The position numbers and the translations under genes were made by a program. A stretch of 64,000 nucleotides of DNA, taken from positions 62,001 through 126,000 of the IMG/VR virus record IMGVR_UViG_3300028364_000014. One strand, 5' to 3'. This document shows positions 1-64,000 of this stretch, piece after piece. Positions within the stretch are counted from its first letter, which is position 1. Every line of letters begins with the position of its first letter. Below the pieces are notes generated by a model that searched no databases, was not told the DNA's origin, and saw only the letters and a program-made list of their open reading frames with translations.

Positions 1-16
1 AGACAGTGCCAATACA

Positions 17-691
17 TTGCTGGCTTTCTTTAATACGGAAAGTTCAACAGGGATGAAGGATACTGTTAAAAAGTCAATTCAGCACATAGGACTTCCTATG
101 TACAAATTAGATTATGAAAGACTGCAACGTGTTATTGTATTGATTCGTGATACACACCGTATGCATCAAAACTTTAACCCTAATTGGTCTTTAACTAGAA
201 TTAAAGAAGAACATCAAATAACAATAAACGAGCAGTTTGCCTTAAGACACTCTAAAGAGAGGTTTAGTTGGTTAAACCTCATTACTCAGTACTTTGAGGC
301 TAATGGTAATAAAGCTGAACTCATGTGCTCAGCATATGATATAGCTATACTAGGTAAGGACCAAGGACATTACGTAGGTAATTATGCACGTTTCAGTAAA
401 GATGCTAACTACGTTGTATATAGAATTACTGACTGTGAGGGAACGATCTCTACATTAGGGATTAGGCACCCAGATGAAACAAATCACTTATGTGATCAAC
501 ACTACCTGAGATTTAATTATATAGTAGCTAATGAAGCTTGTTTATCCTTTGCAGCTAAAATTACCAGACAAGTAAAAAAGGAATTAGAGTTGATTGATAT
601 ATCCAAAAAACAGGAACCTTTAAAACCTATCACACAAGCTATCGATTTTCCTCAAATTGAAGCTGATGATCCAGAAGACACCCCATTCTAG
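17..691 (+). CDS. PcfJ-like phage protein (probably 5'-truncated by window edge) with acidic ...DDPEDTPF tail
   Basis: LMCSAYDIAILGKDQGHYVGNY...YVVYRI...TLGI...DQH resembles the PcfJ domain pattern (G..Q.HCV..Y). Confidence 0.45.
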   Translation: MLAFFNTESSTGMKDTVKKSIQHIGLPMYKLDYERLQRVIVLIRDTHRMHQNFNPNWSLTRIKEEHQITINEQFALRHSKERFSWLNLITQYFEANGNKAELMCSAYDIAILGKDQGHYVGNYARFSKDANYVVYRITDCEGTISTLGIRHPDETNHLCDQHYLRFNYIVANEACLSFAAKITRQVKKELELIDISKKQEPLKPITQAIDFPQIEADDPEDTPF

Positions 692-737
692 TCAATTATC
701 TGTTTGAGCAGGTACACAGGCCTTAAGCTCAAAGCGT

Positions 738-757
738 CGCCTCACTTCGGTGGGGCG
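738..757 (+). other. GC-rich hairpin with UUCG tetraloop
   Basis: cgcctcac-ttcg-gtggggcg, intergenic. Confidence 0.6.
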
Positions 758-814
758 GGTGGCAAAATGGACATTCCGTCCACAATTAAACCGTAATACA
801 TAGGAGATTACACC

Positions 815-1420
815 ATGACTAACATTATCAAAAAGAATGCTAAAGTACTTAACAATCGTGAACTTATAACTGGAATGGGCGCTAATGGTATTGTGCCCTC
901 TCTTAACAACAAAGGCACACTTATTTTTACTCATTGCCCTATGTGCGAAGCAGAGCTCCTTGCAGATAACCCTGGTTATACTAAAGCTATTCTTAGTAAT
1001 AAACCTTGGTATCAAGCTACGCCAGCTATTGTGTTCAAAATGCCTAATGGCTCTACTCTCAAGGCGTGCTGTTGTGGTTATAGAGAGCTAGTAATTATTA
1101 CACCTAAACCTAGGTGCTCTAACTGCGGTAGTGTTCTTAAGAACGAAGGGGACAGGTGCTATGGTCCTAACTGCCAGCCTCCTACACAACAGGAGCTGGA
1201 CTCCATTGCGACCGAGAAAAAGCAAGCTCAGGAGATAAAGGCTGCTGAATTGAAAGCCAAACAAGAGGCTAAGCAAAAAGCCACTAAACCTCCTGTCAAA
1301 CAGTGCGTAACTCCTGGATGTACAAACCCAGTGCCTGAGAGTCGTTTTGTTAGATGCGAGGCATGTCGTGCAACACGAAGAACCCCAAAGGAGGAGGCTT
1401 GTACTGAAGTTCAGATGTAA
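815..1420 (+). CDS. Cys-rich (zinc-binding) hypothetical protein
   Basis: RBS aggag; CPMC, CSNC, CVTPGC, CEAC motifs. Confidence 0.6.
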   Translation: MTNIIKKNAKVLNNRELITGMGANGIVPSLNNKGTLIFTHCPMCEAELLADNPGYTKAILSNKPWYQATPAIVFKMPNGSTLKACCCGYRELVIITPKPRCSNCGSVLKNEGDRCYGPNCQPPTQQELDSIATEKKQAQEIKAAELKAKQEAKQKATKPPVKQCVTPGCTNPVPESRFVRCEACRATRRTPKEEACTEVQM

Positions 1421-1597
1421 TCTGCTGGCTACCGAAGATGAACTCATCTATCTCATGATAGATGGACTAACCTATATCTACTGCCTTGATAAAGCTAAGC
1501 ATCCATACTTCATTAAAACATTGAAGTATAAACCAGGCAAAGCTATTAACTATATCAAAGCAGAAGCCTATTGGACAGAGATGGGTTAAATTAAACC

Positions 1598-1641
1598 TGG
1601 GCACCTGAGTAATTAAGGTGTCCAAATTAAGGAGAATTATC
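1598..1641 (+). promoter_or_regulatory. Repeated hairpin+RBS leader module, copy 1
   Basis: tgggcacct-gagtaatta-aggtgtcca then aattaaggagaattatc ATG(1642). Confidence 0.75.
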
Positions 1642-1980
1642 ATGCAAAAAGCACTAAAAACTGTTAAACGAGCTACCTATGCACAAAAACGACAAGAGGC
1701 TTTTGATATGTTGAACAACACATATGAGGAAGAAGGTGTTCTTCTGTGCAGTGGGGAATTTAAAATCAATTCTCTGATGGCTATGATGATGGCAAGATCT
1801 GCTTTTAAAGAGACTTATGGAGCACTCGCCCCAAGGTACTTCAACATACCGGCTGACGAGCTTCCAGGAACTGAAGTACACCCAGGTGTATATATTTCAC
1901 GAGATGAGAATTCTCATTATTCTTTGGAGTACGAAGACGGTTTCCAAATGGAGGAATTTATTCAACAATGGGTATGTTAA
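1642..1980 (+). CDS. hypothetical protein
   Basis: ORF; start moved to ATG after RBS aaggag. Confidence 0.7.
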   Translation: MQKALKTVKRATYAQKRQEAFDMLNNTYEEEGVLLCSGEFKINSLMAMMMARSAFKETYGALAPRYFNIPADELPGTEVHPGVYISRDENSHYSLEYEDGFQMEEFIQQWVC

Positions 1981-2024
1981 ATAAATAAACAAGGGGCTCT
2001 GTATGAGCCCCATAAGGAGGCAAT

Positions 2025-2216
2025 ATGGGTAATTTAGATAAAATAGGAATGTGTTCCCACTGTAAACAGCTTTGTACACCTGTTGAATTGGATGAAGATA
2101 AAACTGAAGAAGTGGATTTCTTTGGTGTGGATAGCCTGTCTGAAGTAGACCAGTATATACTGGAAGGTGGAATTTTGTGCGAAAAATGCTACTCAAAAGA
2201 AGGCGGCATAGTATAA
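2025..2216 (+). CDS. small zinc-ribbon protein
   Basis: RBS aaggagg; CSHC...CEKC. Confidence 0.65.
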   Translation: MGNLDKIGMCSHCKQLCTPVELDEDKTEEVDFFGVDSLSEVDQYILEGGILCEKCYSKEGGIV

Positions 2217-2225
2217 ACCAAACAC

Positions 2226-2268
2226 AGGTGTTTGAATAACTCAGACATCTAAACCAAGGAGAAGTGAT
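2226..2268 (+). promoter_or_regulatory. Repeated hairpin+RBS leader module, copy 2
   Basis: aggtgtttga-ataac-tcagacatct then aaaccaaggagaagtgat ATG(2269). Confidence 0.7.
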
Positions 2269-2541
2269 ATGACACAGCGTACAGCAATGAACAACGACAA
2301 ACGAACAGAAGAGGCTACCACTGATTATACACTCCAATTTGAATTAAGGAAATTAGGTTATCGTCGCAAAGATAAACAAGTATGTGAAGCATGTATCGAA
2401 GAAATGGAATACAGCATGCAGTCCGTTGGTTATACAGGTACCAACCCTGCTTGGGCTAACCCAAGATGTGCATATAGATTCGAAAAAGAAGGGTCTTCTA
2501 TGATAGCCTGTAGGTGTGGTTGGAGAAAAACCATAGTTTAA
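2269..2541 (+). CDS. Cys-containing hypothetical protein
   Basis: ORF with RBS; CEAC, CRC. Confidence 0.65.
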   Translation: MTQRTAMNNDKRTEEATTDYTLQFELRKLGYRRKDKQVCEACIEEMEYSMQSVGYTGTNPAWANPRCAYRFEKEGSSMIACRCGWRKTIV

Positions 2542-2570
2542 ATAACACTATTTAATAGTTCCATAACTAA

Positions 2571-2614
2571 TAGGTGCCTGAATAACCAGGGCACCTAAAT
2601 CAAGGAGAATTACC
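2571..2614 (+). promoter_or_regulatory. Repeated hairpin+RBS leader module, copy 3
   Basis: taggtgcctgaataaccagggcaccta then aatcaaggagaattacc ATG(2615). Confidence 0.75.
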
Positions 2615-3220
2615 ATGATAAACAATGCCACTTTTACCCCAAACACTCTTGAAATACTTCCTGAATTCTGTGAACTATCCACCTTAACCTCATCGTTATT
2701 TGGTGATAACAATAGCTTAAGCTTTCAAAGTATTAAACTTAGTGCTGCTATTACCGTAAAAAAAGAGTACTTGGATGATTACTCACTTTCACATGACTGT
2801 AAAGCGTCAATATTGCGACAAACCAGAGACAGGATATCTGTACCAATAATACATTCTAATTTTGACTATGCTCTCAGTCGTGCGAGAGAATTTGATGGTA
2901 AGCTGTATTGTGGTAGCACTAACACAGTACGTTGGCAAGTAGAGTGGATAGAGCTACTTAGTAATTCCACTGGTAATGTGTATAAATTAAAGAGAATTAA
3001 AGACGAGTTACTTTGGCGCATGATGCTTATACAAGTGAATGGTGTGTCTATAGAGGACTCAGGGTTATCCTCGGTTGATTTAGAGGCAGTTCGTATGGAG
3101 CTAATGGATATAATTTACGTAATGTGCTTTCGTTTAAAAGGACATAGAGATAAAGGTAAAGTCTGTCAATCAAGGAAGATGCTTGAAGCGCAGCTCGAAG
3201 ACTTAAATACAGAAGTATAA
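2615..3220 (+). CDS. hypothetical protein
   Basis: ORF with strong RBS. Confidence 0.7.
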   Translation: MINNATFTPNTLEILPEFCELSTLTSSLFGDNNSLSFQSIKLSAAITVKKEYLDDYSLSHDCKASILRQTRDRISVPIIHSNFDYALSRAREFDGKLYCGSTNTVRWQVEWIELLSNSTGNVYKLKRIKDELLWRMMLIQVNGVSIEDSGLSSVDLEAVRMELMDIIYVMCFRLKGHRDKGKVCQSRKMLEAQLEDLNTEV

Positions 3221-3228
3221 TTTAAATA

Positions 3229-3273
3229 TGGGTGCTTGGATAATCCAGGCACCTAAAATCAAGGAGAATTATC
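3229..3273 (+). promoter_or_regulatory. Repeated hairpin+RBS leader module, copy 4
   Basis: tgggtgcttgga-taa-tccaggcaccta then aaatcaaggagaattatc ATG(3274). Confidence 0.75.
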
Positions 3274-3867
3274 ATGGGAGCAGATAGAACTCACCACAAC
3301 GCACACATGAAGAATGAGAATGCAGTAGCTGGAGTACGAATGACTGTTTGGGTTGCAGTGTATGATTTTTACAACCAGATGGGAATAAATTGGGACAATA
3401 TTGATGACTTGGTAAGCCCTTATGAGTATGGTAACACTAGATTCTCAGAAGCTTATCTTCTTCCTTTTTATTTCAAAAACCACTTTAATACGCGTAAAGC
3501 CACACAGATGATAGGATATGCTGGAAGCAATAACAGTCCTCTGGAGTTTCGACTCAAAAGGATGAACCTGCTGAACTTCATTGAGTTAGCCAGAGCACTG
3601 ATGCAAGCCAACATGATTACAAAAAAAGATATTCAAATTATTTTGGAAGCACCTTTCAAAAAGCGTAAAACAACAGGGAGAGGTCCGGAAAGCGGGGGAG
3701 TTTATAAATTCTACGCCAAAACACTTGTTGTTTCTTCCATCAATAAATGGGGAGGATTAAAGAACGCAGCAAGGCAGCTCGAAGTATCCTTGGATGTTGT
3801 TAAGTATTGGAGTACTTTAGTTGTTAAAGATATTAAAGTGAAACCCACCTCATCAGCAAGGAGATAA
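3274..3867 (+). CDS. hypothetical protein with C-terminal helix-turn-helix
   Basis: GGLKNAARQLEVSLDVVKYW is HTH-like. Confidence 0.55.
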   Translation: MGADRTHHNAHMKNENAVAGVRMTVWVAVYDFYNQMGINWDNIDDLVSPYEYGNTRFSEAYLLPFYFKNHFNTRKATQMIGYAGSNNSPLEFRLKRMNLLNFIELARALMQANMITKKDIQIILEAPFKKRKTTGRGPESGGVYKFYAKTLVVSSINKWGGLKNAARQLEVSLDVVKYWSTLVVKDIKVKPTSSARR

Positions 3868-3885
3868 TCATACAGGAGGTACAAC

Positions 3886-4467
3886 ATGTTTATTAAATCT
3901 AAGTACAATGATGGTGTGTGGAACAAATTGGAAAATTGGGAAATGTCAGAAAACTGTGAAATAACAGGTATTGGACCTATGGGACTTGAGGTATACGGAA
4001 TGATAAAGGCAGTAGCCCCATTCGAAAAACTTGAGGCTGGACAGAAGATAGGTATTATGGACTATGGTTGGTGGATACTTGGAGAACCCAAATCATTATC
4101 TAAACAACAGTTGCACACCATCTATACTGCACACTATCGATATCCTGGGTCAGACAGGGTGGATATTACTGTCAAAGGACAGGACCCTAATTGGAAAGAA
4201 TTTGCACCCACTTGGAAGATGGTAATGGGAGTAAAAAATGGTACTATGAGTGAACAGGAGTATGTTGATTTGTATGCGCCTACTGGTAGACAAATCACAG
4301 TCATAGGTAGCGTGTCTGAGGCTACTTGGGAAAGACTGTATCAAATGGAAACAGCGACATTTGTTTGTTTTTGTCCTGAAGGTGCGTTTTGCCACCGAAA
4401 TATCCTACTAAACTACATCCTTGAAATAATGGGAGGCAAAGTAGTCTATGGGGGTTGGAGAAAATAA
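3886..4467 (+). CDS. DUF488-like protein
   Basis: DITVKG...FAPTW..V...Y...Y...FVCFC...FCHR pattern. Confidence 0.6.
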   Translation: MFIKSKYNDGVWNKLENWEMSENCEITGIGPMGLEVYGMIKAVAPFEKLEAGQKIGIMDYGWWILGEPKSLSKQQLHTIYTAHYRYPGSDRVDITVKGQDPNWKEFAPTWKMVMGVKNGTMSEQEYVDLYAPTGRQITVIGSVSEATWERLYQMETATFVCFCPEGAFCHRNILLNYILEIMGGKVVYGGWRK

Positions 4468-4620
4468 ATCGACATTTGTTATTATGATACTATTTTACGG
4501 TAACCGCTTATTTCGTGTTTTAAGTCAGTACAATAACTCGCCCAACTAATGAAACGCCAGAAAGTGCCTGTAAGCAATTTGGAGATGTTTGACGGTAAAT
4601 GCAATTTATACCTACACCTT

Positions 4621-4650
4621 GGGGGACTAGCTTTTAAAAGTTAGTTCCCC
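4621..4650 (+). terminator. intergenic hairpin, possible terminator
   Basis: gggggactagctt-ttaa-aagttagttcccc; weak U-tract. Confidence 0.4.
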
Positions 4651-4963
4651 TTAGTGTTCTCGGAAGAGTGCCACCCACTGGCGCTGGCGCGTGTTCTCGG
4701 TATACTGAAAAACAAGCACCACTTCCGGGACAGTCCTGGATTCGGTAGCCTTCCCTGCTTGAAATCTCATATAGTCTGGAAGTCACGAGTACTGCCTAAG
4801 TATTAATCGTTCTACTAAACCAAAGGATTAAATTATGAGCACTAAACAATGGGTGTGGATGATGGACTACTGCAAAAAACAAAGCATTCCACCCGCAGAA
4901 TCCTGGGCTTGGGGAGATGCCAAGAAAGCCTATGAACTTTCCCGCTTGAAATCCTCTATAGTA

Positions 4964-5022
4964 GGGAGGCCGGGAGTACTGGAGTACCAGGAGGTTCTCG
5001 GGAGACAGGAGTATGAGGGAGA
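4964..5022 (+). repeat. GGAG-repeat cluster containing ccaggaggttctcgggagac
   Basis: 7 GGAG in ~60 nt; core repeated at 7790 and 35132. Confidence 0.7.
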
Positions 5023-5153
5023 CATCAACCAATAACCCTTTAGTAAGGAGAGTAGCACTAACAGGTAAGTAAAGTTGAGTATTAAAAACAGGAGAGGGAG
5101 CCAGGAGGTTCCTTCAATGTAGCATCAATCTATTAAATATAGGGAGTTTTAAC

Positions 5154-5354
5154 ATGGCTAAAATTATTCGTTTTGTAAAAGTTGATGGGTACCAGACAAG
5201 AGCCGGTATTACACAGTCCAACATCTTTAAGAATTCTTGCGAAAAAGCTGCTAAGATTCTCGGACTGGATGTTGTAACCCTCAATACCAAAAGGCAAGCC
5301 TCAAAATTCAAAAGAGGCACCGGTATCGTATTCAACACAGCAATCAACAAGTAA
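5154..5354 (+). CDS. small basic hypothetical protein
   Basis: RBS gggag, ORF. Confidence 0.55.
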   Translation: MAKIIRFVKVDGYQTRAGITQSNIFKNSCEKAAKILGLDVVTLNTKRQASKFKRGTGIVFNTAINK

Positions 5355-5787
5355 TACCAACCAACCAAGGAGAAATACCCATGGCAAGAAATCGAAAGTA
5401 CGGAGCATCCCCAGCAGTCGTGCATTTTTTCAGAGAATGTAATACAGAAGTTGTAAAAATGATAGATGCCCGTGCATCAAAGCCAAAAGCCTGTGGTAAG
5501 GTTACAAGGATTAGCGATAATGTTATTAAACGGAGGAAGCTATATGTTTGAAACCCAAAAACTGATTGTTGATGAAAAGGGAGTATGTAGTCCCCCATAT
5601 AAAGTCATCCCATTAGAGAGGCTCTATCGACATATTCCAACGGCACGTAAGCTGTTGAGGCACAGGAGTATGATGCGGTTGAGTGCACCACCAGTAATAA
5701 AATCATTACCCCTATATATAGGGTAAAATTGATCACAAAGGGGGGCCGTAAGGTTCCCCACAACTAACCAAAGTAAGGAGATACACC

Positions 5788-7512
5788 ATGACAGAAGCAC
5801 AAACTCAAACCAATGAAGTACCGGCAGAAGAAGTTATTGAAGTTCATCAAACAGCAGATGAAGCAGCAGTAAAAGATTCATTTGGTAAAAATTTGACACT
5901 CACTGGTATGCAGACTCGTCAGACAGATACTGGTGATATTACCTTCTTCAATACTGATTATGTATCACCACGAGTACTTGATATCATCCAATGGTACTGC
6001 AATACTCAAGTTAGTGGATTCAATGGTCTCTATTCAGTCATTTTCAGAATGGATGGTCTTCCAAAAGTGGATGTACCTAGCGACACTCCAACATCCTGGA
6101 TGTTCTTCCCTGACACCCTTACTGCAGTATGTAATATCCGTGGGTGTATCGATGTAGCTCTATTTGAGGTAATGTCTGGAGATGTTAAAGAGGCTGCATG
6201 CATTAACACGTGGGCTGTCATTTGGCGCGCAATTGTGCAAAACTTCTTTCACGAAGCACACCATGCACAAACTTTCCTCAACGATAGAGAATTGCTCGAT
6301 TCCAAAGGGCAAAAAGGCTCCAAAGCCAGAGACGATGAAGAACAAGCGGCAATTGTATATGCTCAAACAATGATGATTGAAGCCGCTAAAGCATTAAACA
6401 TAGAACCTGAATTCACGCCTGAAGTAGCCGATATTATTCAGGATCGAATTGCGGATGAGATGGAAGCTATTGATGATGAATCACCCAGCCATCACAAACT
6501 ATGGGCGTCTAACATGAAGTATATGTTGAAACATGGATTCATCGTACATATCAAAACCGATGAAGGATATGAGGATAAAAGCTATTCCACGCTCAAAGAG
6601 TTTATGCATTCACAAAGTGGAGATGCTGAAAATGACCCAGCATGGCTAATCCAACATCCAGATACTACTTGTGTTGGTACAACTACTAACACAATAAACC
6701 CTATAGCAGACTCACCAGCTCCTGTAACCCAAACCGGTGGATTTATGTCTCCTCCTAATAACAACAATGGTTATGTCATTGAGGACGACGATTATAATGA
6801 TGATGATATTGATTATGGGCAAGCACAAAGTCCAACCAATACTATTCATGCTAACAACGCATACCAAACCCCTAACGCAAACGGTATGCAGGGAGCTGCA
6901 AATGTAGCAAACGGTTATGCTGGACCAAACACTACACCGCAAAATCCTGTAGCCGGTCCGCCTGCGCAGTTTAATCAGCCTGCTGTTGTTGGTGGGCAAT
7001 CCGCACAACCATTGAATTGGGACACTGGATACCACCAGGCAATAGTAAAAGGACTCTACCAGAAATTGGCTAATAACATCTTTGGTAAATGTCAGTTTAT
7101 AGTAGGACAAACAGCGAACACCCCATTCTTCATGAATGTTCCGGGTATTGAAGCACCACTACCCCTCAGCCCTGAAGAAGCACAACTGGTGATTGCCCAA
7201 ACCATTACCCAGAACGGTAAGTTCATGAAAGACCAACCTATGCAGAACAACGCTATCGGTGGTTGTACCATTGGTAAAGCAAAACTCATGCCTGGTTATG
7301 AATTGGTATTGAACAACGGACAAGGTGGTCAAATTCGTCGTAAATTCATTCCCCAAAATCCTTGGAAAACTTCCAAAACAGCAGAATGGGCACGTAACGG
7401 ACATCAGATTGTCTGGATTATTGACCCCGACGCCGCTGATAAATCTCTAAGTATGAGAGTAATGGGTGGTATAGTTGAAAGTAATCGAAGTGGACAGTGG
7501 GCAGCAGTCTAA
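5788..7512 (+). CDS. large hypothetical protein with HExxH motif and N/Q/P-rich linker
   Basis: RBS aaggag; FFHEAHHA followed by EEQAA. Confidence 0.6.
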   Translation: MTEAQTQTNEVPAEEVIEVHQTADEAAVKDSFGKNLTLTGMQTRQTDTGDITFFNTDYVSPRVLDIIQWYCNTQVSGFNGLYSVIFRMDGLPKVDVPSDTPTSWMFFPDTLTAVCNIRGCIDVALFEVMSGDVKEAACINTWAVIWRAIVQNFFHEAHHAQTFLNDRELLDSKGQKGSKARDDEEQAAIVYAQTMMIEAAKALNIEPEFTPEVADIIQDRIADEMEAIDDESPSHHKLWASNMKYMLKHGFIVHIKTDEGYEDKSYSTLKEFMHSQSGDAENDPAWLIQHPDTTCVGTTTNTINPIADSPAPVTQTGGFMSPPNNNNGYVIEDDDYNDDDIDYGQAQSPTNTIHANNAYQTPNANGMQGAANVANGYAGPNTTPQNPVAGPPAQFNQPAVVGGQSAQPLNWDTGYHQAIVKGLYQKLANNIFGKCQFIVGQTANTPFFMNVPGIEAPLPLSPEEAQLVIAQTITQNGKFMKDQPMQNNAIGGCTIGKAKLMPGYELVLNNGQGGQIRRKFIPQNPWKTSKTAEWARNGHQIVWIIDPDAADKSLSMRVMGGIVESNRSGQWAAV

Positions 7513-7949
7513 TGTTGCATCGAACCCTTGGTGGTATTGTGCTCGCAAAAAGTAAAGGGTGCAGTACCATCAGACTCGAAACGGGCGAGACCAGGAAAAT
7601 ATTAATTCCTTGTTTATCTCGTATTGGGGATAGAATTCATGTGTATATTAATTGGTCTACTAATAAAGTGACCAAAGTAAGCACTGTAGGATGCCCAGAC
7701 CATTGGAACGGTGATGTGGAGCCGAAACCAGTGGATATCCCCGATGAGACTGAAGATATTCCACATTTAGAGTGCCAGTCACTTGAGGACCAGGAGGTTC
7801 TCGGGAGACCGAGGAGTGAGGGAGTAGGGAGCTTGGAGTTTCCTATGCCCATAAGCGAAGACGATTCTATATTAGATGATGTCTTCGAGGAAGATTATTA
7901 TACCCAGGCTGGAGAACCCAGTCACAAATTATTTAAGGAGCTATTATGA
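7512..7949 (+). CDS. hypothetical protein with acidic C-terminus
   Basis: ATG overlaps upstream TAA; stop overlaps ssb start. Confidence 0.55.
   Translation: MLHRTLGGIVLAKSKGCSTIRLETGETRKILIPCLSRIGDRIHVYINWSTNKVTKVSTVGCPDHWNGDVEPKPVDIPDETEDIPHLECQSLEDQEVLGRPRSEGVGSLEFPMPISEDDSILDDVFEEDYYTQAGEPSHKLFKELL
7790..7839 (+). repeat. GGAG-repeat cluster, second copy
   Basis: ccaggaggttctcgggagac identical to 4987-5006, followed by further GGAGs. Confidence 0.7.
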
Positions 7950-8860
7950 ACCGTTTATCCGTAGTTGGACGTATCGCTGGCATGCCCGTTTATACACCTT
8001 CAGTTGTTGTTAATGGCAAAACTATCAACGCCAAAACTGAACTCACAATCATTGAAAACGACGGTGAGAAGAAAAACTCATTCCGTATTACTGGTTGGGG
8101 CAAACAAGCAGAAAACTTGGCAAAGGGCGGAGCTGTTGGTAAAGCGATCACAATCTTTGGGCGTCTCTCTACATATAAGGGACGTGTATGGCTGGACATG
8201 GGTAATGGTAATCGTCAGCCTGTTCAAAGTCCTCAGGGTGGAGATTTGCTAATTACCAAAACAGGTATTACTCTTGAAAGACTGGATTGGGGAGCAGATT
8301 CAGGTAAAACAATTGCTCAGGAAATTCAGGACTTCCAGAATAGCGGTGGCTCAATGGGTCGTCCGCCAATGTGGCAAATTCCTGGGTCTCCTGATAACCA
8401 GACCTGGAAAAACATTTGTGCTGAGCGTAAAGCAACTGAATTTCAACCTGGAAGTACTCATTTTGGATATGCTGAAGTGCGTATTCCTAATGGTGCTCAG
8501 GTTGCTCCTCCTACACAAAGTGGTAATCAGTATGCAAATAATGGCGGTCATCAGGGTGGATTTCAAGCAGGGCAGCCGAATAATAACGGCGCTGCTCAGT
8601 ATGGTAATCCTCCTCAGCAACCAGCAACTCAGCAGGGCGGATTTCAGGGTGCAGCAAACAATCAACAAGTTCAGTATGGCGGACAGAATATGGGTCAGGC
8701 TATGTCAGGTTATACTGGTACTGGTCAGATGGCAGGTAATCCTGGGCAGGTTCAAGGTGGTTTTCAGGGGGCGCAGCAAGGTAATCCCCCAAACCAGGGT
8801 TATGCTCCTCAGACACAAGGGTACGCACCAAATCAGCAGGCAACTAACGTTCAGATGTAA
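7946..8860 (+). CDS. ssb: single-stranded DNA-binding protein with Q/G/N-rich tail
   Basis: MNRLSVVGRI...ITGWGKQAENLAK...GKAITIFGRL OB-fold signature. Confidence 0.8.
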   Translation: MNRLSVVGRIAGMPVYTPSVVVNGKTINAKTELTIIENDGEKKNSFRITGWGKQAENLAKGGAVGKAITIFGRLSTYKGRVWLDMGNGNRQPVQSPQGGDLLITKTGITLERLDWGADSGKTIAQEIQDFQNSGGSMGRPPMWQIPGSPDNQTWKNICAERKATEFQPGSTHFGYAEVRIPNGAQVAPPTQSGNQYANNGGHQGGFQAGQPNNNGAAQYGNPPQQPATQQGGFQGAANNQQVQYGGQNMGQAMSGYTGTGQMAGNPGQVQGGFQGAQQGNPPNQGYAPQTQGYAPNQQATNVQM

Positions 8861-8875
8861 TTAACCTTTAACTTA

Positions 8876-8919
8876 CCGGTAGGTCAGCTCAATAATGGGT
8901 TGGCTTACCGGGTTTTTTT
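8876..8919 (+). terminator. Rho-independent terminator
   Basis: ccggtaggtcagctca-ataa-tgggttggcttaccgg followed by T-run, directly after ssb. Confidence 0.85.
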
Positions 8920-9505
8920 CTACTTCCTATTAATGGAGGGTACAGAATTTGTTTACATCAATACCGACTTTTTTTGCTTTTAGTTTATTGTTTAATTATT
9001 ACTCTTGTATCTTATGTAGTACCGACTTTATTTGCTCTTCTTGATCCTGGTTCCCTGGAGTAAGGGGAAAATGATGATTAAGAACGGAACATCTATTTAT
9101 ACCCGCAAATATAAATATACAATAATAAATAATACTAGTAGACTAGATACTAACTAGTACTATATAGTTTAGTACTTAATCTATTGGTATTAAAGTACAC
9201 TAGTATCTATTATATGAGTATCCCTACTAGGACTAAAAAACATAAGATGTATAAAAGAATAAAAATGATTATTTATTGGGTACTGCTAGTTTTGATACTA
9301 GTAAAGTATACTATGAGAATTAAGTATTAATTATATAAAAAGTAAAGGAGTTATCATGGATTTTGAAGAAGCAGTAGAGCAACTAGTAGATGAGTATGGA
9401 TGTCCTGAAAATCAAGCAGAAGATATTAAAGAATTTTTAATTGGCGCAGGAAATATGTATGGTATTGTTGAACTATACGAAGCCAGTCAAAAGGAGAATA
9501 AGTAA

Positions 9506-9787
9506 ATGAAAAATTATGAAGGTTTTATTAAAGTATGGCATCCAGGTAAAGAATTACCTATTAAATTTGAAGGGATGGTCAATCTAATAGTTGATCCAGC
9601 GTGCGACGACGACACCCTAACATTTGAATTTAGAGCTAATATACCTGATGCAAAAGTAACTATAGTATCCGTTCCTACCTATAAATTTATGGTACAATAC
9701 TATGAGGATAACGAACTCAGCGGCGAAGATGATATTATTGATTGTGATCCAGACGACTGGTCTGATGTTCTAGACCTAAAAGCATAA
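9506..9787 (+). CDS. acidic hypothetical protein
   Basis: RBS aaggag, ORF. Confidence 0.65.
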   Translation: MKNYEGFIKVWHPGKELPIKFEGMVNLIVDPACDDDTLTFEFRANIPDAKVTIVSVPTYKFMVQYYEDNELSGEDDIIDCDPDDWSDVLDLKA

Positions 9788-10158
9788 TTTTTAAGTCTTT
9801 ATAATTAGATGAGACTATAAATATAATCTAATATACTTCTGGTTTAAACACCTAAGTATACGTGTTCTTTCATAGAGAACTCTCCTGAATAATAGGGATT
9901 AGTGCTTATAGGTTAAGTACTAGTCCCTATTTCTCCTTTTTAATTTTCCCCTGTTCCTTGTTTATTAATCCAATTAGTAAGAAATCCATCCAGTATAAAT
10001 ACTATGGTATCTGTTTTATTAAGTCCTTTCTCTTTCATATACATCTCCAATAAGGACTTGGTTATATTGTTTATTCTAAATGTTACACTACCTACCGATT
10101 TTTTTTCACTCATAATGTTGCTCCTATTATTACTACTATTATTAAATTACACCGTAAC

Positions 10159-10246
10159 TTACAGTGCATATTACAGTGTCTTACAGTGTATAACCCCCTA
10201 CCTATAGAAAAGTTAGTTAATTCAACTTACAGTGCTATTTACAGTG
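10159..10246. repeat. TTACAGTG direct repeats (5 copies)
   Basis: copies at 10159, 10171, 10181, 10227, 10239. Confidence 0.75.
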
Positions 10247-11199
10247 TAGATTACATTTACTCTAATTTACTCCCAGGGACTAAAACATGATACCCCCATA
10301 GGGGGGATTTGAGCCTTTTCTTACTCACTCACATCTACTGAAATCACTAATAGCTACCATTCATGGGGTTATACGCCTATCTGACCCAGGAGACCGCTTG
10401 TTCAGTATCTTAAACAAAAGAGGGTAAAGTAGAGCTTAGTGCCAGTATCTTTTGGCAAAAACACAAAAGGTGCCGTGATTAAGCTTCATTTTTTAACGAA
10501 ACTCATCGATTGACATCGAAAAGTATCGAATTCGACACAAAATCACTCATATTAGTTAAAAAGGGGGTATAATACCCTATATTGCCGTACTACCCACAGT
10601 GCATATTTGAGCCTTTTGCACACAGAGTTAAGTACTATAATCACTGTATCGCCGCTAATACCAGACCTCTTAGCCGTTTTTAGACAAACCGACAATTGAT
10701 TGAGGAAAAAGAATGAACTTAACCCACCAAATATCTATATCAACAATAACTATAATACTATCATGGATACTAGTAATAATAACCCTACTTCCATATACCA
10801 TTAATAGAGCTAAACCCTTAGTATTAGGCGCTATAGCTCTTGCAATCACTTCTTTCGGAGTACTTATCATATAAGAAGAAAAAGAAAAGGAGAAGACAGT
10901 GAGGAATAGACTAAGAGTGTTGGTACTTAGGGCTTTAGCACTAGAAAGGTCTGAACTAAAGTTATTGATACTTAAACTAATAATACTAGTTTGTATGGTT
11001 TTTATAGTACTATTTAGTTCAATACTAGGTATAACTTATATTATCTATGATATCAAGAGTACCGAGAATAGGGGCTCTCAATCAACTATTGAAATGTGTC
11101 GAAAATTATTATCGAAAAATATTGAAATCGATGAAACGTCGAAAAGTGTGTATTTCGGGCACCTTATAGATGTTAATAGAGATATAAGATAAAGATAAA

Positions 11200-11370
11200 C
11201 TAGTATTTATTATGATTAGTATTAGAGAGTATTAGATAGTATTATGATTGGTATTAAAGAATATTAGTATTTATTATGGTAGTATTGATAAGTATTAGTA
11301 TCAAATTAATTAGTATTATAAAACACTTAGTATTTATCGTGAAAGTGTTAGTACCTAATCAACTAGTATT
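11200..11370. repeat. AT-rich (T)AGTATT degenerate repeat tract
   Basis: about ten AGTATT/GTATT units, no ORF. Confidence 0.65.
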
Positions 11371-11893
11371 AATGAAACCCTTACCAGTGCTTACTCTCAG
11401 AGTTCTAAAGAGTTCTTACCTTAACTCAATCAATTAACATAATCTTCTCTCTTGTTTCTATTGTACTACTTCTATTAGACTTAGAGTTAGTTGTATAGTC
11501 ATTATAACTCTTAGGGTTGATTGTGGAACTATTAGTGATGTTATGGGTTTAATTAAGGTTAGGGTTAGGGTTTGTTATTAAAGAGGAGTTAATGACCCAT
11601 TAATGGCGTTTAACGCTGATTGTCGATATTTAGCCCGCCGCCGTATTTTTTACTGTAACAAGGAGGTATAAATGAGTAAAGTATTTAGTTGGCTAGTGTA
11701 CATCCTAATAGTATCGCCAAATAGGGCATACAGCAGATTAAGTATGTATAATACATTGCACAAATTTAGTGTAATTTTAAGTGTAACACTATTGGTCATA
11801 AATGTGGATAATTGTATAATACTGACTAGTTGTTTAATTGGGTTAATTGTATATAGAGCTATTTACTTTCAAATTGATTTTTAAGGGGATAAT

Positions 11894-12121
11894 ATGAAAA
11901 AAATACTACTACTATGTTTAGTTGGTTTAATGCTCCTATTAATGTCTTGTGGCACTGATAGTAATAAGCCTACAGCTCTTCCAACTGAATCTACAAACAT
12001 AACCAACATTGGAAATGGATGGATTGAATTTGATTACGCAGATCAACGTTTTTTATACTATAAAGGTAGAAAAGGTTATTCAGGATATCAAGCATTAACA
12101 GTGGTTAAGAAAATAGAATAG
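11894..12121 (+). CDS. putative lipoprotein
   Basis: MKK + hydrophobic stretch + LMSC lipobox. Confidence 0.65.
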   Translation: MKKILLLCLVGLMLLLMSCGTDSNKPTALPTESTNITNIGNGWIEFDYADQRFLYYKGRKGYSGYQALTVVKKIE

Positions 12122-12566
12122 TATGACTTTATTTATAAAATGTTTAATAATAACCTCTTTTATATTAATAATTATTGTTAATTTATTTATACAGAGTCAA
12201 CTAGTGTTTAATTTCTTATTCGATTTAATATAAGGAAAGTTAAATGTATATATGGGCTAAATGTTTATTAAAAGTAGTAATATTAAATTACATAATTATA
12301 TGGGGATGGATTACTTTTAGTACTATAACTAGTATAATATAAGGAGAACAGCATGCTTTTTGAAATAGTAACTCTAATAGGTTTAGTATCGATATTTATT
12401 GCATTTATTTATTGCGATGGCGGAGATCTTTTTATTATACTTAGAGTGTGGGCTTATTGCACTTTATTCTTATTTGCAGTGGTATTTATAACTATGTTAA
12501 TGGTGGAGATATGTAAATGGGTATTTACTTCTTTGGGCATTATTTAAAAATAAAAAGGAAACTATT

Positions 12567-12953
12567 ATGAAAAAATTATTTGTACTACTATCGTTATTGT
12601 TCATTACTATTATTGTTGGATGTGCTACGGATGCTGACATGGCATCACATAATTTATCTAAAGCGGCTGAAATGTTTGAAGTCAATAGACGTGTTGTATT
12701 TTATAATGGTATAACAGATGCTTATATTCTATCAATTGAGGGTAGATGTTCTGTAGAATTTTTTGTTGATAAATTCACTGTTACTGTAAAAACTGGACCT
12801 AATGAATATAAGAAACATTATTTAGGACGGGCCGATAATGTATTTCCGTTTGTTGAACAATTAGACAGTTCTCCTGTAGGTGTATATCATTACAGAGTTA
12901 TTTTTAAACCTAAAAGCATTATTCCAAATATTGAACTAAGAACAAGTAACTAA
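12567..12953 (+). CDS. conserved phage lipoprotein
   Basis: IVGC lipobox; ADMASHNLSKAAEMFEVNRRVVFYNGITD pattern common in phages. Confidence 0.7.
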   Translation: MKKLFVLLSLLFITIIVGCATDADMASHNLSKAAEMFEVNRRVVFYNGITDAYILSIEGRCSVEFFVDKFTVTVKTGPNEYKKHYLGRADNVFPFVEQLDSSPVGVYHYRVIFKPKSIIPNIELRTSN

Positions 12954-12999
12954 TAATTTTTAGCCGCCAAAAATAAAATCATAACATAAGAGAGAATTT

Positions 13000-13755
13000 A
13001 TGATAACTCATTCAAATTTATACGCGATAATTAAAGAGAATACTCTATATTCAATTGATAATTATTTGAAAACATGGACGGTATTTGAAAAAATTTGGCT
13101 TATCGTCTCAATAGCTCTCCTAACTTGGGCTTCTATTCTCTGGAAAAGCCCTTGGTACGGTTATGTTGCATCAATCAGTGGAATAATTTGTGTTGTATTA
13201 GCAGCAAAAGGAAAAATAGCTAATTATTGGTTTGGTATTATAAACTGTATTTTTTATGCTTATGTAGCGTATAGTTGGCAACTATACGGTGAAGTGATGC
13301 TTAATGCTTTATACTTCTTACCTATGCAGTTTGTTGGTTTATACTTCTGGAATTGTAAAGACAATAAGGACCCAGAAATTAAGGGTAGTATCAAAGTTAA
13401 ATTTTTAACAAACAATAGTAGAATTATACTAAGTATTGTATGTGTTATTAGTGTTTGTATTTATGCTCTGTTTTTGCAGTATTTAAAGGGTAATATACCT
13501 TGGATTGATGCCACTTCAACAGTATTATCAATTATAGCTATGGTATTAATGGCAAAAGTATACATGGAGCAATGGATTCTATGGATTATAGTTGATGTAG
13601 TCAGTATTATTATGTGGGCTATTGTAGTGTTTAAACAAGGATCTAATGATATAGGGTTATTTATTATGTGGTCTGCATTTCTAGTAAACGCTATCTATGG
13701 TTATTATAATTGGGTTAAAATGTATCATAAATCAATAGAAGACAAATATGTATAA
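13000..13755 (+). CDS. pnuC: nicotinamide riboside transporter PnuC
   Basis: multi-TM; GKIANYWFG, WIDA, EQWILWIIVD, NAIYGYYNW; coupled to nadR. Confidence 0.9.
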   Translation: MITHSNLYAIIKENTLYSIDNYLKTWTVFEKIWLIVSIALLTWASILWKSPWYGYVASISGIICVVLAAKGKIANYWFGIINCIFYAYVAYSWQLYGEVMLNALYFLPMQFVGLYFWNCKDNKDPEIKGSIKVKFLTNNSRIILSIVCVISVCIYALFLQYLKGNIPWIDATSTVLSIIAMVLMAKVYMEQWILWIIVDVVSIIMWAIVVFKQGSNDIGLFIMWSAFLVNAIYGYYNWVKMYHKSIEDKYV

Positions 13756-14764
13756 AAAAATTGGATTTATGGGTGGAAAGTTCTTACCCTTCCATTTAGG
13801 TCATTTGTTTGCTGCTCTTGAAGCCCACAATCAGGTTGATAAACTTTACATTATTCTATCTTCTTCTAAAAAAAGAGATACTGAATTATGTGATCGTGAT
13901 GGTATTAAACACATGCCAGGAGACGTTAGAATGTCTTGGTTAGGTCAAGCATTTAATGATTTAGAAAATATTGAAATTATACATATTAAAGACGACCAGT
14001 GGGATAATGATTATGATTGGGAAGCTGGGGCTAGATTAATTACTACTGCGATACCAGAAAAAATTACCCATGTATTTAGTTCTGAACAAGAATATACACC
14101 TTTATTTAAAAAATTTTATCCTTTTGCTAAACACGTAATAGTAGACGATCAACGTAAAACTGTAACTATATCAGCTACTAAACTACGTAAAGATTTGTAT
14201 TCAAATTGGGATAAGTTACCTAATTTTGTAAAGTCTCATTTTGTTAAGAAAGTTCTTATTACAGGTACTGAAAGTGTGGGTAAATCTACTCTAACCACAA
14301 AACTGGCAAAGTTCTATAATACTTGCTTTGCACATGAGGTGGGAAGAGATTACTGTGAGCGTTATAAGAATCATTTAACTGTTCCTATGTTTAATTCCAT
14401 TACAATGGAACATTATATCCTTCAACAACAATTGCTTCCATATTGCGACAAATTACTCCTTGTAGACAGTGATGCAGTGATTACTAGTTATTATTTAAAT
14501 ATGTATTTTGACACCCAATCCAATGCTATTGATAGTATTATACAACTTCAACAATATGATTTATGTTTATACTTGGAACCTGATGTTAAATGGGTACCTG
14601 ATGGTTTTAGATTTGCTGGGGCTATGGATGAAAGAATTAACAATAACAAATGTCTTAAAGCCATGTATACCAAACACATGCAGGAAATGGTTTGTGTGTT
14701 TATTGAAGGTGATTACTCAACTAGGCTATTTAAAGCTAGACAAGAAATCAATAAGTTATTTTAA
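13748..14764 (+). CDS. nadR: NadR-type NMN adenylyltransferase / ribosylnicotinamide kinase (no HTH)
   Basis: GKFLPFHLGH (HxGH), ISATKLR, Walker A GTESVGKS, WVPDGFR. Confidence 0.9.
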   Translation: MYKKIGFMGGKFLPFHLGHLFAALEAHNQVDKLYIILSSSKKRDTELCDRDGIKHMPGDVRMSWLGQAFNDLENIEIIHIKDDQWDNDYDWEAGARLITTAIPEKITHVFSSEQEYTPLFKKFYPFAKHVIVDDQRKTVTISATKLRKDLYSNWDKLPNFVKSHFVKKVLITGTESVGKSTLTTKLAKFYNTCFAHEVGRDYCERYKNHLTVPMFNSITMEHYILQQQLLPYCDKLLLVDSDAVITSYYLNMYFDTQSNAIDSIIQLQQYDLCLYLEPDVKWVPDGFRFAGAMDERINNNKCLKAMYTKHMQEMVCVFIEGDYSTRLFKARQEINKLF

Positions 14765-14775
14765 AGGGGTTAGTA

Positions 14776-15060
14776 ATGGCAAACAGTGACGATTTTTATC
14801 AATTTCTCAATTCTTATAATTGTTTTGAGAATTTCTGTGTAGCACTTGACGAACAACATGCTACAACTTTTAATGATTTAATGCGTGATTCAAAAGATTC
14901 AAAAGATTTAATTAAAATAATAGATTATTCGATAACTTGGGATGAAACACACGAAGGCAGTGATTATTGGTCAAGTATTAATTATGATTGGACTAATTCA
15001 TGTAAAACGGGTATATTTATTAAAACTGGACTAAATTGTAATAATATTTGGGAGCGATAA
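14776..15060 (+). CDS. small protein, paralog family A, ends CNNIWER
   Basis: F..FL...FC..L...W..T.EG..YW pattern. Confidence 0.75.
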   Translation: MANSDDFYQFLNSYNCFENFCVALDEQHATTFNDLMRDSKDSKDLIKIIDYSITWDETHEGSDYWSSINYDWTNSCKTGIFIKTGLNCNNIWER

Positions 15061-15062
15061 AA

Positions 15063-15341
15063 ATGTCAGCTACATTAAAAGATATTACTAATTTTATTGC
15101 TTTTCTTGAACAAAAAGGAGCTTATCACGAATTTTGTGAGGAAAGTAATCGTCAAAAAAACAATTCTTTTACAAAAACAGTTAATGAGAATAAAAAGAAC
15201 CTCGATAGAATAATTGATCGTGCATTTACTTGGGAAAATACTATTAGTGGATCAAATTATTGGGCAAGTAAGTCTAGTGAATGGGAAATTGTTTTTGAGA
15301 AAGGTATTAGTCTTACAGAAGGTTGTAGAAGTATTTGGTAA
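15063..15341 (+). CDS. small protein, paralog family A, ends CRSIW
   Basis: same family pattern. Confidence 0.75.
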   Translation: MSATLKDITNFIAFLEQKGAYHEFCEESNRQKNNSFTKTVNENKKNLDRIIDRAFTWENTISGSNYWASKSSEWEIVFEKGISLTEGCRSIW

Positions 15342-15350
15342 GGAGATAAA

Positions 15351-15632
15351 ATGTCGGCAAGTAAAGAAAAATTTATATCTTTTCTAATTAATGAGGATTA
15401 CTATAAAAATTATTGTGATAATGTATTAATACAAAGGGGTTTAACTTTTACGGGTATACTTGCTCAAAATATAACATTTAATATGACAGACATGATAAGT
15501 ACTTCTTTTGAATGGGATAAAACACCGGAAGGTCAATATTTTTGGCAGAATATAAATAAAAAATGGCTTTGTGTATGTAATAATGATATAAAGCTCAATA
15601 CAGGTAATTTTAATTGTAAAAGTATATGGTAA
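15351..15632 (+). CDS. small protein, paralog family A, ends CKSIW
   Basis: SFEWDKTPEGQYFW. Confidence 0.8.
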   Translation: MSASKEKFISFLINEDYYKNYCDNVLIQRGLTFTGILAQNITFNMTDMISTSFEWDKTPEGQYFWQNINKKWLCVCNNDIKLNTGNFNCKSIW

Positions 15633-15642
15633 GGAGGATCTT

Positions 15643-16650
15643 ATGGGTAAACTTACTATTATTGGTGGAACTAAGAATAGAAAATCAAGTGTTATTGATA
15701 AAATATATAATTCATTCATTGAAACAAACAGCTTTAAATATATTGAACTACATAATGGTAAGATTATCCCAAAAGATATAAGTAATAGTAATCTTACTAT
15801 TTGGATGCCGGACATTGCTAACGAAGAACCAAAACATTATCCCGTTAAAAAACAAGGTTCTGTACTTATATGTTCAAAAGTAATACACAATGATAGAACA
15901 AGAATTGACGCTATAACTCGTATATTTAGAATGCATGGAAATGCTGTTATAGCCATTAGAAAAATAATAAACAATAGTTTTGAATTTGAATTAATTGATG
16001 CGCTTGGAAATACTTGGTGTAGAACTATAGATATACTTGAATTAGTTCATACAATAAACTCTTTGTATAAATGGACCAAAGAATCAGTACGAAAAAGTCT
16101 TAAACATAATGAGCTTCCTGATAATGTTTTTAATGGCGTGGATTATAAAGAACTACAAATTTTTATGAATATTAATCAATTAATAGCACTTAAAGTAGCA
16201 GAAGGTTGTGGTAATAGGTTTTTTGGTAACTATAGTACTAGATGTACAAAATTATTTCCAAGTACAAGAAGGAATAAAAATTATTTTTTCTTTTCTCCAC
16301 GTAATACAGATAAAAGGTTTGTTACGATAAAAGATTTAGTACTTACAGATAACCAATATTATTATGGGAATAGAAAACCGTCTGTAGATACTCCAGCTCA
16401 AATAGAACTATATCAACAGATGCCAAAAATTAATTGGATAATTCATGGTCATGCCTATATTAAAAATGCCCCTATTACTGAAAAATATTTGCCTTGTGGT
16501 GATATGCGTGAAGTAGTTGAAGTTCATCGTGTAATAAGAAAAATTAATACTAATCGAATTAATTTAAAAAATCACGGGTTTTTACTTATAGGGAAAAATG
16601 TCGAAGATATGCAAAATCACCTCGACGATTGTAACTTTCATGCTTTATAA
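15643..16650 (+). CDS. class II aldolase/adducin-like domain protein
   Basis: GNYSTR, KPSVDTP, IIHGH, LKNHGF. Confidence 0.7.
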   Translation: MGKLTIIGGTKNRKSSVIDKIYNSFIETNSFKYIELHNGKIIPKDISNSNLTIWMPDIANEEPKHYPVKKQGSVLICSKVIHNDRTRIDAITRIFRMHGNAVIAIRKIINNSFEFELIDALGNTWCRTIDILELVHTINSLYKWTKESVRKSLKHNELPDNVFNGVDYKELQIFMNINQLIALKVAEGCGNRFFGNYSTRCTKLFPSTRRNKNYFFFSPRNTDKRFVTIKDLVLTDNQYYYGNRKPSVDTPAQIELYQQMPKINWIIHGHAYIKNAPITEKYLPCGDMREVVEVHRVIRKINTNRINLKNHGFLLIGKNVEDMQNHLDDCNFHAL

Positions 16651-16978
16651 TAGTAGAGAGGAGAATTGAAAATGCTTATTGCATTTAGTGTAGTATTATC
16701 ATTAATTCTTACTGTATTAGCTTCAACATCAGTTCTTATTAAATTTATTTCGTTTCTTAATTACAGTGAGCTTGATAAAGAAATTGATAACTACAAAGGT
16801 ATCAAAAAAAATTATAACTCAGTAAAAGAATTATATATTTTTATAATTTGTGGAAGTTGGTTAATAACTGTATTTTTTTTTAATTAAAAGATATAAAAAC
16901 ATAGTATAATGTGATACTCAAAAATATTATTTTCTAAAGGAATACTAAATCCAGTTAGACCAGGTATAAAGGCATATT

Positions 16979-17245
16979 ATGGATACTAAAACTAATTTTA
17001 AAAATTTCTTAATTCAAAAAGATTACTTTGAAAAATATTGTTTGAATTTAAAAAAACAAAAAAATAAAACATTTGATGAGTTTATAAGTACTCAACAAAG
17101 ACCACTATTAGGCGTAATAAATAGCTCATTTACTTGGTATAAAGCCCTAGAAGGGGGAGATTTTTGGAGAAATGTTAATGATGAATGGGATTCAGCACTA
17201 ATGAATAAAGTAATTTTTAATCTTAAATATAGGAGTATTTGGTAA
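16979..17245 (+). CDS. small protein, paralog family A, ends YRSIW
   Basis: SFTWYKALEGGDFW. Confidence 0.8.
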   Translation: MDTKTNFKNFLIQKDYFEKYCLNLKKQKNKTFDEFISTQQRPLLGVINSSFTWYKALEGGDFWRNVNDEWDSALMNKVIFNLKYRSIW

Positions 17246-17476
17246 AGTAAATACTATATTTAAAAATTATTTTAATAATCATAGAAAATTTAATAAAGGT
17301 TTTAATTTAAAATTTGCTATGAACAAAGCACTAGAGCTTGCGCAAATTATACTTATGTATGAAGATTTAGAAGAATGTGTAATTACACATAAATTTATAT
17401 GTCCACATAAAATTATTAGTGGTAAACATTGTATTTATTGTAAAATACCAGACTTATTTCCTTTAGGGAGGTAATT

Positions 17477-17728
17477 ATGTCAAAAGAGCTTGAAATAATT
17501 GAAATGTATAAAACCCATCATAGATCTTTTAGAATAACTATTAAATATGAAGATATTGATGATTATTATAATTCTACTACTGAAAAAGTATTCAAGAATG
17601 TTTGTCTTTGGGGTGGACCAGATGGATATGATATTAAAGAAAAAACTATATCTTATGAAATGGATGCTCTAATTATGCCATGGATAAAGAAAAGATTTTC
17701 TATGTATATTAGTGATAAATTATTATGA
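17477..17728 (+). CDS. hypothetical protein
   Basis: RBS ggagg, ORF. Confidence 0.6.
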   Translation: MSKELEIIEMYKTHHRSFRITIKYEDIDDYYNSTTEKVFKNVCLWGGPDGYDIKEKTISYEMDALIMPWIKKRFSMYISDKLL

Positions 17729-19038
17729 GATAGATATATTACTAGAAACTTAGATAATAAAAGAATTTTATCTTCTAAAAGAATTAAGGATTAATTATGC
17801 AGTTTAAAAATTTTATAGGTAAAACAATACTAGATATAGATGAAACTAGTGTTAATTGTATTGGTGTTATATTTACAGATGGTACTTGTAAGAATATTTT
17901 TGCTGAGCCTGTGAATAATATACCTGAACTATATGTAGAAAAAGCTGACTCAATTTCTATGCATGTAGTAAATATTTTTAATTTTAGTAAAGATTTTGAT
18001 AGAATCATGACTATAGCTAAAAGTATTGGTAATATTACTACAGAAAGTACAATATACAGAACAGTGGAGTTTAAAGATAGAAGTAAAATATGTATAAATA
18101 AAAAGAAAAGGCTTATTATAGAGGATTTTTAAATTAAGGAGATATAAATAATGTCTAGAAAAGAACTAAACAATATTTTAAATCAAATTGATGCAGAAAG
18201 AAAAAAAGAAGAATTAAAAAAACAAAGTGAGAATGAAAATAAAAAATAATCTTTCTAGAAAACTATCACGTGTAAACTAATATACATAAATAGGTGAAAT
18301 AAATTACATGACAAAAAAGAAAGTATATAAAAATAATTTTATTAATGATGGAGAAACAGTGTCAGTATTGCCTACTATTTGCAGAACTTGTTACGGTTTT
18401 AGTAATTGGAACGGTGATCGAAGTAAGGTTATATATGAAGATCGAGATTGTGTAAATTGTAAAAATAAAAGAACAATAATATGTTAATAATTAATACAGG
18501 AGTAAATTAGATGTATAAGTTTTTTATATTTATTATGGTAGTACTAATATATATATTTTCTGTAGGAACAGCAATATTTGGTATTCATTGTTTAATGCAG
18601 TCATTAATGATATAGGTATTCTTAAAGGATTGTAATGAAAAATAAAGTATATGGTATAGTGAATAATGATAAAAAATCTGTAGGTATCGTACATAATAAT
18701 AATTACAGTGAAATTTTATTACTAACTAATTTTTCGCCCAAAAATAAAGCATTGGAAATTATCAGTGAGTATTGTAGAAAGAAAAATATAAGTTATTTTT
18801 ATTTTACATGTACATATACAAAAGACAATGAAACTATTTATAAATCCTGTGATACTTGTGGAACATATGGTCCTATAATTGCATTTAAATATTTATTTAA
18901 TCCTTATGCTTGTAATGAATATAATTTTACTTGTGAGTATTGTATGAATATACTAAAATTAGAAAGAGAAGAGTTGAATTATATAGAGTATGAAAATTAT
19001 TATTATGATTAAAAAAAATAAAAGGAGGAGAAAGTAAA

Positions 19039-19332
19039 ATGGATTTTGAAAACGATGATATAGTCGTTAAATTAAAAGATTTTAAATGCGCAGAAAAAGG
19101 ATATAATATAGGAAAAAGTAATCCAGCAATTAATACTAAATACGAGTGTTGTGGTAAAATTATAGATTTAGAAGACCATAATATAACAAGAGAAGAAACG
19201 ATTAATGTTATAGAAAAAGGAAAAATAATTGATAATTATGGATTTGAAGTACAATGGGAAAATGAAAGTATTAATTCATATGAACTAGATGATTTAGTTT
19301 TAGTGTATAAAAAATACAGAACAATATGGTAA
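19039..19332 (+). CDS. small protein, family B (SH3/MIB-HERC2-like), ends YRTIW
   Basis: KSNP..YEC.G.I...VQWEN..NSY..DDL shared with 25886..26176. Confidence 0.7.
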   Translation: MDFENDDIVVKLKDFKCAEKGYNIGKSNPAINTKYECCGKIIDLEDHNITREETINVIEKGKIIDNYGFEVQWENESINSYELDDLVLVYKKYRTIW

Positions 19333-19463
19333 TAAGGAGAAATAAAATGAATGAACATCAAGACGATGATAAACTTGATATTATAGACACACAAACGTGT
19401 ACATGTGGTTATCCATTAGATGAGTGTGGTTCTTGTACTGATGGTATGTGCGAGGAAGATTAA

Positions 19464-20609
19464 ATGGCTGAACATAGATTAGTAACAATTGAAAAAATAA
19501 CTAAAGTTACTGAACATCCAAACGCGGACAAACTTGATATTGTAGATATACAAGGATGGCAATGTGTCACACAAAAAGGAGTATATAAAAAAAATGAAAT
19601 TGTAATATATTTTCATATTGATTCTATATTACCAGTAGACATCGAAAAAAGAATATTTGGTCCCGACGCAAAAATAACATTAAATAAACATAGAATACGT
19701 GCTATAAAAATACGCAGTATGCTTTCTTATGGACTAGTAGTACCGATAAGTCTTTTTAGTGATTTAATTAAAGATGAAAAAGTCAATGATGATGTTACAA
19801 ATATCTTTAAAGTTACAAAATACGAACCTATAATAAATAAAAAGAACATTTTATATGTAAATAGACAGAAAAAAAGATATGAAAATCCAAACTTTAAAAA
19901 AGTAAGAAAACCAGAAAGACTTTCAAACTATAAAGGGTGTTTTGATGGCAAAGAAGTAATGATAACTGAAAAAATCCATGGAACATCATGTAAAGTAGGC
20001 TGGGTTCTAAGACCTAACAATACTTGGAAAGAAAAACTTATTGTTAAACTTTTTGGTAATTATCAATTTGTATATAGAACTATGAAAGTACAATTACAAA
20101 AACATGACACGATCATGGATAAAATTTTAACTAAAATAGGAATAAGAAAATATAAAGGGTATTATAAAGATATAAATCATGGTAATGTTTATGCAAAAAT
20201 GGTTAATCAATATGAATTAAAAGAAATTATTTCATCTGGTTATGAAATAGCGTTTGAAATATATGGGAGTAGAATTCAAAAAAATTATACTTATGGATTA
20301 AAGCATAATGAACATAAAATGGTAGTATATGCAGTAATAAAAGATGGTAAATATTTACCTCCACATGATGCGTATGCTTTCTGTGAAATTCATAAATTAC
20401 CACATGTTCCTATATTATATATAGGCATATTCTCTAATGACGAACTGAATAGATGTACAGTTGGAGTAAGTGTATTAGATCCAAATACAAAAGTAAGAGA
20501 AGGATGTTGTATTGTACCACTAGACGGAAAACCATTATGGATGGGAAAAGAAGTAATGAAATCAATCAATCCATACTATGAACTTAAAAATCAAACAGAA
20601 TATAATTAA
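19464..20609 (+). CDS. RNA ligase, Rnl2/DRB0094 family with N-terminal OB domain
   Basis: HPNADKLD N-terminus, motif I TEKIHGTS, FEIYG..IQKNY, REG, KSINP. Confidence 0.85.
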   Translation: MAEHRLVTIEKITKVTEHPNADKLDIVDIQGWQCVTQKGVYKKNEIVIYFHIDSILPVDIEKRIFGPDAKITLNKHRIRAIKIRSMLSYGLVVPISLFSDLIKDEKVNDDVTNIFKVTKYEPIINKKNILYVNRQKKRYENPNFKKVRKPERLSNYKGCFDGKEVMITEKIHGTSCKVGWVLRPNNTWKEKLIVKLFGNYQFVYRTMKVQLQKHDTIMDKILTKIGIRKYKGYYKDINHGNVYAKMVNQYELKEIISSGYEIAFEIYGSRIQKNYTYGLKHNEHKMVVYAVIKDGKYLPPHDAYAFCEIHKLPHVPILYIGIFSNDELNRCTVGVSVLDPNTKVREGCCIVPLDGKPLWMGKEVMKSINPYYELKNQTEYN

Positions 20610-20640
20610 CAATATGAAAAATTTTAAAAGATAGTAAATT

Positions 20641-20910
20641 ATGACCAAAAATCAAATAAAAAGACTCTATGATTTTCTTATTCAAAATAATTGCTATAAT
20701 GAGTATTGTATAGCCTTAGTAAAAGCAAAAGACACAACATTTGAGCAATTTACAAACAACCATTACTCGGCTCCTGCGGCATTAAGTTCACCATTTTCTT
20801 GGGCAAATACAAATGAAGGATTTAATTTTTGGATAAAATTAAGTCGTTTATGGCATGATGAGTGCGAATTGACTAAAAAAGCACATTCAATTTGTAAAAG
20901 TATTTGGTAA
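20641..20910 (+). CDS. small protein, paralog family A, ends CKSIW
   Basis: FSWANTNEGFNFW. Confidence 0.8.
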   Translation: MTKNQIKRLYDFLIQNNCYNEYCIALVKAKDTTFEQFTNNHYSAPAALSSPFSWANTNEGFNFWIKLSRLWHDECELTKKAHSICKSIW

Positions 20911-21168
20911 TTAATTATAATTTATAATCAATGAGGAGAATTAAAATGGAAAAACAAATTGAAAATCAAAAAAAAATCTTTAGTGTAGTTAAATGTTTAA
21001 ATAAACTAGATAATTGTGATAAAAAATGTCATGTTTGTGCAGTACAAGAAGGATGTGATAATCTATGTAGTTATGCAGTAAAAAACAATATAAATGAAAA
21101 AACCCAATGTATTTATTGGGAAAAATAACAAAAAGAATTTAAAAATACCAGAGACAAAGGAAATTATT

Positions 21169-21606
21169 ATGTTTAATAGTAAAAAATTAGTACTATCTCT
21201 ACCAGCACACGAAATAGAATCTGGTGCAGTACAACAAATATCTCAATGTATTGGGGTAGACGTACTTGAAAAATTAGTAATACTACCAGATGTACATCAA
21301 GGATACGATATTCCAATTGGGTCTGTAGCCTTAATAGATGGGTATGTTTGGCCAGGAGCTGTTGGAGTTGATATCGGATGCGGGATGGGAAGTATAAATA
21401 CCCATCACACATTAGAAGAATTGAGTATGTTTAATAAAAATGATCGTATTGAGGTTTTTAAGGAAATACAAAAAATTATTCCTACAGGATATAGCACAGG
21501 AAATGGATATGATTTTAAATCATTTACTAATTATATAAATGATAAAGACTTCAACACTAATGTTATGAGTAGAATGAATATATCTATTGGTACTCTTGGG
21601 GGTGGT
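21169..21606 (+). CDS. rtcB: RtcB RNA ligase, exon 1
   Basis: LPDVHQGYDIPIG, VGVDIGCGM, ends GTLGGG. Confidence 0.9.
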
Positions 21607-21867
21607 AAAATGGTTGCTTCCAGCCCAAGAGGATAATATAAATATACTGAAATCTTTTCTAATTGACTTGGAATCCCACTATAGTAATTATATTGTGGGA
21701 GACAGGGGCGAACCCGAAAGGGACGTTGAGAGACTAAACGAAAAGATATCATCGAAATGGTAAAGCGATAGTCCGAACATCCGGTATAAGGTTTTCCGAA
21801 GCCGGAGAGATAGGCAGAAATGACCTATCCTTTATTTAGATCTATTAAATAAAGTAACAAATAACTG
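21607..21867 (+). ncRNA. group I self-splicing intron (261 nt, no ORF) in rtcB
   Basis: exon ends in U, intron ends in G; R-like gagagactaaacg and S-like aagcgatagtcc; P10 atggtt pairs with exon 2 aatcat; removal restores GTLGGG|NHF in frame. Confidence 0.9.
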
Positions 21868-22557
21868 AATCATTTTCAAAATATTGGAATAAATAATAAA
21901 GGGGAAGTAGGAGTTACTTTACATACAGGAAGTCGTAATCCTGGTAATATAGTAGGTAAATATTGGATGAATAGAGCAAAAAAGGACGGTATAAATTTTA
22001 ATGGTCTATATATGTATCCAATAAACTCTGAACTTGGTCAAGCTTATTATAATGATATGCTATGGGCAATTGATTACGCAGAGTTCAATAGATTTATTAT
22101 TATGAAAAACACTCTTAAACTATTGGGTCTTGATATAAAAAATTATATTAAAGATATGATAAATGAAACTCATAATCATGCAATTCTACTTCCCAATAAT
22201 AAACTTCTCCATAGAAAAGGAGCTACTCAAGCTGAAAAAGGTATAATGGGGGTAATTCCTGCTAATATGAGAGATGGTGTGTATATTACTAAAGGATTGG
22301 GTAATGCAGAATTTCTATCGTCAGCTAGTCACGGCGCTGGTAGAAAATTTTCAAGAACACAAGCAAAAAAGGTTGTGGATTTTGATGCTGTAGTAAATGA
22401 ATTAGAAGAACTAGATATTATTGTTAATATTACTCCTAAAAATAGTGATGAAAATCCAGGAGCATACAAAGACATTAAACACGTATTAAAATTACAAGAT
22501 GGTATTGTTGTAGATATTATTGATCATTTTATACCTAAAATAGTACATATAGGTTAA
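21868..22557 (+). CDS. rtcB: RtcB RNA ligase, exon 2
   Basis: NHF...LHTGSR, HN, HRKGAT, SASHGAGR, DENPGAYKDI; in frame with ORF 21967. Confidence 0.9.
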   Translation, partial: NHFQNIGINNKGEVGVTLHTGSRNPGNIVGKYWMNRAKKDGINFNGLYMYPINSELGQAYYNDMLWAIDYAEFNRFIIMKNTLKLLGLDIKNYIKDMINETHNHAILLPNNKLLHRKGATQAEKGIMGVIPANMRDGVYITKGLGNAEFLSSASHGAGRKFSRTQAKKVVDFDAVVNELEELDIIVNITPKNSDENPGAYKDIKHVLKLQDGIVVDIIDHFIPKIVHIG

Positions 22558-22727
22558 TTATTAAGATGGAGATATAATATCATGCATATTTCAGAAGCAC
22601 TAAAATTAAAACCAGGACAAAAAGTTCTTAGAGAAAAAGGTCGTAAAGAAGAACATGATGACTATATAAAAGATATGGAATATATGATGTCTTATGATGA
22701 TGATCATTAATTAAAGGAGTACAAAAT

Positions 22728-23207
22728 ATGTTTTATACTGGTGTAGGAAGTAGAAAAACTCCTCATAATATACTTACATTAATGACTTCAATTGCCCGTA
22801 AAATGAACTGGATGGGATATACTCTTAGAAGCGGTGGGGCAGAAGGTGCCGATAAAGCGTTTGAAGCAGGAGCAGATAATAATAAAAGTATATTTTATGC
22901 AAAAGATGCCACGTCAGAGGCAATGACAATAGCTGGTTCATTTCATCCAGCATGGCACAAATGTAGTAATTTTGCTAAGAAATTACATGGTAGAAACGCA
23001 TTTCAAGTACTAGGCTCACAATTAAACCACCCGTCTATATACTGTATATGTTGGACACCTGATGGGTGTAATAGTCATGCAACTAGACAATTTAGTACTG
23101 GAGGTACAGGTACAGCAATCAGTATCGCTGATGCCCGTGGTATCTATGTAACTAATCTCCAACGACCTGAAGAGTTTAAGAAATGGGCTGACTGGGTAAG
23201 GAAATAG
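22728..23207 (+). CDS. DprA/Smf-like (SLOG superfamily) protein
   Basis: YTGVGSRKTP, LRSGGAEGAD, GGTGTA. Confidence 0.75.
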   Translation: MFYTGVGSRKTPHNILTLMTSIARKMNWMGYTLRSGGAEGADKAFEAGADNNKSIFYAKDATSEAMTIAGSFHPAWHKCSNFAKKLHGRNAFQVLGSQLNHPSIYCICWTPDGCNSHATRQFSTGGTGTAISIADARGIYVTNLQRPEEFKKWADWVRK

Positions 23208-23335
23208 TATGATAGCACTAAACATCGTTAACTTATTGTGGTATCTTTTTGTATGGCTGCTTATACAGGTCAGTAAGGTGAATATATACACATTGAATTT
23301 AAGCTAATAAGTTGTAAGAGTGCCTGGAGGGCTTA

Positions 23336-23587
23336 ATGAAACGCGGTAATAACTATGTATGGACTAGAACTATAGGTAACAAAAAAATAGGTTCAGTAAG
23401 ATTATTTGATATGGAGGATATTTATTTAAGTAATTGCTTAGATTATGTTTATCGGCAAGTAAGGAGTGATGGTAAATATATAAAAGATAGTATTACTGGA
23501 TATATGTGGATACGATCTATTAAAAATGAATTAAAATGGAGGCATACTTCTAAGAAAACCAGTGGTTGTGATAGTATTTGGAGATAA
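23336..23587 (+). CDS. small protein, ends CDSIWR
   Basis: RBS ggagg, ORF. Confidence 0.7.
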   Translation: MKRGNNYVWTRTIGNKKIGSVRLFDMEDIYLSNCLDYVYRQVRSDGKYIKDSITGYMWIRSIKNELKWRHTSKKTSGCDSIWR

Positions 23588-23608
23588 TTTAAAAGAGGTA
23601 TATAATTA

Positions 23609-23899
23609 ATGGAGTCCTTACGATTACTTATTGTTATTTTAACAACCATTGCTCTTTTATTTATAATAATTATCTCAGTGTATAACATAGGAAATTTAAC
23701 TATAAAAAAAACACAAAATGAATTAGATAAAAATTCTAAAGATAATTACAAATTACTTTTAGAAATTAAAAAACTTAGAGATGAATTGGAAAAAGATATA
23801 AAAAAAGCTCATTTAGTAGAACAAAACATTCAAGAACAAGAATTAACTTTATTTAATAAAAACAACACAGATAGTTTTGAATATAGAAGCATTTGGTAA
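23609..23899 (+). CDS. membrane-anchored coiled-coil protein, ends YRSIW
   Basis: N-terminal TM helix then heptad-rich segment. Confidence 0.7.
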   Translation: MESLRLLIVILTTIALLFIIIISVYNIGNLTIKKTQNELDKNSKDNYKLLLEIKKLRDELEKDIKKAHLVEQNIQEQELTLFNKNNTDSFEYRSIW

Positions 23900-23917
23900 A
23901 ATCAAAGGGAATAAATA

Positions 23918-24202
23918 ATGAAACCTAAACTTATTGGTATGTATAAATCAATTTTTGATGAGAAAGAAATAGAAATGCAAGTATTAGATTTAGTTTATAC
24001 TTTAAGTAAAGAAAGACTTTATTTAACTAATTCAAATACTATATTTGATTTAATTATGTCTAGTAACAAATTCTATTCTAAAAAATATAATCTTTTTTGT
24101 ATGTCTGTTAAAACTGGTAATACTACTATAACTTCATTACATTCTTTAGATAATTTGAAATTTATTAATATCGATAAGAAAGGATGTAAAACTATTTGGT
24201 AA
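23918..24202 (+). CDS. small protein, ends CKTIW
   Basis: ORF. Confidence 0.7.
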   Translation: MKPKLIGMYKSIFDEKEIEMQVLDLVYTLSKERLYLTNSNTIFDLIMSSNKFYSKKYNLFCMSVKTGNTTITSLHSLDNLKFINIDKKGCKTIW

Positions 24203-24212
24203 AAGGAAAATT

Positions 24213-24476
24213 ATGAAATCGTATTATAGTAATACAAAAATTTATTTAACTAATTACACAAAAAATTCAATAATATCTAAAATTATTATTATTATACTAT
24301 TATGGGTTGTTGCTACTATTCCTTGTTGGATAGCTATCGGTATCAGTTCTCTACTTGGTGTTACCTCAGGAATAACCGCAGTAATTGCTTTTGGTATATT
24401 TATATTTTTTGCTGGGTCATTTCAAATACTTTTATGGGTATTGGCTATATTTTTAACAGTAACTATATTTCATTAA
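24213..24476 (+). CDS. small membrane protein
   Basis: hydrophobic helices. Confidence 0.6.
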   Translation: MKSYYSNTKIYLTNYTKNSIISKIIIIILLWVVATIPCWIAIGISSLLGVTSGITAVIAFGIFIFFAGSFQILLWVLAIFLTVTIFH

Positions 24477-24941
24477 TTAAAAATAATACTGATTAGTGCA
24501 AGGAAATCTTATGCTTGGTTATGAAAATATAATAAAAATAAAATTATTTGCACAAATATCTTCTGCAATATTAATAATGTTTATATCATTAGTTTATGTG
24601 TTAATTATACCTTTTTTAAAAAAAATACACAATTCCATAAAACTAGAATCTTTTGATTATACACCTAAACTTAATGAGCTGAATACAGGGAATAGTATTA
24701 TGTTTAGAAATTGGGGACAAAATAACATGGAGATACCAGTTAGAACTTATACTTTACTAGATAATAAATTATCAGTAGAGTTTACTAAAGGAGATTACCC
24801 ATATGTTAGCGGCGGTCCAAGTCCAGAATACTCATGGGTTTGGATATCTGAAAAAAATAGAATGGGATGGTCTAATAAAGAACCAAATTCAGTTGTTACG
24901 TTAATATTAAGTGATGGATTTGGTGATATTTGTGATAAAAT

Positions 24942-25883
24942 ATGCAAAGGTGTGTTATGAAATTTGATGTAACAAATTTAGGAATACGTGTTATAGCAAA
25001 TTCGGCAATGTCTAGGTATCCGTCATTATATCGTCCACAAGGAATAGAAGGTACTGTTTTATTTATAAAAAGTAATTTAGATTATTATGAAAAAATACGT
25101 TATATGGTTAAAATGGGCATGGTAATAGAATTAGCTTGTGCTCCTGAAATCGATGTTATAGCAGAAATAAAAGTACGTTGGGATAATAACAGATGTGCTT
25201 GGCATAATCAAGGATCGCTTGTTTATAGATACAGTAAAGGACCCAGATGTAATAGAATATGGTTTAATAATAAATTTCTAATTTCTGAAAGTAATGTACC
25301 GATAAGTATGTTAAAAATTAAAACTATTAATAGAATCCCAAGAAAATTTAAAACTGACTGGGAAGAAAAAGAATACTCATCTTCGATACGAAATATTAGT
25401 ACTTTAACATATTCAAAGTCCAGAGGAACATCTCCTAGTTACTTAGAACGTGGTTTAAAAACCACATATCAACTTAATAGACCTAATAAAAAATACACTT
25501 GCTACCTTGAGGACGAATCTACAGTATCACATAAAAAGCTAGCTAGTTCAAATTTTTTTAAAAAGTATGCAATAAAAAAAGAACCTAATCCATGTATAGA
25601 GATTAATGAATTAGACTTTTCAAAAGAATTAGAATCAATAGTTGAACCAGAATTACCTCATTACTCTTTAAAGAAAGAAACTTTTAATCCGTTTATTACT
25701 GCTACTAAAGATTCTAAAAATTCTAAGAAAATCAAGTCTACTTTAGAGATCAATAAACTTATAAAAAAACCAGTAATTAATCCAATCTCTCCTGAAGAAA
25801 TGAGGAAAATTAAGAAAGCAAACAGTACTTCTTTACGTGAATTTTTAAATAAAAAAGAGAAAAAAAGGAGACGTAAAGTATAA
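24942..25883 (+). CDS. hypothetical protein, N-terminal family B-like domain with internal CNRIW
   Basis: IKVRWDNN; Lys-rich C-terminal half. Confidence 0.6.
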   Translation: MQRCVMKFDVTNLGIRVIANSAMSRYPSLYRPQGIEGTVLFIKSNLDYYEKIRYMVKMGMVIELACAPEIDVIAEIKVRWDNNRCAWHNQGSLVYRYSKGPRCNRIWFNNKFLISESNVPISMLKIKTINRIPRKFKTDWEEKEYSSSIRNISTLTYSKSRGTSPSYLERGLKTTYQLNRPNKKYTCYLEDESTVSHKKLASSNFFKKYAIKKEPNPCIEINELDFSKELESIVEPELPHYSLKKETFNPFITATKDSKNSKKIKSTLEINKLIKKPVINPISPEEMRKIKKANSTSLREFLNKKEKKRRRKV

Positions 25884-25885
25884 TC

Positions 25886-26176
25886 ATGTTTAAAGTAATA
25901 TTAAATACTCGTCGACATGGAATTTCTAAAAGTAATCCAGTATTTGGATCTGAGTATCAATGCGAAGGTATTATAGACAGTTATTACACAAGCGGTTCTG
26001 GTAGAAACATTGGTTGTCCTACCTTAAAAGAATTTATAGATTTAAATACTGAAGGGACTATTAAAGGACTTAACATTCAATGGGATAATGGTACTAATAA
26101 TTCATATAGAATTGATGATTTAACTATTTCAACCACTGATGAATCCGTGACAGGTATATGTAATACTATTTGGTAA
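25886..26176 (+). CDS. small protein, family B (SH3/MIB-HERC2-like), ends CNTIW
   Basis: IQWDNGTNNSYRIDDL. Confidence 0.7.
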   Translation: MFKVILNTRRHGISKSNPVFGSEYQCEGIIDSYYTSGSGRNIGCPTLKEFIDLNTEGTIKGLNIQWDNGTNNSYRIDDLTISTTDESVTGICNTIW

Positions 26177-26186
26177 AGAGGATAAT

Positions 26187-26636
26187 ATGGACTGGAAACC
26201 AGAACAAGATGGATATACACATATTAATATATACTCTAAAGGAAAAACTGTATTAGGATGTTTTTTAACTAACTTTTCTTTTTCTCCTATAATTACTAAT
26301 GATGGTAATTTTCAATCTATTGAAGGTTATTGGTATTGGCTAAGTACTCATGATGAAAGATTACGTACTCTTGTTGGTTGGGATGCCAAAAAACGAGGAA
26401 GAGCGTTGGATAGGCACTTTGAATTTACTGATATAGAATTTCAACAAAAAATAAGAGAAGCGTGTTGGATTAAAATTCACTCTAATCAAGCAATGTTTAA
26501 TTTATTCAAAGAATCTACTATACCATTTACTCATTATTACGTATTCCATAATGGTTTTGCTAAAACTGTTGGGTTTGAATGGCAAGTTGAAATGTGGGAA
26601 CAATTTAGAGTCTATATAAGGAATGGTTATCAATGA
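26187..26636 (+). CDS. conserved large-phage protein, possibly NADAR-related
   Basis: DGYTHINIYSKGKT.LG.FLTNF...F.SIEGYW. Confidence 0.5.
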   Translation: MDWKPEQDGYTHINIYSKGKTVLGCFLTNFSFSPIITNDGNFQSIEGYWYWLSTHDERLRTLVGWDAKKRGRALDRHFEFTDIEFQQKIREACWIKIHSNQAMFNLFKESTIPFTHYYVFHNGFAKTVGFEWQVEMWEQFRVYIRNGYQ

Positions 26637-26868
26637 GTTATTTAATTAAAAAAACATTTAGCTCAATGATAGTTCTCAAGTACGGTGAAAAAGAACGAAA
26701 AATACTAGATGATGTGGTTGCTTTCGATATAATACATTGTATAGAATTAACTTTCTCTTCACTTAATGAATATAATAATAGTAAACATATTAAGGAATTA
26801 AAATTATTTTTACCTGATTATTTTACAATTTTGAATATTAAAAACAAATTAAAGGATAAATTAATAGA

Positions 26869-27798
26869 ATGACTAAAGATATATCAAAACTACCACTAAA
26901 AAAAGTAAAAATTGGGGTAAGTCAGCCAAGTTATAAGGTTAAATGGGCTTTATATCATGATCCTGTGACGGTATTTGAAAATCAAGAATTATCTTTCCCT
27001 AAAGCCATTAATGATGGCACAGAAATACATGATTCAGTGTGTTACTCGTCTGTAATTCATCATTACAAATCACTTAGTAAAGAAAAAAATATACCTAATA
27101 GAATTTACACAGAATTAGATTTAAATCCAGATCCAACCAATAAAAACCTTCCTTATCTTTTAAGAAAAGAGATGAGGGAATGGCTTGAGATTTGTATAGC
27201 CAATTTTACACTCCCAAAAAATATAAACCCTATTAAATCCGTACCTTCTACTAAAAAAGGTATAATGGTTCTTGACTTGGAAACTGCAGATAGTACTTTT
27301 ACTTATCTTTATTTAGCTATGTTCAGACATATTAGAGAATCACCGTCATTAGTAAAATCTGTATTATTTCTTCATAAAGAACATAAATTAGACTTTTATA
27401 TTGCTTATGTTTTAGCGTCCTCTTTTAATGTCACCGGTGAAGGGCATCATCCTATAAAGGTTAATAATAGTCCTTATTGTCATAATAAACCTATACCAAA
27501 ACAGATGTCAGATAACATTAACCTTAAAGCTGCTTGTAGTTTATATAGGGCAGTAAATGAAGAAGGTTTGGTAGATGTAGTTCCTTTAAGTGATGCTACT
27601 AACTGGCTTTGTGGTAATAAAATCAGTGAACTATGTAAAAAAGATTTTATAGTACCAATTTCTGATTTACTAGATGAAGAACTTATTAAAGTAGTTCATT
27701 CTTCTAATGATGAGGAAGCTATTAAACACTTTGAACTTTATAGTCAATTACCCAAACCTAAAGGATTTGGGCTTGCAGTTAATCGCAAGCTGATTTAA
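26869..27798 (+). CDS. hypothetical protein whose 3' end is replaced by the IscB element
   Basis: last codons read into the element left end at 27743. Confidence 0.65.
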   Translation: MTKDISKLPLKKVKIGVSQPSYKVKWALYHDPVTVFENQELSFPKAINDGTEIHDSVCYSSVIHHYKSLSKEKNIPNRIYTELDLNPDPTNKNLPYLLRKEMREWLEICIANFTLPKNINPIKSVPSTKKGIMVLDLETADSTFTYLYLAMFRHIRESPSLVKSVLFLHKEHKLDFYIAYVLASSFNVTGEGHHPIKVNNSPYCHNKPIPKQMSDNINLKAACSLYRAVNEEGLVDVVPLSDATNWLCGNKISELCKKDFIVPISDLLDEELIKVVHSSNDEEAIKHFELYSQLPKPKGFGLAVNRKLI

Positions 27799-28005
27799 TT
27801 CAGGATTGAACAGACGTTTAATCAAAGGCTCACCTACGGATGCCACTCCCAGTCCGTAGCAATGGAGGTAAGCGGAGCATTACAAGTCCTCATTGCTGAT
27901 TAGTAGGTAACGAAGATCAGTATTACTTTTGATTAAGTCGGGGGAGACGAACCGAACTATTGAACTATTCTTAGTTTGCCCGATCAATGGGTTTTTATTA
28001 AGAGG
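27743..28005 (+). ncRNA. omegaRNA (HEARO-like) scaffold
   Basis: structured non-coding leader of iscB: gtcaa...ttgaacagac, ctacggatgccactcccagtccgtag hairpin, gtcgggggagac. Confidence 0.8.
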
Positions 28006-28010
28006 TAAAA

Positions 28011-29501
28011 ATGATTTACATTATAGACGCAAGGAACAAGATAGGTCACCCGACCAAGAAACATGATATGATAGGTCGATTGATCCGAAACGAGAAAGCA
28101 AAGATTATTAAGAGATTGAACAAGGATGTTATGATCGTTCAATTATTAACAAAGGTTTTTTCTAAAAGTGAAACAATTGATTGTGAATTTAGGATAGGTA
28201 TTGATCCTGGATATGCAAATATTGGATTTGCTGTGTTTAAAATACATGGCAACATTATCACTAAACTTATTAATGGAGAGGCATATTTACGAACAAAAAA
28301 AATCAAAGAAGGGCTTGATGCTAAGAGAATGTATCGCCGTAATCGAAGATATATAGCTCGAAAGAATATTAAAAAGAAACATGGAATAGGTCAAGCCAAA
28401 TTCAAACATCCTGTTTGGAAAAATCGAAACAAACATAAGTTTCAACCTACTCATCTTCATTTAATTCAATCGCATGAAAATGTGCTGGCAAAATTGTTGA
28501 AACTAATTCCAATCGAACAAGTTAAAATTCATTTGGAATATAATAACTTTGATTTTCATAAAATGATTAATCCTAAGATACAATCTTTTTGGTATCAAAA
28601 AGGGTTACAGTTTGGTTTTGAGAATATAAAAAGTTATGTGAGGAATCGAGACAACTATCAATGTCAAATTTGCAAAAAGGATGTTGGTAATATCAGGAAT
28701 GAAGTTCACCATATCAAATGGAAAAGTAATGGTGGATCAGATCGACCTGAAAATTTAATATTGTTGTGTGAAGGCTGCCACAACAAGGTCCATAAAAAAG
28801 GATTGAGTTGTCCAGATAGATCTATTTCAGTAAATGGATACCGTAATGCTGGAGTTTTAAATTCAGTTATGGAAACAATATGGAGTAAGTTTGAAGATCA
28901 ATGTCCAGTTCAAGACACCTATGGTTATATCACAAGTGGTGTTCGGAACCGAGACAACATTATTAAATCTCACGACAATGACGCAAGCGTTATTGCCTTC
29001 AACGATAGCTTGGGAAGTCAAAACTTTGAGGATTGTTCTTGGAAGGATTATAGCTCTAAATTAAATATGAATCAGTTCCCCAAGCATACCCGATCATTCA
29101 CATTAAGACATACTGACCGTAGATATGTAATTTTAAATTCTAAATTGCCTGAAAAGAAGAGAACTATAGTGGCTTGGAATCGCAAACGAAGGGCGGGCCA
29201 AGATCCTAAGAAGCAAAGCCTTGCCGAGTTGAAGCAATCTCTTATGATTGATGGAAGATTGAATTCAACGGTTATTGTTGTAATCCCAGGGCAGAAGGTA
29301 ATGAGAAGTTTGATCACTGATTACAAAATTCGAAAAGGTGATGTTGTCAATGTGGAATCAACAATACGAGTCTGTAAAGGTGTGCAAAACAAAGGTACGG
29401 TTGTTACTTTTGAAAATGATTTAAACCCAAAGAAATTAGATACATTTGGAACTAAAAAATGTCATAAAATGATAAACAATTGTGGATTGGTGACTTATTA
29501 A
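28011..29501 (+). CDS. iscB: IscB RNA-guided endonuclease (RuvC + HNH)
   Basis: IGIDPG (RuvC-I), RMYRRNRR bridge helix, HLE (RuvC-II), RDNYQCQIC..HHI..GGSDRPENLILLC..CH (HNH), SHDNDA (RuvC-III). Confidence 0.92.
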   Translation: MIYIIDARNKIGHPTKKHDMIGRLIRNEKAKIIKRLNKDVMIVQLLTKVFSKSETIDCEFRIGIDPGYANIGFAVFKIHGNIITKLINGEAYLRTKKIKEGLDAKRMYRRNRRYIARKNIKKKHGIGQAKFKHPVWKNRNKHKFQPTHLHLIQSHENVLAKLLKLIPIEQVKIHLEYNNFDFHKMINPKIQSFWYQKGLQFGFENIKSYVRNRDNYQCQICKKDVGNIRNEVHHIKWKSNGGSDRPENLILLCEGCHNKVHKKGLSCPDRSISVNGYRNAGVLNSVMETIWSKFEDQCPVQDTYGYITSGVRNRDNIIKSHDNDASVIAFNDSLGSQNFEDCSWKDYSSKLNMNQFPKHTRSFTLRHTDRRYVILNSKLPEKKRTIVAWNRKRRAGQDPKKQSLAELKQSLMIDGRLNSTVIVVIPGQKVMRSLITDYKIRKGDVVNVESTIRVCKGVQNKGTVVTFENDLNPKKLDTFGTKKCHKMINNCGLVTY

Positions 29502-29659
29502 TACTCTTATTACGGTAAATAAATCATATCTAACAAAAACTGCTAAAGCAAAGGCTTATATCCCAAAGCTGAAGCATTGGGTTTTACGGCCTAAAGGCCG
29601 AACCGATAAAAACAATGAAAACAAAGATTTGTAATTTTAAATAAAAAAGGTGGGGTTTA

Positions 29660-30205
29660 ATGAACACAATTTTCGCAATAGAAAAAATTAATAAAACAAG
29701 AGAATATCTTGATAGCATCGAAAAACATATTCTAAATGTAAAAAAAGCATTTGAAATTGTTAAAAACAAATGTTCAGATTTGCCTTTTATGGATAATCTT
29801 TTTTTGCATCATCTTAATATAGAAGTTAGATGTCAAGACAGCACAAAACTTTCTGAGGATGTCTTTATTAAAGATCGTCAAACTTTATATCCAACAAGCT
29901 ATGAGAATTTTCCTGATATAATTGACAACTTAAACGAAATTGATTATCATTATACAAAAGTATGGCCTAAAACTTGTGAAAAACATCCTAAGAGTAAAGA
30001 TATGTATAAACTATATTGCACTCATATGGTTATTAATTGGATGGCAAAAGGATTTGAAAGTAATGAGTCTATTCAAGAATATTATTTAAGAAATCAATCA
30101 GAGATAGAAATTCCCACATATGCAAAAAAATTTGTAGACGAATTAATTTTTCATATCGAATCTCAAATCGAAGAAGACCTCGAAACTTATAGACCGTCTA
30201 TGTAG
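29660..30205 (+). CDS. DUF5662/HD-like protein, degenerate
   Basis: KHILNV..., QDSTKLS in place of HD.SK.S, MVINWMA. Confidence 0.4.
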   Translation: MNTIFAIEKINKTREYLDSIEKHILNVKKAFEIVKNKCSDLPFMDNLFLHHLNIEVRCQDSTKLSEDVFIKDRQTLYPTSYENFPDIIDNLNEIDYHYTKVWPKTCEKHPKSKDMYKLYCTHMVINWMAKGFESNESIQEYYLRNQSEIEIPTYAKKFVDELIFHIESQIEEDLETYRPSM

Positions 30206-30400
30206 TTTTTATTATTGATATTAAACGAAGTGTTTTTATAGGAAGGTCAATGGGCGTTAATTATATTATCAAAGATATTGAATCAAAAGAGGTCAACGGC
30301 ATAAAATGTCCACTAGTAACAATAAAGTTTATTTTATGCCATTAGAAGCAATGAGAAATCCAGCTATACTTATTGGTGCTATGCAAAAGTGAGGTAAAAT

Positions 30401-30790
30401 ATGTTTGATTTGAATTCTTTTATTATTGACGGTATAAAACTCTTTATTCTTGCAATTTTTATTTTTTCATTCATGTCTTTTTGTTTTAAACTTAAAATTT
30501 CTATAGAAAATAATGATTCAGGTAATTTTAGCAGGATTATTTGGAATAAGCGATGGTATATATTTATTATTATAATTTCACTTATTAGTATGATTTCTGT
30601 TTTTAATTTAGAACAAGCGTATCGACCTAAGAATATTTTAACCACTAACACTTCTCCTACAATTATGGGATCAAATGAGTCTCGTAAAATACCTATTAAA
30701 AATATAGAACCAATAAATCGTGAATTAATTTATAAAAAAAATAAACAACAAGGAGAATACGCCAAAAAGATTTTTAAAGACCTTAAATAA
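30401..30790 (+). CDS. membrane protein
   Basis: two hydrophobic helices. Confidence 0.6.
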   Translation: MFDLNSFIIDGIKLFILAIFIFSFMSFCFKLKISIENNDSGNFSRIIWNKRWYIFIIIISLISMISVFNLEQAYRPKNILTTNTSPTIMGSNESRKIPIKNIEPINRELIYKKNKQQGEYAKKIFKDLK

Positions 30791-30829
30791 TTAAATTAAA
30801 AAATTAAAATTTTATTACAGGAGTTAATT

Positions 30830-31276
30830 ATGAAAGGTAATTTAATAGATTTTGCAGAACAAGGTGTTTTTAATGTAATTATACACGGTTGTAATTGTTT
30901 TCATGTTATGGGGGCAGGCATAGCAAAAGAAATCAAATGCAGGTATCCTAAAGCATATGAAGCTGACATTACACACACCATTAAAGGAGATGAAACAAAA
31001 TTAGGGCATTATTCTTACGCACTTATTGAAACTGTAGATAGACCTTTTACTATAATTAATGGTTATACTCAATATGCTTATGGAAAAGGGGGACCACATA
31101 TAAACTATAAAGCTATTCAATCAGTATTTCGTCGTGTAGCAAAACAGTATTTTACTTCTGTTATAGGATACCCTTATATCGGGGCTGGACTGGGTGGAGG
31201 AGATTGGTCAATAATCCAAAAAATTATAAATGAAGAATTAAAAAATATATCTCATCATCTAGTAACATTTAAATAG
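30830..31276 (+). CDS. macro domain (ADP-ribose) protein
   Basis: IHGCNCFHVMGAGIA, YPYIGAGLGGGDW. Confidence 0.9.
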   Translation: MKGNLIDFAEQGVFNVIIHGCNCFHVMGAGIAKEIKCRYPKAYEADITHTIKGDETKLGHYSYALIETVDRPFTIINGYTQYAYGKGGPHINYKAIQSVFRRVAKQYFTSVIGYPYIGAGLGGGDWSIIQKIINEELKNISHHLVTFK

Positions 31277-31306
31277 GAATAATGTAATTAATACTTTATA
31301 TTAAAA

Positions 31307-31594
31307 TTGGTGATTATAATGGGTGATGTCTTTATCGATGTATTTTTCTATGACGATGACTCTGAGGATGAAATCTCAGAATGTGTAGCAGAGTACAATA
31401 AGGTAGATTGGAAGCGTATTGAAAAAAGAATAGTAGTAACTATAGCTGAAGATGGGGATTTTCCTATTAATACAATAAATAGGATTGAAATATACTCAGA
31501 AGATGCTAGTGATGTAATTAAAGTGTATGAATATAGAAACTTAATGAGTTTATTAAAATATGGTTTAGAAAAATGTAACTCTATTTGGCGCTAA
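31307..31594 (+). CDS. small acidic protein, ends CNSIWR
   Basis: ORF. Confidence 0.65.
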   Translation: MVIIMGDVFIDVFFYDDDSEDEISECVAEYNKVDWKRIEKRIVVTIAEDGDFPINTINRIEIYSEDASDVIKVYEYRNLMSLLKYGLEKCNSIWR

Positions 31595-32773
31595 AGGGGA
31601 TAAGTGTGAAAAACAACTCAGTATATGATGATAGTTGGGTAAGTAAGTTTATAGGTACTATAATTTTTGTTTGTATTACATCAATCATAGCTTTTTATGT
31701 AATTAATGGTTTATATTATAAAAATAACCCAACTGTTAAAAAACAAATAAATTATCACGCAAATTCAGTATTAATTAAAACTTTGGTAGAAATACCACCG
31801 GGAGCTTTTATTCATAGATTTATAGATTATGATTTAGAAAGGGTATGTTATATTAATAGTGCTGGTGGAGGCATTTGGTGTGAACCATTAAATCGTATTT
31901 TAGAAAATAAAGATCCAGAATTAATAGAAGATGTTCTCTCAGATGTTAGATCATTATATACTAGTAAAAATGTACCAAAATGGGAACATAATACGAAAAA
32001 GTATTATCCTAAAGATTATAAATTTCAAGTAGAAACGTACAATTATCGTCACAAATAGTTAAAATTATACAAAATCAAACAATAAATAAATTAATGAGGA
32101 AAACATGACACAATCATTAAAACAAACAGTAGAACTGGTTATAACAGAGATTAAAATTAACTATTCCAATGATAAAGTATCAATTAATGTAGTGGGATCT
32201 ACTAAACTAAAAGAAGAAAATCTATTAGTAAAATTTTTTTGGACTACAGATTTAGGAGCATCAACATTAACTATAACTAACGATGTGTGTATTGATAAAT
32301 ATTTTAAAAACGCTTTACAAACTGTTCTTTCAGGATATACCAATGGTATACTTCATAGTACTAAAATAGGTTTTACATTTAACACCTCCGAAAATGGACA
32401 ACTAGAAAGGTAGGATAATGGATATTGTATCAATTTTTATTGTATATTTTATAATCATAAGTCATAGTATAATGGGTATTATTACATTTGGTAGAGTAAG
32501 AATAATTTTATCTCAGGAATCTTCAAATAAAACTAATTATCAAAAATGGTACATAGATATGGCTATAGCTTTACTACTAGCTGTATTTTTACCTATACCT
32601 TTTATTATTTTTCATGAATTTATAGAAGAGTATGGAAATTTTAAAGGAATAAATTTTAAGATAAAAAGACCGGCATTTGATGACATAGCTTGGCAAGAAT
32701 GTAATACAGCCTCTATTAACACAATTTGGCCTAATATTAATTACAATATGGAAATTTATTTAAGGACATTATA

Positions 32774-33214
32774 ATGAAAATACTAACAATAACTTCTGGA
32801 TTACCAACAACTCCTGCAATACCTGTAAAATTACCACTATCAGAAGAAATGAAGTTTTTAATTGATGAGATGATATTAACTAGTAAAGAGGTTGGCGGGT
32901 ATGGTCTTGCAGCTCCTCAAATAGGTATCAATAAACAACTGTTTGTATGTCGTACATCCTCTGATGGAGAGAATTATACAGTAATCATTAACCCAACAAT
33001 CACAGCATCATCTGGAAAAATAATATCAAAATCAGAAGGGTGTTTAAGTGTTCCTGGAGTTAGAAAAAATATTAAACGATCAAAAGTGTTTAATCTTTCT
33101 TATATTGATGAAAATGGTAAATTTTCTAAAATTAGACCAATTACTAAAAAATTAGCTATCATACTTCAACATGAGTTTGATCACTTGTTTGGAAAAACAA
33201 TACTTGATAAATAA
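32774..33214 (+). CDS. def: peptide deformylase
   Basis: GYGLAAPQIG, EGCLS, QHEFDHL. Confidence 0.95.
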   Translation: MKILTITSGLPTTPAIPVKLPLSEEMKFLIDEMILTSKEVGGYGLAAPQIGINKQLFVCRTSSDGENYTVIINPTITASSGKIISKSEGCLSVPGVRKNIKRSKVFNLSYIDENGKFSKIRPITKKLAIILQHEFDHLFGKTILDK

Positions 33215-33893
33215 GGATTTATTATGCCATTTAGAATTCTTAGAGAATCTCCATTAGAAATTGAGGATAAAACCAGTAAAGTAGAAGAATTAATTAAAGG
33301 AGGTTATTGGAGTGAAAAAATTACACGTAATGAATTAATAGCTGGTTTATTAGAATTTTTTGTCGTTATTCCAATACTTATAACTGGTATTTATATTGTA
33401 GTCAAATGTGTTATTATATTAAATGTAAGGTATACCATTAATATTATTGGATGTTTTTTAAATATTGGCCTATTAGGTATTATTGGAATTGGTATTTTAT
33501 TTCTAATAATGTATTATAGAAGACTTCTTACTTTAATATATTTTAGTTGTATAAAAATTAAATTTTATCATTTAAAAGATAATAATACAACAAAAGAAGT
33601 TAAGAATTTATTAAATCAGTATATTCGAATAGAATGGGATTACTAAAATAATTTATTGAGGATACAAAAAACATGACAAAATTAAATAGTAAATATTCTG
33701 TATCTTTATTATTAAAATTAATGATTGGTTCTATTATAATAAGTATTATTGTTCCTATAATAGTTAGTGCTTGTTATACTATTCCACCAATAATTAGAAT
33801 ATATATTAGTGCTGGATTTGTAATATTAAGTATACTAAGTTATATCACTTCTTTTTTTTCAATTGTATATTTAACTATTAGGAAACAATAAAA

Positions 33894-34109
33894 ATGATAA
33901 GAATAGGAGCTTGGCTTACTAATAGAACTATAAATAAATCAACAAGTAAACCTATACTTACTTATAAATGCTCATTTTGTGGTAATGAGGATATTGCAAT
34001 GACAAATACAAAATTTTGTGGCAAATGTTATGAATTAGTTCCAAACATAGACCTATTATTTGAAGATGGGGATATGAGAGTACTTTATCATATTTACGGA
34101 GAATATTAA
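33894..34109 (+). CDS. zinc-ribbon protein (tandem set 1 of 4)
   Basis: CSFC...CGKC. Confidence 0.65.
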   Translation: MIRIGAWLTNRTINKSTSKPILTYKCSFCGNEDIAMTNTKFCGKCYELVPNIDLLFEDGDMRVLYHIYGEY

Positions 34110-34304
34110 ATGATAGTATTTATGAAACCAGTCAATTTTCTTCTTACACAAGTAATTTGTCCAGATTGTGGGCAAGTAGTCACTTTAACTGTGGCAAAAG
34201 AAGTAACATGTAAATGTTGCAATGCGTTAATGTATCCTGAAATGGCTTATATGTCCCACAGAATATTTTTTCGACAACAATACTATAATGAAAAAAGTAC
34301 TTAA
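34110..34304 (+). CDS. zinc-ribbon protein (2 of 4)
   Basis: CPDC...CKCC. Confidence 0.65.
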   Translation: MIVFMKPVNFLLTQVICPDCGQVVTLTVAKEVTCKCCNALMYPEMAYMSHRIFFRQQYYNEKST

Positions 34305-34356
34305 TTAAAAATATAATTTATACACGTATACCTCCATAGGAGCAAAGAATTAAACT

Positions 34357-34620
34357 ATGCTAATGTTTAAAAGAGATATTTATGGTAATAATTCAAATTC
34401 TAAAATACTAAATAACATACCATGGGAATTTATGTGTCCTGGTTGTGGTAAAATTGTATACATAATGGAAGAAATTCCTTACGAGTCTTGTTGGAGATGT
34501 GGTACTGTACTTACTATCGGAACTAAAATTATAGATACTAAGACTTCACTAGCACGTATTAATTACTACAGTACTGGATGGTCATTAAATGATAGACAGA
34601 TTAACGAGATGGTATCATGA
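34357..34620 (+). CDS. zinc-ribbon protein (3 of 4)
   Basis: CPGC...CWRC. Confidence 0.65.
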   Translation: MLMFKRDIYGNNSNSKILNNIPWEFMCPGCGKIVYIMEEIPYESCWRCGTVLTIGTKIIDTKTSLARINYYSTGWSLNDRQINEMVS

Positions 34621-34880
34621 TTACAGTACTAAAAAATAACAACAGGCAATATATAACTTGCTCATGTGGAATAAAAAATCAAATAGTGTCTTCTATTTAT
34701 GGAAGATGTCCAAGTTGTAGGGTCGATTTAAAATTCTCTAATTCTTTTATTCAAAAAAGAAGTTGTAGAACTGGAGTAATGGCGTATTACAAATTTGGAT
34801 TTTATGATTATGACAGTGTAGATCAAAATAAAGCAACAAAGTTGATTTACAATAAATTACTTAAAAATAACTTGTTATAG
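34617..34880 (+). CDS. zinc-ribbon protein (4 of 4)
   Basis: CSC...CPSC. Confidence 0.6.
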   Translation: MITVLKNNNRQYITCSCGIKNQIVSSIYGRCPSCRVDLKFSNSFIQKRSCRTGVMAYYKFGFYDYDSVDQNKATKLIYNKLLKNNLL

Positions 34881-35131
34881 TTTATATTCAGTGCTGACTT
34901 AATTATAACAAGAAATTTAGAATAAAGAGGTTGGTATCCCAAACTGACCTCAAATGGTGATATAATGAGACAAATAAGAATAACTATAAATGACGGTACA
35001 TGTATGTTGTCACTAACAAAATTTGTAGTGGATTTAGCTTCCTGTATTGAAAGTGCTTTTACAGAAGAGAATCAATTAAATAAAAGAACAACAAGAAATA
35101 CACAAAATATAAAATTAGAATTTAAAGATGG

Positions 35132-35148
35132 GGAGGTTCTCGGGAGAC
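35132..35148 (+). repeat. third copy of ggaggttctcgggagac
   Basis: 17-nt exact match to copies at ~4990 and ~7793. Confidence 0.7.
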
Positions 35149-35204
35149 TGGGGTGGGAAGGAGTTTAGAAATATAAATCTTAAAATATAAAAGAGAGTAC
35201 GAGT

Positions 35205-35588
35205 ATGAATAAGTTTTTTGTATACGGAACATTAAAAATTGGTGGTGGATTTGCAAAACAGTTTGATTCAGTAAGAAAGTCCTCTACTAAAGCTGTCCTC
35301 AAAGGATTTGATCTTTATGGTATCGGTGCTTCAGGAAGCGCAAGTTTTCCTGGGATAGTACCAGGAGACGGTGAAGTTCATGGAGAAGTTCATGAATTTT
35401 CAAAAGATAAACTAGCTATGGTAACAAGAACTATGGATTACATTGAAGGAGAAGGTAGTCTCTACCATCGTAGAAAACATTTAGTAACTTACGCAGATGG
35501 GACAGAAGAGTTAGTCAATGTCTACGTATTCGGCCCAAAAATGCACTCTGAATACCCAAAGATTGAATCAGGGGTCTGGGAGATTTAA
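35205..35588 (+). CDS. gamma-glutamylcyclotransferase (AIG2-like)
   Basis: FFVYGTLK.G, VHGEV, D.IEG...Y.R. Confidence 0.85.
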   Translation: MNKFFVYGTLKIGGGFAKQFDSVRKSSTKAVLKGFDLYGIGASGSASFPGIVPGDGEVHGEVHEFSKDKLAMVTRTMDYIEGEGSLYHRRKHLVTYADGTEELVNVYVFGPKMHSEYPKIESGVWEI

Positions 35589-35715
35589 GTTAATGCGGCA
35601 CTTTGGTATAGAGGGTTACATATACCCTTTCTAATCTACTTGTCTATAAAGACCTACTTGGGAAGATTATAAAAGTTAGATTAATATAAACTTGTTCTTA
35701 AAAGGAGAACCGAAA

Positions 35716-37338
35716 ATGGATTACACCAAACATTTTTCAGCTAAGAAAACACCACAAACACAAGCAATCCCTGGTAAAAAGATGATTAAAAACGCAGCAG
35801 GGGGCTTTGGTTTTAAAGTCTCGCCCATGCATCAATTGGAAAGATTTTTAATTCTTGGTACAGAGGGAGGCTCTTATTATGCTGGTGAACATGAGATGAC
35901 TATTGACAACGCAACTAACCTTGTTGCTACCATTAAAAATGAAGGAGTTAGGGTTGTAGATAAAATATTGGAAATTTCTGATTCAGGTAGAGCCCCAAAG
36001 AATAATGCAGCTCTTTTTGCATTGGCTGTATGTACATCACCAGAGATTGCTGATGTAGAAACAAGAAGAGCCGCTTTTAAAGCGTTACCTAAGATAGCTA
36101 GGATAAGTACCCATCTTTTTCAATTCATTGATTATATGAAACATTTCAGAGGATTTGGGAAGCTAGCACAACAAGGAGTACAGGATTGGTATCAGCTAAA
36201 AGATGCAAAACAGTTAGAATTTCAGATGGTTAAATATCGTCAACGCTTAGGGTGGACACATAATGACGTACTACGCCTTGCTAAGCCAGTACCAATCTCC
36301 CATGAACATGATCAATTATATGAGTTTGCAAAGAATGGTGTTATTGAAAGTGAACACCAATTCAATTTGATTGAAGGATTCATTAGAATCCAACAAGCAG
36401 AGACAGTAAAGGAGGCTGTAAAGCTTATTAGTGACTTTAGGCTACCGATGGAAACTGTTCCAACACAATTCAAAAAAGATCCTGCAATATGGGAAGCATT
36501 GTTGCCACAACTACCAATTACTGCCACCATCCGTAACTTGAGAAACATGGCTAAATCTGGATTTCTTACTCAATTTAGTGATGCTTCTAAGACAGTTGCA
36601 GATAGAATTGCTAGTCCTGAAGGCATTAGAAAAGGTAGAGTACACCCAATTCAGTTTCTTAATGCTATTTTAAATTACCCTATAGGTAAAGTAAGACTTG
36701 TAGGTTCTGCCTTTGGGAATATTGGACATGCTGTTGATAGTGAGTTCCCTGTATGTACTAATGTAACTGAAGCATTAAATGAAGGATTTCATCTTGGTTT
36801 TGGTAATGTAACACCATCCAACAAAAATACTATGTTGGCTTTGGATATTTCAGGGTCAATGGGTTGGAATTGGGCTATCGGTATGAAAGGAATAACACCA
36901 GCCGAAGCTTCTGCTGCTATGGCTTTAATTACAGTTAATGTTGAGCCTAATCATATGATAGGGGTATTTGAGGGAACTTTTAAACCATTTAATAAAATAA
37001 AAAAGGGTATGCAAGTTGATGCTGCTGTAAAAGCGCTAAAAGGGTTACCTTTTGGAGGTACTGATTTAGCATCCCCGATTTATTGGGCTTTAGCGAATAA
37101 AGTACCTGTTGATATGTTTCAATGTTATACAGATAATGAAACTTGGGCTGGTAGTATACATCCATCACAAGCTCTTGATAATTTTTGTGTTAAAATGGGA
37201 CGTCCTGCAAAATTTGCATCAGTCGCTATGACAGCCACTGAAAATTCAGTTGCAGACCCTAATAACCCTCAAATGCTGGATATAATAGGCTTCGATACAG
37301 CTACCCCTGAGATATTATCACGTTTTGCAGAAATGTAA
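35716..37338 (+). CDS. Ro60/Rsr TROVE-VWA RNA-binding protein
   Basis: NAAGGFGF, RFLILGTEGGSYY, KYRQR.GW.H.D.LRL, ALDISGSM MIDAS, TDNETW. Confidence 0.92.
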   Translation: MDYTKHFSAKKTPQTQAIPGKKMIKNAAGGFGFKVSPMHQLERFLILGTEGGSYYAGEHEMTIDNATNLVATIKNEGVRVVDKILEISDSGRAPKNNAALFALAVCTSPEIADVETRRAAFKALPKIARISTHLFQFIDYMKHFRGFGKLAQQGVQDWYQLKDAKQLEFQMVKYRQRLGWTHNDVLRLAKPVPISHEHDQLYEFAKNGVIESEHQFNLIEGFIRIQQAETVKEAVKLISDFRLPMETVPTQFKKDPAIWEALLPQLPITATIRNLRNMAKSGFLTQFSDASKTVADRIASPEGIRKGRVHPIQFLNAILNYPIGKVRLVGSAFGNIGHAVDSEFPVCTNVTEALNEGFHLGFGNVTPSNKNTMLALDISGSMGWNWAIGMKGITPAEASAAMALITVNVEPNHMIGVFEGTFKPFNKIKKGMQVDAAVKALKGLPFGGTDLASPIYWALANKVPVDMFQCYTDNETWAGSIHPSQALDNFCVKMGRPAKFASVAMTATENSVADPNNPQMLDIIGFDTATPEILSRFAEM

Positions 37339-38214
37339 ATATAAAACACGAAGGATGGTTTATAAGGAGATTGATATATATTATTCTTATTATAAACCCC
37401 TTCGTAAGCGTTATTTACTTACTTTATTTCGTAATGATTTTGAAACAATACCTGAAATAGAAAAGCTTTCTTCCGTAATAGAAAAAGCATTGGAGGAACC
37501 ATTTGTATCAAATATTCAAAATATAAAGATAACCATTTAAATAACTTTAAAGTATCACGTTTTCCAGTAAATATTAGATTTAAAGCAAATGGTTATGAAC
37601 ATTCACATTCTTCCTCTTCTTGGCATGATGCCACATCAATAATACATTGTATAAAAGATACACTTGTAAGAGAATCAGTGGCACAAACTATTTATGATGT
37701 TGAACAAGTATCAATAACTTTACCAAAGGAGTTGCGTTTTGATGGGCAAAGTTAGTACAGAATTAATTACCATTGATTCTATAACTAAAACAATACGTTA
37801 TAAATACCACAAAATACAAATAATGCCTTTAGAAGAAATATTGTCTAAATTATTAGAACATACTGATAAAGGGCATAAAGTAATGTCATTAAAAATAACC
37901 TCAAAAATTAGTCTATTAAATGAATTTAACAACTAAGGAGTATTAGTAGTGAAAGAAAATTGGACGTCAGCACAGTTAACAAAAACGGATATTATTAGGT
38001 CTTTGGTATTGAATCTTAAACAAGTTTCTTTTGAATCTGATAATATAGATCTTGTATTTGTAACTAATACTAAAGGCACAAAGACTGGAGTTATAGTTGA
38101 GTGTACTGATGGAACTAAAATTGCTTTAGATATAAAAAATATTAATTAGTTAATCAATACAAAGGGAAGAAGCTTTTACTGGTTCTTCCCTATTTCTCCT
38201 TTAAGGGTATTATT

Positions 38215-38964
38215 ATGAAAGAAAATAAGGATATTATAGTTTGTGGAGATATCCATGGAATGTGGAGATATCTAAACACTTTAATAAATAAAAAAAAGCC
38301 AGAACTTATTCTTCAAGTAGGAGATTTTGGTTGGTTTCCTAATTTGGATGGACATACAGCACGTCTTTCTTATGGTATGCATGGTGTTAAAAAAATACCT
38401 TGGAAACTTAAAGGAATTAAAAATCCAAACACAGAAATTCTTTGGTGTGACGGAAATCATGAAGATCATGAAGAATTGGCTCTACGTAGTAAATATTCAG
38501 AAGTAATGCCTCGTGTATATTATATGCCAAGAGGAACTACACATACTTTACCTGATGGACGTGTTGTATTATTTATGGGAGGTGCTGCTTCAATAGATAA
38601 AGATTCACGAACTCAAGGAATAGATTGGTTCCCACAAGAAATGATTTCTATAAATGAACTATATAAACTTGAAAAACGTGAATTAAAACATGTTGATATT
38701 ATTATTAGTCATACTTGCCCGCAAGAATTTAATCCACTGCTTAATCCAAAAAAACCGTACTCTGGGTGGGAATATAAATTTTGGGACTCAAGTCAAGAAG
38801 TATTATCGGAGTTACTTTATATGTACAAACCCAGTCTTTGGTATTTTGGACACTTCCATGTGTATACCAAAGGATTTTTTAAAGAAACAAATACTAAATG
38901 GGCATGTTTAAACATGATTCCAGAGACTAATTGGTGGAAATACTTATCAAATTATGGCACGTAA
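38215..38964 (+). CDS. calcineurin-like metallophosphoesterase
   Basis: GDIHG, VGDFG, DGNHE, SHTCP, FGHFH. Confidence 0.9.
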   Translation: MKENKDIIVCGDIHGMWRYLNTLINKKKPELILQVGDFGWFPNLDGHTARLSYGMHGVKKIPWKLKGIKNPNTEILWCDGNHEDHEELALRSKYSEVMPRVYYMPRGTTHTLPDGRVVLFMGGAASIDKDSRTQGIDWFPQEMISINELYKLEKRELKHVDIIISHTCPQEFNPLLNPKKPYSGWEYKFWDSSQEVLSELLYMYKPSLWYFGHFHVYTKGFFKETNTKWACLNMIPETNWWKYLSNYGT

Positions 38965-39108
38965 AAAAAATAAAAAATCATCTAGAAAGAGAAGAAAAGA
39001 TCGTAAAGATGCTATTCCTATGAGTCATGTAAGAAAACAAATTCCTCCTCCAGGAGGACCAATGGAAGATAAAACAATCTATAAACGAACTTCAAAATAC
39101 AAAAAGGA

Positions 39109-39567
39109 TTGGAAATAATGCATTATGCACCTACCAATACAAGGATTGAAGATCTTAGTAAAGTATTTAATGTTAATTTAGAAGAATTTCCAACCGCAGA
39201 ATCAGGAAATGCAGCCAAATCCTACCACTTTGTTGCAAGAGTTAGAGAAAGACCAGTACTATCAAGAAAAGTATTTAAATGTAATATTCATACCTTGAAT
39301 AGTAGTAAAACATTGGCTATTATGAAATTTAAACCGTATGAAGATGCTCAATTTACAGATGACCGAGAAAAAGAAGCATACATGTGTTTAGCTATAAAAA
39401 CTGCAGAACAAGTAGCTATAAATAAAGGGTTTAATATACTAAGAGTATCAAGCCCTATTAGAATGATAGAAGATGTTATGTTAGACAATGGGTTTTTTAC
39501 TGTAACTAAAAATAGTATCCCTGGAAGTGATGAATTTGTTTATCGCGGATGCAAAAAATTAAATTAG
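39109..39567 (+). CDS. hypothetical protein, possibly GNAT-like fold
   Basis: AEQVAINKGFNILRV...LDNGF resembles a GNAT C-terminus. Confidence 0.35.
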   Translation: MEIMHYAPTNTRIEDLSKVFNVNLEEFPTAESGNAAKSYHFVARVRERPVLSRKVFKCNIHTLNSSKTLAIMKFKPYEDAQFTDDREKEAYMCLAIKTAEQVAINKGFNILRVSSPIRMIEDVMLDNGFFTVTKNSIPGSDEFVYRGCKKLN

Positions 39568-39587
39568 AGGAGAGAATAAATAATTAA

Positions 39588-40388
39588 ATGAGAACTATAG
39601 AGATTATAAGCAGTAGATATATAGGAAGAAATAATTTTCCAACAACTAATTTTAAAGATAGTCAATTTCAATTAGGCATTCCTTCAGAATTCAATAAGTT
39701 TGGAAATATAACAAAAATAATGGGAACTTTAAAGTGTAGAGAATCTATAACTCATCATTTTGTAAATACAGTAAATAGCAGCAAGGCTTTTGTAAAAACA
39801 TTAAATAAAGCTAGAGTAATAATAACAGGATTTAATGTAGAAGAAGCAAAAGTATTAAGATTGAAGAAAACCTTAAATTTTATTCATAGAATTGAGAAGG
39901 AATCTAATATATCTCCTCTTACTAGTATAAAAGAGGTTATTACTCCATGGAAATTACCATACAAAGTATTTATGTTTGAAGGTTCAAATAAATGGTATCG
40001 TTCTTCCCACACCATGTCACTTTGGCATTTAATTTTAAGATCTTGTTCTAGAGATGAAGGACTTGCTTCAACAACTACAAAAGAGGAGGTTCTAAAATAC
40101 ATAAATAAGTGGAAAGCAGAAGTTAAAACTAATGGGCAGTTTTGGGAAAAAGAAGATCAAGCACATATTAAAAGTACTTATAATAATTGGGTAAATTTGA
40201 TGAAAAATATTAATGAAATATTTCCTAAAAATGTGCATTGGGCAAATAGATACAAGGCAGATAAAACATTTAATAAACCTTCTGCCGATTGTTACTATCC
40301 TTCAACACATAGGGATGGAATAAGAAATTTTATAACCGGAAATTCTCCACATAAAGCTTTAAAAGCGTTTGAAAAATTTAAGGAGTAA
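39588..40388 (+). CDS. paralog family C protein
   Basis: CRE, LNFIHRIEK, W....HTMSLWHLILR, HRDGI. Confidence 0.65.
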   Translation: MRTIEIISSRYIGRNNFPTTNFKDSQFQLGIPSEFNKFGNITKIMGTLKCRESITHHFVNTVNSSKAFVKTLNKARVIITGFNVEEAKVLRLKKTLNFIHRIEKESNISPLTSIKEVITPWKLPYKVFMFEGSNKWYRSSHTMSLWHLILRSCSRDEGLASTTTKEEVLKYINKWKAEVKTNGQFWEKEDQAHIKSTYNNWVNLMKNINEIFPKNVHWANRYKADKTFNKPSADCYYPSTHRDGIRNFITGNSPHKALKAFEKFKE

Positions 40389-40391
40389 TAA

Positions 40392-41165
40392 ATGAAATCA
40401 TTAAATCCACTAATAACAATGTTTCTAATAGTTATTTTAATAGGATCTGCAACAATTGCATTAATTCATTTTATTATCGTACCATTCTCCTCGGAATATT
40501 CAAAACTTCAACTTAAATACGAAGAACAAACCAATGACCTTCAATCTATGACTAAGCAATACCAATTGGCTAAAGTACTTGTACAAAATAAACAAGATGA
40601 ATTAAGTTTATTAAGTTTAAAAGCATATATTGAAGATACAGTGGATAATCTCTCATTAAATGCAATAGAGCTAGTTTCTAAAGCTATTACAGGATATCAT
40701 CGTGAATTTGGTATACCTATTAGTATATTAGTAGGTATGATTGAAGTAGAAAGTATGTTTAATACCACTGCGTATAATAAGTCAGGTGCTAGGGGACTAA
40801 TGCAAGTTATACTCCGATACCATGAAGAAACTTTGAACGGGGTTGTAAAGATAGGAAAAGAACTACACGATCCTTCCATAGGAATTAGAGCAGGCATAAC
40901 AGTACTTAATAATTATTTATCTATAGAAGAGAATAATTTAGAAAAAGCTCTTCATAGGTATAATGGATTAAATGGCGAAAAGGGAGTATACTCATCAAAG
41001 GTGTATGCTGTAGCTTGTAAATATGAAATGTTTAGAACCAAGTACTTTTTCCGTAATGACCACACTCTTAATACTGCAAATATAATGAAAGAACTACAAG
41101 AAAATAACACTGAAGTAAAAACTTCTAGCGAAGAGGAAATGTTTAAGGAGGATGAAATTGAATGA
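40392..41165 (+). CDS. membrane-anchored lytic transglycosylase (SLT domain)
   Basis: N-terminal TM; IEVES.FN, GARGLMQV, ALHRYNG. Confidence 0.88.
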   Translation: MKSLNPLITMFLIVILIGSATIALIHFIIVPFSSEYSKLQLKYEEQTNDLQSMTKQYQLAKVLVQNKQDELSLLSLKAYIEDTVDNLSLNAIELVSKAITGYHREFGIPISILVGMIEVESMFNTTAYNKSGARGLMQVILRYHEETLNGVVKIGKELHDPSIGIRAGITVLNNYLSIEENNLEKALHRYNGLNGEKGVYSSKVYAVACKYEMFRTKYFFRNDHTLNTANIMKELQENNTEVKTSSEEEMFKEDEIE

Positions 41166-42358
41166 GGGCTATACAAAAAGTAGCTAAAAATTTTAGTGGT
41201 TTAACTTCTTTAGCTGGAGAATTACGAAATCATTATGGCTTATCTGCTAAATTTAATAGCTTTAATGGAGAAGAAATACTACACGTTTCTATAAATTCAG
41301 ATATAACACCAAAACTTCCCGCATCAGATGACGCTAATCCAATAATATTCAATAGTAAAGCAAAAATTATTGCAGTAGGACTTCCTAAAATACATCAGTT
41401 ACTATCAGACAATTCTAAAATGTGGTTTGATGCCGGAATGTCTGGTGCTACTATTGAAAAAATGTATAAAGGCACTAAAGTAATAGCCTCACAAGACAAT
41501 GATAAACTTATTGTTTGTACTAAATTAGATCCTCATGGTTGTAACATGATTCCAGAAACAAACATTTCGGTATATTCATTATTTACCTATCTTATAGATC
41601 AAAGTGAAGGTAGTATACAGGATTTGTTTGATAGTAATTATCGATATAATAACCTTAGTTGGGAATTTATGGCAGTAAAGAAAGAATTCATGCCGCCAAA
41701 TTCTAAATTAAGTTACGAATTATTTTTAATTGGCGCAATCAATAAAGCAACTACAAACCCACTTCCTTCCCTTAGACTAGATTATGTGGCTGAAAATATA
41801 GGAATACGTAGACCAGAAAGAAAAATAGTTTCTTCCTATGAAGAAGCCCATACTATTTTTAAAAAGTGGACTTTAGAAAATAAAAATCTTAAAGGTGTAG
41901 TGATATCTGACTCAATAGGTAATGTGGCTTCTATTTTAACTAAAAAACATAACAAGTCCTATGGCTATTGTAAAGCTCCTGCAAGACATAACTTACTAAA
42001 AATATTAGAATGGATGATGGAAGGGGAGGAGGACAAGGCTGTTTGCTTTGACCTTAGGTATAGGGTACTAGTAAACTCAATGAGGTATGTGTTCGAAAAA
42101 GCAATAAAAGAATTGATAGTATTACAGGGTGATTACGGTAAAGCAAGAACTAGGAAACATTTAGCCTCTAAAATCGCAAATCATGATTTAGCAGTTGTTT
42201 TATTTGCTCTGCACTCAAATAAAATTGAATCATTTAATGATATTAGTAAAGTACTTAAACCACATTACTTATTAAAAGTAATAGAAAATAGGGATAAATT
42301 AAGAATGCAAGGAGTGCTTAATTTAAGTAAAGGAGTTTTATGTCAGAAAAAATTGTAA
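41162..42358 (+). CDS. T4 Rnl1-like protein with degenerate motif I
   Basis: IIAVGLPKI, EKMYKGT in place of EKxDGS, WEF, L.LIGA, KGVVI. Confidence 0.45.
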   Translation: MRAIQKVAKNFSGLTSLAGELRNHYGLSAKFNSFNGEEILHVSINSDITPKLPASDDANPIIFNSKAKIIAVGLPKIHQLLSDNSKMWFDAGMSGATIEKMYKGTKVIASQDNDKLIVCTKLDPHGCNMIPETNISVYSLFTYLIDQSEGSIQDLFDSNYRYNNLSWEFMAVKKEFMPPNSKLSYELFLIGAINKATTNPLPSLRLDYVAENIGIRRPERKIVSSYEEAHTIFKKWTLENKNLKGVVISDSIGNVASILTKKHNKSYGYCKAPARHNLLKILEWMMEGEEDKAVCFDLRYRVLVNSMRYVFEKAIKELIVLQGDYGKARTRKHLASKIANHDLAVVLFALHSNKIESFNDISKVLKPHYLLKVIENRDKLRMQGVLNLSKGVLCQKKL

Positions 42359-43194
42359 ATTGGTTTACACGTAATTATGGTGGATTTTTAAATGAAGACT
42401 ACCAACCAACTGGAATGAAATTTTCTTTTTACACAGAAAAGGATAATAAATTAACACAATGTCATGAATGGGTAAAGTGTAAAGATTATTTACATGATGT
42501 GATAAGAACTTCTTTAACCGGAGAAGATACAAAAATATACGGATTTCAATTTTCTAAAGAAAACAACCCCTGCATTGATCTTACTAAAACTAGAATGCTT
42601 GTCTCCTGGGCTGGTTTTAAAGACGCTAATCTTGTAGAGCCAAGTCTTATCAATGGGGTGAAATTACTTAATCATCTAGAAAAGATAGCTAATGTCAAAC
42701 TAAGTAAATTTGAAAAAGTTATGGGGGACAAGGAGAACTCATTTTATCATGTTTGGGCGATTGAAAGTCCAAAGTTTTGGATGACACACCCACACCTTAT
42801 TTCATTATATTCTTTTTTGTTAAGGTTAGGAGATAAAAAACTTGAATTTACTGATGAGAAATCTTTTGATGAAGTCATTAATGGGTTATTTATTAAATAT
42901 AAAAATCAGCCCGAAAAAGATGTAGATTATTTAATAGAAATTTATGAAAACATGCATAATTCTATTACTAAAAAAGAAATACTATCTAATGTAAATAAGA
43001 ATGGTTTTTCAGTAATGTATTCAGAGTTAATGAGTATTAATGCATTTCATAATAGATCTGGTATTGTAAGTACCTGTCAAGGAATTACTGGATCTGAAAA
43101 TTTAAATTTATTAGTAAAAAAACATTTTAAAAACACTTTAAGGAGTAGTACACATGACAAAAGAAGTAAAGAAAGAAAAGAAAAAACTTATTAG
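42340..43194 (+). CDS. paralog family C protein
   Basis: CKDYLHD, LLNHLEK, W....HLISLYSFLLR, HNRSGI. Confidence 0.65.
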   Translation: MSEKIVNWFTRNYGGFLNEDYQPTGMKFSFYTEKDNKLTQCHEWVKCKDYLHDVIRTSLTGEDTKIYGFQFSKENNPCIDLTKTRMLVSWAGFKDANLVEPSLINGVKLLNHLEKIANVKLSKFEKVMGDKENSFYHVWAIESPKFWMTHPHLISLYSFLLRLGDKKLEFTDEKSFDEVINGLFIKYKNQPEKDVDYLIEIYENMHNSITKKEILSNVNKNGFSVMYSELMSINAFHNRSGIVSTCQGITGSENLNLLVKKHFKNTLRSSTHDKRSKERKEKTY

Positions 43195-43957
43195 AGTAAG
43201 AATGGCTCCTGCTTTAATAAAAGCTAATCCATATCGGTCAAGTATAACTGACCATAACTTGCATTTTTCTTTAGTAGGACCTCAGGTTTTGAAAAAAGAC
43301 GATATTCAATTTAGGCATCAAATAAGTAAATTTGTTACTTGTCGAGAAGAATTGTGCTGCATGCCTAGGCAGTATATAAACAAAACTAGTAAATATGTTG
43401 CTAGTGAAAAAGAAGATCATCTAGATTTGGAAAAATTTCGTCTACTAATGGCTAGTAAAGGAAATAAAGAAGTTAGAAAACGTGGTATTTTTTCAGCAAA
43501 GCGAGTTTTAAATATTCTAGAAGAAAAAGCGGGCTGGGAAAAAAGTGTTATTACTACCGTTATATATGAACCAGCAAAAGACGCTAACGTGTATCTTTTA
43601 ACTGGAGATAAACGATGGACAATGGCTCCGCAAATGATGTCTTTAGCTACTTTAATCATACGTATTGGGTGGAAAGGGTTAGGGTTTTCTTCAGAAAATA
43701 TTGAAGAAGTACAAACGGAATTTGCAAAAATTTCAGAAGATGAAGAAGAAAATGATAATCGTTATATGAAATCCTGTCAGAAATACATAATCCCTTTAAT
43801 GGCTAATGTAGAAAAAGTTTTTTCTGGAGAAATTAACCAATATTTTCCAGAAGACGCTGATTTCGGATTTAGAGGGCATGGCGGTATATACACCTTTTTT
43901 ACAGAACGTAGTGGTAATGAAAAATTAGATGAACGTCTAACAAAGTATGTTAAATAA
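43154..43957 (+). CDS. paralog family C protein
   Basis: CREE, VLNILEEK, W....QMMSLATLIIR, HGGI. Confidence 0.65.
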   Translation: MTKEVKKEKKKLIRVRMAPALIKANPYRSSITDHNLHFSLVGPQVLKKDDIQFRHQISKFVTCREELCCMPRQYINKTSKYVASEKEDHLDLEKFRLLMASKGNKEVRKRGIFSAKRVLNILEEKAGWEKSVITTVIYEPAKDANVYLLTGDKRWTMAPQMMSLATLIIRIGWKGLGFSSENIEEVQTEFAKISEDEEENDNRYMKSCQKYIIPLMANVEKVFSGEINQYFPEDADFGFRGHGGIYTFFTERSGNEKLDERLTKYVK

Positions 43958-43969
43958 GGATTAAAAAAA

Positions 43970-44899
43970 ATGACATCAAAAATTATGATGGGAACCGATC
44001 CAGAGTTTTTCATGAGAAGACTAGAAGACAACAAACTTATTTCAGCAGTACCATTTATTGCTGGAGGTAAACATGACCCTATTAAGTTAGAAAAATCTGG
44101 AGGAACACTTCAACATGACAATGTAGCAGTAGAGTTTTCAACAGTTCCAGCAAATTCTCCGCAAACTTTTGTTGACATTCTCCGCGCTACTCTACAAGAA
44201 ACGATTTCTAAGTTGCCTCCTGGTCATGAACTATTGGCTTCAGCTTCTGCTGTATTTGATGATAATCAGCTTAATACTCCTGAAGCGCAGGAGTTTGGAT
44301 GTACACCTGATTATGATGCGTGGGAAGTAAAAGAGAATGACTCACCGACCCATCCAAACGCTAAATTTAGGTCATGTGGTGGACATTTACATATTGGATG
44401 TCTTGATATGGAAGGTAAACTTACACATGAGGATGCAAAATTTCTATTAACTTTTGAAGGTAAGCTCGATATGGTAAAAGGTATGGACCTATTTTTAGGC
44501 ATTATCTCTACTGTACTCGATAGTTCACCTGAAGCAGTTGAGCGCAAGAAGCTTTATGGTAGAGCTGGGTGTCATCGAGGTACACTATATGGTGTAGAAT
44601 ATAGGGCATTGAGTAACTTTTGGACTAAATCACCCATGCTATCCATGCTAATGACTTCTCTTTCGGAAGATGTAGTAGAAGTTATTATCAACGAAAAACT
44701 TGAAGCTTTAATTGAAGAAGTAGGCGCTGAGGATATCCAACGAATCATTAACACTGGTGCAGTAAAAGATGCTGAAAAGATCATAGAAAATGTTCTAACA
44801 GCGTATCTTAGCGAAGATTCAAAGTTCTATCTAGAAGAATGTCTTATTAAATTAGATAAAACAGATACAATTGAGAAGGAATGGTCAATTGGGGCTTAA
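43970..44899 (+). CDS. phiEco32-like COOH.NH2 ligase type 2
   Basis: GTDPEFF, DNVAVEF, GCTPD, RSCGGHLHIG, YGRAG..R...YGVEYR.LSNFW. Confidence 0.88.
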   Translation: MTSKIMMGTDPEFFMRRLEDNKLISAVPFIAGGKHDPIKLEKSGGTLQHDNVAVEFSTVPANSPQTFVDILRATLQETISKLPPGHELLASASAVFDDNQLNTPEAQEFGCTPDYDAWEVKENDSPTHPNAKFRSCGGHLHIGCLDMEGKLTHEDAKFLLTFEGKLDMVKGMDLFLGIISTVLDSSPEAVERKKLYGRAGCHRGTLYGVEYRALSNFWTKSPMLSMLMTSLSEDVVEVIINEKLEALIEEVGAEDIQRIINTGAVKDAEKIIENVLTAYLSEDSKFYLEECLIKLDKTDTIEKEWSIGA

Positions 44900-45639
44900 T
44901 TTTTACACCTAAGCTCATAATACCCACATCCTGGAAGCTTGTGTGCCTTCTTATGACATGTTTTGCATAAAGTAATGGTGTTAGCCACATCATTTCCTAA
45001 ACGTGGATTCTGGGTGTATCCTTCGATGTGATGGCAATGTAGTGGAGCTTCATTTTGAGTTGCTCCACAGATTTGGCACGTCCAGTTATCTTTTTCAAAA
45101 CACATTTGTCTAACTAGTGGATTTACTTCGCGAGAAGATGCAGGTTTGAATCCTTTAGGGTATTTAATTTGTTTGTACACAGGGCAAGCCTCTTTACAGT
45201 TATTTGAGCAGTAAAGAAAATGGTCTTTACCTATAGAGTCTAAAGCCTTTACTCTACTATTAACACTGCATCTATTAGGGATAAAGTATTTTCCGCAATA
45301 CCTACATTTTACTTCTAAAGAAACACCGTCATTAGCTAATCTAGGGAATTCTTCTTTAGTTAATTCACCAATAAATAATTTATATTTTGCATTAGAGTTT
45401 TGGTATGATTTACATCTTATAGAAGTACTAATTTTATTTTCCTTATAGTACTTTTTATATTGTTTTTTATGTTTATTTTTATTTTTTAATCGGTAATTAA
45501 TGATATAATTTTTATTATTCTCACGATCAATTTTTATACATTTTTTACAATAACTAGTTACTCCATCCTTAGTGTTTTTATTTTTATTAAATTCACTATA
45601 ACTTTTTAATTCTTTACATTTACTACACATTTTTTTCAT
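44896..45639 (-). CDS. HNH endonuclease (homing-type)
   Basis: CSKC N-terminus; DNWTCQICG...HCHH...N.ITLCKTCH. Confidence 0.88.
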   Translation of the reverse strand: MKKMCSKCKELKSYSEFNKNKNTKDGVTSYCKKCIKIDRENNKNYIINYRLKNKNKHKKQYKKYYKENKISTSIRCKSYQNSNAKYKLFIGELTKEEFPRLANDGVSLEVKCRYCGKYFIPNRCSVNSRVKALDSIGKDHFLYCSNNCKEACPVYKQIKYPKGFKPASSREVNPLVRQMCFEKDNWTCQICGATQNEAPLHCHHIEGYTQNPRLGNDVANTITLCKTCHKKAHKLPGCGYYELRCKN

Positions 45640-45679
45640 AATTAATTTCCAAATAAGTTTTTTTTATTTATGTGATTAA

Positions 45680-45744
45680 ATGATTGTATCTTAATTACAA
45701 TCAAGTTACATTAAATATAATAACTTTATTGAATAAGTCAATAG
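45680..45744 (-). promoter_or_regulatory. sigma70-like promoter and palindrome upstream of HNH gene
   Basis: minus strand TTGACT-N16-TATATT then tgattgta..tacaatca; same layout at 55509-55590. Confidence 0.6.
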
Positions 45745-45781
45745 ATTAATTAATTGATAAATAAAACGGAGAAATAAACAC

Positions 45782-46660
45782 ATGATTATTGCTATACCCA
45801 CAAATAACGGAGATACCTACAAAGAAGTACCAGTAAGAAAACAAAACGCTTCTTATTGCAAACACGTAGAAAATGCTGGATTTGATCCAATCCTCATTCC
45901 TATGGAGTGTTCTATTGAAGCAGTAGCAGACATGTCCGATGGGCTTCTACTGGCAGGAGGGCTAGATATAAGTCCAATGTATTATGGTTTTAGTAATTTG
46001 GCGTCATTTGGTGTAGACCCTGACAAAGACGCACATGAAAGAGCTCTACTACATGCTTTTATTGCGCTAGGTAAACCAGTGTTTGGAATATGTAGAGGAC
46101 ATCAGCTTATTTTAAGGGAGTTTATGCATGTTACTAATGACATGGATAATATCCTTGAATATGAAGAACATATTAAATATCACGCACAAACAGGTGAGTT
46201 AAATATGGGAAGAAAACACCCTTCTCATATGACGCAGACAGTAATTAATTCTTTATTTACTGAGTCTATAGTAGATAATGATGAAGCTATAGAAAATTTT
46301 CCAGTAAATAGTATGCACCATCAAGCTGTAACCGCAAATATTGTAAAAATGGCAGTCGGTAATGGGAATGTTCCACATGATTTTCAGTATAATATTCCTC
46401 CAGTAAAGGTATATGAGAATTTTGAACTAATTTCCTGGACTAAAAGAGGATATACACAGCCTGATGTACATTCTAAAAATTTCGATAGAACTGATCATAG
46501 AGTAGTTGTTGAGGCAATGAAAATTGATTGGAATAACTCAAAAATTATGGGAGTACAATGGCATCCAGAATGTCTTGGTGATGTTCGTATTATACGTAAT
46601 TTCTTTTTAAATGCTGTTGAAAACATAAATGATGATGCAGCAATTGCAGCTCTAGGCTAA
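45782..46660 (+). CDS. class I glutamine amidotransferase (peptidase C26 family)
   Basis: GLLLAGG.DI, GICRGHQ, VNSMHHQA, QWHPE. Confidence 0.9.
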   Translation: MIIAIPTNNGDTYKEVPVRKQNASYCKHVENAGFDPILIPMECSIEAVADMSDGLLLAGGLDISPMYYGFSNLASFGVDPDKDAHERALLHAFIALGKPVFGICRGHQLILREFMHVTNDMDNILEYEEHIKYHAQTGELNMGRKHPSHMTQTVINSLFTESIVDNDEAIENFPVNSMHHQAVTANIVKMAVGNGNVPHDFQYNIPPVKVYENFELISWTKRGYTQPDVHSKNFDRTDHRVVVEAMKIDWNNSKIMGVQWHPECLGDVRIIRNFFLNAVENINDDAAIAALG

Positions 46661-46907
46661 TGGTACGTGGTTGGTCTACTAAAATTACTACTACTTATGG
46701 AACTCAACTACACCATTATATAACTTTAAAAGCATTAAAAAATACCATTAAACGATTAAAAAACAGCAGAATTAGTCCTTTAGCCATAAGATTTTATAGA
46801 CCAATGCTTCCATGGTTAATAGAAAATGTAACAGAAGATTCAGCTGTTTCTGGCGATATATCAAATATTAAAATAGAAGTTTCATTGTTAAATATAGGAG
46901 AAATAAA

Positions 46908-47216
46908 ATGAGTAAAAAATCAATAATTACGTCAATTCTTATGGATAATACAAAAATTCCCGCAATAGCTGCTGTACATTACGGTGTAGGGGATGTTCCT
47001 AAAACGAGTACTGGGGATGACGCTGGACAGCATGCAGTTACTTCAATTAAATTTGCAAGAAAATGTTTTGGTCAGGGGGCAGTAATAGATATTCCTTGTT
47101 ATGTAATTGAATTTGAAGATGTAGATGAAAAAGTAATTCTTGCAACTAATAGTATTGCTAGATGGACAATTGGAAACGAAGAAATAGATGCCGTTCCCCC
47201 TTTGGCTGCAGAATAA
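46908..47216 (+). CDS. hypothetical protein
   Basis: RBS aggag, ORF. Confidence 0.65.
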   Translation: MSKKSIITSILMDNTKIPAIAAVHYGVGDVPKTSTGDDAGQHAVTSIKFARKCFGQGAVIDIPCYVIEFEDVDEKVILATNSIARWTIGNEEIDAVPPLAAE

Positions 47217-47223
47217 GGAAATA

Positions 47224-47931
47224 ATGAATAATAAAATACTCGTGTTAAATGGTTCTTCTTACGCAACACCTTTTAAGGGGTTGGGTGAAATTGTTATCGA
47301 TATTGATGTGTTTTTGGAAAATCCAGGTGATTTTAAATTAGTGATGTTTACTGGAGGAGAAGACGTTACTCCTTCTTGGTATGGTGAAACAAGCCCTAAT
47401 CATGTATGCTATTATAATGAGCGAAGAGATAAAGAAGAAGCTATTGTATTTAAGTTAGCAGAAAGACGTGGAATACCTATGATGGGTATTTGTAGGGGAA
47501 TTCAATTTCTAAATGTTATGCATGGTGGAAAAATATTCCATAATGTTACTAATCACGCTGGTCCTAGACACATGATGACTCTTGGTAATGGTGAGGAATT
47601 TGTTGTGAATTCTTTTCATCATCAAATGGTAATACCTCCTGAAGATTCAATTGTAATAGCCTACTCGTCTACCCGTAAATCTACAAGCTATATAGGAGAT
47701 AAAGATCTAGAAGTATCTCCTCCTAATGTAGAGGTAGAAGCAGTAGCTTATCCTAATACCAAAAGTGTGGCAGTCCAATATCATCCTGAAATGATGGATA
47801 CGACTTCTAAAGGGTTTCTTTGGTTTAGAGAACTAGCGACTACCCTATTAACAGAAGAAGGTTTCGCTGAAATTATTGAAAAATATTCCTCGGTGAATAA
47901 ATGTCTAAAACAAAGTACGCATCAGCTATAA
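47224..47931 (+). CDS. second class I glutamine amidotransferase (C26 family)
   Basis: FTGGEDV, GICRGIQ, VNSFHHQ, QYHPE. Confidence 0.9.
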   Translation: MNNKILVLNGSSYATPFKGLGEIVIDIDVFLENPGDFKLVMFTGGEDVTPSWYGETSPNHVCYYNERRDKEEAIVFKLAERRGIPMMGICRGIQFLNVMHGGKIFHNVTNHAGPRHMMTLGNGEEFVVNSFHHQMVIPPEDSIVIAYSSTRKSTSYIGDKDLEVSPPNVEVEAVAYPNTKSVAVQYHPEMMDTTSKGFLWFRELATTLLTEEGFAEIIEKYSSVNKCLKQSTHQL

Positions 47932-48330
47932 TTATACTACCTGACTCCCGGCTATTGATACACTCTCTAGCTGGGAGTTACTACGAGCAAAGTAACAAAT
48001 CAGAATTAACAGTAGAGACGCATGTTACTGCGGAAGAAGTTCCTTATATAGAAATAATACACCAATTAAAAGAAACTCTTGGTATTGAATATATAAATAA
48101 GTACTTTAATCTTAGATATAGTTTTAAAATGGATACGAAAACAAAATTAGGATTAGATAGAGAAGTACACTTATTTTTTTTGCAACAAAAAGCACAATGC
48201 CAATTTAAAGTTAAAAAACCAAACGCATTAGATATATTAACAATAGAACATGCTTTTATAGAAAAAAATAATGGTAGATTAAAACTTGGTTTAATAGGTT
48301 CAATGGCGTTAAAGGTAGTAAAAAACATGT

Positions 48331-48870
48331 TTGATAATAATCTATCTAATTAAGGACAAAAAAATGCCAATTTTTTCAAAAGAAGTTTTTGTTATTGTCT
48401 CGGATGCCTCTGGGGATGAGATAATTAAAGATATATATGTATATGAAGGAATAGAGGAGGTTAACAGTTGTTTAGAGGACTTAACTTTTGCTAATCTTGA
48501 TCCTGAAGGTAATAAAATTTATCATGGGGCTTTAATACCTGGACATACTATTCCTGAAAGTTTTCAAGGCTGCACTCCTTATATAATAATAAAAAACCCT
48601 GAGCGATATCATATTTCTGTACTTGAAAATGAAGCTATGTTTTTAAAAGAAGAGTGTTCACCTGATAAGGTAGCTAATACTATTACATCGCTTTTAACAG
48701 GTAGTAATGTTTTTAGTGATGACTCTATCAAATTAGATATTGAGGATATATATATATTTTTTGGAAGAGAAGTGCTTCCTGTATTACAAATTACTGAAGA
48801 TTCAGTTTTTGAAGATGAGGAATTTGCTGATAGAGTTACTAATATGGTAGAAAAATTTAAACAAATGTAA
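48331..48870 (+). CDS. acidic hypothetical protein
   Basis: ORF in dense operon. Confidence 0.6.
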   Translation: MIIIYLIKDKKMPIFSKEVFVIVSDASGDEIIKDIYVYEGIEEVNSCLEDLTFANLDPEGNKIYHGALIPGHTIPESFQGCTPYIIIKNPERYHISVLENEAMFLKEECSPDKVANTITSLLTGSNVFSDDSIKLDIEDIYIFFGREVLPVLQITEDSVFEDEEFADRVTNMVEKFKQM

Positions 48871-48881
48871 AGGAGTAATTA

Positions 48882-49304
48882 ATGGGAAAAAGAACAGTAA
48901 CTCTAAAATTTTGGGAAATTGATAACCCGGATTCTAAAAAACCTAGTCAAGCTATGAAAGCACGTTTACTAGGAGTTCTTTCTAGTGAAGAAGTTGCTGC
49001 AACTCTCGCTAATTTTGAAATAGCAGAAAAATTATTTACTAAACCTACTATTAATTTGGATGAAGCAGTGCAAGCGATAGAGGAATTAAATAGTACAAAA
49101 AATAGTACTAATTACGGCCACTTGTTATTTGCAGCCAAGGAATTCAATGAAGTTGAATCATATGGAAAAAGACTGTGTATAACGGGTGCTGTTGACATAC
49201 TTAATCAAACTAGATTTGATAAACTTACCAGACTTATGGATTTAGATGCTACACTTATGGATGGTACGCTTATAAATGTAAAGGAATATAGAAAAGATGA
49301 ATAA
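48882..49304 (+). CDS. hypothetical protein
   Basis: RBS aaggag. Confidence 0.65.
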   Translation: MGKRTVTLKFWEIDNPDSKKPSQAMKARLLGVLSSEEVAATLANFEIAEKLFTKPTINLDEAVQAIEELNSTKNSTNYGHLLFAAKEFNEVESYGKRLCITGAVDILNQTRFDKLTRLMDLDATLMDGTLINVKEYRKDE

Positions 49305-50160
49305 AAACTTACTAACATGTAGCCTACATGCCCCAGGTACCCCATTCACAGTTAAAGAAACTATTAAAGACAATACATTTATTCCAGGTACTTATGGTTT
49401 CATTTCTCTTTTGAGTGGTCCAGACTACACACTGCATAATATTGGTTTTTTAAAAGTTATAATTCTCAGAAAAGGTAAAAAAGGAAAGGCTCGTATAAAT
49501 ACTAATAATATTCTTACTCCTTTGTTTCAGTTACCGGAAGATAAATACCCAGAAAAACTAATTCCAACTGAAGAAGAATTAAAATACCTAGTAGGTATTG
49601 AAACGGAAGAAAATCGTGTTATAAATATGTGTGATAAAAATACTTCAGACGATGAGTTTTTAGGGTGGTTATTGGCGCGTACTTTATTTGCTTATGAGTT
49701 AAGTAAAGTCACCTATCCAAGCGATAATAAGATTATGCGGGTATTAGGCATTAATGGTGGACAACGTATGGTTGCATGGTGCAATAAAGGCGCACTTCTT
49801 GAAAAATTCCGTAAAGAAATAGAAAATCGTTTTAATGATGGTGAAATGGATAGAATGTATGGTAAGTATTGTACTCAAGAGGCTAAATTTGAATTACTAA
49901 CGCAATTAAGAAAAGTAGAAGCAAGACTTATTATTCCAAGACTTGAGTATCAAAGACGGGTTAATGAGGTGTTAATGGGCGCACTTAAAATGATGGAGGT
50001 TACAATCCAAGAAGAAAAGGATTTTAATAATAAAGAAAATACCGTAGAAAAAATCATAGCCACCAAAGAATGGGTTAAAACTAATGGTGATGTTATTAAA
50101 TCCGCTATTTATCAGCGTGTTGGATTAATTTCTAAAAACAGAGAAATTTTAAATTTTTAG
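49297..50160 (+). CDS. hypothetical protein, probable paralog of next gene
   Basis: PGT.F.V...PGTYGF...KGKKGKAR...EFLGWL. Confidence 0.65.
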   Translation: MNKNLLTCSLHAPGTPFTVKETIKDNTFIPGTYGFISLLSGPDYTLHNIGFLKVIILRKGKKGKARINTNNILTPLFQLPEDKYPEKLIPTEEELKYLVGIETEENRVINMCDKNTSDDEFLGWLLARTLFAYELSKVTYPSDNKIMRVLGINGGQRMVAWCNKGALLEKFRKEIENRFNDGEMDRMYGKYCTQEAKFELLTQLRKVEARLIIPRLEYQRRVNEVLMGALKMMEVTIQEEKDFNNKENTVEKIIATKEWVKTNGDVIKSAIYQRVGLISKNREILNF

Positions 50161-50169
50161 GAGAAAATT

Positions 50170-51033
50170 ATGCTTATGACTGTTGGGACTAAAGTAGAAG
50201 TAATTGCTTCTACTATTAAAAAAAAGGGAGCTAAACCAAGGGCTGGCAGTCAAGGGTATTGTATAACGAGTGATAAACTTTGTCATATAAATGGACCTAA
50301 TGTAATAGCGGTACCTGCTTCTATTGTTTTTACAAAATTTGGACATCAAACTAAACGTAGAAGTGAATTAAAAAATGTATGCCTTATATACCCTAAAGAT
50401 AAAAGACCAATAAAAAATGTTAAACCATACTTAAATAAATTATTAAAAAACACAAAAGACTATGCATCAATAAATTTTATTATGCGTTCCCTTTGTAATA
50501 AAAAAATGACATCAGCAACAGACTTAATGATAATTAAACCAATAGTAACTTCAGAGAATATCAAAAATTCATCAAACGAATTTAATTCTTGGTTAAGATG
50601 TGTTCTTTATAGTACTAAAGTACGTCAACTATTTATAAGTAAATATAAGGATGAAAGAGCCCTTGTAAGTAAAAATTTTCTAAAAGGATTACCCTTTTCT
50701 ACTGATGTTTTAATAGATATAATTCGCAATAAACATAAATTTATAAAATTAGCAAGTTTTCTATTTAAACACCCGTATAATAAAGTATTAATGAAAAATA
50801 TCGCAGGACTAAATCAATATTTGTTACAAGACGCCATTAATAAAGCAGTATACCAATTAACCGTTACATGGAAAACTGAACAAAATGTAATTAATTCGGC
50901 ATTAACATTAGGTAATTTAGATAGACACTTAACTCAGAAGGAGATAGAGAAATTTAAAGTTCGGTTAAGTCCATCGGCACTTCATGCCTATGAGACTGTA
51001 TGGAACTGGTTAGACGTATTAAAAACATTATAA
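50170..51033 (+). CDS. hypothetical protein, probable paralog of previous gene
   Basis: VGTKVEV...AGSQGY...KFGHQTKRR...EFNSWL. Confidence 0.65.
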   Translation: MLMTVGTKVEVIASTIKKKGAKPRAGSQGYCITSDKLCHINGPNVIAVPASIVFTKFGHQTKRRSELKNVCLIYPKDKRPIKNVKPYLNKLLKNTKDYASINFIMRSLCNKKMTSATDLMIIKPIVTSENIKNSSNEFNSWLRCVLYSTKVRQLFISKYKDERALVSKNFLKGLPFSTDVLIDIIRNKHKFIKLASFLFKHPYNKVLMKNIAGLNQYLLQDAINKAVYQLTVTWKTEQNVINSALTLGNLDRHLTQKEIEKFKVRLSPSALHAYETVWNWLDVLKTL

Positions 51034-51068
51034 AATCAGTAAATGCTATTAAAGGGAGATCAATATCC

Positions 51069-54000
51069 ATGACCAGTATTGAAATAACTACACAAGTAGA
51101 AACTATGGCAAATTTGATTAGAGACCAATTTACTTCTAGAACAGAGATTGAAGGTCGTAGGACTGGTAAAGATTTTCGTGGTGCTAAAATGGATATCACT
51201 TTTACTAATGGTCAAATGTGGATTACTGTTGTATTAGAAGATGAAGCACATACTATTACTGTGCCCATTCCTTATATCGAAAATGGGGTTGAATTAATTA
51301 AATCCAATGAAGTTAAACGATCAATATGCAAACATTTTGACGTTACGAATAATATTGAAATTTCATATCTGGATGTTATTCAAAAAATCTTCATTGGTGA
51401 CCCTATTGGGCTTGTTACTAATATAAAAGTAAAGAAAAGTTCCTTTGTTCAACAAATTGCTTATTCAATTTTAAATAAAAATACCTCCATTATCATATAT
51501 AATCTTCAAAAAGCAATCAGTGAAATTGTTAATAAAATGCCTTTACATGAGACATTTATGAACAGTTATATCATGAACCAAAGACTTATGATGGTAGATC
51601 CGGTATTTAATCGTATGTCTTCTCCACAAGATCTTTTAGATTATCAAATCGATAAAAATAAGTATTATTTCAATAACGGATGGACATCTGTTGGATTATC
51701 GGATGGAACTCTTGCGAATAAGAATTATATTTTAAAGAAAGATATCAAAGCTTTAACGGTGTTTGGTATACATCACCATAACCCGCAAAGAAATCTATTT
51801 TCAACCCTTGGTATGAGAGGAGATGAGCTCCCACAATTAAGGTCAGCTTCTGCACAAGAGTTGATTGAATCAGGCATTACACGCACAGGTTGGAATCTGT
51901 TTACTCTTTTTGCGGATGTTCCAGATAATTTTGAGGATCAAGTATTAGTGGATATTTCTCACAAAGATAAAGCTATTATTTCTGAACGGAGATTCCAATG
52001 CTTTGGAGAGATTCTGGTAAAAGAAGGGCAAAGAATTAAATTAGGTGATTCATTAGTTAAATGTTCAGATGGTGAAATTACTTCTTATCAAGTAAAAGCT
52101 GACGAGTCCTGGATACACAAGATTATTAAATCTCACACAGTAGTTGGAGGTGTTAAAACTGAGGTTTATAATGTACTTATAAAATTTAAAAGATTTCTTA
52201 AAGATGCGACTAAACTTACCAACACTCATGGTAATAAGGGTGTAATTAGATTATTTGATCTTGGGTATGCAATTGATCCGGCTACAGGTAAACCCCGTAA
52301 GATAGATGTTATTGTGTCAGCTAAATCTGTAAAGAGACGTAAAAATTATGGTCAAATATTTGAAGCTTTAGTAAATGTAGTACATGAACGTAATACTGCT
52401 GAAGTAAATACACCAGAAATAAGTTCTATCAGTAATTGGTCAAAAAGAGGAGTTGCAGTTACTTCTAAAATTACCTCTAAAGTATTACCAATTAAACCGT
52501 TAATATATGCAGACAATTATACATTCGATGATGAAAAAGAAGCGCAGCTTAAACAAAACTTGATAGATTCTGGTATACCCGAGGATGGTACTTGGAGATG
52601 TGATACTTATGTTGGAGAAATCTACGGAGTTTGTGGTACGGTATTCTGGGGGGTTACCAAAGAACCTGAAGATCAATTGTGGGCAGAGGGGGCTACTGAA
52701 AGAACCAATGGTAAAGATCTTAGAGTTGCTGGTTTAAAATTTTCAACTGTAGAATTTAAAGCACTGGAAACACATTTTGGTATTGACAATGCTGTGTCAA
52801 GAGAAGTTCTTTCTTATACACAAGGTATTGAAAATATTGATGAAACTCTACAGATTCTTAGAAGTCAGTTTGGAATTATTACCAAAAATGTACCAACAAA
52901 GAAAGTATATGAAATAAAATCCGTTGATCAGAGTAACGGTACTATTTTTACTAAAGAATCTTTACTAGATACAGTAGCAGATGAAAATATGTTGAGGGAT
53001 GGGTTTATTTTACATTTACCTGTACAATTTCAAACTGCTGTAGGAATAAAGAACAGTGATTCTTATGAAGGTGCTCCAGTATTTGATCCCGCTATGATGG
53101 ACTGGTCTGTGTTTAAAGTATTATATACTACCGATAAGATATACATTCCAGAAGGCAGTATGCGTAGAAATTGGCGACATAGTACTGGTATGTACGGCAT
53201 GAGTGAAATAGCTGTATTAATAAATAATATTATTATGTTTTCTAATAATTATCTTGCAGAGCCGAATGAGGCCCATCATATTAGAATGTTGTATAACGCA
53301 CTTAGAAATTATTTCTTTAGAATGTCTAGTTCTGTAGGTACAAAGAAAGGAGATGTATCTAGTTATGCGATGTCAGTAAGATATCCTTATTCAGCTAAAG
53401 CTGTTGCAACACTATCTACTACAATACCACCACAAACAATCCAAATTCATAGTGATATGGCAAATTCTCTTAAAGTGACTGAAGGAGATGTAGTAATAGT
53501 TGAAAGGTTCCCTTGTCTTGGTTTTATGGGAATACGTCCTCAAAAAGTAACAATAACAGATGATCCAATGTGTAAATACACAATCAGAGCATCAGGCAAT
53601 AGTTTAGTATCTACTAATTTAGATTTTGATGGTGATGTGATTTATATTGCGGCTTTTCATACACCAGAGGCAGTGGCATTACTACAAAAAGAGTGGCTTA
53701 CTCCTAATCCCGAAACTTGGAAATATATCGATCAATTGAATAAACGAAAGGGAGAACCTTGCATTAATCTTTTAAGTCTCCCTGAGTACGAAATGACTCC
53801 TTTTACAGCCCTAACTTGTGAGGACCAAGCAGGTATTGTTAGAAAATTAACAGGAGTTAAAGCACAAACAGGTCCTGTAATTGCAATGGCCTATAATATC
53901 ATGCGTATTATGGAAAATTCAGGTAATGAGTTAACTAATGCCCAGCAAGCATCTATCGAAATGTTTATTGAAAAGACAGGACAATCTGTATTTGAGCAAA

Positions 54001-54536
54001 AACATGGTGGCATTTCATTGTGTGAAATTGTACTTGAAGCTGTATGTACGGGTGATATTGACACACTAGTAAAAGAAGGTTATGATGCAGAAGTAACTAC
54101 TCTTATCTGTAAAACCATTGATAGAAAAGCCAAGAGTATAGGAATCAATGACCTTAAAGATTATCATTACAAAATAGGTATCCACGGTTCCAATATTGTA
54201 AATCGCATTGTGAAAACTGAAAATAAAGTCTATTTTGCGAGCCGTTCAGATTTAGATACCTATAGTCTTTTAGAATGCCTTTCTTCACCGGTTGTGGATC
54301 TCCCTAGTCGTATATTTGCACTTACTATGTCTGGTAAATACAATAACGAACGTAATTTCTTGATTGAGGAAAAAGAAAGAAAGATGTTATCAGCAATTAA
54401 AGATGATGATTTGAGAAAAGGTTGTACAGATTTGTTTGGACTTATTGATAAAATGATGGGTAATGTTAAAAAAGGAGCAACAATTAGCAATAATGTTAGG
54501 CTAGGTTCTTGCTTGTTGAAAAAAAGTATAAAATAA
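51069..54536 (+). CDS. single-chain two-barrel DNA-dependent RNA polymerase (beta-like + beta'-like)
   Basis: beta-like HHNPQRNL, NFEDQV, TKLTNTHGNKGV, IDVIV; beta'-like VERFPCL and NLDFDGD; start at ATG after gggag. Confidence 0.88.
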   Translation: MTSIEITTQVETMANLIRDQFTSRTEIEGRRTGKDFRGAKMDITFTNGQMWITVVLEDEAHTITVPIPYIENGVELIKSNEVKRSICKHFDVTNNIEISYLDVIQKIFIGDPIGLVTNIKVKKSSFVQQIAYSILNKNTSIIIYNLQKAISEIVNKMPLHETFMNSYIMNQRLMMVDPVFNRMSSPQDLLDYQIDKNKYYFNNGWTSVGLSDGTLANKNYILKKDIKALTVFGIHHHNPQRNLFSTLGMRGDELPQLRSASAQELIESGITRTGWNLFTLFADVPDNFEDQVLVDISHKDKAIISERRFQCFGEILVKEGQRIKLGDSLVKCSDGEITSYQVKADESWIHKIIKSHTVVGGVKTEVYNVLIKFKRFLKDATKLTNTHGNKGVIRLFDLGYAIDPATGKPRKIDVIVSAKSVKRRKNYGQIFEALVNVVHERNTAEVNTPEISSISNWSKRGVAVTSKITSKVLPIKPLIYADNYTFDDEKEAQLKQNLIDSGIPEDGTWRCDTYVGEIYGVCGTVFWGVTKEPEDQLWAEGATERTNGKDLRVAGLKFSTVEFKALETHFGIDNAVSREVLSYTQGIENIDETLQILRSQFGIITKNVPTKKVYEIKSVDQSNGTIFTKESLLDTVADENMLRDGFILHLPVQFQTAVGIKNSDSYEGAPVFDPAMMDWSVFKVLYTTDKIYIPEGSMRRNWRHSTGMYGMSEIAVLINNIIMFSNNYLAEPNEAHHIRMLYNALRNYFFRMSSSVGTKKGDVSSYAMSVRYPYSAKAVATLSTTIPPQTIQIHSDMANSLKVTEGDVVIVERFPCLGFMGIRPQKVTITDDPMCKYTIRASGNSLVSTNLDFDGDVIYIAAFHTPEAVALLQKEWLTPNPETWKYIDQLNKRKGEPCINLLSLPEYEMTPFTALTCEDQAGIVRKLTGVKAQTGPVIAMAYNIMRIMENSGNELTNAQQASIEMFIEKTGQSVFEQKHGGISLCEIVLEAVCTGDIDTLVKEGYDAEVTTLICKTIDRKAKSIGINDLKDYHYKIGIHGSNIVNRIVKTENKVYFASRSDLDTYSLLECLSSPVVDLPSRIFALTMSGKYNNERNFLIEEKERKMLSAIKDDDLRKGCTDLFGLIDKMMGNVKKGATISNNVRLGSCLLKKSIK

Positions 54537-54545
54537 TTAATTTAA

Positions 54546-55475
54546 CTAATCTCTGATGCATTGAAGTTCGTGATAATTGCATCCTGGGAGCTTATGTACC
54601 TCTTTATGACATGTTTTGCATAAAGTAATGGTGTTAGTCACATCATTTCCTAAACGTGGATTCTGGGCGTATCCTTCGATGTGATGGCAATGAAGTGGAG
54701 CTTCCTTTTGGGTGGCTCCGCAAATTTGACATCTCCAATTATCTCGCTCGAAACACATTTGTCTAACTAGAGGATTAACCTCACGGGAGGATGCGGGTTT
54801 GAATCCTTTAGGATAAAGTACTTTTTTATAAATTGGACAAGCTTGTTTGCAGTGGTCAGAGCAATATAAAGACTGTTCTCCAAGTACTTGACCTAATAGT
54901 GATTGAATTCTACGATAAGTTTGTGCCATATAAGGAATAAAATATTTACCGCAGTATCTGCACTTGACTTCTAAAGAAGTACCATTTTTAGCAAGCCTTG
55001 GTGCTTCATCAGTAGTTAATTTATCTTTAAATACTTCATATGTAGCATTAATATTATTACGTTGCTTGCTACGGATAGATATTTCTTCTTTATTATTAAT
55101 TCGATATTGTTTATCTCTTATAGCTATTCTTTCTTTATTATCTTGATAATATTGATCCATTTGTGCTTTTCTTTTTTTTCTCACTAAAGTGAATTTTTCT
55201 GTGTTATCGTCATAATATTGTTTTCGTTGCTTTGCAATTTTTTCCTTATTATCAATGTTATATTGTTTAGCCTTTTTTGCAATACTTTCTTTGTTACTAA
55301 TTTGATATTGTCGTTTTCGTTTAGTTATTTTTTCTTTATTATCAATTTGATATTGTTTTCTTTTTATAAGTATACATTCCTTACATTCTTTTCTATAATC
55401 ATCGATACTATTTTTTCTTTTATAAAACTCGCTTAAATCTTTTAACTCTTTACATTTAGTGCAAATTTTTTTCAT
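54546..55475 (-). CDS. HNH endonuclease (homing-type), paralog of 44896..45639
   Basis: near-identical C-terminal YPKGFKPASSREVNPLVRQMCFE.DNW.CQICG...HCHH...LCKTCH. Confidence 0.88.
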   Translation of the reverse strand: MKKICTKCKELKDLSEFYKRKNSIDDYRKECKECILIKRKQYQIDNKEKITKRKRQYQISNKESIAKKAKQYNIDNKEKIAKQRKQYYDDNTEKFTLVRKKRKAQMDQYYQDNKERIAIRDKQYRINNKEEISIRSKQRNNINATYEVFKDKLTTDEAPRLAKNGTSLEVKCRYCGKYFIPYMAQTYRRIQSLLGQVLGEQSLYCSDHCKQACPIYKKVLYPKGFKPASSREVNPLVRQMCFERDNWRCQICGATQKEAPLHCHHIEGYAQNPRLGNDVTNTITLCKTCHKEVHKLPGCNYHELQCIRD

Positions 55476-55508
55476 AATAATCTCCTTAATAGATTTTTAA
55501 TTGGAGGG

Positions 55509-55590
55509 ATGATTGTAATTAAGGTACAATCAAATTACGCCGATCAAACGACCTCTTAAATATAAGGAGGTTAATTAAAAAGTCAATAGA
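55509..55590 (-). promoter_or_regulatory. sigma70-like promoter and palindrome upstream of HNH gene
   Basis: minus strand TTGACT-N16-TATATT, palindrome tgattgta..tacaatca. Confidence 0.6.
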
Positions 55591-55656
55591 CATAGTATAA
55601 TAACTAATTAAGTTGTTGTACAAAGAATAAACTTATAACTAATAAATAGGAGAATT

Positions 55657-56040
55657 ATGGCAGTACTTTTAAACATTAATATTTTGAGTGGTACGGTTAT
55701 GGAAGATCCAGTCATCGTAGGTGAGGGTGACGGGGCTTGGGGGTTTTTAAAGCTCATGACTAATTATGTTGGCAGAACACCGGATGGCGGCTATACAGAC
55801 GTGGATCAGATTATTCCACTAGTAGCGGATGAATCTCGTCATGTAAATACAATTAGGAATTATGTCAAGAAAGGCAAAGCTTTGACGGTAGAGACTTATT
55901 ATAGAAGCTGGGTGTCTAATGGACAGGATCAGCATGGATTCTTTATAAAGAAACTCACATTTTCTAAAGCGAATTGGGGATCTGAAAACAACAATAACAA
56001 CCAACGAGGTGGAAATCACCCAGGACTACCGAACAATTAA
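55657..56040 (+). CDS. second SSB-like OB-fold protein
   Basis: NINILSGTVMEDP...YVKKGKALTVE. Confidence 0.7.
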   Translation: MAVLLNINILSGTVMEDPVIVGEGDGAWGFLKLMTNYVGRTPDGGYTDVDQIIPLVADESRHVNTIRNYVKKGKALTVETYYRSWVSNGQDQHGFFIKKLTFSKANWGSENNNNNQRGGNHPGLPNN

Positions 56041-56048
56041 CTAGTATT

Positions 56049-56077
56049 CTATGGGGTTATTACTTATAGCCCCATAG
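56049..56077 (+). terminator. hairpin after SSB-like gene
   Basis: ctatggggttat-tactt-atagccccatag; no clear U-tract. Confidence 0.45.
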
Positions 56078-56104
56078 TATAATAATATACAGGATTAGGT
56101 TTGT

Positions 56105-56572
56105 ATGAAAAAACTTATTATTACCGCATTGAATAGTGCAATAATTAAACTTGATAGTATAATACCTAAAACTAAAAAAGAAACAAAAAGCGTAGATATC
56201 TCTGATATAAATCCTTGGGATATTGTTGGCTACACGCAGATAAATAATATTCCCAAAAATGTAGCTTTTCACCACGGTATGCAGAGTCCAATTGAGGAGA
56301 GTGCGTTTTGGAACACATACGGTGCCTGCCTGGTTTGGGAAATTGATGTACCTACTACAGACAGAGACACGTTAAAGTACAAGAGAAAAAAATTCTCTAA
56401 TCTAGCTTGGGTAGCGTTATATGACACTCTTATTAACAACGAATATAAAAGGGTTGGGTTTAATAGTGGATTATTAGAAGAATTTAATAATACTACGATT
56501 TATGACATGTACTGTAATAAAGAGTTTGATAGGCTTATTAAATATTATTCACTTTATTTTATAAAAGTATAG
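56105..56572 (+). CDS. hypothetical protein
   Basis: ORF. Confidence 0.6.
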   Translation: MKKLIITALNSAIIKLDSIIPKTKKETKSVDISDINPWDIVGYTQINNIPKNVAFHHGMQSPIEESAFWNTYGACLVWEIDVPTTDRDTLKYKRKKFSNLAWVALYDTLINNEYKRVGFNSGLLEEFNNTTIYDMYCNKEFDRLIKYYSLYFIKV

Positions 56573-56604
56573 ATAGAAAAAATTATTTAGAGTTAAAGGA
56601 AGTT

Positions 56605-56955
56605 ATGTCAGAAATAAGGAAGTTAAGTGATACATTGATGATTGTTACTGAAGCCTTAGGTGACGTTAATGCAAGACTAAAAAAGCTTGAGAACCCAGAT
56701 AAGAAAAATAAACATGGTTTGCCAATAGGGATGGAGATATTTGGAAAAACACAAGATGATCAAAAAGTGTCTCTTATTGTAAATCCTGAAAGTTATCAGA
56801 TTGTATCATTAGGCGAACAACATATATTAAATGGGAAAGAATTTAACTCACTATCTAAAGCAGCTGAATTTTTTAGTGGAATAAAAAGAAAAAGTGGTTG
56901 GGTTTTCTGGAAAGATGCTAACGGCATTAAGTTAAAAGAAACATTTAAAGGATAA
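56605..56955 (+). CDS. RAMA-like DNA-binding domain protein
   Basis: F.SLSKAA...SG...SGWVFWK. Confidence 0.65.
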   Translation: MSEIRKLSDTLMIVTEALGDVNARLKKLENPDKKNKHGLPIGMEIFGKTQDDQKVSLIVNPESYQIVSLGEQHILNGKEFNSLSKAAEFFSGIKRKSGWVFWKDANGIKLKETFKG

Positions 56956-56958
56956 CCC

Positions 56959-57510
56959 ATGTATAAAAACAATAGACGTAAGAAAAAGAAACAAAAACTA
57001 TTACATAAAGCTAAATTTAAACAGATGTTTTGTACTAAATGCGGTATTTGTCCTATCGGAAGTAACCCGAAATTTTGTTATGGTGTATTGTATAAAAACA
57101 ATCCAGAACAATTTACTAATGTAGTTTTTCCTAAAATGATGGAGAATCATGATATATTAAAAGATCAGATAGTTCCAGATTTTGAGGGAAATACACTTTT
57201 AATTACCGCATTTTTTAATAATATACTGTGTGATGACGAAATATGTACAAAGTGTACAAAAAACAAAGATACGGATAAAATATTAAATTGTTTAGCTAAA
57301 TTCAGATTACAGTGTAAACCGGGGTATCAAACTGTACAAGAAATTAAGAATCAATCAAAAAAGGAACGAAAAGCTCAAAATAAAATTAAACAGGCAAATA
57401 ATTTAAAACTTAAAGCTAATGCTACGGTTACTGTATTAATGAGTACTGACGCAGAGTTCCTTGAAGCGGTGGAAAAAATACTTGGAAATAATAATAAGCA
57501 ACAAAATTAA
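56959..57510 (+). CDS. Cys-rich hypothetical protein
   Basis: FCTKCGIC, C...CTKC. Confidence 0.6.
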   Translation: MYKNNRRKKKKQKLLHKAKFKQMFCTKCGICPIGSNPKFCYGVLYKNNPEQFTNVVFPKMMENHDILKDQIVPDFEGNTLLITAFFNNILCDDEICTKCTKNKDTDKILNCLAKFRLQCKPGYQTVQEIKNQSKKERKAQNKIKQANNLKLKANATVTVLMSTDAEFLEAVEKILGNNNKQQN

Positions 57511-59962
57511 AATTAAAGATCCGCACCCAGTCATAAAAGAAATTCTTCTTGAACAATTAAAGCACAATAATCCTAAGTATGTAGACGCAGAGAAAATGGG
57601 CAAAAGTACTTATAAGATTGATGAATTTCTATGCAATTATGAATTTGACGAGGATAGTAGCATGTACATACCAAGAGGTATGCGAGGTCCTTTATTAGAG
57701 CATTTAAATGCTTTAGGACTACCGACTCAAATAAGTGATGAACGTGCTATGAACTTTATAGGGTATCTAGACGGATCTAAAATAAATTATCGTAAATACC
57801 AACAACCTGCTATAGAAAAATTGTTACATGAAGGGCCAGAAGGAGTTTTAGTGGCTCCACCAGGGAGTGGTAAAACTGTTATGGGATTAAGTTTAATTCC
57901 TGTACTATTACAAAATACATTATGGTTAACTCATACAGATAGACTATTTAAACAAACTTATGAAAGGTGTTTAGAATTTTTACCAGGACTTAAAGAAGAT
58001 GATATCGGTATGATTGGAGGAGGAAAATGGAAAATTGGTAAAGTACTTACTATAGGAATGATTCCTACACTAGTAAGAAACATTGAAAAATTAAGTGAAT
58101 TAAAAAATCACTTTGGTCTTGTTGTCTTGGATGAGTGTTTAATAGCTGGTACTAAAATAACCATGCTTGATGGTACTTCTTGTAATATAGAAAATGTAAA
58201 AAATGGAGATGTTACGACCTTTGGAAAAGTAACTAATAAATTTGAAAGAAAAACAGATTCGTTAGTAAAACTGAGATGTTCTATAGAAGAACTCGTTGGT
58301 ACGCCTACACATCAATTACCTTTTATATCGAGAAATAAAGTATCAATTAATAAACATACTAATTCGTGGGAGCCTTTCAATGAAAAAGATGTAACTTTTG
58401 AAGAAATAAAAAATATAAATAAAAATGATTATTTATTAGTGAAGGAAGATGCACCACATACAGAGAGATTTAATATAGGAAAAAGAAAAGCAAGATTACT
58501 GTCTTTAATAGCGTGTGATGGACACATAGAAAAGAATTTAAGGTGTCTTCAGGTAGGTATTACAAAAGATAAAGATTGGTTCTTATCCGAAATGTGGCAA
58601 AACACTTTAATCTATAATGATCATAACATACACTTTAGCGACTGTGCTAGAGGAGATTTAATAATAAGAAGTTATTCAAAGAAGTCTATTGCAGATATGC
58701 ATCATTATATTCCAAAAGGTAACAAATCAAAAAACATTCGAGTTCCTCATATAATAATGAATGGAAGTTACGAAGATATAATTAATTACTTACAAGTAGC
58801 TTTTGATTGTGAAGGCAGTGTGACAGACCAAATAACAATAACTATGGCAGGTAAAGATTTTATTAAAGATATACAGTCCTTATTACGTAAATTTGGTATT
58901 ATAGGTAGATTAATTCCTATACCATCTAAAGACCATTTAAGACTGGCAATGACTGGTTATGATGCGTTTTTATTTTGGAAAAAAATAGGATTTTCCATGC
59001 CAAGAAAACAACAAAAATTAAAAGAGCTGTTAAACAAAGCTAGTAAATATCGAAAAATAATAAAATTTCGTGGCATTTCGTATAGATGTGTAAGAGTACT
59101 AAACAAAGAAATAATAAACAAAAGTACAACAGTATATGATTTCACCACGGAACAGCACTTATTTATTGCTAATGGGATATTAAGTTCAAATTGTCATCAT
59201 TGTCCAGCTTCAACATTTTTATCGGTTATCTCGCAATTAAACCCTTATTTCTTGTATGGACTAACAGCTACTGCTTATCGAAGAGACAAGTTAGAGTCTA
59301 TGATGTTTCAATGTCTAGGTCCTATAAGATCAAAAATTACTAAAGATACAGTTGCTGCACATAAGGGTATTATATCTCCTAAAATTATATACACAGCTAT
59401 TAAGCATTTACATAAAGTAGATGGTAATGATATTCCAACTATCTTTAAAAATCATATTATATATAATCATAAGCGTAATGCTCAAATAGTGAAGGATGTA
59501 GTAAGAGAAGCTAAATTAGGTAATTTTTGTATCATAGCTTCTGGGAGGAAAGTCCATTGTGATTTGCTACATGAAATGATTAAAAAAGAGTGGAGTAGGA
59601 CAGGGGTTGCTACTGGAAATTATAGTAAGAAAATAATTGATGGTCAAATTGAGGCATTTAACAACAACGAAATAACGGTACTAATAACAACCTCAGAATT
59701 ACTTGGAGAAGGTTTTGATGTTGATTTTTTAAATAGGTTATTTATTACAACACCCTTTAGAACAGAAGCTAGGGTAGAACAGTTAGTAGGCAGAATTCAG
59801 CGTTTTCACAAAGATAAAAAGGACGCAATTGTTTATGATTATGTCGATGAAGGCATAGGTGTATTAGTTAATCAATTCTATTCTAAGTACGGAGAATGTA
59901 GGAGTAAAGTTTATAAGAGATTGGGACTCGAAATGCTATCCTACGATCAACACGTATTATAA
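57461..59962 (+). CDS. superfamily 2 DExH helicase containing an intein
   Basis: YQQ, APPGSGKT, DE|CHH after splicing, GLTAT, GEGFD, QLVGRIQR. Confidence 0.9.
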   Translation: MKRWKKYLEIIISNKIKIKDPHPVIKEILLEQLKHNNPKYVDAEKMGKSTYKIDEFLCNYEFDEDSSMYIPRGMRGPLLEHLNALGLPTQISDERAMNFIGYLDGSKINYRKYQQPAIEKLLHEGPEGVLVAPPGSGKTVMGLSLIPVLLQNTLWLTHTDRLFKQTYERCLEFLPGLKEDDIGMIGGGKWKIGKVLTIGMIPTLVRNIEKLSELKNHFGLVVLDECLIAGTKITMLDGTSCNIENVKNGDVTTFGKVTNKFERKTDSLVKLRCSIEELVGTPTHQLPFISRNKVSINKHTNSWEPFNEKDVTFEEIKNINKNDYLLVKEDAPHTERFNIGKRKARLLSLIACDGHIEKNLRCLQVGITKDKDWFLSEMWQNTLIYNDHNIHFSDCARGDLIIRSYSKKSIADMHHYIPKGNKSKNIRVPHIIMNGSYEDIINYLQVAFDCEGSVTDQITITMAGKDFIKDIQSLLRKFGIIGRLIPIPSKDHLRLAMTGYDAFLFWKKIGFSMPRKQQKLKELLNKASKYRKIIKFRGISYRCVRVLNKEIINKSTTVYDFTTEQHLFIANGILSSNCHHCPASTFLSVISQLNPYFLYGLTATAYRRDKLESMMFQCLGPIRSKITKDTVAAHKGIISPKIIYTAIKHLHKVDGNDIPTIFKNHIIYNHKRNAQIVKDVVREAKLGNFCIIASGRKVHCDLLHEMIKKEWSRTGVATGNYSKKIIDGQIEAFNNNEITVLITTSELLGEGFDVDFLNRLFITTPFRTEARVEQLVGRIQRFHKDKKDAIVYDYVDEGIGVLVNQFYSKYGECRSKVYKRLGLEMLSYDQHVL
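58136..59191 (+). mobile_element. intein (352 aa) with LAGLIDADG homing endonuclease
   Basis: starts CLIAGTKI, block B TPTHQ, LSLIACDG and LQVAFDCEG, ends VYDF...ANGILSSN before +1 Cys. Confidence 0.9.
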
Positions 59963-59996
59963 AACAGAAGTCAGCACAAAAATAAAGGACTTCAAT

Positions 59997-61193
59997 TTGG
60001 ATAATTTTAAAATAAAAATTTCAAACACAATGACAGAACAAATGGGTTTATATGGTAATGAGAATCATATGATCCGAATACCTAAGGTTTTACGTACTAA
60101 TTTACAACGCAATCTAGGAGAACGTATCCCATTTACCTGTGTTCAAGGTAAGCCTGTGGTATTAGAAATATCAGAAGCATTTAAACATGACTCAGAGCAA
60201 GATAGTAGTGTTTGTTATGTAACTGAAGAAACATTTAATACAATAAATATTGAACGTACTCCGATATACATACCTAAGCAAATAGAAACTATAACTTTGG
60301 GATGTGACCCAGAATTCTTTTTATTGGATAGACAATCGAAAAAATTACTTAGGGCTTATATGTTTTTTAAGAAATTTGGTGAAGTTGGTAATGATGGAAT
60401 ATTAGCAGAATTTAGACCTAAACCAACATTAACCCCACAAGATCTTACTAATAATATTTACAAACTAATTGTGAAAACAAAAAAGCTTTTAAGTACAAAT
60501 TCAATACATAATCCTGATGATATTATACTACATGCAGCTTCAAGTTATGAAGGATATACTGCGGGATTTCATTTACACTACGGATTACCTAAAGAGATGC
60601 TGGGTAGAAAATCAGATAGACTAGTGGTTATTAAAAAAATAATGAGAGCTCTAGATTATTATATAGGTATTCCAGCTATTATGGCGGAAGAAGTAACTGA
60701 TTTTAAACGAAGAGTGAATACATATGTGTCTTATGGTAAACCCAGTGATTTTAGAATTGATCATAGAACTTTAGAATATCGAGTTCCAGGAGGAAGTCTT
60801 TTAAGACATCCTGATCTAACATTAGGATTAATTGCTTTAGGATCTACTGTAATTACTGACCTCATGATTAAAGTGAAGTCTATAACTAATGAATTTAAAC
60901 ACTTAAGTTTTATGAATAATGATGATCGTTTGCAAGAAATATACCCGAATACACCAAGAATAATGACTATGTATGAAATTATATGCTCTCCAAACACAGA
61001 TAGAGCTAAAACATATTTGGATAGTATATATAATGATATAACTAGAATGATTGATTTTAATAAAAACAGCAAGGCAATTAATAAATTATTTACTATTTTG
61101 TCTAATAATAAAGAACTAATTGACCAAGGAATGGAATTAAACTGGAGGAATACCTATGAACAACGACATCACTTTCACCAAACATCCAATTAG
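59997..61193 (+). CDS. second COOH.NH2 ligase type 2 with extra N-terminal domain
   Basis: LGCDPEFF, DG..AEFRP, TAGFHLHYG, YGKP..FR....LEYR. Confidence 0.82.
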   Translation: MDNFKIKISNTMTEQMGLYGNENHMIRIPKVLRTNLQRNLGERIPFTCVQGKPVVLEISEAFKHDSEQDSSVCYVTEETFNTINIERTPIYIPKQIETITLGCDPEFFLLDRQSKKLLRAYMFFKKFGEVGNDGILAEFRPKPTLTPQDLTNNIYKLIVKTKKLLSTNSIHNPDDIILHAASSYEGYTAGFHLHYGLPKEMLGRKSDRLVVIKKIMRALDYYIGIPAIMAEEVTDFKRRVNTYVSYGKPSDFRIDHRTLEYRVPGGSLLRHPDLTLGLIALGSTVITDLMIKVKSITNEFKHLSFMNNDDRLQEIYPNTPRIMTMYEIICSPNTDRAKTYLDSIYNDITRMIDFNKNSKAINKLFTILSNNKELIDQGMELNWRNTYEQRHHFHQTSN

Positions 61194-62844
61194 AGACTGT
61201 CTTAACGCCGCAGATGTTGCTTATTGGCGAAGGTCTTTACCCAGACTACTAAAAGTTGGTTTGGAATTTGAATTTAATCTACCAGACAAAGATAACGGTA
61301 CTTGTAAAGGTAAAAGTTTTACTTGTCCTTGTGTAAGTTTTGGTAAAGAAGAACTAACTTGTTGGCAAAAATGTTTGAGAGAGAAAACATGTAGCGCAGA
61401 CAAAAATACTACAAAGTGTAAAAATTTTGATTCTTCTGTATGCACCGATGAAATGTGTGCTGCTTGTGATAAGTATGATTTTCTATGTTCTACATATAGT
61501 TGTTCAAATTACGTATCAGCGTGTAGTACATGTACTGATTTTAAAATGAATTGTAACGATTGCCAGTACCGATTTGATCCAAATAAAAACCCTGAAGCAA
61601 TTAGATCCGCGTGCATTAATGAATTTAATCCTAGTGGAACTTATGGTAAAATTGCAAAATCAGGAGTACATAAAGTTGTAACAGACGGATCTTTGTTAGG
61701 TGGAAAAGGAATGGAAGTTATAACTACTGGAAGAAGAGTAGACTATTGGGAATTTTTCAAGATGTCTGATAAAATTATTAATAATGCTGTTGCTCGTGGT
61801 GCTTATGTAAATGAAAGATGTAGTATTCATATGCATGGATTAGCATCTTATTATGGGCAAGTCAAAGGATTGGACCCTTCTTCTAATTCAAAAATTGATG
61901 AACTAGAAAGATCTGTTCCTGAAATTGTATTGGCTAATTTCCATCAATTGATTAGACGTTACCAAAACGCCATGACTTGGATGTCGGTTGGTTTAGATGA
62001 CCCAGCACATATTACTAGATGGGAAAAATTTAGAATGTCTGTTCTTGATGTCCCGGCTGTAACAGAACATATGAGAAAAGTTAAAGATGCTATTGTTCAA
62101 AAAAGTGGTGGAACCAAGTATGGGCTAGCTAATTATAAATTTTGTGGATTTGACAGTAGTGGACAAGTTAATAGACTACATGTTGAATTACGAGTAATGG
62201 ATGGGTTATTGTCTCCAAGTGCTGTAGCCGCTTTTTCATGTCTATATTATGCACTATTCATAAAAGCTGTGGAATTATCTAGGTATGGTGTAATGGATGC
62301 AGGTAACGAGGCTTGGCTAAAACAATCTACTATTATCAAGAATGCAATAATGAATGGTGCGTCTTCTTGGGATGAAGCGCGGGATACAGGAAGGTTTAGT
62401 GATACTTCCGAATTACATAAATACACAGATATTTTAGTAGCTGAATCGTACGAGATGATTTCAATGCTTAAGCACATACTAAGTTCGATTGGTCCAGCTT
62501 ATGAGGTTCTTGAAAAATTGGCAGAGGCTCCTTGTGGTATTAGAAGATGTGAAGGCAAATCTTGGGAGGATATTGAAAAAGATCTTGCTGTGGAGCTTAC
62601 TGAAGAAGGAGCTACTGAGTATGAGATACAAAAAATTATTGCTACACGCGCAGTTATAAAATCCGCATCTCTTGAAGAGTGGACAAAATGTGTAGCTAAG
62701 CTTCTTAAAGAAAAAAATGAGTTAGAAATTTCAAAGGAATCTGAAGAAGAAATAGCTGATAGAGTCGCTATACATATTGAAGATAGTTATGCTAATGGAA
62801 ATATGTTGTGGGCTGATAAAATTGGTTCAGTTATAGCAGTTTAA
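61156..62844 (+). CDS. putative amidoligase with Cys-rich insertion
   Basis: VGLEFEF, TDGSL...GMEV, CSIHMH, VELR. Confidence 0.8.
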   Translation: MNNDITFTKHPIRDCLNAADVAYWRRSLPRLLKVGLEFEFNLPDKDNGTCKGKSFTCPCVSFGKEELTCWQKCLREKTCSADKNTTKCKNFDSSVCTDEMCAACDKYDFLCSTYSCSNYVSACSTCTDFKMNCNDCQYRFDPNKNPEAIRSACINEFNPSGTYGKIAKSGVHKVVTDGSLLGGKGMEVITTGRRVDYWEFFKMSDKIINNAVARGAYVNERCSIHMHGLASYYGQVKGLDPSSNSKIDELERSVPEIVLANFHQLIRRYQNAMTWMSVGLDDPAHITRWEKFRMSVLDVPAVTEHMRKVKDAIVQKSGGTKYGLANYKFCGFDSSGQVNRLHVELRVMDGLLSPSAVAAFSCLYYALFIKAVELSRYGVMDAGNEAWLKQSTIIKNAIMNGASSWDEARDTGRFSDTSELHKYTDILVAESYEMISMLKHILSSIGPAYEVLEKLAEAPCGIRRCEGKSWEDIEKDLAVELTEEGATEYEIQKIIATRAVIKSASLEEWTKCVAKLLKEKNELEISKESEEEIADRVAIHIEDSYANGNMLWADKIGSVIAV

Positions 62845-62864
62845 ATAATAAATAAAGGAATTAT

Positions 62865-63719
62865 ATGTGTTCAATATTTGGAATGGGGTTTTTCAAGAAA
62901 GATAGGATAAACTCCTTTTTACTAAGAAATGCACTAAAGTCATTAACTTTGAATGCTCAAGCTCGTGGTAGAGATGCGACTGGCTTAGCATTCACTACTA
63001 AAACATCAACTGATGTTTTTAAACATAATGTGTCAGCTAAAAAATTCATTGAATTGGAAAATTATCGCGAAGTAGTACGAAAACATACCAAAGATAACAT
63101 ACCCCTTTATTCAATTCTTGGGCACTGCAGAGCTAAGACTTTAGGTACACAATTAAACCCTCTTAATAATCACCCGATCACTACCAATAATATAGTTGGT
63201 GTACATAACGGTGTAATAAGTAACCATGATGGTGTATTTACTACATTAGAAGCAACAGCAGCTAATTATGATGTCAAAAGAGCTGGGCAAGTAGATAGTG
63301 AGGCTATTTTTAGAGCCATTGACCTTTATGCTCATCAGTATAAAAACCCTACTGACTCAGCAGGAAAAGTATTACTTGGGCATATTGCTAATCCGGTAAC
63401 TAAAGCCATACAGTCCGCAACTAGACTACTGAATGGATCGTTTACTTGTGCTATAGTAGATATCGAAAATCCAGAGTGTTTATGGGTATTTAAGCACTCT
63501 AACCCAGTTACTATTTATTTGTATAAAAAAGAAGGATTTTTAGTATTTGCTTCTCTTGAAAATTTTTTAGAAGCTTCTTTAGGGTCTATAGGCTTATCAG
63601 TACCAGAAAAAATAGAACTTACTAATGATACTGGGATTTGTTTTAATTTAATGAAAGGGGTATTTAGTAAATTTAATTTAGCAGAAAGTAGTAATGACTC
63701 AAAAGTCTTAAGTAAATAA
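62865..63719 (+). CDS. class II (Ntn) glutamine amidotransferase
   Basis: N-terminal MC, RGRDATG, GHCRAKT, NNHP, HNG, DSE. Confidence 0.9.
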   Translation: MCSIFGMGFFKKDRINSFLLRNALKSLTLNAQARGRDATGLAFTTKTSTDVFKHNVSAKKFIELENYREVVRKHTKDNIPLYSILGHCRAKTLGTQLNPLNNHPITTNNIVGVHNGVISNHDGVFTTLEATAANYDVKRAGQVDSEAIFRAIDLYAHQYKNPTDSAGKVLLGHIANPVTKAIQSATRLLNGSFTCAIVDIENPECLWVFKHSNPVTIYLYKKEGFLVFASLENFLEASLGSIGLSVPEKIELTNDTGICFNLMKGVFSKFNLAESSNDSKVLSK

Positions 63720-63751
63720 ATAAACACTTTGGGTTATTAGGGAGTATTAAA

Positions 63752-64000
63752 ATGGAAATTAATAGATTATTAGGTATTAACGAGTCTTTAGTTGAGGTAT
63801 TCACAGCAGTAGAGTCTGGCATTGTAATTGATGATTTAGGTACTGGAATTCGAACCGGAACTCCTTGTTTAATTCTAACAACTGGCTCAGATAAAGATGG
63901 TGGGGAGATAAAGTCTTTAGGTAATAAAGCTGCGTTGTTTATAGGACCGCATTGTCCAGGGGCTCCTCCAAGGCATATATTTGATATCAATCCAGGCTGC
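63752..64000 (+). CDS. hypothetical protein, truncated by window end
   Basis: RBS gggag then ATG GAA ATT, open to the edge. Confidence 0.55.
   Translation, partial: MEINRLLGINESLVEVFTAVESGIVIDDLGTGIRTGTPCLILTTGSDKDGGEIKSLGNKAALFIGPHCPGAPPRHIFDINPGC

What the first reader, a model, noticed from the sequence alone, without database searches (positions are those of the whole stretch)
26869..29634. IscB insertion with reconstructable empty site, guide and TAM
Seen: joining 27742 to 29591 restores an in-frame end for gene 26869 (...ELY-TKGRTDKNNENKDL*, stop at 29634); currently the gene exits through omegaRNA sequence with a substitute tail of similar length. No target duplication, no tnpA. Established: IscB guides come from the 5' flank and the TAM lies 3' of the target. 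Inference: guide ends ...aacactttgaactttata, TAM about CTAAA(G), a sequence also present in the left-end hairpin loop; the element would cut element-free sibling phages. N-terminus has IGHPT instead of PLMP.
Basis: partly seen in the sequence, partly recalled or inferred. Interest (0 to 1): 0.62.

Follow-up and report, generated by a model that had tools for sequence, protein, structure and literature searches.

The report
IscB transposon in a huge phage
A small mobile element carrying an RNA-guided nuclease (IscB, the ancestor of Cas9) sits in the end of a gene of a 238-kb phage; it is a known kind of element, but related phages show its exact borders, its target motif and uncut target sites.

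Summary
The IscB insertion is real. It is a 1,863-bp IS605-family element without tnpA, at 27743-29605:
- omegaRNA scaffold (Rfam HEARO) starting at 27743;
- iscB at 28011-29501, 496 aa, nuclease motifs conserved;
- a hairpin-bearing far end.

The right border is 15 nt short. CTAAAG lies inside the element, in an end hairpin. The motif next to the element is ATAAA, which is TTTAT in transposon orientation. It follows four diverged copies at four different sites, and a fifth copy has ATAAC. One copy has a clean empty site in this same phage genome: a simple insertion with no duplication.

The corrected join gives ELY-NKNNENKDL*, in the same frame and with the same stop at 29634. No sibling carries that tail. 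Siblings have one of two alleles:
- ELYNKKN* followed by a Band_7 gene, with the guide match plus ATAAAAA intact;
- Band_7 deleted, with a TnpB element 21 bp further right.

iscB is under purifying selection (dN/dS 0.05-0.18) and the omegaRNA pairs covary. Homing between co-infecting phages is plausible but untested.

This is a new member of a known kind, in a host type where IscB is rare.

The parts
26869..27742 (+). Native part of the interrupted phage gene (291 codons plus 1 nt, no known domain). Its transcription runs into the element.
   Evidence: 99.6-99.8% identical to sibling contigs up to exactly 27742. No Pfam or PHROG match.
27727..27742 (+). Flank that would supply the omegaRNA guide (16 nt assumed). 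It occurs once in the window.
   Evidence: It abuts scaffold position 1 and has a single occurrence. Guide-outside-the-element logic comes from Meers et al. 2023.
27743..29605 (+). The whole IS605-family non-autonomous IscB element, 1,863 bp. The right end in transposon terms is at 27743 and the left end at 29605.
   Evidence: Homology with four other copies at other sites spans this stretch only. A clean empty site exists for a sister copy.
27743..28000 (+). omegaRNA scaffold (HEARO). It also supplies the substitute 18-aa tail and stop (27796-27798) of gene 26869.
   Evidence: HEARO hit 27743-27957. 18 of 48 predicted pairs show compensatory changes among 9 relatives.
28011..29501 (+). iscB, 496 aa. 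Motifs: IGHPT 11-15 (PLMP position), RuvC-I GIDPG 63-67, RRNRR 109-113, RuvC-II LEYN 175-178, HNH 218-261, RuvC-III SHDNDAS 320-326.
   Evidence: dN/dS is 0.05-0.18 among five copies.
29502..29605 (+). Transposon left end with subterminal hairpins (29562-29581 and 29588-99).
   Evidence: DNA folding z -2.7. The stem change ggcc/ggcc to gacc/ggtc in L042 keeps pairing.
29606..29612 (+). Flanking target motif ATAAAAA (core ATAAA, which is TTTAT 5' of the left end). This is the inferred TAM.
   Evidence: Flanks of five copies. Element-free alleles carry ATAAA directly after the guide match.
29606..29634 (+). Remainder of the tail that the gene would have if the element were removed (with 27742: NKNNENKDL, then the stop). 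Hypothetical, since it is not seen in any sibling.
   Evidence: Reading of the sequence. Tails of cluster members.
29660..30205 (+). ORFan of 181 aa. It is not part of the element but is always found behind it.
   Evidence: All contigs read that carry it show the IscB gene or the element's far end upstream. It has no homologue and is absent from the other four element copies.
30301..30391 (+). Remnant of the 3' end of a Band_7/SPFH gene (29 codons plus stop). It marks the right edge of the window-specific segment.
   Evidence: Identical to the end of the 300-aa Band_7 gene of L003-L005.
30302..30326 (-). Intact target of the siblings' TnpB element: TAM TTTAT (reverse complement of 30322-30326) followed by 20 nt. 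The TnpB element sits at 30321|30322 in siblings.
   Evidence: Comparison of L001 with the window. TnpB domains.

Best explanation
Window 27743-29605 is a non-autonomous IS200/IS605-family element. It consists of an omegaRNA scaffold, iscB and a hairpin-bearing left end. It sits in the 3' end of a gene of a 238-kb phage, in the same orientation as that gene.

Shown:
- the borders;
- the lack of a target duplication;
- the ATAAA (TTTAT) flank;
- five insertion sites in related phages, with presence/absence differences;
- purifying selection on IscB and covariation in the omegaRNA.

Inferred, step by step:
1. Read-through from gene 26869 makes an omegaRNA whose 5' guide is the last ~16 nt before 27743.
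2. IscB with this RNA cuts DNA that has this sequence followed by ATAAA. That means the joint left by excision, or the unoccupied allele of a co-infecting sibling. The Band_7 allele has exactly this target.
3. Repair from the occupied copy reinstates or spreads the element, together with the neighbouring 181-aa ORF.
4. New sites need a Y1 transposase (TnpA) supplied in trans, which I did not find.
For: Protein and RNA:
- Pfam RRXRR plus HNH.
- Alignment to solved IscBs with RuvC and HNH motifs kept.
- HEARO starting at 27743, with 18 of 48 pairs showing compensatory changes.

Borders:
- Sibling homology stops at 27742.
- Copies 74-93% identical at four other sites share only 27743-29605.
- Clean empty site ...tagggta|ataaatg in L028, which belongs to the same phage genome.

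Target and activity:
- Element-free alleles have the guide match followed by ATAAA.
- dN/dS is 0.05-0.18 and all five ORFs are intact.
- End hairpins fold.

Published context:
- Meers et al. 2023 describe the same architecture, the same-orientation bias and TTTAT/TTCAT TAMs.
- ATAAAA fits the published OgeuIscB TAM NWRRNA.
Against: - No RNA or cleavage data exist.
- The HEARO score is below Rfam's gathering threshold.
- No tnpA was found. The window was checked only with a crude HUH-Y motif scan, and the rest of the genome was not scanned.
- The unoccupied version of the window's own allele (181-aa ORF without IscB) was not found, so a simple insertion at this site is not demonstrated.
- At site 2 the occupied alleles also lack 57 bp.
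- Occupied and empty alleles were not seen in the same sample.
Confidence: 0.8

Rival explanations
1. One reading: the element is 27743-29590, the empty site joins 27742 to 29591, and the TAM is CTAAA(G).
For: The join is in frame and ends at 29634. CTAAAG also occurs in the other end's hairpin.
Against: All sister copies continue 15 nt further, through ...ggccgaaccg, before their flanks diverge. The clean empty site puts this stretch inside the element. Element-free alleles show ATAAA, not CTAAAG, after the guide match. No homologue has the tail.
Confidence: 0.03
2. The mobile unit is the larger block 27743-30300, an IscB element that carries the 181-aa ORF as cargo and ends next to ATAAAATG at 30301.
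For: Compared with siblings the window-specific segment is exactly 27743-30300. The 181-aa ORF is always found behind this IscB. The block is again followed by ATAAA.
Against: Four other copies lack the ORF and end at the same left-end hairpins. No hairpin-bearing end is apparent by eye at 30200-30300 (not folded). Co-conversion during homing, or ordinary mosaic recombination, explains the linkage equally well.
Confidence: 0.07
3. The element is only kept in place. IscB cuts the joint left when TnpA excises the element from this same genome (restorative homing), and there is no spread between co-infecting phages.
For: This is the demonstrated role of IscB and TnpB in Geobacillus. Occupied and empty alleles were not seen in one sample.
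Against: No tnpA was seen, and without it there is no excision to repair (weak). The sibling Band_7 allele carries a perfect target plus ATAAAAA. TnpA-independent spread among plasmid copies has been reported (review PMC13565253).
Confidence: 0.3
4. It is an immobile relic or a domesticated nuclease with another role for the phage, such as cutting host or rival DNA at a fixed site.
For: No transposase is nearby. The gene is embedded in a phage operon, and its composition is close to the phage's.
Against: There are five different insertion sites, with presence/absence differences between near-identical phages. The ends are conserved far better than synonymous sites. The guide differs at each site, so there is no fixed target.
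Confidence: 0.05

Closest known systems
Non-autonomous IS605-family IscB elements of Geobacillus stearothermophilus (ISGst, GstIscB; Meers et al. 2023)
   Same: omegaRNA scaffold at the transposon right end upstream of iscB, with the guide taken from outside the element. No tnpA. Insertion in the orientation of the upstream gene. An A+T-rich pentamer (TTTAT/TTCAT) 5' of the left end serves as the TAM. No target duplication.
   Different: Here the carrier is a huge phage, not a bacterial chromosome. Copies differ between sibling phages. The partner TnpA is unknown.
OgeuIscB (PDB 7UTN, 7XHT and relatives)
   Same: Same length class (496 aa) and domain order. RuvC and HNH motifs align (E about 1e-22). 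ATAAAA fits its published TAM NWRRNA.
   Different: Only distant sequence similarity. The PLMP motif reads IGHPT. The TAM here is inferred from flanks, and two sites (ATAAAT, ATAACT) would not fit NWRRNA at position 6.
Free-standing homing endonucleases of T-even phages (Seg, Mob): intronless homing with co-conversion
   Same: A nuclease gene between conserved phage genes. The rival allele carries the cut site. Neighbouring DNA (here the 181-aa ORF) would be carried along.
   Different: Target recognition would be by RNA guide plus TAM, and self/non-self discrimination by the insertion itself. Nothing here has been shown experimentally.
IscB homologues in sequenced phages (Clostridium phage c-st, Clostridioides phage pCD1602_4, Nodularia phage, Staphylococcus Silviavirus with an annotated HEARO RNA)
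   Same: An IscB-like ORF in a phage genome.
   Different: 28-35% identity only. They are annotated as HNH endonuclease or hypothetical. Only 8 of 50,697 records match, and no empty sites or TAM were described in what I read.
IS605-family TnpB element of the sibling phages (L001 10899-12286)
   Same: Same TTTAT target motif and the same transposon orientation. It is 21 bp (insertion point to insertion point in the deleted allele) from the IscB site and has hairpin ends.
   Different: It has a Cas12-type RuvC nuclease with the guide RNA at the 3' end, and unrelated end sequences.

Membership tests
IscB (OMEGA, Cas9 ancestor) | RuvC domain split by an arginine-rich helix and an inserted HNH domain | tested here: met
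   Pfam RRXRR 7.9e-30 over residues 2-198 and HNH 1.2e-10. GIDPG, LEYN, HH...N...H and HDNDA align with OgeuIscB motifs.
IscB (OMEGA, Cas9 ancestor) | N-terminal PLMP domain | tested here: inconclusive
   The region aligns with that of solved IscBs, but the motif reads IGHPT, so only P and T are kept. All five copies compared, IGHPT included, keep intact ORFs under purifying selection. The fold was not modelled.
IscB (OMEGA, Cas9 ancestor) | Structured omegaRNA (HEARO) directly upstream, same strand | tested here: met
   RF02033 covers the full model length at 27743-27957, E 2.5e-7, but 45 bits is below the gathering score of 83. 18 of 48 pairs have compensatory changes in 9 relatives.
IscB (OMEGA, Cas9 ancestor) | RNA-guided, TAM-dependent DNA cleavage | not testable with these tools
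   Only inferred from conserved catalytic motifs and flank motifs.
IS200/IS605 transposons | Insertion 3' of a short target motif without target duplication | tested here: met
   Filled and empty pair L040 versus L028...tagggta|element|ataaatg against ...tagggta|ataaatg. ATAAA follows four copies.
IS200/IS605 transposons | Subterminal hairpins at both ends, no inverted terminal repeats | tested here: met
   Hairpins at 27751-27771, 27772-27789, 29562-29581 and 29588-29599. The stem change in L042 is compensated.
IS200/IS605 transposons | Y1 (HUH) transposase TnpA in the element or in trans | tested here: not met
   The element has no room for it. No HUH...Y motif ORF was found in the 64-kb window (a crude test). 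The rest of the phage and its host were not examined. Absence is usual for iscB elements: about 1.5% have tnpA nearby.

The most novel reading that the evidence does not exclude
In this population of huge phages, IscB and TnpB elements act as RNA-guided gene drives between co-infecting siblings. Three things would follow. First, they cut unoccupied alleles and are copied in. Second, they drag neighbouring genes with them, here an ORFan replacing a Band_7 gene. Third, they select for resistant alleles. One candidate is the site-2 allele whose ATAAA has become GTCAA. Another is the deletion allele with ATAAT. The population would then be a natural record of RNA-guided homing and escape in viruses.
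Probability: 0.3. Interest if true: 0.72.

Novelty: new member of a known kind. Interest (0 to 1): 0.45.

Why it matters
IscB elements are well understood in bacteria but are rare in sequenced phages: 8 of 50,697 GenBank phage records have a homologue. Spread by cutting the same site in a co-infecting genome has so far been discussed mainly as a theoretical possibility (review PMC13565253).

This locus offers a ready natural test set:
- exact borders of the element;
- a flank-derived TAM;
- five insertion sites;
- filled, empty and scarred alleles;
- a TnpB element aimed at a site that the IscB-bearing phage still has intact.

It also supplies a compact, apparently active IscB with an A+T-rich TAM and an unusual PLMP-position motif.

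Tried and rejected
- GenBank phages: no DNA or protein match to the locus or to gene 26869.
- Unoccupied form of the window's own allele (181-aa ORF without IscB): not present among protein cluster members or the contigs read.
- 19-mer left-flank scan of IMG/VR: returned only the window's contig plus four chance matches.
- Site-2 right-flank scan of IMG/VR: nothing.
- Homology between the window's sequence after 29612 and the Band_7 allele's intergenic region: not above shuffled controls.
- L036: I first read it as a third left flank at site 2. It is simply the ordinary empty allele, cut by the contig end.
- Homologues of the 181-aa ORF: none.
- Rfam on the siblings' TnpB element: no match.
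- Rfam on the gap inside the split RtcB gene: nothing credible.
- tnpA: only a motif scan of the window, which was negative. A full Pfam scan of all ORFs was not done.
- TnpB in the window: no homologue.
Full report
**What is in the window**

The ORF at 28011-29501 (496 aa) matches Pfam RRXRR (7.9e-30, residues 2-198) and HNH (1.2e-10). It aligns with solved IscB structures, OgeuIscB and relatives, at E about 1e-22 to 1e-24. The conserved motifs are these:
- RuvC-I: GIDPG, residues 63-67;
- arginine-rich stretch: RRNRR, 109-113;
- RuvC-II: LEYN, 175-178;
- HNH: CQIC...VHHI...PENL...CEGCHNKVH, 218-261;
- RuvC-III: SHDNDAS, 320-326.

Directly upstream, Rfam's HEARO model (the IscB omegaRNA) matches 27743-27957 over its full length (E 2.5e-7). 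The 45-bit score is below the family's gathering score of 83, and model position 1 falls on 27743. I aligned the 260-270 nt upstream of iscB from this copy and eight relatives. The consensus fold has 48 pairs, and 18 of them show compensatory double changes.

Gene 26869 (309 aa, no known domain) runs into this RNA sequence and ends at 27798.

**The source**

The window is part of IMG/VR contig UViG_3300028364_000014, 237,910 bp (window position = contig position minus 62,000). Its genes look like those of a large phage: an RNA polymerase beta-like protein, a helicase, NadR, RNA ligase, RtcB, peptide deformylase and Ro60/TROVE.

**The left border**

Near-identical sibling contigs (99.6-99.8%) match the window up to exactly 27742 and then diverge. 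Sister copies of the element at other sites begin with the same gtcaattaccc. Together with the HEARO start, that makes three independent lines for 27742|27743. This 16-mer occurs once in the window.

**The right border**

The same element occurs at four other sites in related phages.

| Site | Loci | Identity to window copy | Position | Flank 3' of element |
|---|---|---|---|---|
| 1 | window | - | end of gene 26869 | ATAAAAACA |
| 2 | L011-L020 | 92.6% nt | before an endonuclease VII gene | ATAAAAAAG |
| 3 | L028/L029 | 83% nt | in this same phage genome, outside the window | ATAAAAAAA |
| 4 | L040 | 82% nt | at the stop codon of a 446-aa gene | ATAAATGAT |
| 5 | L042 | 74% nt | unknown context | ATAACTTCA (border uncertain by 1 nt) |

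All copies share sequence only as far as the equivalent of 29605 (...ggcctaaaggccgaaccg).

Site 4 gives a clean filled and empty pair. L040 reads ...caatagggta|element|ataaatgatt. L028, L029 and L039 read ...caatagggta|ataaatgatt, and L028 comes from the window's own phage genome. This is a simple insertion with no target duplication, directly 5' of ATAAA.

The element in the window is therefore 27743-29605 (1,863 bp).

ATAAA on this strand is TTTAT when read 5' of the transposon's left end. That is the same kind of motif reported for Geobacillus IS605-family elements (TTTAT for TnpB2, TTCAT for IscB). ATAAAA also fits the published OgeuIscB TAM NWRRNA.

**The reconstructed tail**

An in-frame short tail is weak evidence here, because two joins 15 nt apart both give one.

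No homologue has either tail. The only protein cluster found holds five sequences with three endings:
- the window's own ending;
- ELYNKKN*;
- ELYNNKMSTSN followed by SDYSPSKPKL*.

**What the siblings have at this locus**

- Allele A (L003-L006). The gene ends ELYNKKN* and is followed by a 300-aa Band_7/SPFH gene. The guide match is directly followed by ATAAAAA, so this allele is a perfect candidate target.
- Allele C (L001, L002, L007-L010). Band_7 is deleted apart from its last 29 codons. This is a simple deletion with 1 nt of overlap. The guide match is followed by ATAATAA. A 1,388-bp TnpB element sits on the opposite strand, inserted between ...ccactagtaaca and ataaag.
- The window's allele (also L021-L026). 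It has the IscB element, then 695 bp with an ORFan of 181 aa, then the same Band_7 remnant (30301-30391).

The window-specific segment relative to the siblings is thus 27743-30300, not the element alone. The 181-aa ORF has no homologue. In every contig read it lies behind this IscB, and the other four element copies lack it. I therefore take it as linked DNA and not as cargo of the transposon.

The unoccupied form of the window's own allele was not found. A simple insertion at site 1 is inferred from site 4, not seen directly.

**Is the element alive?**

- All five iscB copies are intact, and pairwise dN/dS is 0.05-0.18 with dS up to about 3.
- The non-coding ends and the omegaRNA are far better conserved than synonymous sites.
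- Both ends fold into subterminal hairpins (z -2.1 and -2.7). In L042 the terminal stem has changed on both sides and still pairs.
- In four of five sites an upstream ORF in the same orientation reaches the insertion point. In sites 1-3 it ends in the same omegaRNA-encoded tail (SQLPKPKG...KLI). At site 4 the stop codon TAA becomes TAG. The context of site 5 is unknown.
- This fits the reported bias for insertion behind co-oriented genes, which would supply the transcript that carries the guide.

**Mechanism**

Shown: an IS605-family, tnpA-less IscB element with defined borders and target motif, polymorphic among sibling phages.

Inferred:
1. Read-through from gene 26869 yields an omegaRNA whose 5' guide is 27727-27742.
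2. IscB with this RNA cuts that sequence when it is followed by ATAAA. The occupied allele is protected, because gtcaat replaces the motif.
3. Repair from an occupied copy restores or spreads the element. With allele A as the victim, the nearest shared sequence on the right starts at 30301. The 181-aa ORF would therefore be copied in and Band_7 lost.

New sites need a Y1 transposase. None is in the element. A crude HUH...Y motif scan of the window found none, and the rest of the genome and the host were not searched. The closest cellular IscB relative found (42% identity) is in a Bacteroidetes metagenome bin, which is only a hint about the host.

**Comparison with what is known**

The architecture and logic are those of the non-autonomous IscB elements described by Meers et al. 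2023. Membership in IscB and in IS200/IS605 is met for every feature I could test, with two exceptions: the altered PLMP-position motif and the missing TnpA, and a missing TnpA is usual for iscB.

The phage setting is uncommon. Only 8 of 50,697 GenBank phage records have a homologue at E <= 1e-10, all below 36% identity and annotated as HNH endonuclease or hypothetical. A HEARO RNA has been annotated in Staphylococcus Silviavirus phages without further analysis.

A recent review treats homing into co-infecting phages as a theoretical possibility and cites TnpA-independent spread among plasmids.

**Verdict**

This is a real, probably active IscB transposon. The right border, the TAM and the reconstructed tail are wrong in detail. 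It is a new member of a known kind. Its interest is moderate and comes from the natural series of filled, empty and scarred alleles, and from the neighbouring TnpB element.

Noticed in passing
window 30301-30326 (minus strand); L001 10899-12286: Sibling phages carry a 1,388-bp TnpB (IS605 OrfB, 401 aa) element at the position equal to window 30321|30322. The window has the clean empty site, so TTTAT plus the 20-nt guide match is intact. The IscB-bearing phage is therefore a candidate target of its siblings' TnpB. Both elements use the same TTTAT motif and the same transposon orientation.
   Followed up: partly
window 30300|30301: The right edge of the window-specific segment and the right edge of the Band_7 deletion in allele C are the same base. 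It lies 21 nt from the TnpB TAM, about where TnpB is said to cut (from memory, not checked). I could not explain why two different alleles share this breakpoint.
   Followed up: no
L053 about 3045-3055, compared with L055 and L050: One element-free allele of site 2 reads GTCAATT where the others read ATAAATT directly after the guide match. GTCAATT is the first 7 nt of the element. A deletion between the AATT repeats of an occupied allele would leave exactly this scar, which also destroys the ATAAA motif. L053 is 2% diverged from L055 overall.
   Followed up: partly
L050/L055 about 3047-3103, compared with L011 2951|2952 and 4814|4815: Occupied alleles of site 2 lack a 57-bp stretch that the empty alleles have. 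The stretch starts with ATAAA and is followed by ATAAAAA. The filled and empty alleles therefore differ by more than the element, as at site 1.
   Followed up: partly
L013 about 4700-4740: This contig has the same element and right flank as L011 but a completely different left flank and gene set. The break is 1 nt inside the element (atcaatt instead of gtcaatt). It looks like a rearrangement through recombination between two element copies.
   Followed up: no
L028 2739-4592 (same phage contig, about 49.7-51.6 kb, outside the window): A second, 83%-identical IscB element lies in the same phage genome, also at the end of a small ORF (73 aa) that ends in the same omegaRNA-encoded tail. Site 4, which is occupied in L040, is empty in this genome.
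   Followed up: yes
window 29660-30205: An ORF of 181 aa with no homologue among 5.8 billion clustered proteins and no family match. In all contigs read it sits directly behind this IscB element.
   Followed up: partly
window 30301-30391: A non-coding remnant of the last 29 codons and stop of a Band_7/SPFH gene that is intact (300 aa) in sibling contigs L003-L005. This indicates that the Band_7 arrangement is ancestral.
   Followed up: yes
window 698-764 (+): A Pistol self-cleaving ribozyme (RF02679), 49 bits against a gathering score of 34.5, E 6.6e-6.
   Followed up: no
window 21094-22557 (+): RtcB is split into two ORFs. They cover profile positions 11-86 and 218-412 and are separated by a 330-nt gap. 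No intron family matched the gap. The same split is present in siblings L001 and L007.
   Followed up: partly

What the first reader, a model, noticed from the sequence alone, without database searches (positions are those of the whole stretch)
39588..63719. Expanded phiEco32-like amide-ligation toolkit
Seen: two COOH.NH2 ligases (43970, 59997), an amidoligase (61156), two class I GATases (45782, 47224), a class II GATase (62865), plus a GGCT (35205) and a membrane SLT (40392). Established: similar sets occur in phiEco32-like phages, where a peptide or cell-wall modification role has been predicted; I know of no identified product. Inference: the duplication suggests a multi-step gamma-glutamyl-type write/erase pathway; the SLT hints at peptidoglycan, the IW-tagged proteins are alternative substrates.
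Basis: partly seen in the sequence, partly recalled or inferred. Interest (0 to 1): 0.68.

Follow-up and report, generated by a model that had tools for sequence, protein, structure and literature searches.

The report
Jumbo-phage amide-bond ligase/hydrolase gene set
An uncultured lake-water jumbo phage carries a conserved two-block, enlarged version of the "phiEco32-type" enzyme set (ATP-dependent amide-bond ligases, glutamine-amidotransferase-type hydrolases and a gamma-glutamyl cyclotransferase), whose product has been unknown since 2009 and is still unknown here.

The parts
35205..35588 (+). GGACT/AIG2-like gamma-glutamyl(amine) cyclotransferase. It is displaced here; in relatives it sits inside module A.
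   Evidence: Pfam PF06094, 68.6 bits. YGTLK and D.IEG motifs are present. In G001-G003 it lies between the two C26 genes; in G006/G007 it lies next to famX and ligase 1.
39588..40388 (+). famX paralog (new family, function unknown)
   Evidence: famX HMM E 1.3e-16. Positional homologs exist in G002 and G003.
42340..43194 (+). famX-A (the database version is 269 aa, so the start is probably 42385)
43154..43957 (+). famX-B (paralog of famX-A; the two are fused into one gene in G001)
   Evidence: famX HMM E 1.5e-52. The fusion is in G001 at 15859-17445.
43970..44899 (+). COOH-NH2 ligase 1, ortholog of the phiEco32/LUZ24/tf/GAP52 ligase
   Evidence: PF14395 42 bits and phrog_3815 197 bits. tblastn gives 33-36% identity to 319 phage records. 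Motifs GTDPEF, GGHLHIG and VEYR are present.
44896..45639 (-). HNH endonuclease gene inserted between ligase 1 and C26a. It is a mobile insertion, not part of the pathway.
   Evidence: PF01844. No homolog at this place in G001-G003, where ligase 1 and C26a abut.
45782..46660 (+). class I GATase / Peptidase C26 'a' (gamma-glutamyl hydrolase type)
   Evidence: PF07722 108.7 bits. The Cys-His-Glu triad is present as GICRG and WHPE. Nearest NCBIfam models are PuuD and gamma-glutamyl-CDP-amidate hydrolase, both below cut-off.
46660..46911 (+). small conserved-position protein 1 (83 aa)
   Evidence: ORFs of similar size sit at the same place in G001, G002 and G003. No family hit.
46908..47216 (+). 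small conserved-position protein 2 (102 aa, acidic tail)
   Evidence: Positional counterparts lie between GGACT and C26b in G001-G003. The C-terminal residue is not conserved.
47224..47931 (+). class I GATase / Peptidase C26 'b'
   Evidence: PF07722 82.8 bits. GICRG and YHPE motifs. Conserved in G001-G003, G006 and G007.
59997..61193 (+). COOH-NH2 ligase 2, with an N-terminal double-psi beta-barrel of VAT-N/CDC48-N type (about 59997-60299)
   Evidence: PF14395 83.7 bits. The N-domain profile against PDB sequences gives reDPBB_sym2 E 6e-10 and a natural AAA+ N-domain E 0.0017. Motifs GCDPEF, GFHLHYG and LEYR.
61156..62844 (+). divergent GCS2/GS/PafA-fold amidoligase with a Cys-rich insert (residues about 48-136)
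62865..63719 (+). stand-alone class II (Ntn) GATase, short form
   Evidence: PF13522 45.3 bits. N-terminal MCSIFG and the RG.DA.G, NNHP and VDSE motifs. Present in 6 of 10 amidoligase-selected close relatives and in 3 of the 4 more distant RNAP-selected loci.
63752..64000 (+). start of a variable 381-aa protein that runs past the window end. The module continues beyond 64000.
   Evidence: ORF L004:1752-2897. Weakly conserved. It is followed by GAT-II long L004:2930-4816, ligase 3 L004:4835-6130, ATP-grasp L004:6139-7296 and GNAT L004:7235-7705.

Best explanation
The window and the next 7 kb (plus a second ATP-grasp/famX pair about 5 kb further on) encode a conserved, operon-like enzyme system in two modules. 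It is an enlarged relative of the phiEco32/LUZ24-type set.

Module B contains ligase 2, the amidoligase, GAT-II short, a variable protein, GAT-II long, ligase 3, a RimK-like ATP-grasp and a RimI-like GNAT. I read it as the 'writer'. Several ATP-dependent carboxylate-amine ligases add amino-acid units one after another, most likely glutamate or glutamine type. The GNAT acetylates a free amine. The Ntn-type GAT-II proteins have no synthase domain. They either feed glutamine-derived ammonia to a ligase, which would amidate a carboxylate, or act as EgtC-like gamma-glutamyl amidohydrolases.

Module A contains two famX genes, ligase 1, two C26 thiol hydrolases and GGACT. It pairs one ligase with three enzymes whose families cleave gamma-glutamyl amides. 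I read it as a gamma-glutamyl attach-and-remove (protect, trim or recycle) unit.

Shown: the families, intact active-site motifs, tight gene packing, and conservation and linkage across a deep phage clade. Inferred: the chemistry (glutamyl-type units), the order of steps, and the acceptor. My preferred acceptor is a protein or peptide, at about 0.4. The reasons are that ligases 2 and 3 carry a VAT-N-type barrel and that the ATP-grasp and GNAT are nearest to the ribosomal-protein modifiers RimK and RimI.
For: Families and motifs. Amidoligase fold. Tight packing: gaps of -62 to +32 nt, and the only large gap holds an inserted HNH gene. Module B: the writer genes (ligase 2, amidoligase, GAT-II long, ligase 3, ATP-grasp, GNAT) keep their order in 10 of 10 amidoligase-selected loci, and 12 of 12 RNAP-selected loci keep helicase, ligase 2 and amidoligase in order. 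Module A is compact in G001-G003. In the complete genomes G006 and G007 it lies about 45 kb away yet still reads GGACT-famX-ligase 1-unknown-C26-famX. Orthology of ligase 1 and the shared gene set in podophages. DPBB N-domain. From established knowledge: GS-like ligase plus C26 hydrolase (PuuA/PuuD); GCS2 ligase plus GAT-II amidohydrolase (EgtA/EgtC); ATP-grasp plus GGCT-fold deprotection (BtrJ/BtrG); GNAT plus ATP-grasp plus GAT-II (the Ngg/AsnO NAGGN pathway).
Confidence: 0.55

Rival explanations
1. The set makes a free small molecule: a short, capped non-ribosomal peptide or gamma-glutamyl conjugate. Candidates include an N-acetylated, amidated di- to penta-peptide like NAGGN, a glutathione-like thiol, or a gamma-glutamyl-polyamine. 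It would serve as an osmolyte, redox or counter-ion compound, a toxin or a signal during infection. The C26, GGACT and GAT-II enzymes would act as deprotecting or recycling steps.
For: C26a is nearest to PuuD and to gamma-glutamyl-CDP-amidate hydrolase; the GAT-II proteins are nearest to GlmS-N and EgtC; the ATP-grasps are nearest to RimK, MptN and CofF, two of which act on cofactors. The combination GNAT plus ATP-grasp plus GAT-II is that of the NAGGN pathway (established knowledge). No conserved acceptor protein was found. The habitat is lake and salt-lake water, where osmolytes matter.
Against: Two ligases carry a VAT-N-type barrel, a domain known for binding proteins. The GAT-II proteins lack the AsnB-type synthetase domain of AsnO. 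The same set occurs in phages of hosts that already make glutathione and polyamines, such as E. coli and Pseudomonas.
Confidence: 0.3
2. The set modifies the cell wall, as Iyer et al. 2009 proposed (as cited by later papers). The enzymes would remodel cytoplasmic peptidoglycan precursors or recycled muropeptides, which contain a gamma-D-glutamyl bond and an amidatable carboxylate. The effect would be to block superinfection or tune lysis.
For: This is the prediction the literature repeats. Peptidoglycan stem peptides are built by ATP-dependent ligases, amidated by a GATase-dependent enzyme (MurT/GatD) and contain gamma-glutamyl links (established knowledge). A membrane-anchored SLT lies inside the stretch.
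Against: No toolkit protein has an evident signal peptide (judged by eye from the N-termini). The SLT is missing from the complete relative G002, which keeps the whole toolkit. There is no Mur-ligase, FemX-type or D-amino-acid enzyme in the modules. The modules sit among transcription, replication and RNA genes, not lysis genes.
Confidence: 0.1
3. The set modifies nucleic acid. It would attach or amidate an amino-acid-type group on a DNA base or on tRNA or another RNA, protecting the phage from host nucleases.
For: In all lineages the modules are embedded in replication, transcription and RNA-repair neighbourhoods. These include helicase, RNAP, RuvB-like, CCA-adding enzyme and Ro60 here; SpoU methylase and RlaP in G006; primase/helicase and MazG in tf; and RnlB in GAP52. 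The amidoligase has a Cys-rich, possibly zinc-binding insert.
Against: No enzyme of the known hypermodification routes was seen in or next to the modules; the rest of the genome was not scanned for them. Proximity in a phage early or middle region is weak evidence.
Confidence: 0.07

Closest known systems
phiEco32 / LUZ24 / tf / PaP3 / GAP52 / CW02-type phage gene set (COOH.NH2 ligase, amidoligase, GAT-II, ATP-grasp, GGCT, sometimes a small GAT-I); predicted by Iyer et al. 2009, product unknown
   Same: Ligase 1 is an ortholog at 33-36% identity. The same enzyme families occur together, in the early/middle replication-side region of the genome.
   Different: Here there are three PF14395 ligases, two of them with an N-terminal DPBB domain. 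The amidoligase is so divergent that Pfam Amidoligase_2 does not see it, and it carries a Cys-rich insert. There are also two GAT-II, two C26, two ATP-grasps, a GNAT and four famX genes. The set is split into two modules. The podophage accessory proteins (tf17/18-like, tf20-like) are not detectable.
Pup ligase PafA / depupylase Dop (actinobacterial pupylation)
   Different: No Pup-like tag with a conserved C-terminal Gln/Glu was found. There is no proteasome or Mpa context. The eraser candidates here have other folds (C26, Ntn, GGCT).
Gamma-glutamyl protect/deprotect pathways: PuuA/PuuD (putrescine), EgtA/EgtC (ergothioneine), BtrJ/BtrG (butirosin), the gamma-glutamyl cycle
   Same: The same family pairings occur: GS/GCS2-like or ATP-grasp ligase with a C26, GAT-II or GGCT-fold enzyme that removes the gamma-glutamyl group (family assignments).
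   Different: All matches to those specific enzymes fall far below the equivalog cut-offs. There is no oxidase, methyltransferase, PLP enzyme or other pathway-specific partner in the modules.
NAGGN pathway (Ngg = GNAT + ATP-grasp; AsnO = GAT-II amidotransferase)
   Same: GNAT, RimK-like ATP-grasp and a class II GATase are encoded side by side.
   Different: The GAT-II proteins lack the AsnB-type synthetase domain; the C-terminal 330 aa of the long form is K/E-rich and helical. The GNAT and ATP-grasp are separate proteins, and extra GS-fold ligases are present.
RimK / RimI ribosomal-protein modification
   Same: The ATP-grasps are nearest to the RimK family and the GNAT is nearest to RimI.
   Different: Scores are far below family cut-offs (31.7 vs 143 bits; 41 vs 86 bits). 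No S6- or S18-like target was identified.

Membership tests
Pfam PF14395 COOH-NH2_lig (phiEco32-like carboxylate-amine ligase type 2) | HMM score above the curated cut-off of 25 bits | tested here: met
   42.3, 83.7 and 91.1 bits for ligases 1, 2 and 3. Three genome hits against 0 of 14 control genomes.
Pfam PF14395 COOH-NH2_lig | GS/GCS-type metal and ATP motifs (G.DPEF strand, G.H.H.G, E.R) | tested here: met
   All three motifs are present in all three ligases.
Pfam PF12224 Amidoligase_2 | HMM match above the 22-bit cut-off | tested here: not met
   No hit even at E 10 (protein scan) or E 1 (genome scan).
Carboxylate-amine ligase superfamily (GS / GCS2 / PafA fold) | The fold, plus a first-strand ExE, an H.H motif and an E.R motif | tested here: met
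Class II (Ntn) glutamine amidotransferase | N-terminal catalytic Cys directly after Met, with the R..D, N.HP and D.E motifs | tested here: met
   MCSIFG and MCGILG, plus conserved motifs in both proteins and their relatives. PF13522 45.3 and 41.3 bits.
Class II amidotransferase as a complete amidotransferase (GlmS, PurF, AsnB type) | A fused synthase/acceptor domain | tested here: not met
   No second domain by Pfam at E 10. The short form is the glutaminase domain only; the long form's tail is low-complexity K/E-rich.
Class I GATase / Peptidase C26 | HMM above cut-off and a Cys-His-Glu triad | tested here: met
   108.7 and 82.8 bits. GICRG with WHPE or YHPE.
GGACT / AIG2-like cyclotransferase | HMM above cut-off, a YGTL-type N-terminal motif and the catalytic Glu | tested here: met
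   68.6 bits. YGTLK, and D.IEG conserved in four genomes.
ATP-grasp (RimK-like) | ATP-grasp HMM match and the E.N..PG Mg-ATP motif | tested here: inconclusive
   The 255-aa protein passes (ATP-grasp_3 26.1 vs 23.2 bits; Dala_Dala_lig_C 26.7 vs 24). The 385-aa protein is just under cut-off (RimK 20.8 vs 21 bits), but it has IIEVNTGPG and matches tf gp24 (E 1.5e-13) and GAP52 gp36 (E 5.6e-16).
phiEco32-type phage gene set | Co-occurrence of COOH.NH2 ligase, amidoligase, GAT-II and ATP-grasp (with or without GGCT) in one phage genome region | tested here: met
   All are present here and in the reference phages.
Pupylation-like protein tagging | A small tag protein with a conserved C-terminal Gln/Glu next to the ligase | tested here: not met
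   The small proteins in module A have variable C-termini.
Any of the above as a biochemical activity | Demonstrated substrate and product | not testable with these tools
   This needs enzyme assays and mass spectrometry.

The most novel reading that the evidence does not exclude
The two modules are a phage-encoded protein-conjugation system, analogous in logic to pupylation or polyglutamylation. The DPBB-bearing GS-fold ligases would select host or phage target proteins and build a short glutamyl-type, acetyl-capped or amidated chain on them. The famX proteins would be degenerate PafA/Dop-fold adaptors. The C26, GAT-II and GGACT enzymes would edit or erase the mark. This would be a previously unrecognised post-translational takeover mechanism shared by a large clade of aquatic jumbo phages and, in reduced form, by phiEco32- and LUZ24-like phages.
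Probability: 0.2. Interest if true: 0.85.

Novelty: new variant of a known kind. Interest (0 to 1): 0.6.

Why it matters
The phiEco32-type amidoligase set is one of the most widespread phage gene sets still lacking a known product. It occurs in hundreds of cultured podophages, including Pseudomonas, E. coli and Klebsiella phages isolated or characterised for possible phage therapy.

This work shows that a deep, abundant clade of uncultured jumbo phages keeps an enlarged version under strong constraint: 47-65% identity for the amidoligase over more than 500 sequence clusters. That conservation argues for an important, probably essential-in-nature function rather than a sporadic accessory gene.

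The analysis also defines the conserved core (which genes travel together). It adds new parts: famX, the DPBB-fused ligases and a Cys-rich amidoligase. It removes two false leads, the SLT and the IW proteins. Together these narrow the experiments needed to find the product.

Tried and rejected
- Complex prediction of the amidoligase with GAT-II short gave no verdict (score 0.00). It is not evidence either way.
- Small protein 2 (46908-47216) as a Pup-like tag: rejected. Its C-terminal residues vary even among 80-84% identical homologs and among positional counterparts.
- IW-tagged proteins as substrates: the complete relative G002 has the toolkit but no IW proteins.
- SLT as part of the set: absent from G002.
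- Homology of famX to the podophage tf17/tf18 proteins, and of any jumbo-phage protein to tf20-like proteins: not detected (hhalign probability about 1%, HMM searches empty). A short shared 'CR.FL..DAV' stretch with tf18 is not significant.
- famX fold: Foldseek against PDB and the ESM Atlas (protein-atlas search and the 'atlas' fold library) gave no usable match. BFVD gave one significant match, to an uncharacterised protein of an uncultured phage (E 4.4e-08), which carries no functional information. Only the wide VIA search gave a weak but coherent GS/PafA/GCS signal.
- blastn/tblastn of module B, the RNAP and the amidoligase against cultured phages (INPHARED): no match.
- Single-protein search for related loci with ligase 2: nothing.
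- Iyer et al. 2009 (PMC3268129) is not held, so its content is cited only through later papers and from memory.
Full report
**Where the window lies.** The window is bases 62001-126000 of a 237,910-bp IMG/VR virus record, linear, with CheckV completeness 87%. G+C is about 30% and nearly all genes are on the + strand. Near-identical DNA occurs in many lake-water and salt-lake metagenomes. No cultured phage in INPHARED matches module B by blastn, or the RNA polymerase or amidoligase by tblastn. This is an uncultured aquatic jumbo phage.

**Checking the observation.**
- GGACT, 35205-35588
- SLT, 40392-41165
- COOH-NH2_lig, 43970-44899 and 59997-61193
- Peptidase_C26/GATase class I, 45782-46660 and 47188-47931
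- class II GATase, 62865-63719

The SLT has an N-terminal transmembrane helix and the EVES catalytic stretch.

The one call Pfam does not support is the "amidoligase" at 61156-62844. It has no hit in Pfam (even at E 10), PHROGs, NCBIfam or PDB sequences, and the genome has no Amidoligase_2 match. I therefore modelled it from an alignment of 29 homologs (pLDDT 75).
- Foldseek finds glutamine synthetases, gamma-glutamylmethylamide synthetase and PafA (E 1.6e-5 and weaker).
- The conserved residues form the superfamily motifs: EFEF on the first strand, TDGSLLG..G.E, CSIHMH and VEFR.
- The DGSL and RCS.H.H motifs are shared with the Pfam-recognised amidoligase of phage tf; GAP52's shares only the CS.H.H stretch.

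The protein also carries a Cys-rich insert of about 90 residues with about 20 conserved cysteines.

**Catalytic residues.**
- Both class II GATases start MC(S/G)I.G and keep the RG.DA.G, NNHP and VDSE motifs.
- Both C26 proteins have GICRG and (W/Y)HPE.
- All three PF14395 ligases have G.DPEF, G.H.H.G and E.R.
- GGACT has YGTLK and D.IEG.
- The ATP-grasps have E.N..PG.
- The GNAT has RRKGFG.

**The set is bigger than reported.** Downstream of the window (locus L004) lie, in order:
- a variable 381-aa protein
- a 628-aa class II GATase, whose C-terminal 330 residues are K/E-rich with no recognisable synthase domain
- a third PF14395 ligase (431 aa)
- a 385-aa RimK-like ATP-grasp
- a 156-aa GNAT
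- after RuvB-like, sigma-like and CCA-adding genes, a second ATP-grasp (255 aa)

The two unknown genes just upstream of ligase 1 (42340-43194 and 43154-43957) are paralogs. The same family (here "famX") also includes 39588-40388 and the gene that follows the second ATP-grasp. In the exhaustive HMMER search famX has 2137 cluster representatives, many of them tandem fusions. It has no Pfam or PHROG match.

**Anatomy.** The stretch 39588-63719 is not one block. It holds two tightly packed modules.
- Module A: famX, [SLT], a 398-aa unknown, famX-A, famX-B, ligase 1, [HNH on the opposite strand], C26a, two small proteins, C26b.
- Module B: ligase 2, amidoligase, GAT-II short, variable protein, GAT-II long, ligase 3, ATP-grasp, GNAT.

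Gaps inside the modules run from -62 to +32 nt, and the only large gap holds the HNH gene. Between the modules lie a 1178-aa single-chain beta/beta'-type RNA polymerase, a second HNH gene, small unknowns and a helicase interrupted by an intein with a LAGLIDADG domain.

**Conservation.** The amidoligase has more than 500 homolog clusters at 47-65% identity, on contigs up to 330 kb.
- In all 10 loci fetched through the amidoligase, the order is kept: RNAP, helicase, ligase 2, amidoligase, (GAT-II short in 6 of 10), GAT-II long, ligase 3, ATP-grasp, GNAT, RuvB-like.
- To remove selection bias I searched with the RNA polymerase instead. All 12 loci found have helicase, ligase 2 and amidoligase downstream, including four with only 35-37% RNAP identity; three of those four also show both GAT-II genes.
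- Module A is present and compact in G001, G002 and G003. There GGACT sits between the two C26 genes, so its position at 35205 in the window is a local displacement. The two famX genes are fused in G001.
- In the two complete distant genomes, G006 (295,848 bp, terminal repeats) and G007 (297,725 bp), module A lies about 45 kb from the polymerase. It still reads GGACT, famX, ligase 1, a 290-300-aa unknown, C26, famX.

Linkage that survives relocation is the strongest evidence here that GGACT, ligase 1, C26 and famX work together.

**Relation to the known set.** Ligase 1 hits 319 cultured-phage records at 33-36% identity: Bruynoghevirus/LUZ24-PaP3, Krylovvirus tf, GAP52 and other Escherichia and Cronobacter phage records, Zobellviridae CW02/CVT22, Klebsiella phages and others. 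Their annotated neighbourhoods show the same families in one block: COOH.NH2 ligase, a roughly 190-aa unknown, amidoligase, GAT-II, ATP-grasp, GGCT, and in some a 215-aa GATase. The 385-aa ATP-grasp matches tf gp24 and GAP52 gp36 (E 1e-13 to 1e-16). The podophage accessory proteins (tf17/18-like, tf20-like) are not detectable in the jumbo phage, and famX is not detectable in the podophages.

The open literature still repeats the 2009 prediction (cell-wall modification, superinfection exclusion, or secondary metabolites). It reports no product. The 2021 jumbo-phage survey does not describe this set.

**New domain information.** Ligases 2 and 3 have a roughly 100-residue N-terminal extension that ligase 1 lacks. 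A profile of 20 such extensions matches double-psi beta-barrels derived from VCP/CDC48 N-domains (E 6e-10). It also matches natural AAA+ N-domains (E 0.0017), CDC48 (0.11) and VAT (0.53). In AAA+ unfoldases this domain binds substrate or adaptor proteins (established knowledge). It suggests the two ligases dock onto a protein or peptide, though docking onto a partner enzyme is equally possible.

**Mechanism.** Shown: four GS/GCS2-fold ligases, two ATP-grasps, a GNAT, two Ntn-type and two C26-type amidotransferase-like hydrolases and a GGACT. All have intact active sites, sit in two co-oriented tight modules, and are conserved together.

Inferred from family precedent:
- GS/GCS2-fold and ATP-grasp enzymes activate a carboxylate as an acyl-phosphate and join it to an amine.
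- C26, stand-alone GAT-II and GGCT-fold enzymes remove gamma-glutamyl groups: PuuD, EgtC and BtrG respectively, each paired in its pathway with a ligase of the kinds found here.
- GNAT plus RimK-like ATP-grasp plus GAT-II is the NAGGN combination.
- The nearest, sub-threshold NCBIfam models are RimK/MptN/CofF, RimI, PuuD, and GlmS-N/EgtC.

I therefore read module B as a writer and capper of a short glutamyl-type chain. The GAT-II proteins would be either the ammonia source for a ligase or amidohydrolases. I read module A as a gamma-glutamyl attach-and-remove unit. The acceptor is unknown. I favour a protein or peptide (about 0.4) over a free metabolite (about 0.3), peptidoglycan precursors (about 0.1) and nucleic acid (below 0.1). 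The test of amidoligase with GAT-II as a complex returned no verdict.

The SLT has a counterpart in G003 but none in the complete genome G002, which keeps the whole toolkit. It is not part of the conserved set.

The IW-tagged proteins are real and curious. Eight small proteins from at least four unrelated sequence groups end in [CY][RKN][ST]IW. The 18-nt motif occurs nowhere else in the genome. G002 has none of them, so they are not the obligatory substrate.

**Verdict.** This is a new, enlarged and re-architected variant of a known but functionally unsolved phage enzyme set. Interest is moderate to high because strong conservation in a large uncultured clade, together with the cultured podophage relatives, makes a 15-year-old open question experimentally approachable.

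Noticed in passing
window 15048-26176 (gene ends at 15341, 15632, 17245, 19332, 20910, 23899, 24202, 26176): Eight 88-97-aa proteins from at least four unrelated sequence groups all end in [CY][RKN][ST]IW. The 18-nt motif T[GA][TC]A..A...AT[TA]TGGTAA occurs only at these gene ends in the 238-kb genome and shows synonymous variation. It could be a C-terminal tag or an overlapping regulatory site. The family is absent from the complete relative G002.
   Followed up: partly
window 51000-54536: A 1178-aa single-chain RNA polymerase with a beta-like part (Rpb2_6) followed by a beta'-like part (Rpb1_2, NLDFDGD motif). It is conserved at 35-58% identity in 12 IMG/VR contigs and has no tblastn match in cultured phages.
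   Followed up: partly
window 57461-59962: An SF2 helicase interrupted by an intein with a LAGLIDADG domain. Most relatives have an intein-less 456-486-aa version; G001 has a similarly long one.
   Followed up: partly
window 44896-45639 and 54546-55475 (minus strand): Two HNH endonuclease genes on the opposite strand, absent at these places in relatives. They are probably mobile insertions; one splits ligase 1 from C26a.
   Followed up: partly
window 35692-37338: A Ro60/TROVE protein with a vWA domain, followed by a metallophosphoesterase (38215-38964). Ro60 has no homolog in the complete relative G002; the phosphoesterase does.
   Followed up: partly
window 61300-61560 (amidoligase residues about 48-136): A Cys-rich insert with about 20 conserved cysteines in many CxxC pairs, modelled at low confidence. 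It may bind zinc or iron-sulfur clusters.
   Followed up: no
L004:1752-2897 (starts at window 63752): A variable 381-aa protein between the two class II GATases, with two tandem copies of RPF.PVENPFDNKDPFEMVE near its C-terminus. It is poorly conserved, and absent in the distant relatives G006-G008.
   Followed up: partly
L004:8643-11859: A RuvB-like AAA+ protein, a sigma70_r2-like protein (annotated as such in a relative) and a CCA-adding enzyme with an HD domain directly follow module B in most relatives; the CCA-adding enzyme was confirmed in four loci.
   Followed up: no
L049:12745-15343 (G006): In the distant relative G006, module A is followed by a SpoU-type RNA methylase, an HNH gene and an RlaP RNA-repair nucleotidyltransferase.
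   Followed up: no
window 59997-63719: Near-identical DNA is held by many lake-water and salt-lake metagenome runs from separate studies. No RNA run holds it.
   Followed up: no

What the first reader, a model, noticed from the sequence alone, without database searches (positions are those of the whole stretch)
51069..54536. Compact single-polypeptide RNA polymerase joining beta-like and beta'-like catalytic barrels
Seen: one uninterrupted ~1150-aa ORF holds beta-type motifs (HHNPQRNL, GWNL...NFEDQV, VKEGQRIKLGD, KLTNTHGNKGV, DVIV) then beta'-type motifs (VERFPCL, NLDFDGD, with Leu for the usual Ala). Established: cellular and phiKZ-type RNAPs split these across chains; single-chain two-barrel enzymes are known (SPbeta YonO, crAss-like virion RNAP) but are highly diverged. 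Inference: a minimised fusion retaining recognisable beta similarity, possibly a distinct phage RNAP lineage. No sigma factor is recognisable in the window.
Basis: partly seen in the sequence, partly recalled or inferred. Interest (0 to 1): 0.8.

Follow-up and report, generated by a model that had tools for sequence, protein, structure and literature searches.

The report
Compact single-chain phage RNA polymerase
An uncultured giant phage from lake water encodes, in one 1,155-residue protein, a stripped-down but apparently complete version of the two catalytic subunits of cellular RNA polymerase. It belongs to a family of over 200 unnamed metagenomic proteins that I could not find described anywhere.

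Summary
Window 51069-54536 (+) is one uninterrupted ORF of 1,155 aa with a good ribosome-binding site. The N-terminal half matches RNA polymerase beta and the C-terminal half matches beta'. Support comes from Pfam on 35 and 29 of 38 family members, from a PDB profile search (RpoB 4.5e-8, Rpb1 3.4e-5), and from Foldseek on a confident AlphaFold model (pLDDT 89, pTM 0.85; RpoB 1.9e-11, beta' 1.1e-9). The two Lys of KxxxxHGNKG, the DFDGD triad, the unusual Leu before it and a trigger-loop-like His are invariant in 38 homologues that share only 33-84% identity with the window protein. The protein belongs to a family of more than 200 full-length, unnamed metagenomic proteins on phage contigs of up to 330 kb. 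Gene order around it is conserved. No relative was found among 50,697 deposited phage genomes. It sits with the multisubunit-type polymerases rather than with YonO, crAss gp66 or QDE-1. Its nearest architectural analogue is the yeast killer-plasmid beta-beta' fusion K2ORF6p. I read it as an active phage DNA-dependent RNA polymerase. Activity, partner proteins, promoters and timing are untested. I rate it a new variant of a known kind, with interest about 0.65.

The parts
51069..54536 (+). Gene for the 1,155-aa single-chain beta-beta'-like RNA polymerase. An alternative in-frame ATG lies at 51000.
51051..51058 (+). Shine-Dalgarno-like AAGGGAG upstream of the 51069 start
   Evidence: read from the sequence
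51774..51797 (+). HHNPQRNL (aa 236-243), matched by pattern to E. coli beta FLEHDDANRALMG...P. R241 and N242 are invariant in the family.
   Evidence: the correspondence is inferred from the motif pattern
51888..51944 (+). GWNL...NFEDQV (aa 274-292): start of the beta-type barrel, equivalent to E. coli beta GQNM...NGYNFEDS. D290 is invariant.
51942..52196 (+). Beta-rich insert of about 85 aa inside the beta-type barrel (aa 292-376, includes VKEGQRIKLGD). It is a candidate minimal flap or hybrid-motif domain. The E. coli equivalent is about 250 aa.
   Evidence: DSSP of the model; Pfam Rpb2_6 match 337-449; the fold assignment is inferred and not verified
52212..52373 (+). KLTNTHGNKGV...IDVIVSAKSVKRRKNYGQIFE (aa 382-435): catalytic part of the beta barrel. 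K382, N385, N389, K390, G391, R424, N426 and Q429 are invariant.
52728..52769 (+). AGLKFSTVEFKALE (aa 554-567), matched by pattern to the beta C-terminal region GGQRFGEMEVWALE. G555, K557 and E562 are invariant.
   Evidence: inferred correspondence
53139..53180 (+). IYIPEGSMRRNWRH (aa 691-704): first beta'-type block, equivalent to E. coli beta' LPVLPPDLRPLVPL. The roughly 240 N-terminal residues of beta' have no counterpart here.
53340..53408 (+). TKKGDVSSYAMSVRYPYSAKAVA (aa 758-780), equivalent to beta'/Rpb1 KGKxGRxRxNLxGKRVDxSxRxVI. K759, G761, R771 and P773 are invariant.
53499..53636 (+). VERFPCLG...NLDFDGD (aa 811-856): beta'-type barrel with the metal-binding triad. R813, P815, G818, L851, D852, D854, G855 and D856 are invariant.
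53817..53915 (+). 33-residue helix (aa 917-949) placed where a bridge helix would be. K931, T934, G935, Y942, R946 and E949 are invariant.
   Evidence: the assignment is inferred
53997..54011 (+). QKHGG (aa 977-981), trigger-loop-like; compare E. coli beta' MRTFHIGG. K978 and H979 are invariant.
   Evidence: the assignment is inferred
49297..51033 (+). Two fast-evolving 287-aa genes immediately upstream. They keep this position in the closer relatives and have no recognisable family. They are candidate accessory factors only.
57461..59962 (+). SF2 helicase (ResIII + Helicase_C, interrupted here by an intein with LAGLIDADG). It is linked to the polymerase gene in every family locus examined.

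Best explanation
The gene encodes an active DNA-dependent RNA polymerase of the two-barrel (multisubunit-type) class, with the conserved cores of beta and beta' joined in one 1,155-aa chain. The N-terminal ~600 residues supply the beta-type barrel with its two active-site lysines (K382, K390) and the NFED and fork-like motifs. After a short linker that replaces the beta' N-terminal clamp and zinc region, the C-terminal ~450 residues supply the beta'-type barrel with the Mg-binding DFDGD, a bridge-helix-like helix and a trigger-loop-like QKHGG. The host genome is an uncultured jumbo phage (contig of at least 238 kb, AT-rich, from lake and salt-lake water). I infer that the enzyme transcribes phage genes independently of the host polymerase. 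It is most likely made after infection, because the gene lies among metabolic and replication-type genes rather than structural genes. Shown: homology of both halves, intact and invariant catalytic residues, a confident crab-claw-type fold prediction, a single chain throughout the family, and conserved synteny. Inferred: catalytic activity, DNA template, self-sufficiency, timing and promoter recognition.
For: Pfam Rpb2_6 and Rpb1_2 hit the window protein and 35 and 29 of 38 relatives. PDB profile hits: RpoB 4.5e-8; Rpb1 3.4e-5 in two collinear segments; P23-45 gp96 6.8e-5; AR9 beta' 1.2e-4. AlphaFold gives pLDDT 89.4 and pTM 0.85. Foldseek finds RpoB/Rpb2 homologues for the whole model, and bacterial beta', AR9 beta', Rpo1N and Rpb1 for residues 640-1132, with about 250 columns at about 4 A. 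The catalytic residues are invariant although identity to the window protein falls to 33% (A1; 84% is the highest, A2). There are 210 homologues and 56 clusters with E<1e-30. Gene order is conserved on contigs of up to 330 kb. The same ORF is intact in independent samples. The surrounding genes are phage genes.
Against: There is no biochemical or expression evidence, and no RNA run holding the gene was listed. No promoter motif specific to this enzyme emerged; the best candidate is not significant after multiple testing and is absent from relatives. Only 64 kb of a genome of at least 238 kb was read, so a second polymerase, a sigma-like factor or extra subunits may lie elsewhere. Sequence similarity to cellular subunits is confined to short core blocks. 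The bridge-helix, trigger-loop and flap assignments rest on motif patterns and secondary structure, not on a superposition I could inspect.
Confidence: 0.75

Rival explanations
1. It is only the catalytic core of a multi-protein enzyme. Promoter recognition, and perhaps assembly, would need other phage proteins, for example the two fast-evolving 287-aa genes just upstream or the linked SF2 helicase, much as phiKZ/AR9 non-virion polymerases need a fifth subunit.
For: The upstream genes abut the polymerase gene on the same strand and keep their position in the closer relatives. The helicase is linked in every family locus, including those at 35% identity. No sigma factor was found in the window. 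Jumbo-phage polymerases with a linked SF2 helicase are described in PMC7824862.
Against: The upstream proteins have no detectable family, fold lead or mutual similarity. They are not detectable in the most divergent loci. Other single-chain two-barrel enzymes (YonO, P23-45 gp64) are reported to work alone (PMC7481178, PMC10770324).
Confidence: 0.35
2. It is a virion-packaged polymerase injected with the DNA to transcribe early genes, like crAss gp66, the phiKZ virion polymerase or P23-45 gp96.
For: The best full-length structural match among viral models is the N-terminal part of a protein annotated 'minor tail protein' (A0A8S5SD80_1, E 2.7e-16, TM 0.48). The family profile also touches the tail-fused P23-45 gp96. 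Sigma-70-like promoters are not enriched in the region scanned.
Against: The gene is surrounded by amidoligase, amidotransferase, helicase and RNA-repair genes, not structural genes. It is not fused to any virion module. The predicted fold has a clamp-side region, unlike the flat gp96.
Confidence: 0.15
3. The family is already catalogued among the 23 two-barrel polymerase families of Drobysheva et al. and Chaban et al., for example among the 'derivatives with fused DPBB domains' or under the in-house profile Cyano_RUMTOR_01356, so it is not new.
For: Chaban et al. state that their first clade contains multisubunit-type enzymes with fused barrels. They list a DFDGD-bearing profile, Cyano_RUMTOR_01356, in uncultured siphoviruses.
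Against: None of the more than 200 family proteins carries any name other than 'hypothetical protein'. No deposited phage genome has a relative. The genome scan returned only mis-binned MAG contigs, with no Ruminococcus or cyanobacterial record. Five literature searches found no description. The accession carrying that profile that I tried (BK034237.1) was not in the collections I could read, so this is untested.
Confidence: 0.2
4. It has a non-transcriptional role, such as RNA-templated synthesis, primer synthesis, or an inactive scaffold.
For: Two-barrel enzymes include RNA-dependent polymerases (QDE-1) and a DNA polymerase (PolD) (PMC7281927).
Against: All top sequence and structure matches are DNA-dependent RNA polymerase subunits. 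QDE-1 and PolD do not appear among the 50-60 matches listed in each of those searches. The catalytic residues are invariant, which argues against an inactive scaffold.
Confidence: 0.05

Closest known systems
Yeast cytoplasmic killer-plasmid (VLE) RNA polymerase K2ORF6p + K2ORF7p of pGKL2
   Same: The beta-type core is followed by the beta'-type core in one chain. The enzyme is drastically reduced, with no alpha homologue, and is associated with an SF2 helicase (PMC6211774). From my own recollection, its total size is about 1,100 aa.
   Different: The VLE enzyme keeps the last beta' regions on a separate small subunit, whereas here a trigger-loop-like motif lies in the same ORF. The VLE enzyme is eukaryotic-plasmid borne and is placed phylogenetically next to poxvirus polymerases. 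I had no K2ORF6p sequence, so direct similarity is untested. The exhaustive search found no protein of about 970 aa.
Cellular multisubunit RNA polymerase beta and beta' (including natural RpoB-RpoC fusions in some bacteria)
   Same: These are the best sequence and structure matches for both halves. The following blocks are shared: NFED, KxxxxHGNKG, GQIxE, LPxxPxxxRP-like, KxGRxRxNLxGKRVDxSxRxVI-like, RxPxLH-like and NxDFDGD.
   Different: This is one chain of 1,155 aa, against 2,749 aa for E. coli beta plus beta'. The beta' N-terminal ~240 residues have no counterpart. The flap interval is about 85 aa instead of about 250. The insert between the two beta' barrel segments in Rpb1 is absent. Leu replaces Ala before DFDGD. 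Only 10-19% identity in structural alignments.
phiKZ/AR9-type jumbo-phage multisubunit polymerases
   Same: The host is a jumbo phage. The enzyme is of multisubunit type. No sigma factor is seen and an SF2 helicase is linked. The AR9 beta' fragment is among the top structural matches (7s01_d, 1.7e-9; PMC7824862, PMC7598289).
   Different: Those enzymes split beta and beta' into four or more polypeptides, whereas here everything is fused. Sequence similarity is no closer than to bacterial subunits (phiKZ gp71, E 0.31).
Single-chain two-barrel phage polymerases: YonO (SPbeta), crAss-like phi14:2 gp66, P23-45 gp64 and gp96
   Same: Both barrels are in one polypeptide and the enzymes are phage-encoded. 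Full-length structural resemblance to uncharacterised viral single-chain homologues is at TM 0.36-0.49. There is a profile hit to the gp96 barrel (6.8e-5).
   Different: Those families are reported to lack recognisable similarity to cellular beta and beta' models and fall in a separate clade with QDE-1. Here Pfam Rpb2_6 and Rpb1_2 match directly, and beta and beta' outrank them in all searches. gp66 and QDE-1 are not among the listed hits.

Membership tests
Two-barrel (double-psi beta-barrel) RNA polymerase superfamily | A barrel carrying the DxDxD metal-binding triad | tested here: met
   NLDFDGD at aa 850-856. D852, D854 and D856 are invariant in 38 sequences. Rpb1_2 hits. Foldseek beta' 1.1e-9.
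Two-barrel (double-psi beta-barrel) RNA polymerase superfamily | A second barrel supplying two conserved basic residues | tested here: met
   K382 and K390 in KLTNTHGNKG are invariant. Rpb2_6 hits. RpoB 4.5e-8. Foldseek RpoB 1.9e-11.
Two-barrel (double-psi beta-barrel) RNA polymerase superfamily | Template-dependent RNA synthesis | not testable with these tools
   Needs biochemistry.
Multisubunit-type clade (cellular, NCLDV, phiKZ-like, VLE) as opposed to the YonO/crAss/QDE-1 clade | Direct sequence similarity to beta and beta' conserved blocks beyond the DxDxD region | tested here: met
   Blocks are collinear with E. coli beta and beta'. Pfam hits to both subunit families.
Multisubunit-type clade (cellular, NCLDV, phiKZ-like, VLE) as opposed to the YonO/crAss/QDE-1 clade | Hybrid-motif (flap) insert inside the beta barrel | tested here: inconclusive
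   There is an 85-aa beta-rich insert between NFED and K382. I could not inspect coordinates to confirm its fold.
Multisubunit-type clade (cellular, NCLDV, phiKZ-like, VLE) as opposed to the YonO/crAss/QDE-1 clade | Bridge helix and trigger loop with a catalytic His | tested here: inconclusive
   A 33-residue helix spans aa 917-949, and QKHGG is invariant at K978 and H979. The assignment rests on position and motif only.
Canonical multisubunit RNA polymerase | Beta and beta' on separate chains, with alpha dimer and omega | tested here: not met
   A single ORF here and in more than 200 homologues. No alpha or omega was found among the ORFs scanned.
phiKZ/AR9-type jumbo-phage polymerases | Beta and beta' each split into two or more polypeptides | tested here: not met
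   One chain covers all core blocks.
Yeast VLE polymerase (K2ORF6p/K2ORF7p) | Beta-then-beta' fusion in one reduced chain | tested here: met
   The order of motifs runs from beta to beta'. This is an architectural match only.
Yeast VLE polymerase (K2ORF6p/K2ORF7p) | Specific sequence relatedness to K2ORF6p, and a separate K2ORF7p-like subunit | not tested
   No K2ORF6p sequence was available in the collections. The exhaustive phmmer search found no such protein.
YonO / crAss gp66 / QDE-1 clade | Closest sequence or structure similarity to those enzymes | tested here: not met
   They are absent from the 50-60 matches listed for each PDB sequence-profile and Foldseek search, where beta and beta' dominate. 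YonO itself has no PDB entry that I saw.

The most novel reading that the evidence does not exclude
This would be an undescribed, independently minimised lineage of multisubunit-type RNA polymerase. It carries all universal core elements (both barrels, bridge helix, trigger loop) in about 1,100 residues of one chain, which would make it the smallest complete enzyme of that clade. It is fixed in a widespread clade of uncultured jumbo phages. Its strictly conserved linkage to an SF2 helicase and an amidoligase/amidotransferase cluster could mean it is specialised for transcribing a chemically modified phage genome.
Probability: 0.25. Interest if true: 0.85.

Novelty: new variant of a known kind. 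Interest (0 to 1): 0.65.

Why it matters
Multisubunit RNA polymerases are large and hard to reconstitute. The known single-chain two-barrel enzymes are so diverged that they say little about the cellular enzyme. A roughly 130-kDa single polypeptide that still aligns block by block with beta and beta', and appears to keep a bridge helix and trigger loop, would define experimentally the minimal functional core of this enzyme class. It would bear on whether fused or split forms are ancestral, and whether fusion and reduction recur. It could also provide a compact orthogonal polymerase. It adds a third transcription strategy for jumbo phages, besides phiKZ-type split enzymes and sigma-factor hijacking.

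Tried and rejected
- Deposited phage genomes: tblastn gave one weak hit, which turned out to be an ordinary bacterial-type rpoB/rpoC.
- Naming the family: cluster look-ups returned only 'hypothetical protein'.
- Upstream neighbours: PHROGs, a pairwise comparison and the ESM Atlas gave no lead for the two 287-aa proteins.
- The conserved 562-aa neighbour is an amidoligase, not a polymerase part.
- Promoter search: k-mer enrichment and mismatch-seed scans of 32 upstream regions gave only a weak (A/C)CATAGTATAAT. It is not significant after multiple testing, not above shuffles and absent from relatives. Sigma-70-like promoters and terminators are not enriched.
- Expression: no RNA run was listed.
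- hhalign against single E. coli sequences is reliable only for beta 1031-1119; the greedy long alignments were discarded.
- The Cyano_RUMTOR_01356 family could not be fetched; the accession I tried (BK034237.1) was not held.
- Helicase and split-beta relatives gave no close cultured phage.
- A barrel phylogeny was not attempted because I could not assemble archaeal, eukaryotic, NCLDV, phiKZ, YonO and VLE references.
- The assembly-artefact and chance-ORF explanations were rejected.
Full report
**The observation.** Window 51000-54536 (+) is one open reading frame. I take 51069 as the start for three reasons. AAGGGAG lies 9-15 nt upstream and the preceding gene ends at 51033. Homologues of 1,100-1,160 aa align from residues 3-8 of this 1,155-aa form. 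These are HHNPQRNL (aa 236-243), GWNL (274-277), NFEDQV (287-292), VKEGQRIKLGD (317-327), KLTNTHGNKGV (382-392), DVIV (413-416), VERFPCL (811-817) and NLDFDGD (850-856).

**Is it more than chance?** Pfam gives sub-threshold but specific hits: Rpb2 domain 6 at aa 337-449 and Rpb1 domain 2 at aa 793-868. The same two families hit 35 and 29 of 38 relatives, with best E-values of 2.4e-10 and 1.1e-7. PHROGs gives 'RNA polymerase beta subunit'. A profile of the family finds bacterial RpoB in the PDB at 4.5e-8. A profile of the C-terminal half finds Rpb1 at 3.4e-5 in two collinear segments, P23-45 gp96 at 6.8e-5 and AR9 beta' at 1.2e-4.

With 38 aligned relatives, AlphaFold gives pLDDT 89.4 and pTM 0.85. 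Foldseek of the whole model returns RpoB and its archaeal, eukaryotic, poxvirus and ASFV counterparts, from 1.9e-11. A separate model of residues 640-1132 (pLDDT 87) returns bacterial beta', AR9 beta', Rpo1N and Rpb1, from 1.1e-9, over about 250 columns at about 4 A. So two barrels are present, one of each type, in beta-then-beta' order.

**Is the fusion real?** Contigs from independent lake and salt-lake metagenomes span the whole ORF with 0-13 substitutions. The only indel is a 1-nt deletion at 54519, five codons from the end, inside the disordered tail. More importantly, the architecture is a family trait. One search found 210 proteins, the best 120 of them 1,086-1,244 aa long and 46-100% identical over 93-100% of the query. 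The exhaustive search of 1.8 billion cluster representatives found 56 clusters below 1e-30 and then a sharp drop.

**Conservation.** In alignment A1, relatives share only 33-81% identity with the window protein. The invariant columns still include:
- K382, N385, N389, K390 and G391;
- R424, N426 and Q429;
- G555, K557 and E562;
- R699, W702 and H704;
- K759, G761, R771 and P773;
- R813, P815 and G818;
- L851, D852, D854, G855 and D856;
- K931, T934, G935, Y942, R946 and E949;
- K978 and H979.

That is the pattern of a working active site under purifying selection.

**Anatomy.** I compared the protein with E. coli beta and beta' taken from L025. The blocks run in this order:
- FGIHHHNPQRNLFSTLGM...P, against beta FLEHDDANRALMGANM...P;
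- GWNL...NFEDQVLV, against GQNM...NFEDSILV;
- an 85-aa beta-rich insert, where E. coli has about 250 aa of flap;
- KLTNTHGNKGVI...IDVIVSAKSVKRRKNYGQIFE, against KMAGRHGNKGVI...[21 protein letters not shown] (hhalign probability 88%);
- AGLKFSTVEFKALE, against GGQRFGEMEVWALE near the beta C-terminus;
- a linker of about 90 residues;
- IYIPEGSMRRNWRH, against beta' LPVLPPDLRPLVPL (beta' residue ~243);
- TKKGDVSSYAMSVRYPYSAKAVA, against [24 protein letters not shown];
- VERFPCLGFMGIRPQ...NLDFDGD, against NRAPTLHRLGIQAF...NADFDGD;
- a 33-residue helix (aa 917-949) where a bridge helix belongs;
- QKHGG, against the trigger-loop FHIGG.

The Rpb1 alignment shows the two beta' barrel segments contiguous here, whereas Rpb1 has about 60 residues between them. 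The correspondences outside aa 345-437 and 758-870 are inferred from motif patterns and secondary structure. I could not inspect coordinates.

**Genomic setting.** The window matches IMG/VR contig IMGVR_UViG_3300028364_000014 (237,910 bp) at 100% identity. Relatives lie on contigs of up to 330 kb. In genome collections the family appears only on MAG contigs assigned to unrelated phyla, which is the signature of mis-binned phage DNA. The window is AT-rich and nearly all genes are on one strand. It carries phage-type genes: RNA ligase, Ro60/TROVE, NadR-like, PnuC, RtcB, DprA-like, HNH endonucleases, SLT, and several amidoligases and amidotransferases.

Gene order around the polymerase is conserved. 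Two fast-evolving proteins of about 290 aa lie upstream in the closer relatives. An SF2 helicase, a COOH-NH2 ligase, a 562-aa amidoligase and a GATase lie downstream even in relatives at 35% identity. No sigma factor was detected among 60 ORFs scanned with PHROGs, 10 of them also with Pfam. Only a quarter of the genome was visible.

**Mechanism.** The best-supported reading is an active DNA-dependent RNA polymerase that lets the phage transcribe some or all of its genes without the host enzyme. The homology, the intact catalytic residues and the fold are shown. Activity, template, timing and self-sufficiency are inferred. The main open alternative is that it needs phage partners for promoter recognition. 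A virion-packaged role is possible but less likely given the neighbours. I found no convincing promoter motif and no RNA data.

**Comparison with known systems.** It belongs to the two-barrel superfamily. Within that superfamily it sits with the multisubunit-type clade. Cellular beta and beta' and the AR9 beta' fragment outrank all else in sequence-profile and structure searches, and QDE-1 and crAss gp66 are not among the listed hits. By contrast, YonO and crAss enzymes are reported to lack recognisable similarity to beta and beta' models (PMC7481178).

It is not a canonical or phiKZ-type enzyme, because those are split (PMC7598289, PMC7824862). The closest architectural analogue is the yeast killer-plasmid K2ORF6p, a reduced beta-beta' fusion. 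Its authors called that fusion unique and traced it to poxvirus-like polymerases (PMC6211774). The phage family would then be an independent case of the same solution, with the last beta' blocks fused as well. Among predicted viral structures, the best full-length matches are uncharacterised single-chain proteins at 10-11% identity and TM 0.36-0.49.

**Novelty.** No family member is named. None of 50,697 deposited phage genomes has a relative (the single hit is bacterial-type rpoBC). Five literature searches and eight papers gave no description.

I could not compare the family with the 23 catalogued two-barrel families, one of which (profile Cyano_RUMTOR_01356) carries DFDGD. I leave about 20% for 'already catalogued'. 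I rate it a new variant of a known kind, with interest 0.65.

Noticed in passing
window 698-764 (+): A Pistol self-cleaving ribozyme (Rfam RF02679, 49 bits against a gathering score of 34.5) sits in an intergenic gap near the start of the window.
   Followed up: no
window 54546-55475 (-): The HNH endonuclease gene directly after the polymerase gene is absent from relatives L004 and L005. Contig depth rises 6-12 fold at 54583-54700 and contigs break there. It looks like a multi-copy mobile homing endonuclease.
   Followed up: partly
window 57461-59962 (+): The SF2 helicase linked to the polymerase is interrupted by an intein with a LAGLIDADG domain. The orthologue in L004 is 446 aa and lacks it.
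   Followed up: partly
window 21094-21636 and 21967-22557 (+): An RtcB-type RNA ligase is split over two ORFs separated by about 330 nt, matching profile positions 55-205 and 263-434. This could be an intron, an intein remnant or a break.
   Followed up: no
window 41162-47931 and 59997-63719; loci L004, L005, L009-L019: A large cluster of COOH-NH2 ligases, a 562-aa amidoligase and several glutamine amidotransferases flanks the polymerase. It stays linked to it even in relatives at 35% identity. Its product (a peptide, metabolite or DNA modification) is unknown.
   Followed up: partly
window 13000-14764, 19464-20609, 35692-37338: An NAD-salvage set (PnuC, NadR-like) and an RNA-repair set (RNA ligase, Ro60/TROVE with vWA) are present, typical of large phages.
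   Followed up: no
window 1-10000: GC content is about 38-44% in the first 10 kb, against about 25-34% in the rest of the window. ORFs there have almost no family matches.
   Followed up: no
window 12327, 16899, 55590, 56072: A motif, (A/C)CATAGTATAAT, recurs 15-70 nt upstream of several genes. It is not significant after multiple testing and is absent from related loci.
   Followed up: yes
window 54519: Three of four other samples lack one base here, which changes the last five or so codons of the polymerase. The affected tail is predicted to be disordered.
   Followed up: partly
window 8861-9505 and 10208-10669: These intergenic gaps are unusually long (645 and 462 nt), with no ORF and no Rfam match.
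   Followed up: no
L006 (P0213) and L020-L024: Other uncultured phage contigs encode stand-alone beta-like proteins of 500-560 aa. These are the nearest outgroup to the fused family (E 1e-6 to 1e-3) and are themselves far from cultured phage polymerases.
   Followed up: partly
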